From assembly GCF_030684315.1 (NCBI RefSeq), contig NC_081356.1, positions 80,832,835 to 80,896,834 of the forward strand: 64,000 bases of DNA, written 5' to 3'. The notes under the pieces were generated by a model. That model worked only from the letters and a program-made list of their open reading frames with translations, was not told the origin of the DNA and ran no database searches. This document shows, one piece after another, positions 1 through 64,000 of this stretch. Both the position numbers and the translations under genes were made by a program. The stretch is from Stegostoma tigrinum. Taxonomy: Eukaryota. How positions within the stretch are numbered: the stretch's first letter is position 1; each line of letters begins with the position of its first letter.

Positions 1-580
1 AGCGGGACTGCAGCAATTGAAAGTTGGACTCTCTTCAGTTATCTTTTCTTCTTATCTTATTCCAAGTTAACGTGAATGGCACCCTGTATGTATGGCGAAG
101 GTACACCCTTTTCAGTATTTTTACATTAAATACATATGGAAAGAAATTATTCAATTAAGGGTTTGTATTTTTTTTATATCAATTACTTAGATGGGGCAAG
201 CAAAATCTGGAAGTGATAATCATATACATCACACATATCTTTCTTCAATCTCTTTCAAGGCAAACATTTGGTTTAATGAGGTGTTAAAAGATTTGCTTCA
301 CCATGTCAGTTCATGGAAAGTGAACACGGAAAAATAGCTATCGCCAGATTCATTTCTATTCAAGTGAGGCCACCAGTCTTGGCATAACAATATAAAAGCA
401 TAATGCTTCCATAATTCACTCATTGTCTATTTTGTTTTAGTCAAAACAGCCAGAATACTCCTATTCTTCTCACCTTCCCCATTAAATTACATGGTTAGGT
501 CAGAAGATAACAAACTTTCATTTTTCTCAGAATGTGGATAAATCTAACTATAACACTGAACGAGCAATAAGCGGACATAG

Positions 581-700
581 GGTCCTCTTGTGGTACAGAG
601 GTAGAGTCCACAGCCTTGGAATGGGGGGCCCCAGGTTCAAGCCCCACCTGCTTCAGAGGTGTGTAACAATGTCTCTAAACAGGCCGATTAATAAAAAAAA
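581..700 (+). mobile_element. Short tRNA-derived SINE
   Basis: Degenerate A box, B-box-like GGTTCAAGCCC, A-rich tail; related head at ~55455-55520. Confidence 0.55.
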
Positions 701-1502
701 TGGATCTTGCAACTGAACTTAATTTCCTCAATGTATTATGTAAGCAAAGCAACGAAAAGATCACAATCAGTTTCATCCTTGACCTAGAGTACTGAGTTTT
801 TTCTCAAATCTGCCATTTTTCAAATCAAACATTTTTAAAATTGTCAGGAGAAACAAAAAACTTACAGGACTGTCTTAACCATTAATTCTTGAGACTGTTT
901 AGACCAGATGTAAGTTTGCGATTAAACATGTGTCTGATCTCTGTAACTATGTCATGCCTGATGAGCTCAAAAATACAAATAATATTCAGTTTATATAAAC
1001 ATTCAAGTATTCTTCAATAGCATTAGTACTTACTCTTCATGAGCATTTGGTATTTAACCTATAGGACCATACTTCAACAAATTTATATGTCTGCTAAATA
1101 TTTGACACACATGTTTATTACAGGCAGTGTATGATATTAACTGTACTCAATCTTGTTTGTTAGTTATAGATGATTGCGGGTTGAGTAGAAAGGAGTCGGC
1201 TTGTGGCAATATTGTTTCTTGAAAGGTAATGGAAACAATACTGCATTTTGAAACTTAAGGTGACGAATTGTTCTTCAGCAAATTGTTAATAATCAGTAAA
1301 AACGTAACTATCAACACAAAAAACAAAAACTGACTTGCAATGCGATTCCTCTATTCAGCAGAAATATTAACCACTGTCTTTGCATAACCTGGTAAATTAG
1401 AGTCAGGTCACCAGAATCTCCCTCTCCCCAAGTGTTTCGTGGAAACATTTTTTCATCAGTCTGAACCTACCTAGCTGTAAAGAATGTCTGACCTTGCTAA
1501 TT

Positions 1503-1503
<1 letters not shown>

Positions 1504-1536
<33 letters not shown>
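1504..1536. repeat. (CA)16 microsatellite
   Basis: Direct reading. Confidence 0.98.
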
Positions 1537-1539
<3 letters not shown>

Positions 1540-1989
1540 CCAGCCCATTCTAAATTTAGGCTGGTACTCCTCCTACCAGACCACCTGCCCATTCATCAAT
1601 GTCTTCTTCTATATTGTGCCGACATATTTTTTGGGCAAATGATTCACCCTTGAACACAACCTGAACATTCCTCCTACAAGTACGACATATTTTTGAACTA
1701 TCACAAGTTCACCACTGTGGAGAACCAACTGTTCGTTTCATCAGCTCATTGATATCTAAGTGCAACTTATTTTGACATCAGTCATTCTACTACCCATTTA
1801 ATGTAGTCTGCAAATTTAGATCACTTCTTCTGGCGCCCTACAATCAGCTTCCGATTTCCTCTGCTGTGTTCTATGGCATTAGATACCATGGAGCACTAAT
1901 ATCCAAAATGCACTACCTTTATTCGCAAACATACACATGCACTCACACACATTTGCTTGTTCTATGTTTGGCATTTTACAGATGACAAT

Positions 1990-2740
1990 TGGATCTTCCT
2001 CCTCCCACTGTAAGTTCATCTCTAGTCTTGGGCAGTTGTCCTGAACCCTGTCATCAGGCAGGCAACACAGCTGTTTGGAGTCTTGCTCATTTTAGAAAAC
2101 AGGATTAATTGTTCTCAATCAATGTACCATCCACTATTTCTACTACATTCCTTGTGGTTTCAGCTTACTTGAACAGCTTCTTGTATCACTATCATAGTCA
2201 GTTTGCTGACCATCCTCAAGTCTATTCTTATCCAAACCAGCTGAAAGAACCTCAACCGTATCAGACAATTGCAGAAGCTGAGACTCCTAACCTCTGTGGA
2301 CCCTGACCTGATTCACTTTTTGTTGTATCCTCAAGTCTCTGACCACTGACCAGATCAAAAGTTCTATACCAAAGTGATGTGACTGCCTCCTGACAAAGAA
2401 TCCAGATAACTTTCACCCTTTTTTTTGATGAGTTGCAGTGTCTGCAGTTCAGTATCCAGACTCTGATCTAAAGCTGCTCAAACTTGAAATCTTTACTGCC
2501 AATGTTCTTGTCCTAGATCACAATAGTATTCCAGAGCTGTTGCATCTTGCAATCTTGACGTCACCTGGCCCGAAATCCTTAATGAGTGAATTAATTATTT
2601 AGTTATATAATTCATTTATGTTGCTTTTTATATATTTTTACCTTCAACAATAATTTGTATACTATGTTAAGTTAAGAATAGAACAGGCCTTAAGTTACCA
2701 GATACTCACCAAACATCTAGCTGGTTTCTTTGCAATGAAC
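1990..2740 (-). mobile_element. Decayed CR1-type LINE 5' region / ORF1 remnant
   Basis: Resembles shark CR1 5'UTR/ORF1 segments (gagttgcag..., gatactcacc); recognised from memory, no intact ORF. Confidence 0.4.
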
Positions 2741-2749
2741 TAACAATTT

Positions 2750-3432
2750 AAACTTAGAGTAGGAATTTATTGGCACGTGCACTCTTAAATGTAAAATACA
2801 GTGAAAAAAGAAGATTTCTAAGTCGCCCCAACATGGCGCCTGCAACAGTGATAGAAGTCACATGGAAAAAGAAAAATGTAAAATTAAGACAAAGCTCATC
2901 ACAGTTCAGATAACTTCTGGTCTCAGGGAAAGGAAGGAACAACAGAATACCCTGACTAGGCAACCGGTATGAGTCCGCCACTATGGATCGTGGGAATCCT
3001 GGGCCAGAAACCTCTACTCAAGACTGCCACGTTGGGCTGAGACCACCTCTCCTGGATGAGACCACCTGCAGTGCCACCGGAATACCTAAAAGTTGAAGGT
3101 ATGGCCTCCACAGGGGGACGAGACCTCCATGTCGAGACACCGCCACACTGTGCCAAGACTGACAGTCAAGACTGGGAGAGTCAGCCTGGGACCTGTTCCT
3201 TCCTCGTTAGGGGGCCGTGGGCTGGAGTCGAGCAGTGTCTAGCTTGTCCTGGTGTTGCTACCACTGCCACCAGAGGCTTCGTCCTTCACCTGCCACACTC
3301 CGGACTTAAAAGAAAGAAAGGAGGAAAAGGCAAAAGAGCTGGAGAAAAGAAGAAAAAAAAAACACAAACAAAAGAGGAAGAGAAAGAAATCTGACAGGAT
3401 CAGCCCAGCCCAGAACTGCCACCATCTTGGGA
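2750..3432 (-). mobile_element. Non-autonomous retroposon with CAAGATGGTGGC 5' end and Rex1-like GTGCCAATAAA tail
   Basis: GC-rich body, T-rich tract, 3' tail similar to the GTGACAACAATAAA end of the Rex1-like fragment at 25.0 kb; a similar tail occupies ~1-157 (+). Confidence 0.45.
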
Positions 3433-4994
3433 GGAAAAAAAAAGGGTCAGAAGGGTAGAAAAGCAATATCCAACCTTACCTTAGAATACCTTTTTACCTG
3501 ATATGTCCAACTACAGGCTTGAGAACAATAAATACCTGTGATTACAATACAGGAAACGTGTTGTAAACTTTTGAACAATGTCATTGTGCAACTTTAGTTT
3601 GGACTATCCTCCCATGAGTACAATAAAGATCTATGAATGGTTACGAAGATAGTAATTTATGTAATGAAAAATTTTGAGCACACAAACAAATCATTTCTAG
3701 CCATTATTGTAAAATCACATATCATTTATTTCAAGGGTGTGAGATTAAATGTGTAGGTGCACTTAAGTTTGTATGCATTATTTCCCCTCTCCTCCTGTAT
3801 TCATTTTAAAGTCGACTTTCTTTGTCTGACCTCAAATTCAAACGAATAGCCAACATCTGAAAGTGAGCGAATATATTCTTTTCAAAGTTGCTCTCTGATC
3901 TACTGAATGTTTCCAATAAATTCAGAATTTTTTTCCTGCTTTAAGGTTGATTCTGTAATATAACTTAACCATATCTTAAGAATAGGTATGCGGTCAGAGC
4001 ACATAGGCACTTTACATTTATCCAATTTTGTTAAGGTGTTTTGCAAGCAATTTGTGGTTCAAAATTAGTCTATAAAGTGAATTCTGATGCCAAGTAGAGA
4101 AATGAGATTGATGCAGTTGACAAAAGGAAGGGTTTCAATACACAAGGAAGAAGTCACAAAAGGGGAGGAAATACAGAGAATATGGTCAAATTGTTCTCTT
4201 AACCCATCCTGCTAACAGCTCAAGAGTATTTTTGACAATGGCCTGCGAATAAGATGCCCTTCTACCTACTTTTTGGCAATGTTGGTGCAGAGCTTAAGAA
4301 AAGCAGAGGGAAGTTACAAAGGAAGTATCAAACGGAAGACATTTTAAAAAAGAAGTTCTTAGCTTGGTTGACAAATTGAGTCATAATCCATGGTGCTTAA
4401 CAGAAATAAAGTGCATTAAGAATTATACTGTTCTTTTTCAACAGCCTAGCTAATGAATTAGTGATTAAATGTTCGCTATTCCACAGGACGCCCATGAAAG
4501 GTGTATTCCTGTAGTTAATCAGTATTCTGTTTTTCACTTGGTATTCACTTTACTATTCACCTTCAATTGGAAAGTCTAATTCATTGGATGTATTTTTCAG
4601 ACATTGGAATTTAATACCTTCAATTTTGCAATTTATACAATTAGTTCCACAGCTCTTTGGAAGCAAATTTACAATTAATGCAGCTCATCACTTCTCCGTG
4701 GCAACATTTATTTTTCAAGCAATAATCTGACAGATCAGTTCATCACATTTACATTTCCCCTTGTAATGTTATTTCTCCTCTATTGCAAATTTATTCAAAT
4801 ATACTGGCTCTCAATAACATGCAATGAACCTAATAGCTTGAAGATATCTAGACAGTCAAATAGAATGCACTTCAGAGTACACGCTGAGTAGATTACCATG
4901 AAAAGAATCATGCTAAACTTTTATCTTATCTTTCAACTACTAATTTTAAAAGAACGCCATTGGAAGAGATAAAGTATTCCGTACAAAGACCTAC

Positions 4995-5184
4995 CATTGA
5001 TGTAATAGATCTTGCATCGTCTTCGTAGGCTAGTACAGGTGGTGGCTCCTTCCCATCATTCTCTTTAACCTTTTGATCCAATAGATCCTTCTGTGCAGAG
5101 AGTTTAGCCTCAGAACACTTCATCTGTTGCACATTCTGCCTTAGCTCTTCCAGAGCCTGCTTTTGGCTCAGCAGTAACACAATG
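4995..5184 (-). CDS. FER: FER coding exon 8 (190 nt)
   Basis: [63 protein letters not shown]; acceptor ttctttctaacag|, donor ATG|GTAGGT. Confidence 0.96.
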
Positions 5185-8100
5185 CTGTTAGAAAGAAATT
5201 CTAAAAATCAATACATTGTATTTGTGCCACCTTAAATGTACAAATACCATAAAAAGCAAGGAAAACAAGAATCTGCTAGAATTCTTTTAAATAAGATATA
5301 ACTTCTCAACAGAAGAAACACATTTCACTACTGAGGCCTGAAACAAAAATGTCATGAAGTCACTATGGGGCTTTGTTATATTGAGACAAGAACAAGTGGG
5401 GCTGTTCTCTTTTGAAAAGCGGAGTATTAATAGAGTTGATCAAAGTTATGAACAACCTTGTTAATGCAAGTAAAGTGGAACTGTAACAGAAGTGTCAGTA
5501 ACCATAGATCACAGGTTTTAGTTAACTGGAAAAACAACAAGAACAGGTTTTCATTTATATGTTGCAAGCTGTAATGATTTAATACATTACATAGCAGTGA
5601 ATATGCATTCAACACAATTTCAACACTGAACTGAATAGAAGGATCAAACTTTGCAGAACTATGGCAATAGGGTATGGCACTCATTAGATAACCCTTTCAA
5701 AGGGCTGGCACAGGTAAAACTGGCAGGCTGGTCTTCTGTTGACTAAGTTCTAAATCAAGTCTGGGATTTCACTGGCTGCATATGAGCAGGAAGATATCTT
5801 CAACTCTCTATCCCACACAGGAAACCCACCACAGTTTCCTAGCTTTGCAATTGTGTCTACATTCTTTTCCCAGCAGAAAGACAACCTACACAGAATTTCT
5901 ACAGCAGGGTTTCTAAAAATTAAAAGGATTAACTTTAAATAAGTGCCCTATGAGAGATCCAAAGCCTTCAGACCTCTACCCAGTGACCTCTGGTTTATCA
6001 TTCATTTCTTATTGAATCTTAACTTGACCAAAATTAGCCTCTTTCACTCTGTAAATTACATTTATGGCAAGCTTCATTCACCTGTGTTTGGTGCTCAAGT
6101 TGCAGAGCTCAGCAAGAATTATCACCTTGTAGTATATTTTTAATGTTTTTACCTGGATAAGTTTTAGTATAAATAAAACCACATTTTAAAACTTTATCAA
6201 GAAAATGAGTAAATGGATGAATACATAGCAAAATGGCAATACATAGTTTAAATTCAGATCTTCTGGTACAATTAAACAATGAGTGGGGAAAAGAGGAGAA
6301 CAGCAGGAAGGTTATGATAAACTTGTGGAAGAAACAGTTTAGACTAACTTAAGATAGTAGGAATTGCTGATACTGGAGTCTGAGATAACAAGACGTGGAG
6401 CTGCATGAAACACAGGAGGCCAGGCAGCATCAGAGGAGCAGGAAAGCTGATGTTTCAGGCCTGAAGAAGGCTCCTCTGATGCTGCCTGGCCTGCTGTGCA
6501 CATGCAGCTCCACACCGAGATTAACTTGAGGAGCGTTCACAGTTCTGGATACTGCAGTATACAAAGGATTTGAATGTACTTCACAGAATACATTACAGGA
6601 TTATGAGAATGTACTTCAGGGATGATGCACCAGTTACGAGGGAAGATCAGAGAAGTTGAGGCTGGACAGGAGAAGGCAGTGAAGAGATTTGATACATGTT
6701 CTCAAAATCACAAGCAGTCTAGACAATGTGAGGAAGGAGAAAGCGTTCCCACTCTAAACTGATCCAGAAACACGGCACAGTTTTTAATTTTCCAAATTAA
6801 ATAAATGCAAGGTGAGGAAAAAACTTCTAGAGCTTTGCAAGTCAGATTCTGGAACGCACTGCTTGAACACGTCAAGGTATGTTCATTAAGGCATTCAAGA
6901 TGGCTATGACAAAACATTCCAATAGGAACAATGTGCTGTGTGACAGGAAAAAGACAGCACATTGTTACCAAGTTAAAATGCACAGAGTCAGTGCAGAAGC
7001 CACCATAATAATTATTATTCTATCATGTACCAATTAAATATGGCTTTGACAAAGGAACTATTTGCATTTTGTAGCTTAAAGCTGAACGGAGGTTGGAGAA
7101 TATTGATGAATTCTACTTTACACAAATCCAAATACTCCATTTTTCAAAATAAATATCGATGGCATCATTAGTACATGGCAGCATTGCCTAATAAATGAAT
7201 TAGTGAGAATGAGAAAGGAAGCCCTAAAGAGCAAAAGTTGTCACATGAAACACCTTATGGGAAGCCTTTTGGCTTGGCGGGGTGGGGGGGGGGGGGGGGG
7301 GGGGGGGGTAATATTTTTGACCTCCCTCTCTGGGTGATTGATTTCTACAGATTAGCAGATCTGCAGAAGTCTCGAATGTGATGATTTACTATTTGATCCC
7401 AAAGACTTCAAGTCTTTAGTTGAAATAATAGAATCAGAGAATGCCTACAGAGTGAAAGCAGGCCATTCAGCCCAGAGTCCACAGACTGTCTGAACAGCAT
7501 CCCCATCCAGATCAAACCTTCTACCCTATTCCTGTAATCCTGCACATCCTATGGCTAATCCACCTATCCTCCACATTCCTGGACACTAATGAATTTAACA
7601 TGGCCAATTCACCTAACCTAAGTGGAGCACCTGGTTTCTAAACTCCACAAGCTTTTTTTTTAAAAAGAGAAGAACCAAGAAAACAATAATTTTGCACAAT
7701 ATGCCATTTGGACAGAGGATTTATTTTTGTTTAAGTCACTGGATGGATCACATAAAACTGAAAAAAAAATTCTAGAAATCTGAAAATAACAGCAGAAAAA
7801 TGAGGAAACACTGAGCAAGTCAGGCAACCTCTCTGCACGGAGACTTCAATGTTTCTGATCAAGGGTCATACATCTTCTCATGTTCCACTCCACAGATATT
7901 GTCTGATCTGTGGAGCATTATCAATATTTTAGGTCTTGACTTGTGTTAATTTAACACAATCAGGTGCTCAAATTCTGTGCTCAAGCTCAGAAGGATCATT
8001 TGTGGCCCAACAACAGTTGTTCTGGCTTTGAAAATCAGAAGAGCAATACATTATCAAATCTTATTTCAGTTTCTAACAAGTGAATTTATTTCAACAAAGG

Positions 8101-11100
8101 ACAAATTTAATATACAATCTGGAATGTGAGACATCTTCAAAGAAAGGAAATTAAATGAATAAAAACTCTAGGTGAAACAATTATTTCAGAGAGTTAACCT
8201 TAAAGCACACACTTATGCCTTTCTGATATTTCCAAATGCAGGAATTAACTGGCTTGATTCTCCTCGTTCATTCTGAGATTTCACATCAATTTATTAAATT
8301 GAACAATTTTCAGTGCAGACTCATTTCTGAACTCAAGATCTGGCCTCTTATTTAAGTTTTACATTTCAGTGGACCACAGGGAAATAAATTTTCTTCTGCG
8401 CAATATCTCAGTCTATTTATCAGTTTTACAAAGAAATTACATAGGTGCATTTCAGAGTGCATTAAACAAAGTAAGGAGTACAGACCCACAGTTGTGTATT
8501 AGTCTGAGATTCAAACAGTGGACTCTGTTTGCTGAGTATAATTGAGCTGCATAACTCAAAGAAATCTTCACTAATACTCAATTACTACGATTTGACTCGT
8601 GGTAAGGAATTGGTGTCACAAAATAGATCGTTCCCACCTTGCACCCTCCCAAAGTGGTTGCCCTAACTGCAGGAATGGCCGAGAGCTTGGCAAATAGTAA
8701 AAAAAAAATGGAGAAAAACAACCGCAATTTTACTGAGCAAAATGTATCATTGAAAGAAGTTGGATTCTGCAAGTTATCATGGCCTAACTCTCAGTAACTT
8801 GAACATGAAGCAATCGGAAGGTTTGGTACTTACTCAGATTTCTTTTCATACGTTGTTGCAGTTTCCTCAATTTTTTTCTCCAGTTCTATCATTATCTCTT
8901 CCTTGCTGGTAATAGTTTGTTGAGTTTGGATCAAGTCTTCAGTTGTTGCTTTCAGCCTATTATTGGAGACAATACCCTATCACTTTAAGCCGCATTCAAA
9001 CATTTCCAATTATTTTCTTTACGGAAGGCAAGTCTTCTTTAAAGTTTCTTAATACTTGTCAGAGGTATTTGCTGCATTAATTTCAGTTTCAAAATAAGTT
9101 TAAGAATTGCCAATAAGTACGAGAGTGGACCTTTACTGACAGTCTGTTTGAAAACACTTATCGCTTAACAAACAAAAAGACTTGTGAAACAAAATGTAAG
9201 GCTCCAAGTTGAATTCTCTTGTTCTGCTGATTACATCATGGAAGCTTTATAATTATATCAAAGCAGAAAGAAAATTGATTCCAATAACCTGGGCATATAA
9301 GGAAAATGTTTGCTCAGATTCCTGCTGCCATGCATTGTGAAAAGAACATACCTAAAATTTGCACTTATATGCAATGTAAGGATGAGATTACTTCTGCGAC
9401 TTACTTCCCCATATTCGAGTTACATGCTCTCACAAACATGAAGATTCAAAGATTTTACATTTTAAAATGTCTAATTTAAGATAAATTAGAACACCTGAAA
9501 ATGCAAAGGTGGGCCAGACCACCAATAGACAATAGGTGCAGGAGTAGGCCATTCGGCTCTTCGAGCCAGCACCACCATTCATTATGATCATGGCTGATCA
9601 TCCACAATCAGTATCCTGTCCCTGCCTTATCCTCACAACCTTTGATGCCACTATCTTTAAGAGCTCGATCCATCTCTTTCTTGAAAGTATCCAGAGACTT
9701 GGCCTCCACTGCCTTCTTGGGCACAGCATTCCATTCATCCACCACACTCAAGGTGAAGAAGTTTTTCCTCAACTCTGTTCTAAATGGCCTACCCCTTATT
9801 CTTAAACTGTGTCCTCTGCTTCTGGACTCACCCATCATTAGTTCCGCTGTCTCATTCAATTAGATCGTAGCTGATCTCTTAATCCTCAATTCCACTTTCA
9901 TGCCTCATCCCCATGACCATTAATTCCCTTAATGATTAGCTCAGCCTTGAACTGACTTAACAACACATGCTCAAGGGTTCATGTGGTCAGTTAGCTAGAC
10001 ATCTGGTTTACAATGCAGCACGGGTTCAAATCTTGCATTGGTTGAAGTTATCATGAAAGACTCTCCTTTTTAAACCCCTCCCCTTCCCGGAGGTGTGGTG
10101 GCCTTAAGGTAAAACTGCCACCAGACATCTCTCTAATGATAGCAACTTTCTCTTTTGAGCTCTCATTCTCCTATACTCCAATGAATTACAAACTCAACTT
10201 ACTCAATTCTACTAATAAAGAAAAACCCCAGAATCAACCTAGTGAACTTTCTCTGCACTGCCTCCAATGCTGTTGTATCTTTCTTTAGGTAAGGGAATCA
10301 AAACTGTACACAGTCCTCTACCGGTGGTCTGACAAGCACCTTGTATTGTTTCAGCAACATCTGTTTCTTTTTTCCTCAATGCTCCTATTGAAATAAAAGC
10401 CAACATTTCACTTGCCTTCCCTTTTACCTTCGCAACTTGAATACAAGCCTTGTGATTCATGCACTGGAAGCCCTAAACCCTTCTGTGCTGCAGCTTTCTA
10501 CAGTCTTTCGCCATTTAAGTAATATTTAACTCCTATTCTTCCTGCCAAAGTACAGAATCTCACTTCTTCCGACACTATATTCCACCTGCCAAGCTTTTGC
10601 CTAGTCCCTTAACCTGTCTGTATTCCTCCAAGTCTCCTTGGGTCAGCATCTTTACTTGCCTTTTATCTAATTTTGAGCCATCCACAAACTTGGCAATAGC
10701 ACATTCACTCTCCTCATTCAAATCATTCAATATAAATAATCATTGCTGCAGCACTAAATCAATCTAGCACTCCACAACTTACAGGATGCAACTCTGAGAA
10801 TATCCACTTCATTGCATCCCTGTTTATTAGTTAGCTAATCCTCTGTCCATACTAAATATACTACCTCCTACATCATAAGGCTCCTTAACATTAGGAGAGT
10901 CTACGTGCGATAGCCTATCAAATGCATTTGAAAATCCAAAAATATTATTGCTGACTCCCCTCCATCTACTCTGCTTGTTACTTCCTCAAAAGAATTCTAA
11001 TACATCCGTCTGGCATGACCACCCCATCATGAAGCCACATTTATCATCCTGTGGGTTTCTTAATATTTTGCTCCCTTATAATAACATGTTGCCAATGACT

Positions 11101-14100
11101 GATGTTAAACTATCTGGTCTTTAGTTACCTGTTTTTGTGTCTCTCACTTTTTGAATAAGGGTGTTACATCAGCAATTTTGTATTCCTCTGGGGCTTCTCC
11201 AGATACAGACATTTTCAGAAAAATCATCACCAGCATCCGCAGTCTCTGCAACTACTCATTTAAAATTCTAAGATGCACATCAGGTCCAGTGGGCTCATCA
11301 GCTTTCAGTTTCATTAGTTTCCCTGGTGCCTTTTCTCTACTCATTGTGATTGCATTGGTTTCCTACATCCCTTCAGTCCCTTGCTTATTTGCTATTTTTC
11401 TAATGCTATCTGTATCCTCTTTTGTGAAACCTTTGCAAAGTATTTGTTCAATTCATCTGCCTTTTCCTGGCTTCCCATCTATTTCTGCAGCATCATTCTC
11501 CATCATGCATATGTTCATTGTTGTCTTTCTATTTTTACACATTTCAAGAAGATCTTACATGTTTCTTGTTAATTTGCCCTTAGTTTATTTTCTCCCTTTT
11601 GATTATTTTGTGGGTCACTTCTTGTTAGCTTTTAAAACTTTGCTAGTACTCTGATTTACCAGAGATATTTTGCCATATTACATACTATTCGCTCAGTTTG
11701 ATAGCGTCCTTGACTTGATTTGTAAACCAGTCTGTTTACCTCCTTACTAGAATCTTCCTTCAATCACTGGGATAGATCTTTGTGAATAATAACACTTTTT
11801 TTTTTAAAATGTCTGCCATTGTTCATTAACCATCTTTTCTCAGATAGAAGAACTGTGTCAGGTAACAGACCTGCTGACTTGGCTAATTATGGGGTGAGGC
11901 TGCATCTTGTTGAGCTCTTGAAACAAAGGTAAGATCAGCTGTGCAGGCTTTCAGAAGTGAAAGACTGCCAACGCACACAGATACAGAGTACAAGCTTGCA
12001 TGCAAGTGACAGATATGGTGTGGTGGTGAGGGGAGCGACAAGACAAAACGGTGAATGGGGTGTATGCAGGTCACCTTCTTTAGAACCTTGACACTGTCAA
12101 TGCCAGAGTAATTTTAAGAGTGCATTCACCCATTCAAGTGTATTCCATCACACTCCTGACTTGTGTCCTGTAAATGGTGGACAGACAATGGAGAGACACC
12201 AGACGAATTTATCTCCACAGAATTCATAGCCTGACTTGCTGTTGTCCACTGTATTTTTAATCACTGCTCCAGTTCAATCTATGGTCAATGATTACTCCCA
12301 GGATGTGACACCAAATTATTCTAATAAATTAAATTACTACTAATAGAACATCTGGGGATGACTGTTCGATTTTCCCCTGTTTGATATGGTCATTACCCGA
12401 CACCTGTGTGGCATGAATGCCTTGCATCACTTAGATATAAACTGGATGTTGACTTGGTCCTATATATGAACACTGACTGCTTTGATATCGAAGTAACACA
12501 CAGTGTTGATCATTGTGCAATCATCAACCATTTGATCCTTTCAATCGGTCATAGGGAACTCAAATCTCTTAAAATCTTATTGGCCTTTGCTGGGATTATA
12601 ACAGTATCTGCATCCATAATCAAGAAACATTCACAAGCAATGAACATGTAGGTAAGGGCAGAAAATTGACAGTAAGAAAGTTTGGAAATGGTTCTTACTT
12701 CAACAAACGTAAACTATCCACCTTGTAATTCTTCCTTAAGGCTATCTTTGATAGTTACTTCACAAATGCTAGATTAAAACCTCATCTGTTAAACTGTGCA
12801 GGAGACCAGTACTTTTTGTTTCAGGTCTCAATGTTGATCAGAAGACATCAGAATTGAGCATTTTACAAACATTTTAAGAACTGTTGTGTTTGGAGTTGAA
12901 ATATATAAACAAGATTCTGATTTGACACTTATTTATTCCCCCAAATGTTCACTGGAACAAAACGAAGCATGGATGACTACCCACACTTTATCACTGTTAT
13001 ATATCACTGGCCCAAAATTTCGCTCTCTGAAATGTTCAAAAATTACGCACATGGGCATAAGAGATTTCAAACTTACATTGTCTGTAAACTCTCTGCTGTT
13101 AAACTGTTCCATAAAATCTCACTGACTTGAAGGTTTTCCATGTCCTCCAACAATAGGACATCAAACTCAATACTTGGCTCCTTAACTGGCTGTGACCTGC
13201 AGATAAAAAGCAATAAGCTCAAAATAAAAACACCAGCAACTTCTCAGTTACACTTGGTAGTAACTTATTCAAACTCACACTTAAACCTTAATTTGAACTT
13301 TTAATTTGTTTCTCGAAAACATTCAACCAAAAAATGTACTCTGAATAGTGAGCATAATTTACCACATACAACAAAAGCCAAGAACTCCAGAACCAACAAA
13401 TGCAACACTGCTTTACAAAGTTCAGGGGAACTCCTGGTCTATGCAAATTAGACACTGGGTGCCAGTGAACCAGAAAAAATTATTAAGGTATGATTTTTGG
13501 TTTTGCATGGAAGTGTTTTGTTTTAGGAGAAAAGCTTGTTTTAAAAATTTGAGGTGGCGTTTTTAAATGGGAGTGGAACATGGAGGTTGGTCGAAATTAC
13601 CAAGAAGATATAGCAAAATCATCTAAGAACAAAGATGGGTTAGTGTATAGTATGAACTGCCAGAGGAAGTAGTGGATGTCGGTGCTGTTACCCTGTTTAA
13701 AAGGCATTTTTATAAGTAGTTGAATAGGAAAGGTTTGGAGTGATATAGGTCAAGTGCAGGCAGGTGAGACTAGTTTAGTTTGGGTACATGTTTGGCATGG
13801 ACTGGTTCTAAGAGTCTGTTTCCATGCTGAATGACTGTATAACCCAAAACAAAACCAAAGCTCAAAACATTTTTCCTCTACATATCAGGCAAGTTTCATT
13901 CTATTCAAATTAATGACTGTCCTAATGCATTATTCACTTTTCAAACAAAAAAGTGAAAAAGTTCCAATTATATCATAGATAACATGCAATCCTTTACCAA
14001 AATATGGAAAAAGATTGACAGCTTGTTTATGTCATTATTTACAGGTTTTACTGGGTACATGTTGATTTCCAGATTTTCCAGCAGAATAGTGGTTACCACT

Positions 14101-17100
14101 CAAAAGTCATGGATTCGATGCAAAGCATCTTTTTTTGGGTCGCGAATGTAAACTTGAATTACTGTGTAAATAACTTGTGTTCTTATGTCCACCTCTAGTT
14201 TGCATGGCAGAAATATTTTACCTGTGATTTTCAATGAAGTGGTTGTACTCTGAGCTCGGGTTGATTTGCTCAATGGTATTGAGGACATCTTTGTGGATAT
14301 TTATTATGTCTTCTGTCACAAGGCTGGTTATTTTTACATATTCTTCAAGAATTCCTTTTCTATAATGGAATGTGAAAATAAAAATGTATGTCAAAATATT
14401 ACCAGGAACATTATTGCCTACTCTTTCATTGATATTCAATTTTACCACTTCTGGTTGTAAATATCGTTGGAGGAAAATTTAATGACCACTTTACTCATAG
14501 TGATCTTTGTCCATACCTTTATGTTCCAAGGCCTCGTACCATATCATAAGATAGTGATAATAGCTAAAAGGTCTGTCTAAGACAGATAATCTGGTAATTT
14601 TTGTTTTATATGTGAAACCTTTCCATATGCAACCAAGCTGCTACATTTGCAACTGTACAATAAGACATATCCTGGAAGAACCAAGACCATGAAAAATGCT
14701 ACGTAAACGCATTGCATCTTTTTCCACAGATGAAATTTGATAAAGCCTGTGATTTTTCAACATTTTTCACAGAAGTTGAAATTGGCAATGTGGAAAATGA
14801 AATACAATCCAAATTCGTTTACTTTTAAAGCTATTGAAATTTCTAAGCTTTTGCAAAGACTTTTTTCACAATCATTTCCGATAACAATGAAAAGTAATTT
14901 TCCCCAATGTAGGCTTATTAATTAAACATGTTGTTCTAAGATATACATCTCAGAACTAATTTTTCTTTTATGTAATAAGGCAAACTCAAATTAAGCATTT
15001 TCTTGAACACAAAATTATGGTCAATGTTAGTACTACAATCCAAATTAAATGGCATGTAAAAAAATACACAATGTGTCAGTGGGCACCAAAACCTTGAGGA
15101 AAAATGCCTTTTAGTGTGAATTTTTCTTTGTCCATACAAATATAGCTCCTTCTCTATGAAAAGGTGTCTAATTCCAAAGGGAAAGTACACAAATTTTCAC
15201 TAAATGCATCTGTTAATCCAGCAGCGCAACATGGATTGCTGCAGATCCAAATGGAGGGCATAGGCAAGTTGCCCCTACACAAGAGAAAATCAACTATCAC
15301 TAAAATGAAGATGATCCTATTTAGGCAAACATGCATGCACAATATAACAGAATTTATAAATAAAGAACAAATTGAAATACCGACCCAAACATTTATATTA
15401 AACGAGGAAAATAAAAATGTGTTCCCCTATCATATCACAAACCTAATACATAATGCTTTTAAGATTTTCAACAGTAACTCTAAACACGTCACCTTCTGTA
15501 AATGAAAATCTCAAAGCAAAGTACGAAAAAGAATATTAAATACTAGACATAGATATTCGTTTTTACAAATGTAAACACTACTTCAAAGACAGTCACATAT
15601 AGAAGCCATACACAATGAACATTGTAAATCAAGGAAAGGAAAGTAAGAAAAAGATGTCAATATGTGAAGCAATTCTTCGATGAGCTGGTCTAAGAATGAA
15701 CTAACTTTTAGCCAAGGATATTCTTGATGATGCAGGAGTGTGTATTTTGGGTGATTCAATCCATTTGTAAATTAGATTTGCTTTGTCACTTGTTGGCCAT
15801 CAATGGTTTATGCTGAAATTTATTGTGGGTCTGACTACACAGGATTGGAAGCAATAACTGAAACAATAAAAAGCAAAAGGAATAAGTTTCCTGGGCCGTT
15901 TTCAGGTTTGAGCTTACAGTGTGCTAAGTCATGTTCATACCACATCTGTGCCAGGAAATGACATAAGAATGTGATAATTAGAACCTGAAATAAGCAATTC
16001 AGAGCCTTAGAAATAATGGGAACTGCAGATGCTGGGGAATCCAAGATAACAAAGTGTGAAGCTGGATGAACACAGCAGGCCAAGCAGCATCTCAGGAGCA
16101 CAAAAGCTGACGTTTCGGGCCCAGACCCTTCATCAGAGAGCTCTCTGATGAAGGGTCTGGGCCCGAAACGTCAGCCTTTGTGCTCCTGAGATGCTGCTTG
16201 GCCTGCTCTGTTCATCCAGCTTCACACTTTGTTAATTCAGAGCTAGCGAGTTTTGAGAAGATTTGTAGCTCAGGTTCAGGTTCAGGATGTGAGTTTGCTC
16301 GCTGAGCTGGAAGGTTAGTTTTCAGACATTTCGTCACTATTCTAGGTAACATCATCAGTGAACCTCCAATGAAGCGCTGGTGTTATGTCCCACTTTCTAT
16401 TTATCTGTTTAGGTTTCCATGGGTTGGTGATGTCATTTCCTGCATTGGTGATGTCATTTCCTGCATTGGTGATGTCATTTCCTGTTCTTTTTCTCAGGAG
16501 GATGGTAGATTGGCTCCAAATCAATGGCTGATCTTATTGTCATTATTATTTTCCAATCCCTTACTTAGTTGCACTTTGAATCTATTTGGTCAAATCAAGA
16601 ATCTACCCATTTTTGATTTTAAAATATTTAAAGACCATGCATCCGCCACTCGCAGTGGAAGAGTTTCAGAGACGCTCAACTGTCAGAGAAAAAAAAACTC
16701 ATCTGGCTTAAGTGGGAGATTCCATATTTTGAACTCATTCTAAATTCATCCACAATGCAAAACATTCTTTCATTACCTAGTTTGTCAAATATCCTCAGAG
16801 CCTTACATATTTTAATATTTTGAAACCCAGTGGTTACAATAATTTTGTTAAAATACCCCTATATCATAGGAATCAGTCAAACGGAACATTCTCTGCTCTT
16901 CTCGCAGCACAATTAACTCCTTTATTAAATAACAGAACAAGAACTGTTCAGAGTACTCCAGATGTTATCTCAAAAATGGCCTGTCTATATATAGCAAAAC
17001 ATCCTAAATTTTATATTCAATTTTCCGTGCATTAAAACTTACCATTCAGTTGCCTTCATAATCATTTGCTTCACCTATAATTTTGACATTTTACGATTCA

Positions 17101-20100
17101 CAAACCATAACACCCAGATCCTTAAGTGCTATAGCAGCGAGTTTTGCTACTTTTCTCCTTTTAAAAGTCTACTCCTTTTTCGTATTTCTAAATAGTCAGA
17201 GTCACATTATTCCCGTATAATATTCCAGCTACTGAGTATTTCTCCACTCACTTAAGATACAGTAACTCACATACTCTTTTTGTCTTCTTCAGCATGTATT
17301 CTCCAACCTGGCTTTATGTCATCAGCAAATTTTGCTAACACACATTTGGTCTCTTTACCTAAATCACTGACATAGATTTTAAGTAGCTAAAGCAACCACA
17401 TTGAAGCCTGTAATCCTTATAAATATTTTTCCCCAAACAGTTCACCAATCATTCATGTTAATTATTTTATTCATTCAGGGAATGTAGACACCTCTGATTA
17501 GGCCAGAATTTATTGCACATTCCTAACTGCCAAGAGGGTTGTTTAGAGTCAACCACATTGCTGTGGATCTGGAGTCACATGAGGGCCAGACCAGATAAGG
17601 ACAACAGTTTCCTTCCCTTAAGGACGTGAGTGAACCAGATGGGTTTTTCTGGCAATCAGCAATGGTTTCATGGTCATCATTAGACTTTTAATTCCAGATT
17701 TCATTTTGTTGAATTCAAATTCCATCTGGGTCCCCAAGATCACTTCTGGAGTCTCTGGATGACTAGACTAGCGATAATACCAGGAGGCCACTACCTCCTC
17801 TGGATAACCCCAATCTGATTTTCCTGTCATGACAGTGAATGTGTTCTTGAGATTCAAGTATATGACACCCATAGGTTCCACTTTATTCACTTGGCCAGTT
17901 ACTTCCTCAAAACACCTCAATAAATTACCTTTTCCCTATGGCAGATGTTAGACTAACCAGCTTGCAATTTCCTGCTTTTTGTTCTCCTCCTTTCTGGAAT
18001 GGGTGAGAATGGATCAAACTCCACCTCTACGTAACAGAGGTTGTGCATGAATAGGATGTTGATGTCATTTGGAAGCAATGGAAATTTCCATAGTGGCTGT
18101 GAATATTTCAAAAGCTCCATTCAGGAGGTTCTGCAGAGTTAGGTAACTACTTTAAATATTTGGTGAGGAGAAAAAGGAAGCACCAAAAAGGAAGAAAATA
18201 GATAGTACGAGTTGCACTGCTGCCAGTACCCCAACTGAATCAGCATGAGGAGCTGAAAGGAAGTGAAACAGAGTGCCAGCTGAGGCAAGAGAATTATGAT
18301 ATTGGGAAGTACAAGTAGAGGCCAAAAAATACTGCTGTATTTGAAGAACATCTTCAGCCTTTGCTTCCCATTACACAACTGTAACAAGGAGACAGAATGT
18401 TGAAACAATAAAAAAGATGCCCAAATGAAGCAGCCAAGAAAAAATATCAAAGAAAGATTGGGCAGTACGTTCAGGCACCAGTAGAGGTAACACAGAGTAT
18501 GCAATGTGGTAACACCAGCATCACATGTGCAAACACACCCTGAAGCCTATCATGGCTTAGCCCCATCTGTGCATACTCAGGGCACCACAGACCATTTTAG
18601 CATTCAGAGTAATTACTCTGTTTTGAATACAGAACTTACATTTGCTCATTTCCAAAATCTAGATAAATTTAGAAAATTAAAATCAATTCAACTCCTGATG
18701 CACATGCCACTTTTAAGATCCTAGGATGAAGTCCATCAAGAACATGGGGACTTGTTAGCTCATTGTTCTAAAAACGTTCTCAACACCTTTTCCTTGTGAT
18801 AATATTTGTTTTACATTGCTTGCTCGCTCCCCCCCACCCCCGTCTTGATTTAGCATTTGTTTTAGAATGCTCTTTATATCTACGGTTTTTGTTACTCTGC
18901 CGAATTTCTGACCTGTCAGTACTATTCAAAGAATTATATGCTTTGTACTCTAATTCGAAAATAACTTTAAATTCCTGAGTTATCCACAAATAATGCATCC
19001 TTATAAAATCTTACTTGCTTCCTGGAATTTACTTTTGTTAAGAATGATAAAAGAGCCCCTGAAATGTCTGCCACAGTATGTCTACTTACTTATATCTCAA
19101 ACTAAGCTGCCAGTTCAGTTTAGACAGTTGCCTTCATACTCTTGACAGTGACCATCTAAAATGTGATAGCATCTCATCTTTTAAGAGGCACCACCACCAA
19201 GTCTATCACTTTTTTTTGGAAACTATTAATCACCACCAGTAATCACCGGTGTAGCCAAACATTTACAAGCAAAGTCCATTAAGGGCAAAAGTCAGTCACT
19301 TAACGAGAATTTAAATAAATCAGCTGAAGAGATGGCAAAACAAATCAAAGGCTGAGTATTCTGCAGCAAGTAGCCCAACTTGGGCATCAACAACTGTTAA
19401 AAGGACACCTGCAAGTAATGAAGATGGTGAAATGTTGATATTCACAACCAGAGGGCAGTTAATGATGATTATGGTCTTCTAATGCACGGATCAAAATGGC
19501 TTTCAAAAGGAAGATGAGAAACAGCAACTCAACTGGCCAAAAGGCCCAGAAAAAATGTATTTAGCTAAACGTGGAGACTGCTGGACATGCATATGGTCAC
19601 AGAAATTTGAGGGTGCATACATGAGGATCAATGGTCGGCACAACATTGTGGGCTGAAGGGCCTGTTCTGTGCTGTACTGTTCTATGTTCTATGTTCTAAT
19701 ATGGGGATCCCCTGCATGTGTTTCATCTATAAGAGGTGGCCATCACAGCCAAAGCATTGTCCTACACGATGAAAGGCTGATTTTTTGCAATCAAATGGCA
19801 AAATAATGATTGCAAGAATTTCTCGCATCTGTACAAATTGTATTGAAATCTGTTGTACAGCATTTAGTGTTCATAAAAGGGCATGGCAGTAATTTTGTAA
19901 TTACACACAGGCAGCAAATACTGATTCCTAGCACTACATATATCAGATAATCATTGGTATCATGCCTACTACTTCAATGACCACTGCAATGCCAGCCAGC
20001 TGATCGTCAGCCTTCCACTATTCAGAATCCTGCAATACCATCTCCCAGGTAAACGAGCAGAGGCCAGATACCAACGAATTGCAGTATAAATAGTTGTAAA

Positions 20101-23100
20101 AAATCTAAACTATTAACTGCAAGTAAATCAATCCACAATATGTAAAATGTGAAGGAAAGAGTTCATATTATATTTGTATTTGCTATTTTTATTCCAAATT
20201 TCATCATTTTTTCTTCTACCATCCTGGAATTTAGAAAATAAATGTTTAAGTGACATTTTGATGTAGGTAGTTAAAATATTCAAGGAAATTGATGGCACAT
20301 GCAACAATATATTTGCATTGATAAATGTAGCCAGGCATGGAGAAAACCCACATTCAAAGGTTTGGGAGGCAATTGAGTGCCTCACATGTTGAAATCATTG
20401 GAATGCTCTGGGCAGCAAATAAGATGGAGAAAAATAAGGCATCAACACATCTGTCCATAAAAATTACTCAGTTTTCAAGAAGCTATTCTGAAAATGCTTA
20501 GAATTATGTGCGTCTTAGCAGTTGACCTCACAACAAAATAACCCTGTCACTGTATCTTTGACCAATCTCACTGTTTACAGAAGCTTTCCAAAACACCACG
20601 AAACAATGAGCTAAATGTGAAAAAGACAAAGATCAGTCAGAAAAAACTGAATACATGTCAAACAGCAAATTTACCACCTACAAGTTGAATGAACTCTTTT
20701 TGTGCAATAATTACTCTCAAGATTCTGATGCTATGGACAAATGTCAACACCTATACAAAAGAGAGACATTCGTATAAGCTTTGAACATTCACTCCTCATA
20801 CGCAATTCACTATTCACAGACTACTATAACAGACCTGAGTTTCATTACCTCCCACACCCACATTAATAGATTCTCATGGATCATGTGGCAGATAGGGATT
20901 TACATTATAAGGGTATCTGCATCTTCTGTTATTTACAGGAGATCCATGCTCCTATTCGTCCCCCTGTATAATGAGGATTTTGTGTATGACCTTTATCATA
21001 CGCACAAACTGTCAATGTACTTTTATCGAAGTCTTTGATTTGTTCTTCTAAAGCAAGCAAACAGGAACAAGGGAGGAGGAGAAAGCAATTTTATACATCG
21101 TCAATTCCATATGCATATTCTCTGCTCAGGTCTCCAACAGGTCAGAGATTAAACATATGATTATTAATACTTAAGAAAAGCGCAGTTTCTTCCATTTTTC
21201 ACTGGAGATAGGCATTTATAAATTTTTTTTTAAAAACTTACATATAGCTTTAAATAAAATCTTGCACCTTGCAGGACTTTTGACCCATGATGAAATGTTC
21301 TGATGTTCATGACATTAAGCAGGAAGTACTTCCCGTATACAGTAGGTTTCCATAATGCAACTGTATGTTTTCCAATCATTCATGAGATGAGATAAGGACT
21401 TCATGGACTCTGCAGTCAGTCAATGTTGAGCACTTTCAGGGCTCTGTCCCAAATGTACAATACTCTGTCAACATGTCCGCATGACATACCTGTGGATGTT
21501 GTCTGGGATATTGTGCAAAGCATGATTGCATGAGTATAACTTTGTCAGGATGTAGCTTGACTTTGGCAATAGCTCCCTGGCTGGTGAAGACTTTGCGGGG
21601 AAGAGTTCACTGTTATCGTTTCTGGTGATCCATCGGATTTCATTCCTTTTTGAGGCTTTTTAGCAGATAAGATTCAATTAGACAATACTCTGTTGTTCTG
21701 GAGTCACAGGGAGATCAGACAAGGTAAGGAATCAGTGAACAAGATGAATTTTACAATAAATCGTCAACCATTAAATCAGGAGACTTTCAATTCTGGATTT
21801 TGTTGAATTCCAATTGCACCATCTGTCATGATGGAAATCAAGACTAGGTCTCTGGATTACTAGTAACCCAATAATACCACTATGTCATTGCCTCCCCAGA
21901 CGATGGGATTCTTCTTTAAATATAGATACCATAATGTAACTAGAAAAATAGCTCAAAAATCATTATAAGTCACATGATAAAAAGGAAAAAGGAAGTTAAT
22001 ATCATGAATATAAATACACATGAATCCTCCAAAATGCAAATATTAGGATTGCTGATGAAATATTCTCAGCCTATCAGAGAAACAAACTCACAGCAGAATA
22101 TTGAAACAGCAATTTATTCTGGATGAGTAAATTTTGAAAGTATTTTTGTTATCATACTTAGAGGAAAATTTATGTTGATCAAACAACAGTCAATAAGTTG
22201 ACACGATGGTCAGAAATCCCCTGCAAGAGCGATACAAGCAATAAGCAGCATAAAAAGTTCAACCATTGAGCATGGCAATCCTCTAGTATTTAACTTTTCA
22301 TATAACTTCATGAAAAATGGACCTAAAGATCAGCTCCCTACTTTGACAATATTTTACACACTGTTGTTTGTAGTGATATTTACATATTTGTCTACCTGAT
22401 AAATATAGCATAAGAACACCAAATACTAAAATCTCTATCAGTATTTTCCTAAAACAAGCTCAGTGTGAATCACCACAGCCCCAAGAACAAACTTCATCTG
22501 AATCAAATTCTGAAAGATACCTGTGACTTTAGACTGTCTAGCAAAAATGAATTATTCCAAAAACTTCCTGGTCTAACATAACTCTCACTCAATCTTCACC
22601 ACCAAGCCAGGGAGCAATCTTGGATTCAATGAGGCGTAGTGGAAGTTTATCAGGACCAACACCAAGCATTATTAAACATCAGATGCCAATGAAACAAATC
22701 TCTAACACTTAGCATGCTAAATAGCAGAGACAGCACGCTATAGCCAAGAGTTAAAACATTCCAGAACCATTGAATCAGATCAAAATTCTGCAGTCCTGTG
22801 ACATCCAGTTGTGAATGCTGTTAGACAATTAAACAAGAATCTAGACTGGATGGTCTATTGCAGTTCAAGAACAGGCCGTTCACAACCTTTACATGGACTA
22901 TCAGAGATGAGGGCTTACCCCCACTATTCACAACCCATACATTAAGAAAACATAACCGACAAGGTTCCATAAAGATTCAGTCCTCAATAATGGCCAAATC
23001 CAGCATATTGCTGTAGAAGACAATGTTGAGGCATTTGCAAATGTTAGTGTACTATCGCTGCATTACAAATATCGGTCTCGGGTTGATATCGAATGAATAC

Positions 23101-26100
23101 CTAAATTAAGAAATGGCTAGACACACTACAAAGGAGTATAGGCCATGGGTCCTGACACACTGCTGGCTGCAGAAAGACATCCTGTGATCCACAAATAGCA
23201 TTTCTAAACCTAGTAAAAGTTAACAACATGGAAAATTGTGCTGGTATTTCCTGTCCATGAACTGTGTGCCTCAATAACTACCACCCACTGGTCATGACCT
23301 CCACAACTATGAAGTGCTTTGAGAGCTTCGTCATGGCGCACTCCAAGTCAACTCCAGCCTACCAAACTGCCTTGATGTTTTGCAATTCATCTACCAAGGC
23401 AATAGCTCCAAAGAAGATGCTGTCTCCCTAGCCCTAAACTCATCCCTGGAACATCTGGACAACAAGGATATCTACTTATTGACATCAGTTCCATCTTCAA
23501 CACAATTCAACTCATCTCTAAACTACAAGACCAAGGTCTCGGCTCCCCGCTGTGACTGGGTCCTCAACTTCCTGGCCCATAGACCACAATTAGTAAGAAT
23601 AGGCGACAAAACCACGTCCACACCGATGGTCTGCAAGGTTGCGTACTCAGTCCCCTACTGTACTCTTCATACTCTGATGACTGTGTGGCTAAATTCCACC
23701 ACAACTCCACTTAAGTTTGCTGACGACACTATCGTTTTACATCGGATCTCACATAAAAATGAAACATAATACAGGAAAAAGATGGAGTGCTTAGTGGCAT
23801 GCCCAGCTATCGGGAGGATATTATTAAGCTGGAGAGGGTTAAAACAGGCTTACCAGGATATTGCTGGTTAAGGAAGTTTTGAATTATAAAGAAAGGTTGG
23901 ATAGGCTGGGATGTTTTTCCACTGGAGAATAGGAGGTTAAGATGTAACCTTATGAAAATTTATAAAAATGAAGGGGGATAGAGAGAGTTGATGGTAGTGG
24001 TCTTTTACCTAGGGTGGGGTATTTCAAGACTACAGGGCACATTTTTAAATGAGAAGAGAGAGATTTAACAAAGACATGAAGGGAAAATTGCTGACACACA
24101 AGGTGGTTCATATGTAAAATGAACTTCCAGAGGAAATGGTGGATGTGGGTTATAATTACAACATGTAAAAGACATCTGAAGAAGTACATGAATAACAAAA
24201 GTTTGGGGGGACATGGGCCAGGAGCACGCAGGTGAGACTAGTTTATTTAGGATCACGGTTGGTACGGATTGGTTGGATGAAAGGTCTGTTTCTGTGCTGT
24301 GTGGCTCTGTGGTGTAAAAACAATCTCTCGATCAACATCAGCAAAATGAAGGAGCTGGTCATTGACTTCAGGAAGCAAAGTGGAGGATATCAGTGGTGCT
24401 GGGGTGGAGATGGTCCACAGCGTCAAGATCCTGGTAGTGTTGATTATCAGCAACCTACCCTGGTCCATCCACATTGTGCTTTCTTAACCGTTGCATCAAT
24501 ATCTCCATTTCCTCAGAAGAATAAGGAAATTCAGCATGTCTGCAAGGACTCTTACCAATTTTTATAGATACACCAAAGAATCCCATCTGGAAGCATCATG
24601 GTGTGGTATGGCAAATGTTCTCGCCAAGCCCAGAAGAAACTACAGTTATGGATACAGCACAATTCATCATGCAAAACCAACCTTCCATCTATTGTCTCCA
24701 CTGCCTCAGGAAAGCAACCAACATTATCAAAGACCCCTTCCAAACCTCTTCCATTGGGCAGAAGGGGTAACAGTTTGAATACACGAACAAAAAAGATTCA
24801 AGAACAGTTTCTTCCCTGCTGTTATCACACTTTTGAACAGATCTCTCAAATGTTAATTCTGATCTCTTTCTTACTGTCTCTGCACATTGTGTGGCTGTAA
24901 CACTATTCTGCACTGTTCTGCTACCCTGATGCACTTTGTATGTTATGATCTGCCTGTTCAGCATGCAAAACAACACTTTTCGCTGCATCTTGGTACATGT
25001 GACAACAATAAAATCAATTAAATCAATGCTGATCAACTGCAATGTGGATAAGTGCCAACTCCATAGACTTTCAATCACCTGCAAAGTGATGAAGAGGTCT
25101 CTGACAACGCTATACAACATCACTTACTCACCAAAAATCTGCACATCAATGTTCAGTCGAGGTTTAACCATGACAACTCATTTCCTGACCTCGTTACAGC
25201 TAGGTCCAAACATGATCAGAAGAGCTGGATTCTTGAGTTGAAGCAGACTGTCTACCCTTGACATCAAGACAGCACTGTATTTACAATGAACAGTGCCTGC
25301 AAAATTGATATCAAATGGGAATCAAGGAAAAATATTCTGCTAATTGGACTCAGACTTTCCACAAAGGAAGATGGTTATGGTTGTTAAACAGCAATCATAA
25401 GAGGCCCAGGATGTCACAGCCAGGATTCGTCAGAGTTGTCTCCATGGTCAAATCACATTTAGTTGCTACAATGATATTCCTTTCGATAGAAGCCTGAAGA
25501 ACAGATATTCACTGATGATGGCTGTACCATGTACAACTCCTCTGATGCTGAGGAATTCTGGGACATGTCAAAAAATAAACCTGAACAGCAGTCAGGCATG
25601 GGTTGGCACAGGACAAGTAACAGTCAAGTCACCCAAGTAGCAGGTAGTGAGCATCTTCATACCAGTTCCCTTTGAAATTCAACTCCATTACAATCAACAT
25701 ATCTGCCATGTTCAACGTGTTGGAAAGGGTTTACCATTGACCAGAAACTGAACTAGACCAACCATACAAATAATCTGGTGACAGAAGTGGTCAACTAATG
25801 TGGCTCCACTTTACAAGTAAGTTGGGAGAGATAGACCAGGGTTAATACAGCAGCAAGACTCACACAGTGGTAATTCTTCAGGGAATAACTCTCCTTGTGA
25901 CTCCTCAAAGCATGTGCACCATCTAAAAGGCTCAAGTCAGAGTGGATGGAATGTTCTTGACTTGCCAGGAAGGTGTGCAGCTCAACCTCTCAAGACACTC
26001 TACATCATCCAGTTGGTTCACAAACATCCATCCAACTCCTTCAACATTCACTCCTTACATCACCGGGACACAGTAAAAACAGTTTTAGAACATATAATAT

Positions 26101-29100
26101 GCACCACAGCTTTCCAAAAGTCCCTAAACTGCAACCTTCTGATTTCAGCTCAACACCACATTCTTGAGGACGATTAATGATGGCCTTGTCAATGACGTTC
26201 ACACCCCGTGAATGAATAAATAAAACACAACTGACGACAACTGACTGGTTGGCAAAACTATTGCAAAATAATTGAGTGGGGGCATTCAAAAAGGTAGTGG
26301 GGAGACTATTATCCCAATATATTCCATTTAGAGTGAAATGCAGGATCAACAAACTCAGAGAAACCTGGTATCTAGGAATGTTTGGAACTGGATAAAAACA
26401 GAGAGAGATGTATAGGTATGGGAAGCAAAACTACAGAGGCCGAAGTGCAGGGGGACTAGAAAAAGCAAATTGGAGAACAAAGAGTAGGCACGAAAGAAAT
26501 GCTGGCAGGCAAGATTAGAGATAATTCCAAGACATTCTATGAGTAAAGGAGAGTAACCAGGGAAAGAATGGGCCCATTCAGGATCCAGAAGCAAAATTTA
26601 CAAGAGGAGTCAGAGAACAAAGGTAGTGTTAACCCTATTTTTATTCAGAAGTAGTACAGAATTTGAGAAGATGGACACTATGAACTCAAGAGCTGACTGA
26701 CATAAATAGCTAGGAAGTATTAAAAAGGTTTTTGAAGGTTTAAAGTGGGCAAATCCCCAAGTCCAAATTAATTATTACCGTTCAAAGTTGAGCAAAGAAA
26801 TAACAGGTGCCCTGACCCAAATTTTTAAATTGTTTCTAGTCACAGGGAAGGTGCCAGACTGCTGCAGAACAGTTAATGTGGATCCATTTTACAAGTAGGG
26901 TGGCAGAGATAGACCAGGGAATTATAGAGCAGCGAGACTCACACAGTGGTAGGGAAACTATTGGAGAAAATAATGAGGTAGAAAATAAATCTCTATTAAA
27001 AAAGGGTTTGATCAGAGAGAGTCAGCACAGTTTTGTCAGGAGGAGGAGGTCATGCCTACCAAATCTGGTGGAAGTTTGACAGGAGGTAACCACGTAGGCA
27101 GATGAAGGTAAGGCAGCTGATTTCAGCAAGCTCTTTTACAAGGTCCCACATGTGAAACTGATAAAGAAGGTAAAAGCTTATGGGATCCAGGTAACTTGGC
27201 AAGTTGGATTCAAAACTGACTCAGTGAAAAGAGACAAAGGATAGTAGTAGAATGCTGTTTGTGTGACTAAGTCCAGTGTGAAGTGGTGAATCATATAGAT
27301 GAGTGCTGGGTCCCTAACTGTGGCAAAATTCATAATGATGTAGATGAGAGATGCTGCCAAACTTGAAAGGGCTCAGAAAAGATTTAAGGATATTGCCAGG
27401 ATTGCAGTGTTTGAGCTACAGGGAAAGGCTGAATAGGCTGGGGCTATTTTCCCTGAAGAGTCGGAGGCTGAGGGGTGATTTTATACAAGTTTACAAAATC
27501 TTGGGGGCATAGATAGGGTAATAGTCAAGATATTTTCCCCAGGATAAGAGAATCTAAAGCTCGAGGGCATAGGTTTAACCTGAGAGGGGAAAGATTTAAT
27601 ATGGATCCAAGAGGCAATATTTTCACAGAAAGGGTGAGTGTATGGAAGTGGTTAGTACAATCACAGCATTTAAAAGGTTTCTTGATGTTTTATGACTGGG
27701 AAGGGGCGAGAGGGATACAGGCCAAATGGGACTAGATTAATGGAGAAAATCTGTTCGGAATTGACGAGTTGAACCGAAGGGTCTGTTTCCCTGCTGTATA
27801 TCTCTAAGACCCTATGAGAAGGGGGAAAGGATGTGTGTGTGATAATAAAGGAGTGAGTGGATGACAGAAAGATTGGCTGGTGGTTGACACTGAGGAGGAA
27901 GATCTTAGGTTACAGGACAGTATGAGTGGATCGGTCAGATGGGCAGATCAGTGGCAGATAGAATTTAACCCTGATAAACGTGAAGTAATGTACTTTGGAA
28001 GGAGGAACAAGATGACAGAATACTCAATGAATGACAAGATACCAGAAAGCTCAGATGAACGGAGGGATCTTGGATGCTTAAGCACAGATCTTTGGTTGGC
28101 AGAACAGGTTAGTACTTAAGGCAGTATATGGGAGGTTTGCCTTTTTCAAATCAAGATATAACAGCAAGGCTGTCATGTTGCAGCTGCACAAAAAAGAAAC
28201 TTTGGTTAGGCCACCATTGGAGTAGTCTGTGCAGTTCTTGTCATCGTATTATAAAAAAGAATGCGATTGCACTGGAGGGAGGGCAGAGGTGATTCACCAA
28301 GATGTTGCTTGGGATGAAACAATTTAGCTAAGAAAGGAGGCTTGATAAGCTCTAGTTGTTTTCTTTAGAGCAGAGAAGGCCAAGAGAAACTTGATAGAGG
28401 TGTATAAGATTAATAGGGGCAATGAAAAAAAAATGGATAGGAAGCAGATGCTCCGCTCAGTCGAAGGGTCAAAAACAAGGAGGCATAATTTTAAGATGAA
28501 AGGCAGGAGGTTTGAGCATTTGAGGTTTTTTCCCCCCACTTCAGCCAGAGGGTGGTGGGAAGCATGGAATGCACTAGCTTGCAAGGATCGTAGTTTGGGC
28601 GGGGGGGGGGGTAAACCTCATAACCTTTAAAAAGGATTTGAGCGTTTGCAGGATTATAACATCCAAGGTACCCATGGGTCTACTGCAGCAAAGTAGGGCG
28701 ACTGATCATGTTTTTCACAGTCTAGTCCCTAAGGGCTCTTCCATACTGATTCAATGGTCTGATTCAGGAGAGTGATGGCTTAGTGGTATCATCGCTCAAC
28801 TGTTAATCTAGAGACCCAGACAATGTTCTGGAGACCTGGGTTCAAATCCCGCCACGGCAGATGGTAGAATTTGCATTCAATAAATATCTGGAACTAACAG
28901 TCTAATGATGACCGTGAATCCATTGTCGGTTGCCAGAAAAACCCGTCTGGTTCACTCATGTCCTTCAGGGAAAGAAACTGCCATCCTTACCTGGTCTGGC
29001 CTACATGTGACTCCAGGCCCACAGCAATGTGGTTGACTCTGAACTGCCCTCTGGGCAATTAGGGATGGGCAATAAATGCTGCCTAGCCAGCAATACCCTC

Positions 29101-32100
29101 ATCCCGTGAATTAATAAAGAAAAAAAACTTAGACAATTAAATTAAGAAAGACAAAGATAAGAAGGATTGATTACACAGGCAAGTGATTGATTATTAGGAC
29201 AACAATCCAGTCTGCGTCCAAATGCAGTCATGACAATATAAAGATGTTGCATGCTTGCCTTCTTTCTGCTTGGTCCTATATTCCAGTATTTCCCTTTACA
29301 CAAAAAAAGTTTCCAGATTGATACAATCATCTTTTGCATGAGCTTCAAGCAAAACAAACTCCAAAACCATGAACCAAATCTACTATTCATCTCCTTTTTA
29401 ATTCGTTCGCATCAAGACAGGAAAGACCAGCTCTACCACTCTCTCATCTTGTTCACACTCGTGCATCTTTCCAAGTTTTCAACCAACTAGCTTCATGACT
29501 TCTGTGATGAGTCAGTAACACGAACACAAATCAAATAGACAGAACTCAAATTTCTAATCATACTGGATGTTCCAGAGTGGTCAACTTCACTGCCAAATAC
29601 TGAGTTATGTGCAAACTTCATCAGCATTACACAACTTGAGACATGGAGCAGACTAACATGAATTCAGGAAATTTGCTATCAAATCTTCTCGAAAAAGGGT
29701 GGGAACCAGAATACTTCGCTACACTCATTTTGGCAAGGTTCTCTGTTGAGAGTCACAACCGATTAATATTGATGAATTTTTCCAAACAAAACATAACTGA
29801 CCAGAGTCTTAATTTGTTACAGCTAATGCTAGAATAGCTGCAGACATCATTACACTGCTGCTATAGTGCAACTTTTCAATACTTACAGCTGTGATTTGAT
29901 TCACCTATATTTTCAAACATCTTAAAATAAACAATAGAATTCTCTACATTTACATGCCTTAATACCAAAGGAATGAAGGGTAGTCAGCAAGCTTCCTTCT
30001 CACCGTCTCAAATCCCAGCCTAACATATTCTGCTGTGTAAACGTATATCAAATCAATTGTAAAATAACTTAATGCCTTCATGCAATCTCAGATTGATCAA
30101 TCCCATAGTCGATTCAAAGTGACAACTTTGCTGTGGGGAGGCTGAAGGTATTTTTGCCATTTACAGAAGTGCATACACAATTCTTAGCAAGGGCCAAATG
30201 TCTCACAAGAACACAAAAAATTCTTAATGACAAAAATCAAGTCTTACATTCAAACATGTACAGTATTTGGCCATTTAGAGGAGCAAAGCAGTACGTTAAA
30301 CACACACAGTATGGCTTTAAAACAAGTGTCAAATGAATTATCTAGAATATTTCTTACAATGCAAGAATCATTTCTTCCTGCATCTTCTGCAGAGAATCTA
30401 GCAGTAAAGGAAGCGCTTTATCATAATACTGTTCCTGGTGTAGTTGGGCCCCCTTCACTGCCAACACATACTGGTTATGCAAATTATGAAGTTTCATGGT
30501 GGCCTTGTCAAATCTGTCTTTGGCTTTTTCTGTCTCTTTGCCTGTAGGAGGAAAGAACAAAAATGGAAACTTCAGAAATTCAACCTTTGTTACAAAGGAA
30601 ATAAGCCTGCCATTTTCTGCAACATTCGTTTGTAATGACTCAGTCTAAACCAATTCCAGGATTACAATTCTAAGTGAAACAACTCCCAACCCTAAATGTT
30701 ACTAGTTTAATTTGTGGTTTTCAAAAGGAGACAGATTTTTGTTGGCCAAAAAATATCCTGACAAAGGTGATGTATGAAGTGTGGTGACTGACCAGTCATG
30801 GCTTCAGTGAATAGCAGAACAAGCTCATGGGTCCAGATGGCTTGCTCTGTTGCTGCACTCCAAAGTCTTCTCAGATTCTAAGTAATCTATTGGATAATAT
30901 GCATTTATTCCTTTGGTGATCTTGTCAAAAGAATTCTAGATTTAAGGTCAATGGTTATTTGCTTTCAAAGCCTACGTTCTCTGATCTGCTCCATTCAATT
31001 GAAGGACAATCATATTGAAATGATTGTCAGTTTCTGCTGAAGTGCCCCAAGAAGACAGAGAATGATCCAAAAGATAATAACATCCTGTGACATTTTGGTA
31101 TTAACTTGCCTTTTGAAAGAGCTTCTTTATATTTTTCCTTGGCGGTGGAGGCTTCTTTAGCTAGTTGTCTATAGGCAGACTTCAGCTTTTCAAGTTCGGT
31201 CTTCGTTACCTGAATATAAGTATTGAAAGGTTTTTATCAAAGTGCTGCTGTAAATATAGTGTTCATTTCCAAAGGGAAGCTGGGATCAAGGATAACAAAT
31301 AGCATTTCTATTTAGGCACAAGTATAATGTGATGCACATAGCCAGAGTGAGGAGGACTTTTGACATCAGGTTACAAAGTTCACTGTAAGTATCATTGACA
31401 CTGGAGGCTCTGTGGTCAGCAGAGAGAAAAGATTGCTTAGGCTTGCAGCTACCATTGCTGGATGGGAGACAGATACGATCTCTAGTCAGTCACATTGCAG
31501 TCATCTAAGGATTCCAGGTTATTTGTTCTAACAAGATCAGGGGAGAGAGTTGCACACATTTAAAAGAAAACAGAAAATAGTGCATGAAAACAGTAACTGA
31601 AAACAGTAGCATCTGTGAAAAGAGCATAGAAAGCCCGCTGGAAGCCAGGAGCAACTATAGACTGCTTGCTGACTGTAAGTCCACGGTGAGAGTAATGGGA
31701 AAAAAAAATGTTCAGTCAATGGTGCTTTCAGTCATTTGCTTCATTAAAAGACTTAGATTTAGTGGGAGAATAGTTAGTGACACAGTCCAAAATACAGAGT
31801 GAGCGAGCAAAATCACACTTGATAGCTCAAACAACCCATGAAAAATCAAGGATAACAAATAACAAAAACAGTCACCCCATAGGTGCAAGTGACAAAAGAT
31901 GGTGCATTACTCCACCAACCATGAGCTGTTAATCTCTCTTAATTACTGAGAGGCTCACTAGTGAGTCGAGGGAAGAGATTTCGGCACCTGTGTCAATGAT
32001 CTTTGTGCCCTCACCGTCTACTGTAGTAGTACCAGATGATTAGAGGGTGGCAAATATTATTCCCTTGTTCAAGGAAGGGAATAGGGATAACCCTGGGAAC

Positions 32101-35100
32101 TATAGACCAGACAGTCTTACTTCTGTGGTGAACAAATGATTGGACGAGATTCAGAATGAGAGCATTTTTGATTATTTGGAAAAGGTATCGTCAGCATGGC
32201 TTTGAGGGGGGCAGGTCACGCCTTACAAGCCTTATTGAATTCTTTGAGGGGATGACAAAATACATTGATGAAGGTCAAGCAGTGGATGCGGTGTATATAG
32301 GTTTTAGCAAGGCATTTGATAAGGTTCCCCATGGAAGGCTCATTCAGAAAGTGAGGAGGCATGAGACTCAGGGAAATTTGGCTGTCTGGATACAGAATTG
32401 TCTGTCCAATAGAAGAAAGAGGGTGGTAGTAGATGGAAAGTATTCAGCCTGGAGTTCGGTGACTGGTGGTGTTCCGCAGGGATCTGTTCTGGGAGCCCTG
32501 TTCTTTGTGATCTTTATAAATGACTTGGATGAGAAAGTGGAAGGGTGGACTACTAAGTTTGTCGACGACACCAAGGTTGGTGGAGTGGTGAATAGCATGG
32601 TGGGTTGTTGTGGGTTGCAGCGGGACACTGATAGGATGCAGAGCTGGGCAAAGAAGTGGCAGATGGAATTCAACCTGGAAAAGTGTGAAGTGATTTATTT
32701 TGGAAGGTCGAATTGGAATGCTGAATATAGGGTAAATGGAGGATTCTTGACAGTGTGGAGGAAGAGAGAGATCTTGGGGTCCATGTCCACAGAGCCCTCA
32801 AAAGTTGCTACCCAAGTTGATAGGGTTGTTAAGGCATATGGTGTATTGGCTTTCATTGGCAGTTGGATATAAAAGCCGTGAGGTTATACTGCAGGTCTAT
32901 AAAACTCTGGTTAGACCACAGTTGGAATATTGAGTTCTGGTCACCTCAATGTAGTAAGTATGTGGAAGCTTTAGAGAAGTTGCAGAGGAGATTTACCACG
33001 ATGCTGCCTGGAGTGGAAGGCAGGTTTTATGAAGAAAGGTTGAGGTAGCTAGGGCTTTTCTCTTTGGGGCAAAAGAAGGATGAGAGGAGCCTTGATAGAG
33101 GTATACAAGATGATGAGAGGCATAGACAGAGTGGATATCCAGAGACTTTTTCCCAGGGCAGAAATGACTATTATTAGGGGGCATAATTTTAAAGGTTTTT
33201 AGAGGAAGGTATAGGGAGATGTCGGAGGTAGGTTCTTTACACACAAAGTGGTGGGTGCGTGGCATGTTCTGCCAGTAGTGGTAGTGGAGTCAGATACATT
33301 AAAGGATATTTAAGAGACCCTTGGAGAGGCACATGGATGATTGCATAATGTAGGGTATGCAGAGTAGTTAGATCTTAAGAGTAGGATAATAGGTCAGCAC
33401 AACATTGTAGGCTGAAGGGCCTGTACTGTGCTGTTCCATGTTCACTGTTTTATGTTCTAAAAGATGAGCAGACATTTCTTGAGAAACTCAGCCAATCTAG
33501 CAGCATCTGTGGCAAGAAAGACCAAGCCAACATTTTGAGTCAAGCAGCCCTCTGTCAGAACCAAAAACGATGACAAGGTGTGGAGAACTGGGAGCACAAG
33601 GAAGAGAGGGGTTAAAAAGGATCCGGGGTGCCAAGAGAGAAACAGAAAAGCAGGAAACAGTCAAAGGGATTACCCATAGCAAATCTAGGAGTAAATAAAC
33701 ACTGCGTAGTCGCTAACAGGTACTGTGATGAGTTGAAAATGAGTTAACTGTGCTGGAAGCAAACAAAATCCTTGTCTTGTGGTCTGAACTTGACTTAAAA
33801 AGTTTTATGTAGAGATTCTCAGACAATTGACTTTTGGAAGTCAACATCCTAACAGGTTTGCCAGCATGCACTTTAAATGAAAGTATCAAAAGGGAAAGAA
33901 ACTTGAAATTACCAGAAAAAATAAACTAAAAGAATGTTGGGGATTCCATTTGCTTGCAATTAATTTTGGCAGGTGCTGCAGCTGGGAGGAATTTGACCCC
34001 GTGTACAAACCACTGAGATACAGAACTGGAAGTAATACCAACCACCTCAGCAAACCAACGCATGTAAATAACAAGCGGACAAAACACCAATGCTTCACCA
34101 GAGCCACACTCTGATATATTACCTAGCAGGGTGACAAAATGTTTGCAACTAAACCCACTGGCTTAGCGAGCATTTCTACAAATACTTTAAATATTTACGG
34201 GCACAACACCCTCAAAATGGCCCACAGATGGGAAACAAATGCCATCCAGGTGAGCATGACCCACAAACAACTGTACTTCCCGCACAAATGCCTCAGAAAG
34301 CAGGGACTAGCACAAAGCTTAAAGCATAAACCACCTGCCAACAATCCACAGGACAGCTGAACAGAATGGCTGCAGAATGATAAGGGTTATGATCAACAAT
34401 GCCCACAACTGCCTCCACAATTATGAACGTGAAATTGTGCACCAAAAAAAAAATGCTGTACCCCAATGCAACCAACCAGGAACGGATATCCACACTGGAA
34501 CAAGCCATCAGCATACAAAAACAAAAAGACCAGAACAAAGAAAACAATAGCCCTTCAAGAAAAACGGTTCAAAAAAAAAATCACCCACACCAACGACACA
34601 GATTCATAGATTAAAAACATCTCGGACCAACCACTTACAGACACGGAGAAAACTCCTGGTATATGGACTGAGTTGTAACTACAGAGAAGCTAAACAGACC
34701 AAATTCCTGGTTGCGCTGGAATTGACACCAAAGAACAGTAGGCTCATAGAAGAAGTACAACAGACGACAATCCCAACAATGAGCAGTGAGCAAGAAAAAA
34801 GGAAACTGGAGCACATTCAACAGAAATAAAAAAGAGGAAAGCTCTGGAAAGACTCAAGACAGACAGGAACATTGTAATCTTACCAGACGCATGACAGTAA
34901 TCCTCAATACATCAAGAAAGCTAATGTCACAACTAGCAAATACCGACATCAACGGACCCAACAGCACAGGTAGGGAAATGGATTACAACGACCCTAAAGA
35001 AATTACACAACTCAGGAGACATCAGTAAGACAGACTACCAAAAAAATGAAGCCAGGGAATCTAACACACCCTGACGCCACAGGCTCCCTAGGGTACACGA

Positions 35101-38100
35101 ATGGGTGTGTGTGCGCGCGCGCGCGCGTCTCAGACCCACTAGCTCACCACCAGGCACACCAACATATATAGACTGGCCGAAAAACTACAACAGGGACTGA
35201 AGTATTCAGTGGGCAGCACTACCCATTCCATCCACTCATCATCATCATCATCAAGGACACCAGGATAGAAGAGGACAAGATGATGCTATTCTTCAACATA
35301 ACAGCACTATTTACATCCATAAACAATCGACCTAGCCAAATACAATTGCCACACTGCTGGACAAATCAAGTAGGCAGGCAACCCAGGACACCAACATCAG
35401 TAAGGACACTTGCACGAAACTCCTACGTCACAACTTCACCTCACAACCCACTTCACCTTCAACAACAGCATACATAAATAAATCAACGGAACATCAATGG
35501 GATCCTCAATATCAGGGCTGGTTGCAGAAGCAGTAATACAAAGATTAGAATGCACAGCACTCCCCAATGCACAACCCAAAAACTTTGGGTCCGGTAGGTA
35601 GAAGACACCTTTTTGTGATTATTAAAATGTGCAAAACTAAAGGAAATCCACTGACACAAACAATACCGTTACTGGGATAAAATTCATGCAAGAAGTAGGG
35701 AACAACAAGTGAGTACCCTTCCTGGGCACAAATGGTAGAATGCAAAAACAACAGGAAAACTCCAGACTAGCATAGATAGAAAGACCACGTATATGGACTA
35801 GATACTCAATTATACTAACAACCACCCCAACACCCACAAATGGAACTGCATCAGGACACTACTTAAGCGAGCCACAACACATACAGCAACCAGGAACAAT
35901 GCAATAGCAGAATAGGTACGGAGTCTTCAAAAGGAATGGATAGCCAAAAAGCACGATCCACCGTTACCTCAGAGGCAGTCCTCAACAGGAAGACACAACA
36001 CAACCAAACTTGCTAATCACCCAAATACACATTAAGGACATTTCAGATATGACCACAAAGCCATTCAGACACCTAAGTATCAAAAGTAGCCCACATGTCA
36101 ACAAACACCTTATGATAGCTACTGATGAACGTAAAGGATCCTGTACAAAACTAGCAAAACCAGTGTAACATACAAAATACGATGCAAGCACCATGAGAAA
36201 CACTACATAGGCCAAAGCAGGAGAAAACTGACAACACAGATACACGAACACCAAGAGACACAGCCAATTCTGACCTGTCTCACTACATATGAACAACAAG
36301 GTACACAAATTTGCTTAGCAAGCAAAAATTTATCTAGCCTGCCTTAAACACATTCAGTGAGGTAGCTTCAACTGCTTCACTGGGCAGGGAATTCCACAGA
36401 TTCACAACCCTTTGGGTGCAGCAGTTCCTCCTCACCTCAGTCCTACGTCTACTTCCCTCTATTTTGAGGTGATGCCTTCTAGTCCTAGTTTCACCTGCTA
36501 GCGGAAACAACCTCCCTGCCTCCACTTTATCTATTCCCTTCGAAATCTTGTAAAGATCCCCCCCCCTCATTCTTCTGAATTCCAATGCGTATAATCCCAA
36601 TCTACTCAGTCTCTCCTCATAATCCAACCCTCTCAACTCTGGAATCAACCGAGTGAATCTCCTCCGCACCCCCTCCAGTGCTAGTATATCTCTTCAAGTA
36701 AGGAGACCACAACTGCATATAGTACTCCAGGTGTGGCCTCATCAGGACCCTATACTGCTGCACCATAGCCTCCCTGGTGTTTAAACTCCTTGAGCAATGG
36801 CAGACAAAATTCTATTTGCCTTTTTTAATTACCTGCTGCACCTACAATCCTACTTTTAGCGATTCATGCACAAGGACACCCAAGTCCCCCTGTACAGCAG
36901 CGTGCTGCAGTTTTTTACCATTTAAAACATAGTCCATGTTGCTGTTATTCCTACGAAAATGGATGACCTCACGCTTATCAACATTATACTCCATCTGCCA
37001 GACCTTTGCCCACTCATTTAGACTACCTATATCCCTCTGCAGACTGTGTCTTCTGCTCACTTTGCTCTACCACTCACCTTAGTGTCATCTGCAAATTTTG
37101 ACACACCACATTTAGTCCCCAACTCCAAATCATCTATGTAAATTGTAAACAAATTTTTGATCACCACACTGAAAAAAAGGGTGGTGAAGTGCTCCTTGAA
37201 GGGGTACAAAATAGTTCCAGAAATGAGGAAACATAGCTGCAAAACATTTGCTTGTAGAAACAAAGGATTGTATTCATTGGAGCAAAAGAGCTGGAAGGAA
37301 GGGAGCTCCGATTGAGGTATACAGATTTAGGTAGTTATCAAGAGAAAAGCTGTCAACATGAGCTCAAAGGACTACAAGTCAAATTTCATGCTTTGGGCAA
37401 AGATTGGTTGCAGTAAGTGGTAATTACTTCAAATATGCTGGCCACAACCACATGACCACATGACCACAAACTTGCAGAACTATGGGCATACCGTGAAGAA
37501 ATGGCACTGACTAACTTGCACTATTGGGATCTGACACAGCCTTGATTGACTTCCGTCCGTGCTATACTGACTACATGACCGAAAAGAACAACAGTATGCA
37601 TTTACATAACACAAAACAAGCAAAAACTAAGAACAGGTCAAAATTGGCAAAGTATACATCAGCTTGCTATAATGCTGGAAACCTGTGCACAGGAGGCAGC
37701 CATCATTAGTATCTCTTCATTCACATTCAAGTACTATTTCTCAGCATCATTCCAAACAAAAGCAATGAAAGATTAATTCTTAACATGCTAAGAGCAGGCT
37801 ATTACAGATTCAATGCTGCAATTGGTTCCACCAGAACCACTTGGTTTTAGGACTCATTGCAGACTTGATCCAGGTAAGGATTCGACAAGTGAATACTATA
37901 AGCAGCATTGGAATGGACAAGACAAGACTGGCATTAAAAAATAAGAACACAAAGAAACCAACTTAAAATTTCGTAGGGGGTCAAAAGAGGACTACAAAGA
38001 AACTTCAGAAAAGATTTATTACATAGATGCTAGAATGGCTCTGTATAGTTTTCTCAAAAATCAAAGTCAATCCCAGATGACTTGACAGAGCAGTCAAGCT

Positions 38101-41100
38101 ATACCTTTTTATGTTGATGTGATACCAAAAATTTACTTTCTGATGTTCAGTACAGAAAGATGAACTTAGCGTTGCATCCTATTTCTCAGCAGTTAAAAAT
38201 TATGTTACACACATCATCAATTTGACCGACATGAAACCCATCATCACGCAACAGTAAATTCATATTGGGCAATCACAAAGTTAACTACATCCTTCCTGGT
38301 TCACTCCAAGAGCCACTAACCCTACTGCAAGTCTACTTGTCTCAGGTCATTGATTCTTGCTGTGAATTTGCATCTTAGTGAAAATCATTATTTTCAAAGC
38401 AATATTAATGCTCAAGTCAACTTAGTCCTGCCTAGCCTGACGAGTCAATCGTTTCACATTGTAAATAACGTGAAAGAACAGACAATTAGCAACACTACTG
38501 TAACAATTTTCAATGCAATTTGTTTGATAAATCAAGATTATTAACAATCTGATACAACTAGATATAATGGTCAGGAACGGAATGGGCTGAAGACGGAGCA
38601 TTTTGCCAATGTTAAACTGTAGCAAATTTCAACTCACTGCATGTCAAATAAACAGTCTGACAATTTTATTAGCAGCAGTAGGGTCAAGCCAGATGATGGG
38701 CAAGGCCAATGAGCATGTCCAAGTGGAATACATGCCCTTGCCAAAGGTAACATACAAATGAATGAGAAACAGAGAGAGGTGTTGAAGGGCTCGTGAGTAT
38801 ATGGTGCAGGAACAATGCGTGATGAGCTTGCAAAACACAGTTCACATAAAAAAAACACTATCACTTGATCCCATCTGGCCCACCCCTAAAACCAATGCTC
38901 CCACATTTTCTCTCATCTTCCATTATGCCATCTCTGAACACACCTTATTTCTCAAACTCACCTCTTACTCCCTTGGCTGTCTTCCCCTCAAATGTTAAAT
39001 CCTCATACTTCCTTTCTTGCCCCAAACCCAACACCATAAATGGTTCAATCTGAAGTATTGCCTCTCATGCTGGCAAAAATATAAATGTGATCACCCCTCA
39101 AACAACTCACCCTTGAAGCTTGTCTACATGGTAGATTAATTAGTAAAGTTAGATCACATGTGATTCAGGGAGAGCTTGTCAGTTGGATACAAAATTGCCC
39201 TACTTGTGGAAGGTTGTTTTTCAGAGGCCTGTGACCAGCAGCGTTCCACAGTGATCAGTGATTGGTCAATTTTTGTTTGTCACTTATGTCATCCATTTAG
39301 ATAAGGATTTAGGACGCAGGGTTAGCAAGTTTGCAGATGACACCAAAGTTGGTGGTGTACTTGAAGGGGGTTATCTAAGGCATAGTGAAGAAGAAGGTTA
39401 TTTAAGATTACAAAGTGACCTTGATCAATGGGGCCAAGCAGTGGCAGGTACAGTTTAATTCAGACAAATGAGAGGTATTGCATTTTGCTATATGAACAAG
39501 TTGGGGGGGACCTATATTGAAATTCGTAGGGCCCTGGGGTAGTGTTGAAGACAGACCTATGGGTTCAGGTACATAATTCATTGAAACTGATGCTGCAGGT
39601 AGACAACTTAGTCATGAACACGTTTAGCATGCTTTCCTTCATTGCTCAGACCAAAGAGTATAGGAATTGGGACATCATGTTGTTGTCCTCTTTGATCCCC
39701 TAGGAAACTGGTGAGGTCACTTTTGGAGCAGTGTACAGTTCTGGTCACCCAACTATAGGAGGGATATTATTAAAAATTGGACAGGGTTCAGAAAAGATTT
39801 ACCAGTATGTTCCGGGACTCAAGGGTTTCAGTCGTAAGGATAGGCTGGGGCTTTTTCATTGGAGCAAAGGAGGTTGAGGGGCTGCCTCATGGAGGTTTAG
39901 AAAATCATAAATGGCACAGATAAGATGAATAGCCAAATATCTTGTCCCTCGGGCAAGGGAGTTCATGGGGGGGCATATTTTAAAGTGACAGGAGAAAGAT
40001 TTAAAAAGGGTTCTAAGTGGCAACCTTTTTTTTACACCGAGGGTAGTTTCTAAGCAGAATGAACTGCTCAATGCGGTGGTAGATGAAGGTACAGTTACAA
40101 CATTTAAAAGACATTTGGATAGGCACATGAATAGGAAGGGTTTAGAGGGATATTGGCCAAATGCAGGCAAGGGATGAGTTTAGTTTGGGAAACTCAGTTG
40201 GCATGGACTAGTGGCTTGTTGGGTCTGTTTTTGTGCTGTACGACTATGACTTTAAGGTCTTGCTATTTATTTTTAAATATGTCTTTACAATTTACTTGTA
40301 TAATCCATTTTCTCCCTCTTTATAAGCTTTTAAGTCATCCACTACTGGTTCCTAAAAAGAAGTCCCAAACCTCTGGTTTACCAACAGTTTTCACTGCTTT
40401 GTATGCTTTAGTTTTTGTGGGTGATTCATCCTTCTCATTCAGTCTCTCTTCTCAACCAAAATAAATTTTTGCTTAGAATTACAAAATATCTGCCTAAATA
40501 GGTCACTGTTCATCCATTGACTTTGCTCTTCATCCAGCCCACCCTAGATAACTCTTTTTTTCATACCTCTGTAACTACTCCTATTTAACTACTCCTGTTT
40601 AAATACAAAAAACTAAACATGTTCCCAATAGTAGTCTCAGTCAAAACATAGAATTACCTTGCACACTTCAGCTTCCAGTTGTTGTTGCATGCCTTGATAG
40701 CTTTTCTTGACTTGCTGCTTATCTTTGATCATCATGGTCAATCTGTACAAGGGTCCTACATTTAGGTCTTCAGCATGCGTTTTCATTATTCTGCTCAACT
40801 GTTCTGTCTGATGTACCATACAGGTCCAAGACTTGAAAGCCAAAGTTAAAAAGATCCAAAAGACCAAAAGTGAGCAGGTAAGTCAAAACAGTGTTTTTCA
40901 ATCAAAGCATCATACTGTCTTGATTATATGAATACATTTCAATTTATTCTTTGCCATTCAGAAACCAGAATTCTATTATCACATGCTCACAACATATGTT
41001 AGCATTTAGAAATTACTCCTCCATTTTAATTTCTATCAGTGATGCACTTTTCACTCATGGCATTATATTAATCTGCCAAGAGGCAGGGACATTCTGAATT

Positions 41101-41354
41101 TAACGCATTCATGCAGTCAAGAAACAAGAATACTAACTTACCTTGGAGACATTACTTAGAGAATCCACAGGAGAAGAAGATGTTTCATGCTTCTCCACTT
41201 GCTGGCAAACATTCTGTAGCAAGGATGCATATTCTTTGTCACTCTTAACTCGTAAAGACATAAACTTCCTCAATGTCTCCAAGACTTTAAGCTCAGATTC
41301 TTGCAGTTTTAGTAGGGCCTCATGGGAATTCCGAAGGTCACTTCCAAATCCCAT
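4995..41354 (-). CDS. FER: FER tyrosine kinase, N-terminal 414 aa (F-BAR + FX coiled-coil region), spliced from 8 coding exons; gene continues beyond window start
   Basis: Exons 41142-41354, 40658-40831, 31110-31209, 30358-30541, 14222-14359, 13077-13196, 8834-8956 and 4995-5184 (213+174+100+184+138+120+123+190=1242 nt) splice in frame. The peptide [18 protein letters not shown]...DARSITSM aligns by eye to vertebrate FER residues ~1-412. Confidence 0.97.
6352..6515. mobile_element. Penelope-like terminal repeat fragment with internal inverted duplication
   Basis: gccaggcagcatcagaggagc ... gctcctctgatgctgcctggc inverted arms; same family as 47395, 49185 and 50430. Confidence 0.7.
6520..7020 (+). 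mobile_element. Old CR1 LINE 3' remnant
   Basis: Degenerate cagttctgg (QFW) and CR1 3' ORF2/UTR motifs. Confidence 0.5.
7284..7308 (+). repeat. G25 homopolymer
   Basis: Direct reading. Confidence 0.9.
7425..7630 (-). mobile_element. HE1-type SINE, 3' part
   Basis: Reverse complement matches gattggccatgctaaatt core and CR1-derived tail of the 49668 copy. Confidence 0.7.
8834..8956 (-). CDS. FER: FER coding exon 7 (123 nt; absent from ORF track)
   Basis: [41 protein letters not shown]; acceptor ctccaataatag|, donor GA|GTAAGT. Confidence 0.94.
9525..9845 (-). mobile_element. Young CR1 LINE 3' end
   Basis: ORF ...[33 protein letters not shown]..., a typical CR1 ORF2 C-terminus, followed by 3'UTR. 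Confidence 0.9.
9850..11835 (-). mobile_element. Older CR1 LINE ORF2 fragment with a short SINE inserted at ~9982-10143
   Basis: Remnant peptides ([16 protein letters not shown]; [10 protein letters not shown]-like); degenerate RT motifs on the minus strand. Confidence 0.75.
13077..13196 (-). CDS. FER: FER coding exon 6 (120 nt; absent from ORF track)
   Basis: [40 protein letters not shown]; acceptor tttttatctgcag|, donor AT|GTAAGT. Confidence 0.94.
13630..13842 (+). mobile_element. CR1 LINE 3' end
   Basis: gaactgccagaggaagtagtggatg...tttaaaaggcatt...gtctgtttccatgctg tail, same as 24110-24305. Confidence 0.8.
14222..14359 (-). CDS. FER: FER coding exon 5 (138 nt)
   Basis: [46 protein letters not shown]; acceptor ttccattatag|, donor CAG|GTAAAA. 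Confidence 0.95.
16006..16233. mobile_element. Penelope-like terminal repeat (family A) inserted as a perfect palindrome, with 10-bp TSD
   Basis: Arms 16047-16140 and 16141-16234 (2 mismatches, no spacer); flanking AATTCAGAGC at 15996-16005 and 16234-16243. Confidence 0.85.
16142..16175 (+). ncRNA. Minimal hammerhead ribozyme motif (mirror copy on minus strand 16106-16139)
   Basis: ct-CTGATGA-A-GGGT ctgg GCCC-GAAA-C-GTC-ag; stem I only ~2 bp. Confidence 0.6.
16244..16528 (-). mobile_element. Penelope-like terminal repeat (family B) with a 21-bp unit tandemly triplicated at 16424-16484
   Basis: Homologous to 47074-47315; ttggtgatgtcatttcctgca x3. Confidence 0.85.
16322..16361 (-). ncRNA. Minimal hammerhead ribozyme motif, FER-sense
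   Basis: Reverse complement tca-CTGATGA-T-GTTAC ctagaata GTGAC-GAAA-T-GTC-tga. Confidence 0.6.
17465..17800 (-). mobile_element. tRNA-headed SINE (same family as 28768-29127)
   Basis: Reverse complement of ggttcactcatgtccttcagggaa / gtgactccag core; another decayed copy at ~21665-21897. Confidence 0.8.
19600..19698 (+). mobile_element. CR1 3' tail ending in (TTCTATG)n
   Basis: ggcacaacattgtgggctgaagggcctgttctgtgctgtactgttctatgttctatgttcta; same tail as 33395-33460. Confidence 0.8.
22500..26225 (+). mobile_element. Old CR1-clade LINE fragment split by nested insertions
   Basis: Degenerate RT motifs at 25250-25520 (LDIKTA, FTDD) and 3' end ...cacaccccgtgaatgaataaa at ~26200-26222; related pieces at ~11900-12560 (-) and 62850-64000 (+). 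Confidence 0.55.
23270..25027 (+). mobile_element. Rex1/Babar-like LINE ORF2 fragment, interrupted by a CR1 3' end at ~23803-24305
   Basis: Peptides [69 protein letters not shown]; tail catgtgacaacaataaaatcaatt. Confidence 0.8.
26270..28750 (+). mobile_element. Decayed CR1 LINE ORF2 with a nested younger CR1 3' end (~27345-27815)
   Basis: [57 protein letters not shown] motifs. Confidence 0.85.
28768..29127 (+). mobile_element. Near full-length tRNA-headed SINE
   Basis: A box TGGCTTAGTGG, B box GGTTCAAATCC, tail ...catcccgtgaattaataaagaaaaaaa. Confidence 0.85.
30358..30541 (-). CDS. FER: FER coding exon 4 (184 nt)
   Basis: (G)[61 protein letters not shown]; acceptor ctttcctcctacag|, donor TT|GTAAGA. 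Confidence 0.96.
31110..31209 (-). CDS. FER: FER coding exon 3 (100 nt, GC donor; absent from ORF track)
   Basis: [34 protein letters not shown]; acceptor ttatattcag|, donor AAG|GCAAGT. Confidence 0.94.
31965..33460 (+). mobile_element. CR1 LINE 3' half (RT domain largely readable, frameshifted)
   Basis: ORF 32156-32872: [53 protein letters not shown]; CR1 tail ending tatgttcta. Confidence 0.95.
33985..36320 (+). mobile_element. Near full-length decayed Penelope-like element (5' terminal repeat, RT, GIY-YIG endonuclease)
   Basis: Degenerate family-B repeat at ~34060-34170. RT motifs [58 protein letters not shown] remnant [18 protein letters not shown]. Many stops and frameshifts. Confidence 0.88.
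35105..35128. repeat. (GT)4(GC)7GT alternating purine-pyrimidine tract
   Basis: gtgtgtgtgcgcgcgcgcgcgcgt. Confidence 0.95.
36334..37152 (-). mobile_element. CR1 LINE ORF2 fragment
   Basis: [65 protein letters not shown]. Confidence 0.93.
39120..40252 (+). mobile_element. CR1 LINE 3' fragment
   Basis: [22 protein letters not shown], cagttctgg, CR1 tail ...gtacgactatgac. Confidence 0.88.
40658..40831 (-). CDS. FER: FER coding exon 2 (174 nt)
   Basis: [58 protein letters not shown]; acceptor ctttcaag|, donor AAG|GTAATT. Confidence 0.95.
41142..41354 (-). CDS. FER: FER first coding exon, CDS part (exon acceptor at 41430; 5'UTR 41355-41429)
   Basis: [71 protein letters not shown]; donor AAG|GTAAGT; upstream acceptor ttatttatttttcag. 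Confidence 0.96.
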
Positions 41355-44300
41355 ATTGACTAAGGCACCAAAATACCCACAGTGCTAAATGCAAATTCAC
41401 CACTTAACGCTCAAAACATGACCCTTGTTCTGAAAAATAAATAAGACAGTAAAAGATATTATGCAGATTCTGTAACATAAAACATGTCAAGATCAAGTAG
41501 GTGTCAACAATCTTATTCTATCATTTCTCAAACCTTTGAAACTCGTGCACCTCTACGTGGATGAGTTTGTCCCAAAATATGTACAACAAATAAATCATTG
41601 GAAATTCTTAAAATGATACTGTCCTAAAAACAATGTTTCATGCAATGTTCCACTCCTATTTCCCCGAGCATCCTTGGATGTATCGCATTCAGCCCCAATA
41701 TTTCTTCAATTATAGTTGGCTCATCGAAGACCCACTCCTCGTCAATTTCAATTTGGTCTGATTTATCTCCTTTCACGATAACTTGCGCAGCATCTTCTTT
41801 AATCAAGACAGATGTAAAGTATTCATTTAATACCTGGACCATGTTCTTGTTGCCATGCACAAAATCTCCTGTACCATCTCTTATCTCCCTGATGGCTGTT
41901 TTGTTTTCTGACAGTTATGTATCATGATAAAGCAAAAAGTGTATTAAAATAATATACTGTTTAAATTGTGGTCAACACAAGCCTCTAAAATTACACCATG
42001 CCTTTAGTTGTGGCTACATGACACCGGTTATGAATTACTGTCAGGTCCCATGCTAACATAAAATCAATGTTGGAGGCTCACTTTAACATTTGAAGTAAAA
42101 TAGCTTTACTTTAAGGCACAACTGCTTCTTAGATTGGTTTGGCTTTTCAACTTAAGAAGTGTTCTAAAGGGAAATAGCCATTTTCCTGGAATTGAAACAA
42201 TGTTATTTTGGCTTTTCACATGCATTAGCTAAATTTATTATGCTGCATCTTTAATACATATGTTGTTAATTCAGTTTTATGCATGTGCGCTGCATGGATT
42301 TTGTGACAGCATAACTTATACTTTTGTTACTTTTAGTTAATTTGTTCCAGGAAACAGTCACTGTTAAGTCAGTGTCAAATGGCTTATTTCACAAAAACAT
42401 ACTGTCAGACTTTTGAATTAACCAGAACACTTCAAATGTATCACTTAGCTATTGGAATGATATTAATCATTAGAACATGACACCACATATGCTTAAAGCA
42501 ATCACACAAAATTACCTTGCACACAAAATTAGTTGACAGCTCTTTACAAAAAAAAAGGAAAAGCTACATTGAATACTGTGTTCCTACAAATGACTGATAT
42601 TTGGGGAACTGGTCAGCAGAGAACAGGAAGTGATATCATAAAGATGACTACCATTTTGTAACTAGACAAAAAAAATGGCACTTATCCATCAACAAATCTG
42701 AGATTAATATGTGCTGTTTGCATGTTGGCAAGCCAATCAGAGCTCAGGATTTTGACTAGCACACAGGTTCTACAAACAACCAGTAAGAGAAGATAAGAAA
42801 AGCAAAAGAACAAAACAGGAGACAAGTGACCAGTCAGGGAGAAGTCACTAGCTGGTGTCCCAGACTAGATCAACTGAATTCACTGTCTTATTAAGCATTA
42901 TTCTTTATGATTTACTCAGCAACTTTATGAAACTTGTGAAAACATACATGTATTATTAACCAGCCAGGACCGAAAGGCCTTTAAGAACTTGGTTCATAAT
43001 TATATTGACTTAAGCCTTACAACTAAAATTAAACAATATAGGCCTTGCAATCCTTTTACTATTTCTATGCCAAACCATGACTTTCTGATTCCTTTGTCAA
43101 TCTCTTCGCAAACCATTTTTTTGCTTTTCCACTTCCTCACTAAACCTTCTATATTCAGCCCAGTACTTAGTACACTAGATCTGACAGTCATGGACTTGTA
43201 CGGTCCAACTCACCCATGCCAACTAGGTATCCTAAATTAATTCTGACATCTGTTAGAAGCACACTTGTTTTTTGGTCTCTCGCTCTTTCATTGGGCAGGG
43301 GACTTGCACACTAACTTCTTTCTTGACCGTTTGGCAGCCACTCATTCCCACTCTTCCAGCGTACTCTTAAGCTACAAGAGGATCATGCCTATAAACATGC
43401 TATCCTTGAAGTTCTCAACTTCATGCAAGCACCACACTGATGCCACCTGCTGCAATGTGCAATGCCGACTATAAATATGGTTATCTAGACTTTCCACATA
43501 GCACAGGAAGTGCATTCCAGAAGTCAAAGCAGTCCAGTCATTCCTCTATTTAGTACATTGTTTCTACTAACACAACTCAAAAAATACTATTAGACCTCAC
43601 TACACTAAGAGTTCTCATTGTTCACGTCCTCTGTTCATATAAATTAAACATTGGGAAGCTAACTGAAAATTTTATATAAATATTTAATGTTTTTAATCTC
43701 TCAGTTGCTTCCCAACTCATTACCTAACTTTGGAAAAAGGGAAAACAACAAAACAAAAGCAATATTCATCAAAACCAATAAACTCTCAGCTTTCCTCCAC
43801 CAAACCCAGAGACTTGGAATGCTGCTAAACTGAAATAGAATTGTGGATGCTGGAATTTTGAAACAAAAAAAAGGAAATTACAACAGGTCTGGTAGCATCC
43901 ACACAGCACTGTACTTGAAATGTTAACTGAGTTTTCTCTCCACAGATACTGCTGGGCTGCCAAGTTTCTCCAGAAATTTGCATTTCGGAATGCTGCTAAA
44001 CCAGAATCTGTCAAGGTGAGACAGTAATACGTCACACTTCTAGCCCTCAGTTCCTCTCTTCCCTGGTATTCCTGATATTTTTCAAGGTCTACTCGTGTTA
44101 CTCCCATACTCTCTCCAGTTATTTTGAAAGTAGTTTAACTCAAGGCTTTCTTGTGATGTCACAGTTGGCATTCACTCTCTTACTTGTGACCCTAACCAAC
44201 ATCATCCCCCTCAAAGTCTCTGCATGGGAAACCTAACCTGCTTCATGCTCAAAGACTCAGAGCATTCAAGAAACTCAGCATGGCCTGTCAAGTGAAACAG

Positions 44301-46859
44301 GTTTTGAGTTCAATATGAAGTCACGTTGGACACAAAACATGAACACCGTTGCTCTATGTCAAGGTGTTGCCAGATGTGTACAGATTCTGCAGCACTTTGT
44401 TTTTATTTCAAAGCTCCAGAACCCACAGTATTTTTGTTGTTATTTCAGTCATCCTTAAAAATGAAGATATCACATCTGTGGTTGGATTTCCATTGAAAAA
44501 TTTTAATGAAGTTCCTATGATTAGAGATCCAAAACATCTGACATAATTGCAGATTTTTAAAACAAACCACATACCAAAATTCTTGAAAAAAATTTTACAA
44601 CATTTCAGAAGTTAAATTCTTGAGGATCCTTCCCACCATTAAAGTAATTCAATATTTTAAAGCATGTTCAAATATACTTGCTGCTTACATTTGTGATGTA
44701 ACTGAATTTTACCACGCTCGGGCCAATTCCTATTTTAATATGTCAAGACCTGAATCCAAGGAAATGTTATCCATATTCAGCAGTAAAACAATGTATATAA
44801 TTTGACAAATCTCACAAATGGGATTAAATAGGATCAGGATATCCACAGAAAATGCAGAATCAGTTTTGTTGCAGTGCAGAAAATGGCCATACTCCATGTT
44901 TTATTGATCATGTTTTCTAACTGTCTTACAAGCTTTAATGATTTGTTGACATATAGACCAAGTGTCTGTACTCCTGCTCATCCTTTAGAATAATGTTTAT
45001 TTTAGTTTATACTGTCTCATCACATGCATTTCACCAAAATCTCTTACATTGCTCTACAAGGAATTTCATCTTCCACCTATCCGTCCAATCCAATCTGTGG
45101 CATTTTGAAGATCCATGCTTTTCTCCTCAAATTTACAATTCTTTCATATTTTCTATCATCTCCAAACTTGAAAACTTTCTCCTGTAATGCATGGTCAAAG
45201 TCACTTGTATAAATCAGGAAAAGGGTCCACTACAAACTTTCCGCTGCTTGCAAAATACCTATTTTCCATGACTGTTTCCTATCACTCAGTCAATTTTGTT
45301 CAGATTATGACTATCCATTTAACTTCATAAGCCATAACTTTTCTCAAGTGTGTTCTGCAGCTTTGTATCAAATGTCCTTTGGAAGACAATGTACAGATAT
45401 TGATAGCACAACTTTTATCAACTCTGTCTGTTACTTCTTCAAAAGAACTCAAACAAGTTAGTTAAACATGATCCAAAAATTTGTGACAATTATATTTTCC
45501 CATTTCTCAATCACGTGGTCATAGCAGAACACAAAGAAGGGCCAGAAACTGCATGCAATCAAAACTTGGTTCATAAACCTAATTCATTTTTTTAAAAACA
45601 TATCACATACACAAATACGGCAAAAAATTCTCATTCAAATTCCCGTTAGTAGTGAAAGGAGGTAAATTAATCTACTTTGATAATACTAGCTGAGGTGGAA
45701 GTATTGACTCAAATAGTAATTCAGCATTCTCCATTAAATACAGCCAAGTTCATTTCAGCAAACGTGCCACCTTTGTGGGTCTTTCAAAAGACCACAACTT
45801 CCAAAAATACAAATTCTCCCTCAAGAGGAGATTGCCATTTATTTCTGAGTTCCAATTACATGGACCACCAATACAGCCCAAGCGAAATTGCAGGGCCTTG
45901 ATGAACTTGAAGGCAATACGTTTTTAAAAAGTTTATAATTTTTCTTCTTATGCAACAGCATTGTAAAGGAACGATAACGTGAACAAATCTATTTTTCTTA
46001 AATATGTCTTCAGCAGGCAAAAGTAAAAGTCAAAGTCAAAAGATTACAAGAGACTGCACATCAGTTCACTGTAATTTAGCAATTTAATTACAATGTTCTA
46101 ATACAACCCATGGCTCTGCAACATCGCACGATAAATCCTCTTAACCGACTTCACAGTTGCCATCTTAATTAGTTCCAACAGCAAAGTCTTCAATCATTAA
46201 CTTTCCAGGGGAACTTCTTCCAGATTCATAACAACTTGATAACTTTCGCAACTTCTTTCCACCCACCCTAAAGTTCCTGTCAGCCTTCTGTACTCCAGCT
46301 GAAGTTATTCCAAAGCCTCACCTCACTCAAAATGACAGTTCCATCTCTATTTCACTGCTGGATCTACACTGTACACTTGATGGCTTTAAAGCTCTTTCTG
46401 GAATGGGGTATTTAAAATTGCACAGTATACTCTACATAACACATACTACTGGCATTCAGAATAAATATTAAAGCCAGGCAGAAAAACTCAGTGTGCAAGC
46501 TAACCAAGAGGCTATCGTAAGGGATTGTGAGATTTTCTAGTAGTATGCAAGAAACCCTTATATTTTCCCCCTACAGATGTCTTTTTATTTGATCGTCCAT
46601 TTAAACTGGATTTTCTGCAAAAGAACATTCGAAATGGACATCTGATAAAAAAGGAACCTGCTGTTCATCTGAAGATCATTCAAGCTACTGATATTTTTCT
46701 GTTCATGTTTAACTGTCAGCTTTGAGTAAATAACTATTTCTCTAAAATTTGCAACAGTACTAGAAATATATCTCAGATTGGCAGCACCCAAGACCACCAA
46801 TCATGCAGAGAAATGTGTCACACAAGATTAGTAATAGGAAAATAAACAAAATATTTTCT

Positions 46860-47315
46860 GGATGTAAGTTTGCTCGCTGAGCTGGTAGGTTCGTTTTCAG
46901 ACGTTTCGTCACCATTCTAGGTGACATCATCAATGAGCCTCCGGTGAAGCGCTGGTGTTATGCCCCGCTTTCTGTTTATCTGTTAGGTTTCCTTGGGTTG
47001 GTGATGTCATTTCCCGTTCTTTTTCTCAGAAGCATGGCATTCCAACCGGAACTCCATCAAGCCCATGTGCTTGTTGATGGAGTTCCGGTTGGAATGCCAT
47101 GCTTCTGAGAAAAAGAACAGGAAATGACATCACCAACCCAAGGAAACCTAAACAGATAAATAGAAAGCGGGACATAACACCAGCGCTTCACCGGAGGCTC
47201 ACTGATGATGTCACCTAGAATGGTGACGAAACGTCTGAAAACTAACCTTCCAGCTCAGCGAGCAAACTCACATCCAGAACCTCAACCTGAGCTACAAATC
47301 TTCTCAAAACTCGCT
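46860..47315. mobile_element. Penelope-like family B terminal repeat as ~205-bp inverted repeat with 13-nt spacer and 12-bp TSD
   Basis: Arms ~46856-47060 and 47074-47279; TSD AAAATATTTTCT at 46848-46859 and 47316-47327. Confidence 0.9.
47198..47238 (+). ncRNA. Intact minimal type I hammerhead ribozyme motif
   Basis: tca-CTGATGA-T-GTCACC tagaat GGTGAC-GAAA-C-GTC-tga: full core, perfect 6-bp stem II, TCA/TGA stem I, GUC cleavage triplet ending 47235. Confidence 0.78.
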
Positions 47316-49182
47316 AAAATATTTTCTTTTCTTTGGAACATAAAGACCATAAGAAATAGGAACAGGAGTTAGTCGTTGGTCCCTTGTCAACACAGTGTGG
47401 AGCTGGAGGATCAGAACAGGCCAGGCAGCAGAGGAGCAGGAAAGTCAACGTTTCAGGTCAGGACCCTTCATCAGGAAGCAAGAAGGGAGCTGGGAATTAG
47501 AGGGAGGCGGGGCAGTAGGTGGGATGGTGACAGGTGGATGCAGGTAGGGAGCATGGTGATTGGCTGGTGGGAAGGGCAGGAGGAAGGCAGGCAGATTGTG
47601 TCAGGTCAACGAGGCAAGATAAAGGAGGGATGGGGCTGGGTGTGGGGAGGTGGGGTGGTGATAACTGAACGCAGGTAAGGGGTCGTAGGAATTGGTCAGT
47701 GAGAAGGGTGAGGCAGATAGGTGGGAAAGACAATGAACAGGGTGTGTCCGGTCAGGGAGACAGGGATGAGTGTGAGGGTTAGACTTGAGGTGAGGCCAGA
47801 GCTGGGGAGATTTTAAAACTGGTGAATTCTATGTTCAGGCCACTGGGCTGTAGGCTCCTGGGGCAGAATATGAGGTGTTGCTCCTCCAGTTTGCGTGTGG
47901 TGTCACTGCAGCATGGAAACAGCCCAGGATGGATACGTCATCATGGGAGTGGAAGGAGGAGTTAAAATGGTTAGCGACTGGCAGGCGTTGTTGATTACAG
48001 CGTACTAAGCACAGAGCTCCACACGCTGGTCCTCAAGACTGCGTCTGGTCTCACCGAAGTAGAGATAGCCATGTCGGGAACAATGGATACAGTAGATTAG
48101 GTTGGAGGATGTGCAGGTGAACCCCTGATAAATATGCAAAGTTTATTTTGGGCCTTGGAGGGAGGTAACAGGGGAAATGTAGGGGCAGGTGCAGCACTTC
48201 TCACGGTTGCAGGGAAAGATGCTAGGTGTGGTGGGGTTAGTGGAGAGTGTGGAGCAGACAAGGGAGTTGCAGAGAGCGCGGTCACTACGAAAAGCAGATA
48301 GGGGTGAGGAGGGAAATATCTTGGGTTGTGGGGTCAGAATGTAGGTGGCAGAAGTGGCAGAGGATGATACGCTGGATGCAGAGGTTGGTAGATGGTGTCT
48401 TTGTATTTGTTTTTGTTGGGGGGTGCAGAAAAGACTTGGAGTGCAGAAGTGTGGGAAATGCAATAGATGCTGTTGGAGGGCATTTTTGATTATCGGATTG
48501 GGGAAGCTGCAGCCCTTGAAACAGGAGGACATCTGGGATGTTCAGGAGTGGAATGCTCCCTCTTGGGACCAGATGCAGCGGAGGTAGAGGAATTGGAAGT
48601 ATGGGATTGCATTCTTGCAAGAGGGGGGCTGAGAGGAGTTATAGTCAAGGTAGCCCTGCGGTTGGGACTGAGTTATGCCTGTCTCTTCATAGGATACGTG
48701 GAAGAGTCCCTCTCCTGCTGTTACACCAGCACCATCCCTCACCTCTTTCTCTGCTACATTTATGACTGCATTGATGCTACCTTGTGCTCCTATGAGGAGC
48801 TTGAACAGTTCATCAACTTTACTAACACCTTTCACCCAACGTCAAATTCACTTGCACCATCTCATATCTCCCTCCCCTTCCTGGACCTCTCCGTCTCTGC
48901 ACGGACATTATTTCAAAACCACAAACTCCCATAGCTACCTTGACTACACTTCATCTCACCCACCCTTGTGCAAGAATGCAATCCCATACTCCCTATTCTT
49001 CCGTCTCCACTGCATCTGCTACCAAAATGCAGCATTCCAATCCCAGGCATCCCAGATGTCCTCCTATTACAAGAATCGCAGCTTCTCCTCTCCACTGATC
49101 AAAAATGACCTCAACCACATCTTCAGCATTTCCCACACTTCTGCCCTCAAATCCCCTCCCCTCAAAGACAAAGACAGAGGCC

Positions 49183-49315
49183 AAGGTAACAAGGTGCAGA
49201 GCTGGATGAACACAACAGGCAGGATGCTCCTCTGATGCTGCTGGCCTGTTGTGTTCATCCAGCTCTGCACCTTGTTATCTCAGATGCTCCAGCATCTGCA
49301 GTTCCTACTATCGAA
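49183..49315. mobile_element. Short Penelope terminal-repeat hairpin nested in the composite element
   Basis: taacaaggtgcagagctggatgaacacaacagg with perfect inverted copy; TSD-like AAAGACAGARGCC at 49170-49182 and 49316-49328. Confidence 0.8.
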
Positions 49316-49667
49316 AAAGACAGAAGCCCCCTGGTCATCACATACCTCCCCACCAACCTTCACAAGCAGCATCTCATCCTCTGCCACTTCTGCAACCTTC
49401 AGTCAGACCCCAAAGAGATATTTCCCTCAGCATCCCTATCTGCCTTTCACCCCTACCATCCCTCTGCAACTCCATCTGCTCCACACTGCCCACCACACCC
49501 CATACCTTTCCCTGTGACCACTGCTGGTGATATACTTGCCCCTACACCTCCCCTCTCACTCCATCCAAGGTCCTAAACAAACCTTCCAAATCCAACAGGG
49601 GATCTTCTGCACATCCTCCAACCTTGTCTAATGTATCTGTTCCTTCCCGATGTGCCCTCTTCTACAT

Positions 49668-49975
49668 CGGTGGCTCAGTGGTTAGCACTGCAGCCTCACA
49701 GCGCCAGGGACCCGGGTTCAATTCCAGCCTTGGGTGACTGTCTGTGTGGAGTGTGCACATTCTCCCTGCGTCTGCGTGGGTTTCCTCCCACAGTCCAAAG
49801 ATGTGCAGGCTAGGTGGATTGGCCATGCTAAATTGCCCATCGTGTTCAGGGGCGTGTGGGTTAAAGGGTGATGGGAATGGGTCTGGGTGAGATGCTTCAA
49901 AAGGATGGTATGGACTTGTTGGGCTGAAAGGGCCTGTTTCCACACTGTAGGAAATCTAATCTAATCTAAAAAAAC
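49668..49975 (+). mobile_element. HE1-type (V-SINE) elasmobranch SINE, near full length
   Basis: tRNA head ggtggctcagtggttagcactg...gggttcaattcc, core gtgtggagtgtgcacattctccc, gattggccatgctaaattgccc, CR1-like tail + (ATCTA)n. Confidence 0.88.
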
Positions 49976-52379
49976 TCCTGGAGCATCTGGACACGCAGTG
50001 CAACAAACAAACACCACTACCTTCCTGTTGCCAACCATTTTAACTCTCCTCCCAATCCCTGGGCAACATGTCGATCCTGGGCCTCTGCCAGTACCACAAT
50101 GACACCACATGCAAACTGGAGTAGCAAGACCTCATATTCTGCCTCAAGAGTCTACAGTCTAATGGCATGAACGTAGAATTCACTAGTTTTAAGATCTCCC
50201 CACCCCAGCTTCATCTCACATCCAACCCTCCTTCTCATCCCCACCTCCTCGACCTGACACAACCTGTCCATCTTCCTCCCCACCTATCCACCCAGACTTC
50301 CCACTGACCAATCCCTACTACCGCCTACCTGCATCCACCGATCACCATCCCACCTACCTTCCTCCAGCCTCACCCAAACTCCCTCTATTGATTTCCCAGC
50401 TCCCTTCCTTCTTCCCTTTTCCCAGTCCTGATGAAGGGTCCTGAGCTGAAACATCAGCTTTCCTGCTCTTTTGATGCTGCCTGACCTTCTGTATTCCTCC
50501 AGCCCCACGCTATGTTGACTGTAACTCCAGCAACTGTAGTTCTTGCTATCTTTGATCCCTTGAGCCTGCTCCACCATTCAACAGGATCACTACTGACTTC
50601 ACATTCCTCACAGCTATTTTCCTGCCTTTTCCCCATAAACCTTGAGATTGCTATCCGATTAAGAAGCTATCTCAGCCTTAGAAATACACAAGGACTTTGT
50701 CCCTCAGCTCTCTGTGGCAAGGAGTTCGAGAGGTACACAACCCTCAGAAATTCCTCCTCATCTCAGTCTTAAATTGGTGCCCCTGCTTCTAAAACAATGC
50801 CTTTTGGTCGTGGACTCTCAGCATTTACCTGTCATGTCTCTCAAGAATCATTTCAATGAGATCACACCTCATGCTTTCAAATTCTAATAAGTAGAATCCC
50901 AACCTGTTTAACTTTGGTTCATAAGACATGGTGCTATAACAGTGTAAATTGTAGTGAACTTTTTGGCACGGGTTATTTTAATGAATCTGCTTCTAAGTTT
51001 ATAATCATGTGACTGGCTGATATGACATTTCTTATACTTGATTAAGATTTCAGATTTGATTAACTAAATATTTGTATTAGCTGCTAAATTGATGTAAATA
51101 ACCATCAATTTATATATGCCACCAGAAGTGAGGAGGAAAGTCAAGAAACTTTCTTGCTGTCACAAGTTTGATGCAGCATTCAGTACTCTGCAATGGGGAG
51201 TGACTAAGACAAGGACCATTAAGTCAAATAAAAGGGAAACCTGGATGAATATATGAAGCTAAGCTACAGGCAAATATTTAATGTCATCGGAGACTAAAGA
51301 CTGAGTTCAGGAAGCCACATTTACAGGGAGAGGGACCTATCAATAAGGCTCAGCACAACAACGGAAAATGTCTCTAGGATATCAACTCTCACTTCCCTTC
51401 TCCACACAGCAGGATGAATGTCTTCACAGTTTATGTTTATTTTTTTTAAAAATAGTTATGTCACCCCTTTTGTGACCAGTGAATGTGCCAAAACACTTTA
51501 CAAATGAGGAAGTACTTTTGAAGAGTAACCACAATTGCAATGCTCAATGAATAAGGAATCATAGCCCATTTCAGGGCAGGGCTAAGTGCAGTGCTTAGAG
51601 TCCATTAGATTCCCATCACCATCCCCATACACCCACCCTCTCTGTTCAGTTTGAAACTTCTTGCACATTAATCAATGGAAGTGTGTGCTAATAACATGGC
51701 AGCAAGATAAATAGGTATCTAGGACCTTGGTGAATGATGAGGCTAACTTACTAACTCTTAGTGAGATTTACATACCCAGATAAAGAAAGGAAATAATGGA
51801 GAAAAAAAATTTAAAAAGTGAAAGAATGAATGAAAGAAACAAACATTGAAGTCAAATAACAATAAGAGATAAAGAGGAAAAAATAAAACTTTAAAATCCA
51901 CAAGGGAATAATTTCCAACCTTCGGGAATTGTGTCTTCACTGGTTTTAATTTTTCTATTTTTGAATCAATGTTAAGAGGTTTGCAGGAACACAAGTCAAA
52001 TTAAGTGGAAAAATGCGTAACATCAAGTACTATATCAGGTTTCTTACAGTAAATTTAATTTATTTCAAGAAGAAAATGCAGTAATTTCTCCAATCTCACA
52101 TGGAAGTGGATGGAAATATTCCATTGCATGAACCTTATGGTGGAAACACATGAATTAGCACCCAATTTGCTATGATTGCAACTGATATCATAGCTCTTCC
52201 TAAATTGCTGACTTTACACTTGAACAAAAGCTTGTAAATTGCAATTTTCATCATTTTCCCAATAAATTCTGGGCTGCCGTGATATTTTGAAAATTAGATA
52301 TGCCAATGGTTACATTTTGAATTTCGCAAGATTACACTTTCAAGATTATGAAGAAAGAATAAATTTTTATTCATAATGG

Positions 52380-52675
52380 TACAATTCTGAATCTCAGGAT
52401 TCCTAAAGCATCTCAGTGAATTAAGTAATTTTGAAGTATAACACGTGTATTTCAGCAAACAGAATTGAATATGTGCACCACAAGATCATAACAGAGAGAT
52501 ACATGTCCACATAACCTGTTGCTGAGCACAGGGACAAATCTCCTGCTTCAAACAGTGCCAGCAGAACGTTTAGTGTTCAACTGAAGAGGCAGAGGAAGTT
52601 GCATCCCAATGGCACCTCCAAAAATACAGATCTCAGTCCTGCGTCAATGTCTGGACTGGGGCTTGAACTCTCAGA
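52380..52675 (-). mobile_element. Decayed DeuSINE (SacSINE1-like) remnant
   Basis: ttttgaagtat..., ctcctgcttcaaacagtgcca..., ggcacctcc... resemble the Deu-domain; recognised from memory. Confidence 0.5.
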
Positions 52676-53599
52676 GTAATACAGCAAGGAAACAGACCCT
52701 TCTGCCCAACTCAAAGCCAACCAAGTTTCCCAACCTAAACTACTCCCATTTGCCTATATTTGACTCATATTCTTCTAAAGCTTTCCTAATCGTAAACCTG
52801 TCCAAGCGTCTTTTAAATGTTCTAAGAAGAGGTAAGTTTTAAGGAACATCTGAAAAGGCGAGAGGAGGGCTAAGAAAAATGAGGGCAAAAGGATTCTGAA
52901 GCAAATTTCCGAGTTTACATAAGCATTGTGTGTAGGCACAACAAGAAGAAGTAAAGATCAATGAAAATTAAAACAATAAAAGGCTAGAATCAAGATGAGC
53001 AAAGATTGGCAATTACACAGCTAGAAAGGCATAGAGACACTAAGGCAGCAAGGCCATATATGAATTTGGAAAAAAGGATGAGAATTTTTAAAAAAAACCT
53101 TAAAACATTGTCAGACCAGGAGCTAATGATGACCCACAAATGAAGGGTGATGTGTGAACAGGACTTATGTGAGTTAGAACACACGAAGCAGAAGCTTGAG
53201 TAAATTCAAGTTTAAAACAGAAGTTGCAAGATGGTTGCAAATATTTCGGTCTCATCTTTTGCACTGAAGTGCTTTTCGTCGAACCTCCACCTCCTTTTGT
53301 TCAAGAATGACGTGTGCATCGCTGACTCGACTAGCACTTACTGCCAATTCCATTATTGTTCTTCAGAAGGTGATGGTGAGATGCCTTACTGAACTGCTGG
53401 AGTCCAGACTGGCTCACCCACAATACTGTCAAGAAGGGAGTTCCAGGATTTGACCCGGCAACAGTGAAGGAATGGGAACGAATTTCCAAGGCAGGATGGT
53501 TTACACTTGGAGGGAACTTGCAGGTGGAGGAGTTTCTATTGGTTACCCTTGCCCTTCTAGGTAGTGGAGGTCATGAGTTTGAAAATTACTGTCTAAAGG

Positions 53600-56385
53600 A
53601 GCCTTGGTGAGTTGTATATGAAGTGGACAAGAACAAATATCAGGTCTTGTGGAAAAGAGGTAGCAATAATCATCGGTGATATTAATCTACATATAAACTC
53701 GAAAAATAGGGTCGACAATGCTAACCTAGATGAAGAGTTCAATGGATGCATTTGAGGTGGCTTCATAGAACAGCAGGTTATAATAGACTTGATATTGGGA
53801 GAAAAGAAAGAATTAACTGATGACAAGCACCTCGAGGAAGAAGTGACCATGGATGGAGTTACACGATGGAATTTTACATACAGTTTGAAAGGGAGAAATG
53901 TGATTCTAAGATTGATACTTTAAGCCTAAATGAGGGCACCAAATGGGTATGAAAATTCAGCTAGCTGAAGTGAATAGGGATACTAAGTTAGGAGATATAT
54001 GAACAAAGAAAGTGTTTCAGACATTTAAGGGTATATTTCAGAATATTCGAAATAACAATATACCTACACGATAGAAAAAAAATTCAAGGGAAGGAACCAA
54101 CATCCATGTTTCTAAACTGAAGTTAAGGGAAGGATCAATCTTAAAGGAAAATGCACATAGCTGTGCAAATGTTAGACAACTCTGGTGACTGGTCAGAATA
54201 TACCCCAACAGCTCAGAATGACTAAATGATTAATCTGCAGAAAGGAATTAGAGTACAAGAAAAAGCTAGCTCGACAGAGAAAGGACAAAAGTAACAAAAT
54301 TTAATGATCCTCTTGAGAAAGAGCTAGTATTAGATTACAAGGAAATGGTGGATGAAATTAATGAATATTGTTCACTATAGAGGATACAAAAAAAATCCCA
54401 GTGACAGCTGTAAGTCAGGTGGTGGACGAAAGAGACTAACTTGATGAAATTATAATTACCCGTGACATGGGGCTGAACAAACTGATGAAGCTGCAGGCTT
54501 ACAAGTTTCCTTGGTACCAATGCACTTCATCCAAGGGTATTAAAAGAGGTGGATAATGTGGTAGCAAGGTACATTAGTATTAATGCTCCACATTTCACTA
54601 AACATAGCAGTTTTCCTTTAGACTATGTAGTAGCAAATATAACTCCCCTATTCAAGAAGGAAGGGAGGCTGAAAACAGGAAATGGTCGGCCAGCTAGCTT
54701 GGAAGGTGTTCGAGTTGATCACTAAAGGAAGTTTACCTCAAAATTTGTGGAAAAATTCAAAGTTATTGAGAAGAGTCAGCATCGTTTTATGAAAGGGAAA
54801 TTATACTTAACCACATTAATAAATAATAGGAAAAATAGGCACTGTGGCTGAGAGTCCACTGATGTACTGCAAAAGTACATCAGTTTTTCTGCAAAGTAGA
54901 AGTACATGGTTTACATGTAACATACAAGCATAGTCAGAAGCTTGGATTGTAGTAAATGGCACATTTTCTGATTAGCAGTGGGGTCTTCCAGGGTGTTTCG
55001 CTGGGGCCTCAACATTTTACAATTCATATCAATAATTAAGATGAGGGGAGCAAAGTCTCATAGCTGAATTTGCAGATTACACCAACTTAGTTAGGAAGCT
55101 ATGTTGTCAAGAGAACATAAGGAGGTTGCAGAGAAGTCAACACAGGTTGAGCAAATGGAGTAAATTCTGACAGATGAAACCTAACATGGGAATATTTGAA
55201 ATTATTCATTTCGGCAAGAAGAATGAAAAAGCAGAGAAATATTTAAAGCTGAATGACTGAAAAATTTCAAGGGCCAGAGGTATTCCTTTGAACGAGTCAC
55301 AAAACATTAGTATATGGATAGAGCAAATAATTAAGGCAGCTACTGGAATATTATCCAGTCTGAAGAAATATTGGACTGACAGGCTTGTTTTTATTGTAGT
55401 TCAGAAGACCATGATGTGGCTTGATTTAAGTAGACATGACAGTGAACAGGGTTTGTGATGGAGTGGTAAAATTGATACCTTTGGATCAGGTGAAAGGGGT
55501 TCAAGTCCCACCTGCCCCATGAGAATTATAGACTAGAAGCATAGAATCCCTACAGTGTAGAAAGAGGCCATTGGCCCATTGTGTCTGCCACAACCCTCCT
55601 GACAGCCAGACCCACCTCCTCACCCTATCTCCTTAACCCTGCATTTACCGTGGCTAATCCATCTTGTCTGCACATCTCTGGGCACTATTTGGAAATTTAG
55701 CATGACCAATCCACCTAATCTGTACATCTTTGGACTGTGGGAGAAAACTTGTTCAGAATATGCCAACTCCACACAGACAGTAACCCAAGGCTAGAACTGA
55801 ACCCAGGTCTCTGGCGCTGAGAGCAAACAGTGCTAACCACTGTGCTACCCAGGATGCTTGTAGCATACCTGAAATATGTATCAAAAATATATTTAAAAGA
55901 TCCTGAACAGTCAACACAAGTTGGACACGAAAAATCTTGTGTGGCAAGACTAAAACTAGGCAGCACAGTTTTAAAATTAGGTGTTACCCTTTTAAAGACA
56001 GATAATTTTTTTCTCCAAGTGTTGAGCCGGCAACTTGACCATATTGAAAGATAAAATTCTAAGAGGACTTGATATTATAGTTGCTGAGGGAAGGTTACCG
56101 TCGTGGATTGGTCTGCAACTGGGGGGCACAGATTCTCATTGGAGGAATATGCCATTTAAAACAGATATGTGAAAGATTTTCTTTTATCAAAACAGGTCAT
56201 TATCTTTGGAATTCCCGATTCCAGAAGAAGTACAACCTGGGTCAATAAATATACTCAAACAGACTTTACTACAGGGGAGTGAAGGATTTTGGTGGGCAGG
56301 CAGAAATGTGGAGTGTTGCCAAATGAGATTAGCCACGATATTACTGCATGGAAGGGCTGGCTTGAGGAGGCAAATTCCTGGATCT
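53600..56385 (+). mobile_element. Old CR1 LINE ORF2 (endonuclease to 3' end), heavily decayed, with SINE insertions
   Basis: IIIGDINL, ANITPLFKKEGR, ESQHRFMKGK, EFADYTNL, EIIHFGKKN remnants. Confidence 0.8.
55540..55850 (-). mobile_element. HE1-type SINE
   Basis: Reverse complement of the 49668 element (gtgctaaccactgtgctacc head; atagaatccctacagtg tail). Confidence 0.85.
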
Positions 56386-56639
56386 TGAGATTTCAGCATT
56401 GACGTGTGTTGTCAACTTTGAATGAGCCCAACCACTTCAGACAGTGGAGTCAACCAGTCACGTTTTAGGAGGATAGAGGTTCAGATGATGGTCTTACTCT
56501 GGATGCGCTGAGGATGCAAGTATTGTTACCCTCTTGGACGTAATTACATTTTGCAATGGCCAGAATACGAACATGGGCTGCAAGTTCATCATCAAAAGGG
56601 GTTTGATGCTTTCAACAGGCTGATTCAACCTAAGACAAT

Positions 56640-57600
56640 CCTGATCCAATTTCTTCTATTCTCGACAAGACCTTGAATTTCTTACCACCCTCAAATGGCT
56701 GTCCATCATTACTAAATGTTCGAACCAGGTTTCAGCCACAGAAGTGAGGCTTGAATCCAAGTGATCATTGAAACATGCATGAATATGATCAGGGTGTCTT
56801 TCCCACTTTTCTTATCCTTCCTACAGGTGAATGCACAGGTCACCATGCTCATCCAATATCTCTGCACCATTGTCCAACTCCTCAAAGCAGCCTTCAAAAA
56901 AATCATTCATACCTATCTAATTGGAACCAAAGCGTCCCCAGACAAAGTCTTAATTGTGCACCCTTTGCTTTATGACCCTGGAGTCTACAAGGATCCATTC
57001 TTGGTCCCTTCTTCAGGTACATCATCCAAAGGCATTAAAGGAAATTTCAACAACAACAATAATCTCCAATTCTCCACCATTTGCGTCGACTTGTGTTGTC
57101 AATGCCAGTTTAAAAAAAAATCTCTACTATTGCATGAGTAGAAGCTCACAGTCCTAGGCTTGAGCATTTACCAAAACTCTGTACACTTGCCATTCTTCTA
57201 ACCCATTCAGTTATTATTTCAGGTTGAACAAGTCTGTTAAAAACTTCAAAGCCCCATTTGATCATTAACTTGCATCCCACGTTCGCATTCTTGCCATTGC
57301 AAAATATAACTACATCCAAGAGAATAATAATACTCACCTCCTCAAATCTACCCGGTGTAAAACCATCGGTCATATATCTTTACCCTCCCAAAACCTGACT
57401 GGCTGTCTACATCCTCAAAGAAGGTTAGCTCATTCGAAGTTGACAATGCATATCAATGCTCGATCCCTCAAAAACCTTATTCTTAGTAAACGACAAAAGC
57501 ATTGAGAACTGGTATCGATATCAACTCTCGTCACTATATTTAATTCCTTTCACAGCTTCAGCCTTCCTCATTCTTTGACTTCCTCGAGCTTCAATAAATC
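56640..57600 (+). mobile_element. Highly decayed L2-type LINE RT fragment; part duplicated in inverted orientation at 56395-56639
   Basis: Remnants HSYLSNWNQ, LQGSILGPF, FRLNKSV..FD..L....ILAIAK..Y. Confidence 0.6.
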
Positions 57601-58751
57601 ACTCCCCCAAAAAGTAACTTGTGATCTTTCATCTCCAACATGGTTTCTCACATCTACCACCTTGCCGTGCTGCACTCAAATCCCTAAGATATTTGTACAG
57701 ATAATATCAGTATACTAATTTGCTTAGTGGTCAGAGAGTAAACAAATTTACAAGTGGAGAAAAAAAAAAGGATGTCAAAAAACCATTATCAGGAGGAAAG
57801 TGAAATTGAACATGAGTATTTTCAGGGAGTTAAACAGTGCTCTGATAAAGGGAATGAAAAAAGACCTGGGAAAGGACATTAGAGATGACAGCATCAATCT
57901 GAGGCAGCGTAAAGGCATCAGTATTCAAGTGACATCTTCTGTGCTGTAATTTCCAATATTCTTACAGAAAGAACCCTAACCGTAATAATTAGATGCACAG
58001 CAACACAAGTTCTTGAAGTCTTCAAATCATTAACATGCTATTTGGAAAATTCACATTTTGGAATCACTGATCAAAGATAGTGAAGATATAAACATGTAGG
58101 ATGCAAATATTGGTTCATGTCTTGACAAAACAAATGTAAAATATGGCCACAAAAAGAAATAAAATATGCAAATCACAAGATAAACTTGCAAAAAGCATCC
58201 AACCAACATCAATCAGCATACCTATGTATATGAAAACATCGGTAGCTAGAATATTTCCCACATCAACCAAGCTAAAAATTTGTACAATGGCAAAAAGAAA
58301 TGGCAAATTCCCAATCGACAATCATATCCTAATAATCTCACCAATTTATGTTTCGTTTTCCACTTGCTAATAGAAAATAATCCTCAAATGACAGCAATAA
58401 AGCTTGTCAACATCTTCTATTCCTTCACAGCCTCCTGAACCCTATAACCTTGCTCAAATCTACAAACCCATATCAAAACCTGCAATTTTCAGACTCTGCC
58501 ATTTGTCCCTCCACAACTTCAATCACCCAGCATTGGTAATTGTTGCCATCCATAGAGGCCTCAGCTGGAATTCCCTCCTTTCACTATTCCCTCATAAATC
58601 CTGTCCCTTAGATCAAGCTTTTAAGCAAACCCTCCAAACAACTGGACTGAACAACCAAAGACTTGCAGATGCTGGAAATCAGAAAAGCAAACAAACAAAA
58701 ACTGCTCAAAAAACTCAGGCGGTCTGGTAGCATCTACGGAGAGAAAACAGA

Positions 58752-58787
58752 GTTAACATTTTCAGGCCAATGGCCTTTCTTCAGAAC
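58752..58787 (-). ncRNA. Hammerhead-like motif in an old Penelope terminal repeat (~58660-58790)
   Basis: Reverse complement gtt-CTGAAGA-A-AGGCC att GGCCT-GAAA-AT-GTT-aac. Confidence 0.45.
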
Positions 58788-59399
58788 TTCTGTTTTTGTT
58801 CCGTCCACTAACTTTTCTTTTGACACAACATCCACTCATTTACTTGTCTTGACGTGCTTTTTGTATGTTAAAAAGTCATACAAACAATTCTTTTGTTGCT
58901 ATAGAGAAAGTTTCAGTAATCCAAAAGTTGATGGAACAAAATACTTGCAGTGTAAGAACACAAAGAATGGTGAATAATTGGACAAGGACATGCTGATTTA
59001 TTTTACTAACCATTTCGAAGTGATCAATTCTATTCTTATTCCTTCATTTAATACAATCGTGCTGCATAGTTAAATTTATGAACAATTCAGTCAGCACAGC
59101 CAATGAGCCACAATAAAGGATGATAAGAACCACATCCATCGCATCCTCTGCATAATTCGTTTGTTATAATCAACAAGCAATTTTAAAATAAGAAACTATG
59201 GACAAAGCTGTCGTATTTTGGAAAAAATAAGCCGTATATGTATTAGTTTCTGTACTTTCGCATGTTCTTTCAAGTTTGTACAAAACTGACATTTCAGTCT
59301 CGCGTACTTCAACTGAGGGAGGTGGTAATGTTTTGGCTCGAAATTCCTACCTTTTCTTTACAATTTGAATCTGCAACAATTCCAAGGTATTATACCTAA

Positions 59400-60545
59400 C
59401 CTACTATAAAATACTCTATTGAAGACCTATCGGCAAAGTAAATGCGACTACTCGTAAAGCTCGATTAAATCGTAAAAAAATCGATAACATATCATTAAGA
59501 CTTATTAAAAATCGACAAAAGCACGATGCAACCAACGTTTTCACGGTTACAAAAACAATGCACAATATATTGACTAACTTGTAAACAACAAACACAATTA
59601 CGATATTAAATAAGGGGAGATTTTATCTTAAAAAAAACTGATGCACTTCGCAAAATTGGCACCTGCTTACACGTCTTCAAGAAAATCAGCTGTACGACTA
59701 ATCTAAGATTCTCCACTGCATCGAAACAATGTTAGAAAAGGCAGACGTGAAGTTGTGGGATGTTACGACGGATAAAGAAACAACAATCACTAACTGTCAG
59801 CCAAATAACTGAGGTACCGAAGCACAACCCAGGACTGACAGGATGGGCCAGGCAGTAGACAGACAGTTATCATTATACGGTCCCTGATCACCGTTACGTT
59901 GGCTCACTGGCGGTCGGCGCGCCAGGATCGCCCCGCTGGAATGAGGACTGAGAGGGCGATCCCTCGGGCTGATCAGCCGGGCTGGTTTGTCGTCCGCGTA
60001 ATGAGCAAGGTTTGCCTACCTCATCAATAACTGAGCCAGGGAGAGAAATTGCACTCCGGGATCACTGACTAACCGGTGTTGTGACCCCGAGCCGGAAACA
60101 TTGACCAATCTTTCACCTGGGACACTTTTTAACTTTCAACACTCCCTCGTCGAAAGCTGCCGTTCCCAAGCAGCAGTACGCAGGCGCGGCATTCACAAAG
60201 GCTGCTGGGAGATGACGGCTAGGGTTCCAGCTGGACCTCTTGTACGGAGCATGCGCTACTTCACCAGTGCCGACGAACGCCTGAGCGTGAAAACTGCTGG
60301 GTTGTAGACGTTCTAGGTCAGGTGTCTCCATCACGAGCAATTTTATTCAATCTTTTGGAAGACATCAACGTAATTGAAGCTGCTGTTTTTAAAAATGAAA
60401 GACAAAAAAGTGACGGGTAACACTCCCAAGGTTTACTGCGTTGGAGCTGTGCCACTCCCAGGAGTTGATATCGTGGGAGTGAGTGTGCATTGCGTTTGCG
60501 TTACGCATGCGTGTTAAGATGTCAGACATTCATGACGTCAGAGAA
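59400..60545. promoter_or_regulatory. CpG-rich, repeat-free region: probable FER promoter / CpG island
   Basis: Many CpGs (e.g. cggtcggcgcgcc, gtacgcaggcgcgg) against a CpG-depleted window. Contains a perfect CRE TGACGTCA (60533-60540), an NRF1-like palindrome ACGCATGCGT (60503-60512) and ETS-like CCGGAA. Lies upstream of the FER ATG on the minus strand. Confidence 0.75.
60020..60300 (-). other. Candidate non-coding exon 1 of FER (5' end uncertain)
   Basis: Minus-strand donor GAG|GTAGGC at 60020/60019 inside the CpG island; the first coding exon has a splice acceptor, so an upstream exon is required. Confidence 0.5.
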
Positions 60546-60564
60546 CGAGGACAAGTTTAGCCTC

Positions 60565-60651
60565 GATAACAAAGTGTGAAGCTGGATGAACACAGCAGGC
60601 CAAGCAGCATCTCAGGAGCACAAAAGCTGACGTTTTAGGCCTAGATCCTTC
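60565..60651 (-). mobile_element. Penelope family A terminal-repeat fragment abutting the promoter
   Basis: Nearly identical to 16045-16130. Confidence 0.85.
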
Positions 60652-60784
60652 TGCGCGGCTCCCTAATTGGTGAACAATTAATTGATCCTCAAGTTTGCAT
60701 TGGCGTTGAATTGGTATTGGGGATGTGAGATGCACTATGCAATGACCTCTGGTTTGGTTAAAAAAAGAAAGATTATTACCTGAA

Positions 60785-61632
60785 AGTAGAATGATGTGGA
60801 GATGCTGGTGTTGGACTGGGGTGGATAAAGTCAAAAATCACATGATTAAGATACAAATTCCAGATCTCTTTCAAGTCACTGCCCTGAGATAATTAAAGAT
60901 TTCATCAGTGTCTGCCTAACTGCCCAAACTTCAAACAGACAGTGATAAGATATACAAAAGGCGACATCTCAGGTCAGACACTGAATTATAGGTGTGAGGG
61001 CTTGTCAGAGTCTAACTGAAGACTTTTCACTTGGAATCAGGTTGGTTTTGTTCCAAAGGCAGGAATTTATAAAATGCCACACTGACTGACTGTGATTACA
61101 AATGTTTTTTGAACAAAATGGAATGTATCTGAAAATTAGCAAACATCTTGGATGAAATTATTCACCCCATAGGTTTGCATGTGTATGTGCGTGTGTGTGC
61201 ACACAAGCATGTGTAATTCAGTGTCTGAGCTGAGATGTCACCTATTGTATATTCTTACCATTCTGCCTGTTTAAAGTTTGGAAAGTTAGGCAGACACTGA
61301 TGGAGCCTTTAATTATCTTGAAACAGAATTCTGGAATTTGAATCTGAATCAATTGACACTAACAGATTTCTCCACATCCTGCTTATGCAATTTCTAGAAT
61401 GCAGGAATGTATGAATGATTAAAGATTCAACAGGAGGCAGTCAGTCAGCCAATTTAGGTTTGCTCACTCCACTCACACCTTGTAAGTGTAGTATGATCCT
61501 TTGATCTCTCTGCCTATAACCTCTGTGTTTGTGTGCTCTCCTGCCTCTGCATCTGATGAAGTGGTGCTCTGAAAGCTTGTGATTTCAAATAAACCTGTTG
61601 GACTGTAACCTGGTGTCATGTGATTGTTGACT
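60785..61632. mobile_element. Third Penelope-like family remnant with internal inverted repeat (60850-60990 vs 61215-61347) and degenerate hammerhead core (61553-61580)
   Basis: gtggagatgctggtgttggactggggtgg terminus; CTGATGAAG..GAAAGCTT followed by aataaacctgttggactgtaacctggtgt. Confidence 0.65.
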
Positions 61633-63374
61633 GAAAGTAGGAGTTAAGTAAAACATGCATCTTCAGGCATAAAATGGATAAGCTCCTATTTTCTATGCCT
61701 CTTTGAAGGACTGAATGGCTTACTCTTGTTCCTATTATCTATGCTTCCATGATTTTGAAGGAAGAAGGGAGAGAAAGCATAGAAGTTACAGTCAAGCTAG
61801 TCTGATATTAGTTGACAAGAAAACTCCAAAATCTTCTTTACCTTCCAACAAAAGGTTTAGAAAATCATAGTCAACATGATTTATGAAATGGAAATTGTTA
61901 GACAAGAGGTTTTTTTCCTGTGACCCTAATCACACTACCTCTCCTGCCAAAGTCTTGAAATATCAGTTGGCCAGAAATCTTTTGACAATTGTTCAAGTAC
62001 TGCAACAAATTGGAGTGCATTAGTCTGCCTTATATAGGGCATGTATAGTGTGGGAAAATGTAATGTATGGCTGCAGAGCCATATGATTTCTTGCCCTGCC
62101 TCTCTGTAGTAAGTCACTCGCTCTCTTTCTCCTGTCTATCCATCAATTTATTTTGCTATTTCTATCCCTGTTAATTTCTCATTCAAACTCTCCCACCACC
62201 TTTTTATCTTTATTAGGCTCTCTCCTTTTCACAACAGTGCTTTTGATCAGACAAAAGCATTTCTGGGTATGGTTTGGTTCTTAAGCTCTTGCCATGGCAT
62301 TTAAATAAGATATAATAAGTTGTACTAAGAAAATTTGAAAAGACGTAAATCATAAAAAAGCTAGAAAATGATGCACCAGTGAATATTTTGTTTGAAGTAT
62401 GAGATGCACTTGTCTCAACTGTTTATGTCATGAGGAAGAAATATGAAGATATAAATGATATTGCATTTGGATGCATAAAACAATTTATAATATTTACCAC
62501 AATGTTTTTTTTTAAATCAGTGGTGCTTTACAATTCACATACTTGTGATTTGATATTCCAGTATAATTCCATAACCCAAAAATACCTGAAATCCAGAAAT
62601 GACAGTTTTCCAGAATAGAAAGGTTAATATAGTCTGATATTTGGATTTGCAAAAGGCAATCAATGAAATGCGACCAACAGAGGTAATGTATAAGATGAAG
62701 GATTGTGTGTTTGGGGTAATTTATTAACATTGTAGAGGGATTAGTTCATGGACAGGAAACAAACAGTGGAGCTCAACACGCATTTTCAAATTGGCAGGCT
62801 GTTTCTAATGGAATTAGTGTAAATAGCTAAAATTCTACTAAACTATTAATGGGTACAACATTGACATTGATCCAACAATGTGGAAAACTGCCCAGTTAAA
62901 CGCTGTGCACAGAAAATACAACAAATACAACCCAACCAATGACCATCTTATGAGTCAGCTCTAAATCAGCAGCAAAGTGATGAAAGGGGACATTGACAGT
63001 GCTACAAGCGGTACTTGCAAAGGAATAACCTGCTCACTTCCACCTAATTTGGGTTCCAGCAAGGTCACTGGAAGGTAATGGCCTAGTGCTATTATTCTGA
63101 GACTATTAATTCAAAAACCAAGGTCATGTTTGGGGACAAAAATTGAAACCGTGCAATGGCAGATACTGGAATTTGAATTTAAGGTAAAAAATGGAATTCG
63201 GAGTCTAATGACCACAAAGCCACAATTGATTATCATAAAAAACCACTGACCATCAACAAAATTCAAGAGTGTGATGGAAGAATTTCCACTTGCACTCACA
63301 AAATGCAACACGATTCAGGACAAAGCACCATATTATTCACCTACAACATGAACTCAATTCATGACTGACAAAGA

Positions 63375-63560
63375 GTGACAGTCCAAAGATGTTCAGGCTA
63401 GGTGGATTGGCCATGCTAAATTGCCCATAGTGCTCAGGAATATGTGGATTAAGTGGGTTGTGGGGCGATGGATCTGGGTGGGAAGCCCTGATGGTTGTTG
63501 TGGACTTGTTGAGTTGAAGGGTCTCTTCCCACACTGTAGAGATTCTATGATCTATGATCT
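63375..63560 (+). mobile_element. HE1-type SINE 3' part
   Basis: cagtccaaagatg..ggattggccatgctaaattgccc..cacactgtagagattctatg. Confidence 0.85.
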
Positions 63561-63589
63561 ATTTAACATCTACAAGATGCAAGTCAAGT

Positions 63590-63805
63590 CAAGTTGCCAT
63601 AGTCTTACCAGAACATAGTGCTGCTTTCTCATTAAAGAGAGAGATTACTGATGGTGATTTAACCTGAGGACCACCATACCTCAGGTGAAGGGAGAGATTG
63701 AGAAGGAGAGTCTTTTGTGATAACCTCAACCAGTGATAGGAATTGAACCATGCTGTTGGCATCACACTTTTGCAAACCATCCAGCCAATTAAGCTAAACC
63801 AGTGC
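63590..63805 (-). mobile_element. Short tRNA-headed SINE (family of 9982-10143)
   Basis: Reverse complement has ttagcttaattggctgg A box, GGTTCAATTCC B box and shared body ctgaggtatggtggtcctcaggttaaa. Confidence 0.75.
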
Positions 63806-64000
63806 CCCTACAAGATGCACTGCAGAAACATTCCTTTAAAAGCACCTTCCAAATCTGCAACCTCAACAAACTAATAGAACAAGGGCAGTTGTATGGGACC
63901 ACCACCATGAGCATGTTCCTCTCGAAGACACACACCATCCTACCCTGAAACTATATCCTGTTTTTTCACTGTCACTGAGTGAAAATTCTGGAAACTCCTT

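Follow-up and report, generated by a model that had tools for sequence, protein, structure and literature searches.

Minimal hammerhead sequences of Penelope-like elements in and around the FER gene of a carpet shark

Penelope-like elements (PLEs) in and around the FER gene of the carpet shark Stegostoma tigrinum have minimal hammerhead sequences at their ends. Judged by their sequence, these motifs are genuine minimal type I hammerheads of PLEs, as the original prediction had proposed for at least three families; we distinguish four groups. This kind of hammerhead is already known in PLEs (PMC4209133). We consider it highly probable that the motifs are such PLE ends in four groups and that the copies in FER introns are dead-end insertions which would rarely, if ever, cut the pre-mRNA, self-cleavage itself being judged from sequence and modelled folds. 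The analysed stretch of 64,000 nucleotides (GCF_030684315.1, NC_081356.1, 80,832,835 to 80,896,834) is called the window.

Hammerhead cores and the FER gene in the window

Each of the cores listed in the original prediction was found in place, with C3 at 16145(+), 16136(-), 16358(-), 46933(-, C3 to U), 47202(+), 47474(-), 50428(+) and 58784(-), and remnants were present at 34111(+) and 61553(+). When the descriptor was strict (CUGANGA, a stem II of 4 bp or more, GAAA, a paired 15.2/16.2, UH), five of the eight named cores passed, against 0.02 expected from 100 local Markov resamples of the window (maximum 1); this search had been suggested as a check of the prediction, which it bears out. The 464 kb around the window held 32 strict matches, against 0-1 in 10 controls. 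The other three named cores are decayed copies: 46933 carries C3U; in 50428 an A replaces G16.2 and stem II contains a G-G mismatch; and in 58784 an extra A follows GAAA and A-U stands in place of G10.1-C11.1. That base pair is the family consensus, another exception being G-U at 47474. The core CUGANGA ... GAAA ... UH is in the consensus of A1, A2, B and D, stem III is a palindrome without loop 3 (ACGU in A, B and D; AGCU in E), and an unpaired base between 9 and 10.1 was called by script in 60 of 64 strict matches in 1.06 Mb. An Rfam scan of the window gave 17 matches at E<=10, none of them to a hammerhead model.

The probability that these are chance matches to a short motif is practically nil. 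A looser descriptor does give up to 5 matches in resampled windows, and one of the 64 strict matches in 1.06 Mb seems unrelated to any family, but the resample and reversed-pattern controls refute this reading: the family-A 30-mer has 90,316 exact copies in the genome and its reversed pattern 0, and each named site lies within a repeat family.

The FER exons are open frames with 81-100% identity to white-shark FER.

60020-60266, minus strand: FER exon 1, non-coding, lying over a CpG island (59751-60250); its 5' end is approximate
41142-41429, minus strand: FER exon 2, start codon at 41354
40834-40655, 31209-31105, 30542-30357, 14358-14221, 13198-13079, 8955-8827 and 5183-4995, minus strand: further FER coding exons, spanning 4995-40834

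Position 41429 is joined to 60020 by two contigs from related organisms, presumed to be RNA, with GT-AG at both places; contigs of this kind reveal the exon join and not cleavage ends, strand or level. Since exon 1 lies at about 60020-60266, every named copy is intronic except 61553, which is upstream of FER. The original prediction had placed motifs inside and upstream of the gene; the first part stands, while 46897-58787 is FER intron 1 and not upstream. The insertions, with type names resting on a linker motif described below, are as follows.

16013-16237, both strands: family A (putative Neptune-type) head-to-head insertion; tailed arm 16140 to 16013 (minus), tailless arm 16141 to 16237 (plus)
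16109-16136, minus strand: FER-sense family-A core in intron 5, intact; stem I of 2 bp, stem II of 4 bp, ACGU, GUC; predicted to be masked
16145-16172, plus strand: intact family-A core, antisense to FER
16244-16540, minus strand: family B (putative Poseidon-type) solo 3' end with tail; core 16358 to 16325, AUGU in stem III
34065-36254, plus strand: old, putative Poseidon-type copy, intron 3; broken core 34111-34143, then ORF remnants
46856-47316, both strands: family B head-to-head insertion, intron 1; tailless arm minus (core 46933 to 46900, C3U), tailed arm plus (intact core 47202-47235)
47382-50530, both strands: older family-A (A2) inverted insertion, intron 1; remnants of RT-thumb, linker and GIY-YIG on both arms
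58670-58788, minus strand: family D solo copy, intron 1; starts at -3; core 58784, extra A after GAAA
61553-61640, plus strand: remnant of family E with a broken stem II and an AGCU palindrome, lying upstream of FER

The palindrome at 16013-16237 has 94-bp arms that are 98% complementary and both start at -3 from C3, and it is flanked by the target-site repeat AATTCAGAGC at 15996-16005 and 16234-16243; the family-B copy 16244-16540 sits inside the right repeat. The copy 34065-36254 includes a match to the GIY-YIG region at 36083-36254. The A2 insertion holds the cores 47474 to 47447 (minus, GUU) and 50428-50455 (plus, broken), with a tblastn match of E 4e-61 at 48658-47800 (minus) and more matches at 48909-50280 (plus).

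Families, stem pairing and parent elements

The four groups are A, D, which is related to A, B, and the remnants E, to which 61553 with its AGCU palindrome belongs as a fourth family. Exact patterns for B and D occur 7,038 and 3,368 times in the genome, beside the 90,316 copies of A, with 0 control matches. Family A is young and has intact frames, all 40 scored matches being 99-100% identical. Among 56 long young copies, the core is mutated no more than the flanks, and changes lie mainly at CpGs. Of the three stem II types that had been assigned to families, GTCACC proved to be a minor variant, as family B reads GTTACC in 99 of the first 100 exact matches, and AGGCC/GGCCT is one decayed copy of family D, which itself reads GGGTC/GACCC. 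Two candidate features were rejected. A C/T difference between the arms of family-B pairs was an artefact of a query that picked a rare variant, and the stem I of 6 bp in a single family-A copy (L084) was a one-off junction, five other loci with the flanking motif running on into the ORF.

It had also been proposed that stem II keeps its pairing between families. This holds in part: the claim rests partly on decayed copies, and family-level covariation is clearest in stem I, which reads C-G, U-G and U-A across A1, A2 and D. Within 29 B-type copies, harvested with a pattern that included stem II and not stem I, a stem I pair reads GC in 13 and UA in 11, and a stem II pair reads UG in 13, UA in 11 and CG in 4; the covariation of 0.248 was reached by 1 of 500 shuffles. 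Pair changes on both sides in the family-B alignment numbered 3, against 3.7 in shuffles, which is no excess.

These data bear on whether the family-A motif could be a degenerate, non-catalytic relic kept as a promoter or a protein-binding site, which we consider unlikely. Its stem I has just 2 bp, its monomer is predicted to fold CUGAUG onto CGUCAG and so block the core, and the 5' ends of copies gather at the motif's edge rather than at the cut site, all as such a relic would have it. However, the core positions, the bulge, G10.1-C11.1 and ACGU are kept in A1, A2, D and B, stem I shifts among its three forms, and a helix I of 2 bp has been described for D. virilis (PMC4209133). The question of a relic touches catalysis only and is compatible with PLE origin.

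An intact family-A unit (L262) consists of a hammerhead, an open frame of 1103 codons and the next hammerhead 3,666 bp on; together with L263 and L266, all of family A and each with a hammerhead in both terminal repeats, the open frames between two hammerheads span 1,087-1,108 codons. The L262 frame matches RVT_1 (E 2e-5, 580-730) and GIY-YIG (E 0.004, 963-1002), both under the Pfam curated cut-offs, and carries a CX4CxxC linker. A CX2-5CxxC linker between RT and EN is present in family A and absent from family B. According to PMC8557442, this linker defines the Neptune clade, Nematis having it too, and it is lacking in Penelope/Poseidon-type EN+ PLEs. Accordingly, family A would be Neptune-type and family B Poseidon-type, names that rest on the linker motif. 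A GIY-YIG region lies upstream of the family-B hammerhead; a DNA search with an 83-bp piece from upstream of family B had no matches, from which nothing can be read. The first ATG of family A lies beyond the tail and the family-B ORF has its stop codon inside loop II, whereas the ORF of PAc, the Poseidon of Anolis (Frangieh et al. 2024, PMC11167929), begins in stem II.

The shark motifs share with the minimal hammerheads of metazoan PLE pseudo-LTRs (Cervera and De la Pena 2014, PMC4209133) the core boxes, one unpaired base after A9, G10.1-C11.1, the palindromic 15.2-16.2 without loop 3, a short helix I, many dispersed truncated copies and close opposite-strand pairs. The host here is a carpet shark, and no shark is named in the text parts and supplements covered of that paper. 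A further difference is the helix I of shark family A, at only 2 bp. The 90,316 family-A copies compare with about 9,000 motifs in Xenopus and about 4,000 in coelacanth reported there, counts obtained with different descriptors.

Folding and strand of the copies in FER introns

Several copies had been proposed to be FER-sense, and we count five. The further proposal, that the FER pre-mRNA thereby carries potential self-cleavage sites, did not hold up well: cutting at these copies is unlikely, as three of the five sense copies are predicted to be masked, one has an extra core base and one lacks a usable dimer partner nearby. In equilibrium folding, which ignores kinetics and RNA-binding proteins, 16136, 46933 and 47474 are predicted to be wholly taken up in pairing with their own antisense arm, the first of the two arms to be transcribed. 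The probability of stem II is 0 for 16136 in a 188-nt hairpin of -191.9 kcal/mol and 0 for 46933 in a hairpin of -402.7 kcal/mol; at 47474 the core is paired and the arms cofold at -400.5 kcal/mol. By the same modelling, 58784 takes a hammerhead-like fold despite its extra A (stem II P ~1.0). At 16358, the sole unmasked FER-sense copy with an intact core among those named, stem II can form (P 0.52-0.78).

Published minimal PLE hammerheads show no cleavage as monomers and are weak as dimers (PMC4209133). The sole FER-sense family-B partner for 16358 in the window is 30.6 kb off and carries C3U. A mixed A:B dimer of 16136 and 16358, 222 nt apart, was rejected, as stem I cannot form in cross-family dimers. 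In modelled fragments, the double-hammerhead fold reached -21.1 kcal/mol against an optimum of -39.8 for B, and -5.5 against -43.0 for A, energies that leave out non-canonical core contacts. In the FER unit we found no strand bias, with 4 sense and 6 antisense strict cores, a tally of 10 so small that a mild bias would be missed; solo A-type arms number 7 sense and 8 antisense. We consider that, when a head-to-head pair lies in a host transcript, its antisense arm would be made first on either strand and would zip up the ribozyme, and that solo copies would have no partner and would decay at their two CpGs.

It is very improbable, in our view, that solo FER-sense cores (16358, and one at window position -28376) are latent cutters which become active in trans, through the element protein or a partner transcript, and cleave FER pre-mRNA once the element is expressed. 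In favour of such cutters, the PAc ribozyme cuts only with its element's protein (PMC11167929). Family A is young with intact frames, so its protein may be present in cells and could help in cleavage; 16358 is unmasked in folding, and fast intronic ribozymes reduce splicing (PMC10919898). Against this, sense copies are not depleted in FER, cores show no excess damage, A and B form no mixed stem I, the double-hammerhead fold is far from the optimum in the modelled fragments, and slow ribozymes leave splicing unaffected (PMC10919898, citing Fong 2009).

The amniote HH9 and HH10 are domesticated intronic ribozymes, single, conserved and active as monomers. Neither a preference for sense orientation nor general foldability in the pre-mRNA was found in FER, where three of the five named sense copies are predicted to be masked. 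The shark copies share with the CPEB3 ribozyme (PMC10919898) a motif in a pre-mRNA intron, but CPEB3-type ribozymes are single, conserved and monomer-active, whereas the shark copies are recent repeats without strand bias, mostly masked or broken.

Layout of the insertions and a proposed copying reaction

The insertions have the hallmarks of GIY-YIG PLEs: an inverted 5'-truncated copy, a one-sided tail, a target-site repeat and partial tandems. In 64 of 66 inverted pairs a tail is present on one arm and lacking on the other, the asymmetry being a 34-nt tail. Among 44 young pairs, 43 are short-short or long-long, and 30 have a target-site repeat of at least 10 bp (10-17 bp). Head-to-head arms, a tail of 30-40 bp on one arm, target-site repeats and partial tandems are likewise described for EN+ PLEs (PMC8557442; Adineta, PMC3846280); the proportions of one-tailed and length-matched pairs are quantified here.

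On this layout, there is a very slight probability indeed that the short palindromes are a self-propagating MITE-like or SINE-like family that has a master copy of its own, instead of by-products that arise afresh with every insertion. All 40 scored candidates for the 200-bp palindrome gave long matches, and some diagnostic variants (TTC, TCC) occur more often in short arms than in long ones, as such a family would have it. However, palindrome centres differ from copy to copy, the ends are asymmetric by the tail, long pairs with ORF remnants have the same layout, and the target-site repeats measure 10-17 bp; the fixed internal sequence and symmetric ends of a MITE or DNA transposon were not seen. 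Short tailed RNA from solo copies may also be mobilised in trans.

The 5' ends of copies lie at the ribozyme 5' edge in 66 of 186 cases and at the cut site in 5 of 186. Copies that stop at that edge would come from RNA not cut at that ribozyme, so the pile-up suggests that uncut RNA served as the template. No mention of such a pile-up was found in the covered parts of PMC8557442 and PMC3846280. A cleavage footprint was considered and rejected: 22 of 186 ends fall at +28 to +45 against 9 at +10 to +27, but 10 lie within the 11 nt of +46 to +56, and the five ends exactly at +29 come from three insertions whose junctions have a self-complementary AGCT or GAGC overlap.

We propose that the element's protein would nick both strands of the target, that cDNA would begin on a single kind of RNA at its two 'tail' start sites, and that the two cDNAs would be joined at their far ends, short copies ending at the ribozyme 5' edge from RNA uncut there. 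PAc (PMC11167929) likewise has two RT start sites bounding the tail, about 90-125 nt past the ribozyme, extends both target strands and is copied mainly from uncut RNA. By analogy with the literature, the ribozyme may cut as a protein-assisted dimer in the tandem RNA of the element itself. An Inr-like TCAGTT in family D and a TCT-like CCTCTCT in family A would both set +1 four bases before C3. Tentatively, and with more doubt than confidence, these observations could be read jointly for the shark Neptune-type elements: RNA would start at the ribozyme's first bases, short copies by the tens of thousands would be strong-stop cDNAs of uncut RNA, a jump to the 3' repeat like that of retroviruses would give rise to partial tandems, and the hammerhead would double as the start-site region rather than make the template's 5' end.

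Non-LTR retrozymes (PMC7229834; bioRxiv 10.64898/2026.07.22.740005, which includes one chondrichthyan) share type I dimer-dependent hammerheads, a PLE link and a very high copy number, with 126,247 motifs in axolotl. However, retrozymes consist of non-coding units that have canonical helices and are arrayed head to tail, whereas the shark copies are dispersed or head-to-head ends of protein-coding elements; no retrozyme-type array was among the repeats listed for the window, where the copies lie scattered or inverted and are connected to ORF remnants. A literature search found no report of shark PLE hammerheads, though supplements to the bioRxiv preprint and PMC4209133 may list shark motifs.

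In summary, the FER copies are probably neutral and do not amount to a new mode of regulation. Cutting of host pre-mRNA by intronic copies and the element protein would, if it took place, give PLE activity a genome-wide cost; nothing here favours that. About 100,000 minimal hammerheads that fit the pattern perfectly are present in a single shark genome, most of them from one young family with intact frames, and the copy ends record the copying reaction in two start sites, matched arms and a stop at the ribozyme 5' edge rather than at the cut site. The shark copies are good material for studying what PLE ribozymes do, which is 'still unclear' according to PMC8557442.

Hammerhead cores and their carrier elements

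All of the hammerhead cores named in the original prediction were located in the window, and the observation of hammerhead motifs is confirmed.

Hammerhead cores and remnants read from the window sequence; cores are placed by C3
16145, +, core
16136, -, core
16358, -, core
46933, -, core with C3 changed to U
47202, +, core
47474, -, core
50428, +, core with G16.2 changed to A and a stem II mismatch
58784, -, core with an extra A after GAAA
34111, +, remnant
61553, +, remnant

Five of the eight main cores pass a strict minimal-hammerhead descriptor, and the three that fail it (46933, 50428 and 58784) are decayed. With this descriptor, local Markov resamples of the window (n = 100) gave a mean of 0.02 matches and a maximum of 1. 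The surrounding 464 kb held 32 strict matches versus 0-1 in 10 controls, and 1.064 Mb held 64, one of them chance-like. No hammerhead model appeared among 17 weak Rfam matches.

When 800 motif candidates found under relaxed criteria in 1.364 Mb were clustered, 240 fell into 8 clusters, five of which (231 candidates) carry the motif.

Candidates in the motif-carrying clusters
A1, 103
A2, 60
D, 42
B, 20
E, 6

In the whole 3.2-Gb genome, one 30-mer of A1 has 90,316 exact copies, while B has 7,038 (pattern with one degenerate place) and D 3,368 (degenerate pattern); control matches were 0 for each. In three of six A1 loci retrieved (L262, L263 and L266) a complete unit was found, in which an open frame of 1,087-1,108 codons is flanked by two ribozymes.

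Elements carrying the motif
L262:1591-5257, complete family-A unit, open frame of about 1,100 codons
47382-50530, both arms, older inverted insertion of A2, each arm bearing ORF remnants

The L262 frame matches RVT_1 (E 2e-5) and GIY-YIG (E 0.004), both below Pfam cut-offs, and has a CX4CxxC linker; in the available text of PMC8557442, a CX2-5CxxC-type linker marks Neptune and Nematis. Family B has GIY-YIG and lacks the linker, as in Penelope/Poseidon. We accordingly name A Neptune-type and B Poseidon-type, from the linker motif rather than a tree and for the A and B ORFs only. In family B the ribozyme's CUGAUGA box lies within the ORF, whose stop falls in loop II (L017:971-1576; L024:1968-2585). 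All 40 scored matches to the family-A ORF start were 99-100% identical, and therefore family A is very recent. An origin of the motifs from Penelope-like elements (PLEs) is supported. A MITE reading of the window motifs was rejected.

Two further decayed family-D copies, absent from the original prediction, lie at 33460-33561 (-) and 43907-43980 (+). A short interspersed repeat at 49669-49950, within the A2 element, has a second copy at 63378-63452; it may resemble the shark HE1 SINE. LINE reverse-transcriptase remnants, presumably CR1-type, occur at 32132-32872 and elsewhere.

The original prediction of three pairing stem II types was right in that family-level changes are real, and overstated in that GTCACC is a rare variant, read in one of the initial 100 exact matches to family B, and AGGCC/GGCCT belongs to a single decayed D copy. 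Among 29 B-type copies, harvested with a pattern that included stem II, one stem I pair read G-C 13 times and U-A 11 times, while one stem II pair read U-G 13 times, U-A 11 times and C-G 4 times. A single shuffle in 500 attained the covariation score of 0.248, which sequence relatedness inflates; three B-type pairs changed on both sides, not above shuffles (3.7). The second stem I pair is C-G in A1, U-G in A2 and U-A in D, and in E the stem III palindrome AGCU replaces ACGU.

Insertion layout and the ends of copies

The 1.364 Mb contain 281 A-type arms; 132 of them make up 66 head-to-head pairs, and 64 of these pairs join one arm with a 34-nt tail to one without. Target-site repeats of 10-17 bp accompany 30 of the 44 young pairs, and 43 of the 44 are matched in length class (29 short-short, 14 long-long). 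Arms agreed at diagnostic sites above chance (21/27 vs 0.34 expected; 26/30 vs 0.61), and pair centres vary from copy to copy. The same layout is known for PLEs (PMC8557442, PMC3846280, in the parts available), and it agrees with what the accessible text of PMC11167929 describes for Poseidon of Anolis (PAc), namely two start sites with extension of both target strands. Two more A-type pairs, at 6375-6529 and 49181-49311, are cut off within or past the ribozyme and give weak Rfam microRNA-precursor matches below threshold; their hairpins could be editing or Dicer substrates.

Counted from C3, the bin -8..+9 holds the ends of 59 of 152 young arms, and the neighbouring bins hold 2 (-26..-9) and 6 (+10..+27), with Fisher p of 7e-11 and 7e-17 (paired arms being non-independent). 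An independent anchored alignment of 186 arms (232 minus 46 A2 arms) gave 66, 4 and 9 ends in the same bins, and family D gave 25/47 and 1/47 (one or two A cross-matches included). The genome-wide exact count of the A1 30-mer falls to 69,040 at -3 and 58,634 at -5. Only 5 of the 186 ends lie at the cut site (+29), every one at a self-complementary junction. Since ends gather at the ribozyme 5' edge and few lie at the cut site, we consider that these data suggest a copied template carrying the whole ribozyme, like the uncut template of PAc in vitro (PMC11167929, in part).

With +1 placed at -3, the boundary of ends fits TCA+1GTY (family D) and YC+1TYTYY (family A), and because these are start-site consensus motifs (PMC5580651, available portion), the match suggests that RNA may start there; the internal promoter reported for the Drosophila pLTR in the portion seen of PMC2377424 is a precedent. 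However, the boundary is spread across about 17 nt, the motifs are short and easily matched by chance, and among 30 loci, 23 bear an ORF and retain the upstream ribozyme, 21 of which extend past it, so that an RNA start would require a template jump. The pile-up could alternatively reflect pausing of the polymerase at the C-rich tract.

Placement in FER and proposed cleavage of its pre-mRNA

FER is encoded on the minus strand; its start codon is at 41354, and its last exon lies 127 kb to the left of the window. The first coding exon shares 97% identity with FER of Rhincodon and Chiloscyllium, which points to a carpet-shark host. Positions 41429 and 60020 are joined in two contigs of related organisms (runs X4 and X9, guessed to be RNA), GT and AG are present there in S. 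tigrinum, and a CpG island lies at 59751-60250. Accordingly, 46897-58787 falls in FER intron 1. The motif cluster at 16 kb is in intron 5, and of the motifs placed "inside and upstream of FER" only 61553 is upstream.

A tailless family-A arm at 60561-60651 (-), ending at +6, lies some 300 bp upstream of the first FER exon and adjoins the edge of its promoter CpG island. A GA/GC-rich satellite of about 12 kb (L073:3619-10000 into L074; window -76,400 to -64,300), with period 20-22 and CpG observed/expected of about 1.75, lies in a FER intron. A further large CpG island (L094, equivalent to window 200,500-204,000), about 140 kb upstream of exon 1, is possibly the next gene's promoter.

Five named copies are indeed FER-sense. 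The proposed self-cleavage of FER pre-mRNA would nevertheless be very improbable, given masking, core changes, no stem I partner and low published activity. P(stem II) is 0 for 16136 in a predicted hairpin of -191.9 kcal/mol and for 46933 in one of -402.7 kcal/mol, and cofolding of both arms predicts 47474 to be completely paired; by the geometry of head-to-head pairs, transcription reaches the antisense arm first whichever strand is read. The cores at 46933 and 58784 are changed. That at 16358 is intact and unmasked in the predicted fold, but its stem III is AUGU, adjacent 16136 cannot supply its stem I, and 46933, a C3U mutant 30.6 kb off, is the one other FER-sense copy of family B in the window. 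Across the 188-kb FER unit no strand bias was seen in a small sample of strict cores (4 sense, 6 antisense), and solo A-type arms are 7 sense and 8 antisense; 56 long young copies showed no excess of core mutation versus flanks. In the available parts of the sources, minimal hammerheads have no activity as monomers and low activity as dimers (PMC4209133), the PAc ribozyme requires protein and no RNA-seq reads end at its cut site (PMC11167929), and slow intronic ribozymes leave splicing unaffected (PMC10919898, citing Fong 2009).

A retrozyme-array reading was rejected on comparison with the accessible text of PMC7229834 and bioRxiv 10.64898/2026.07.22.740005, the latter of which includes one chondrichthyan. 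Our search found no literature on shark PLE hammerheads, although published supplements may list some; in the part seen of PMC6155905, "hammerhead" refers solely to shark head shape. In summary, hammerhead-bearing PLEs are a kind already known, to which the shark families add members, and the interest of the finding rests on their copy number and the pile-up of their ends.
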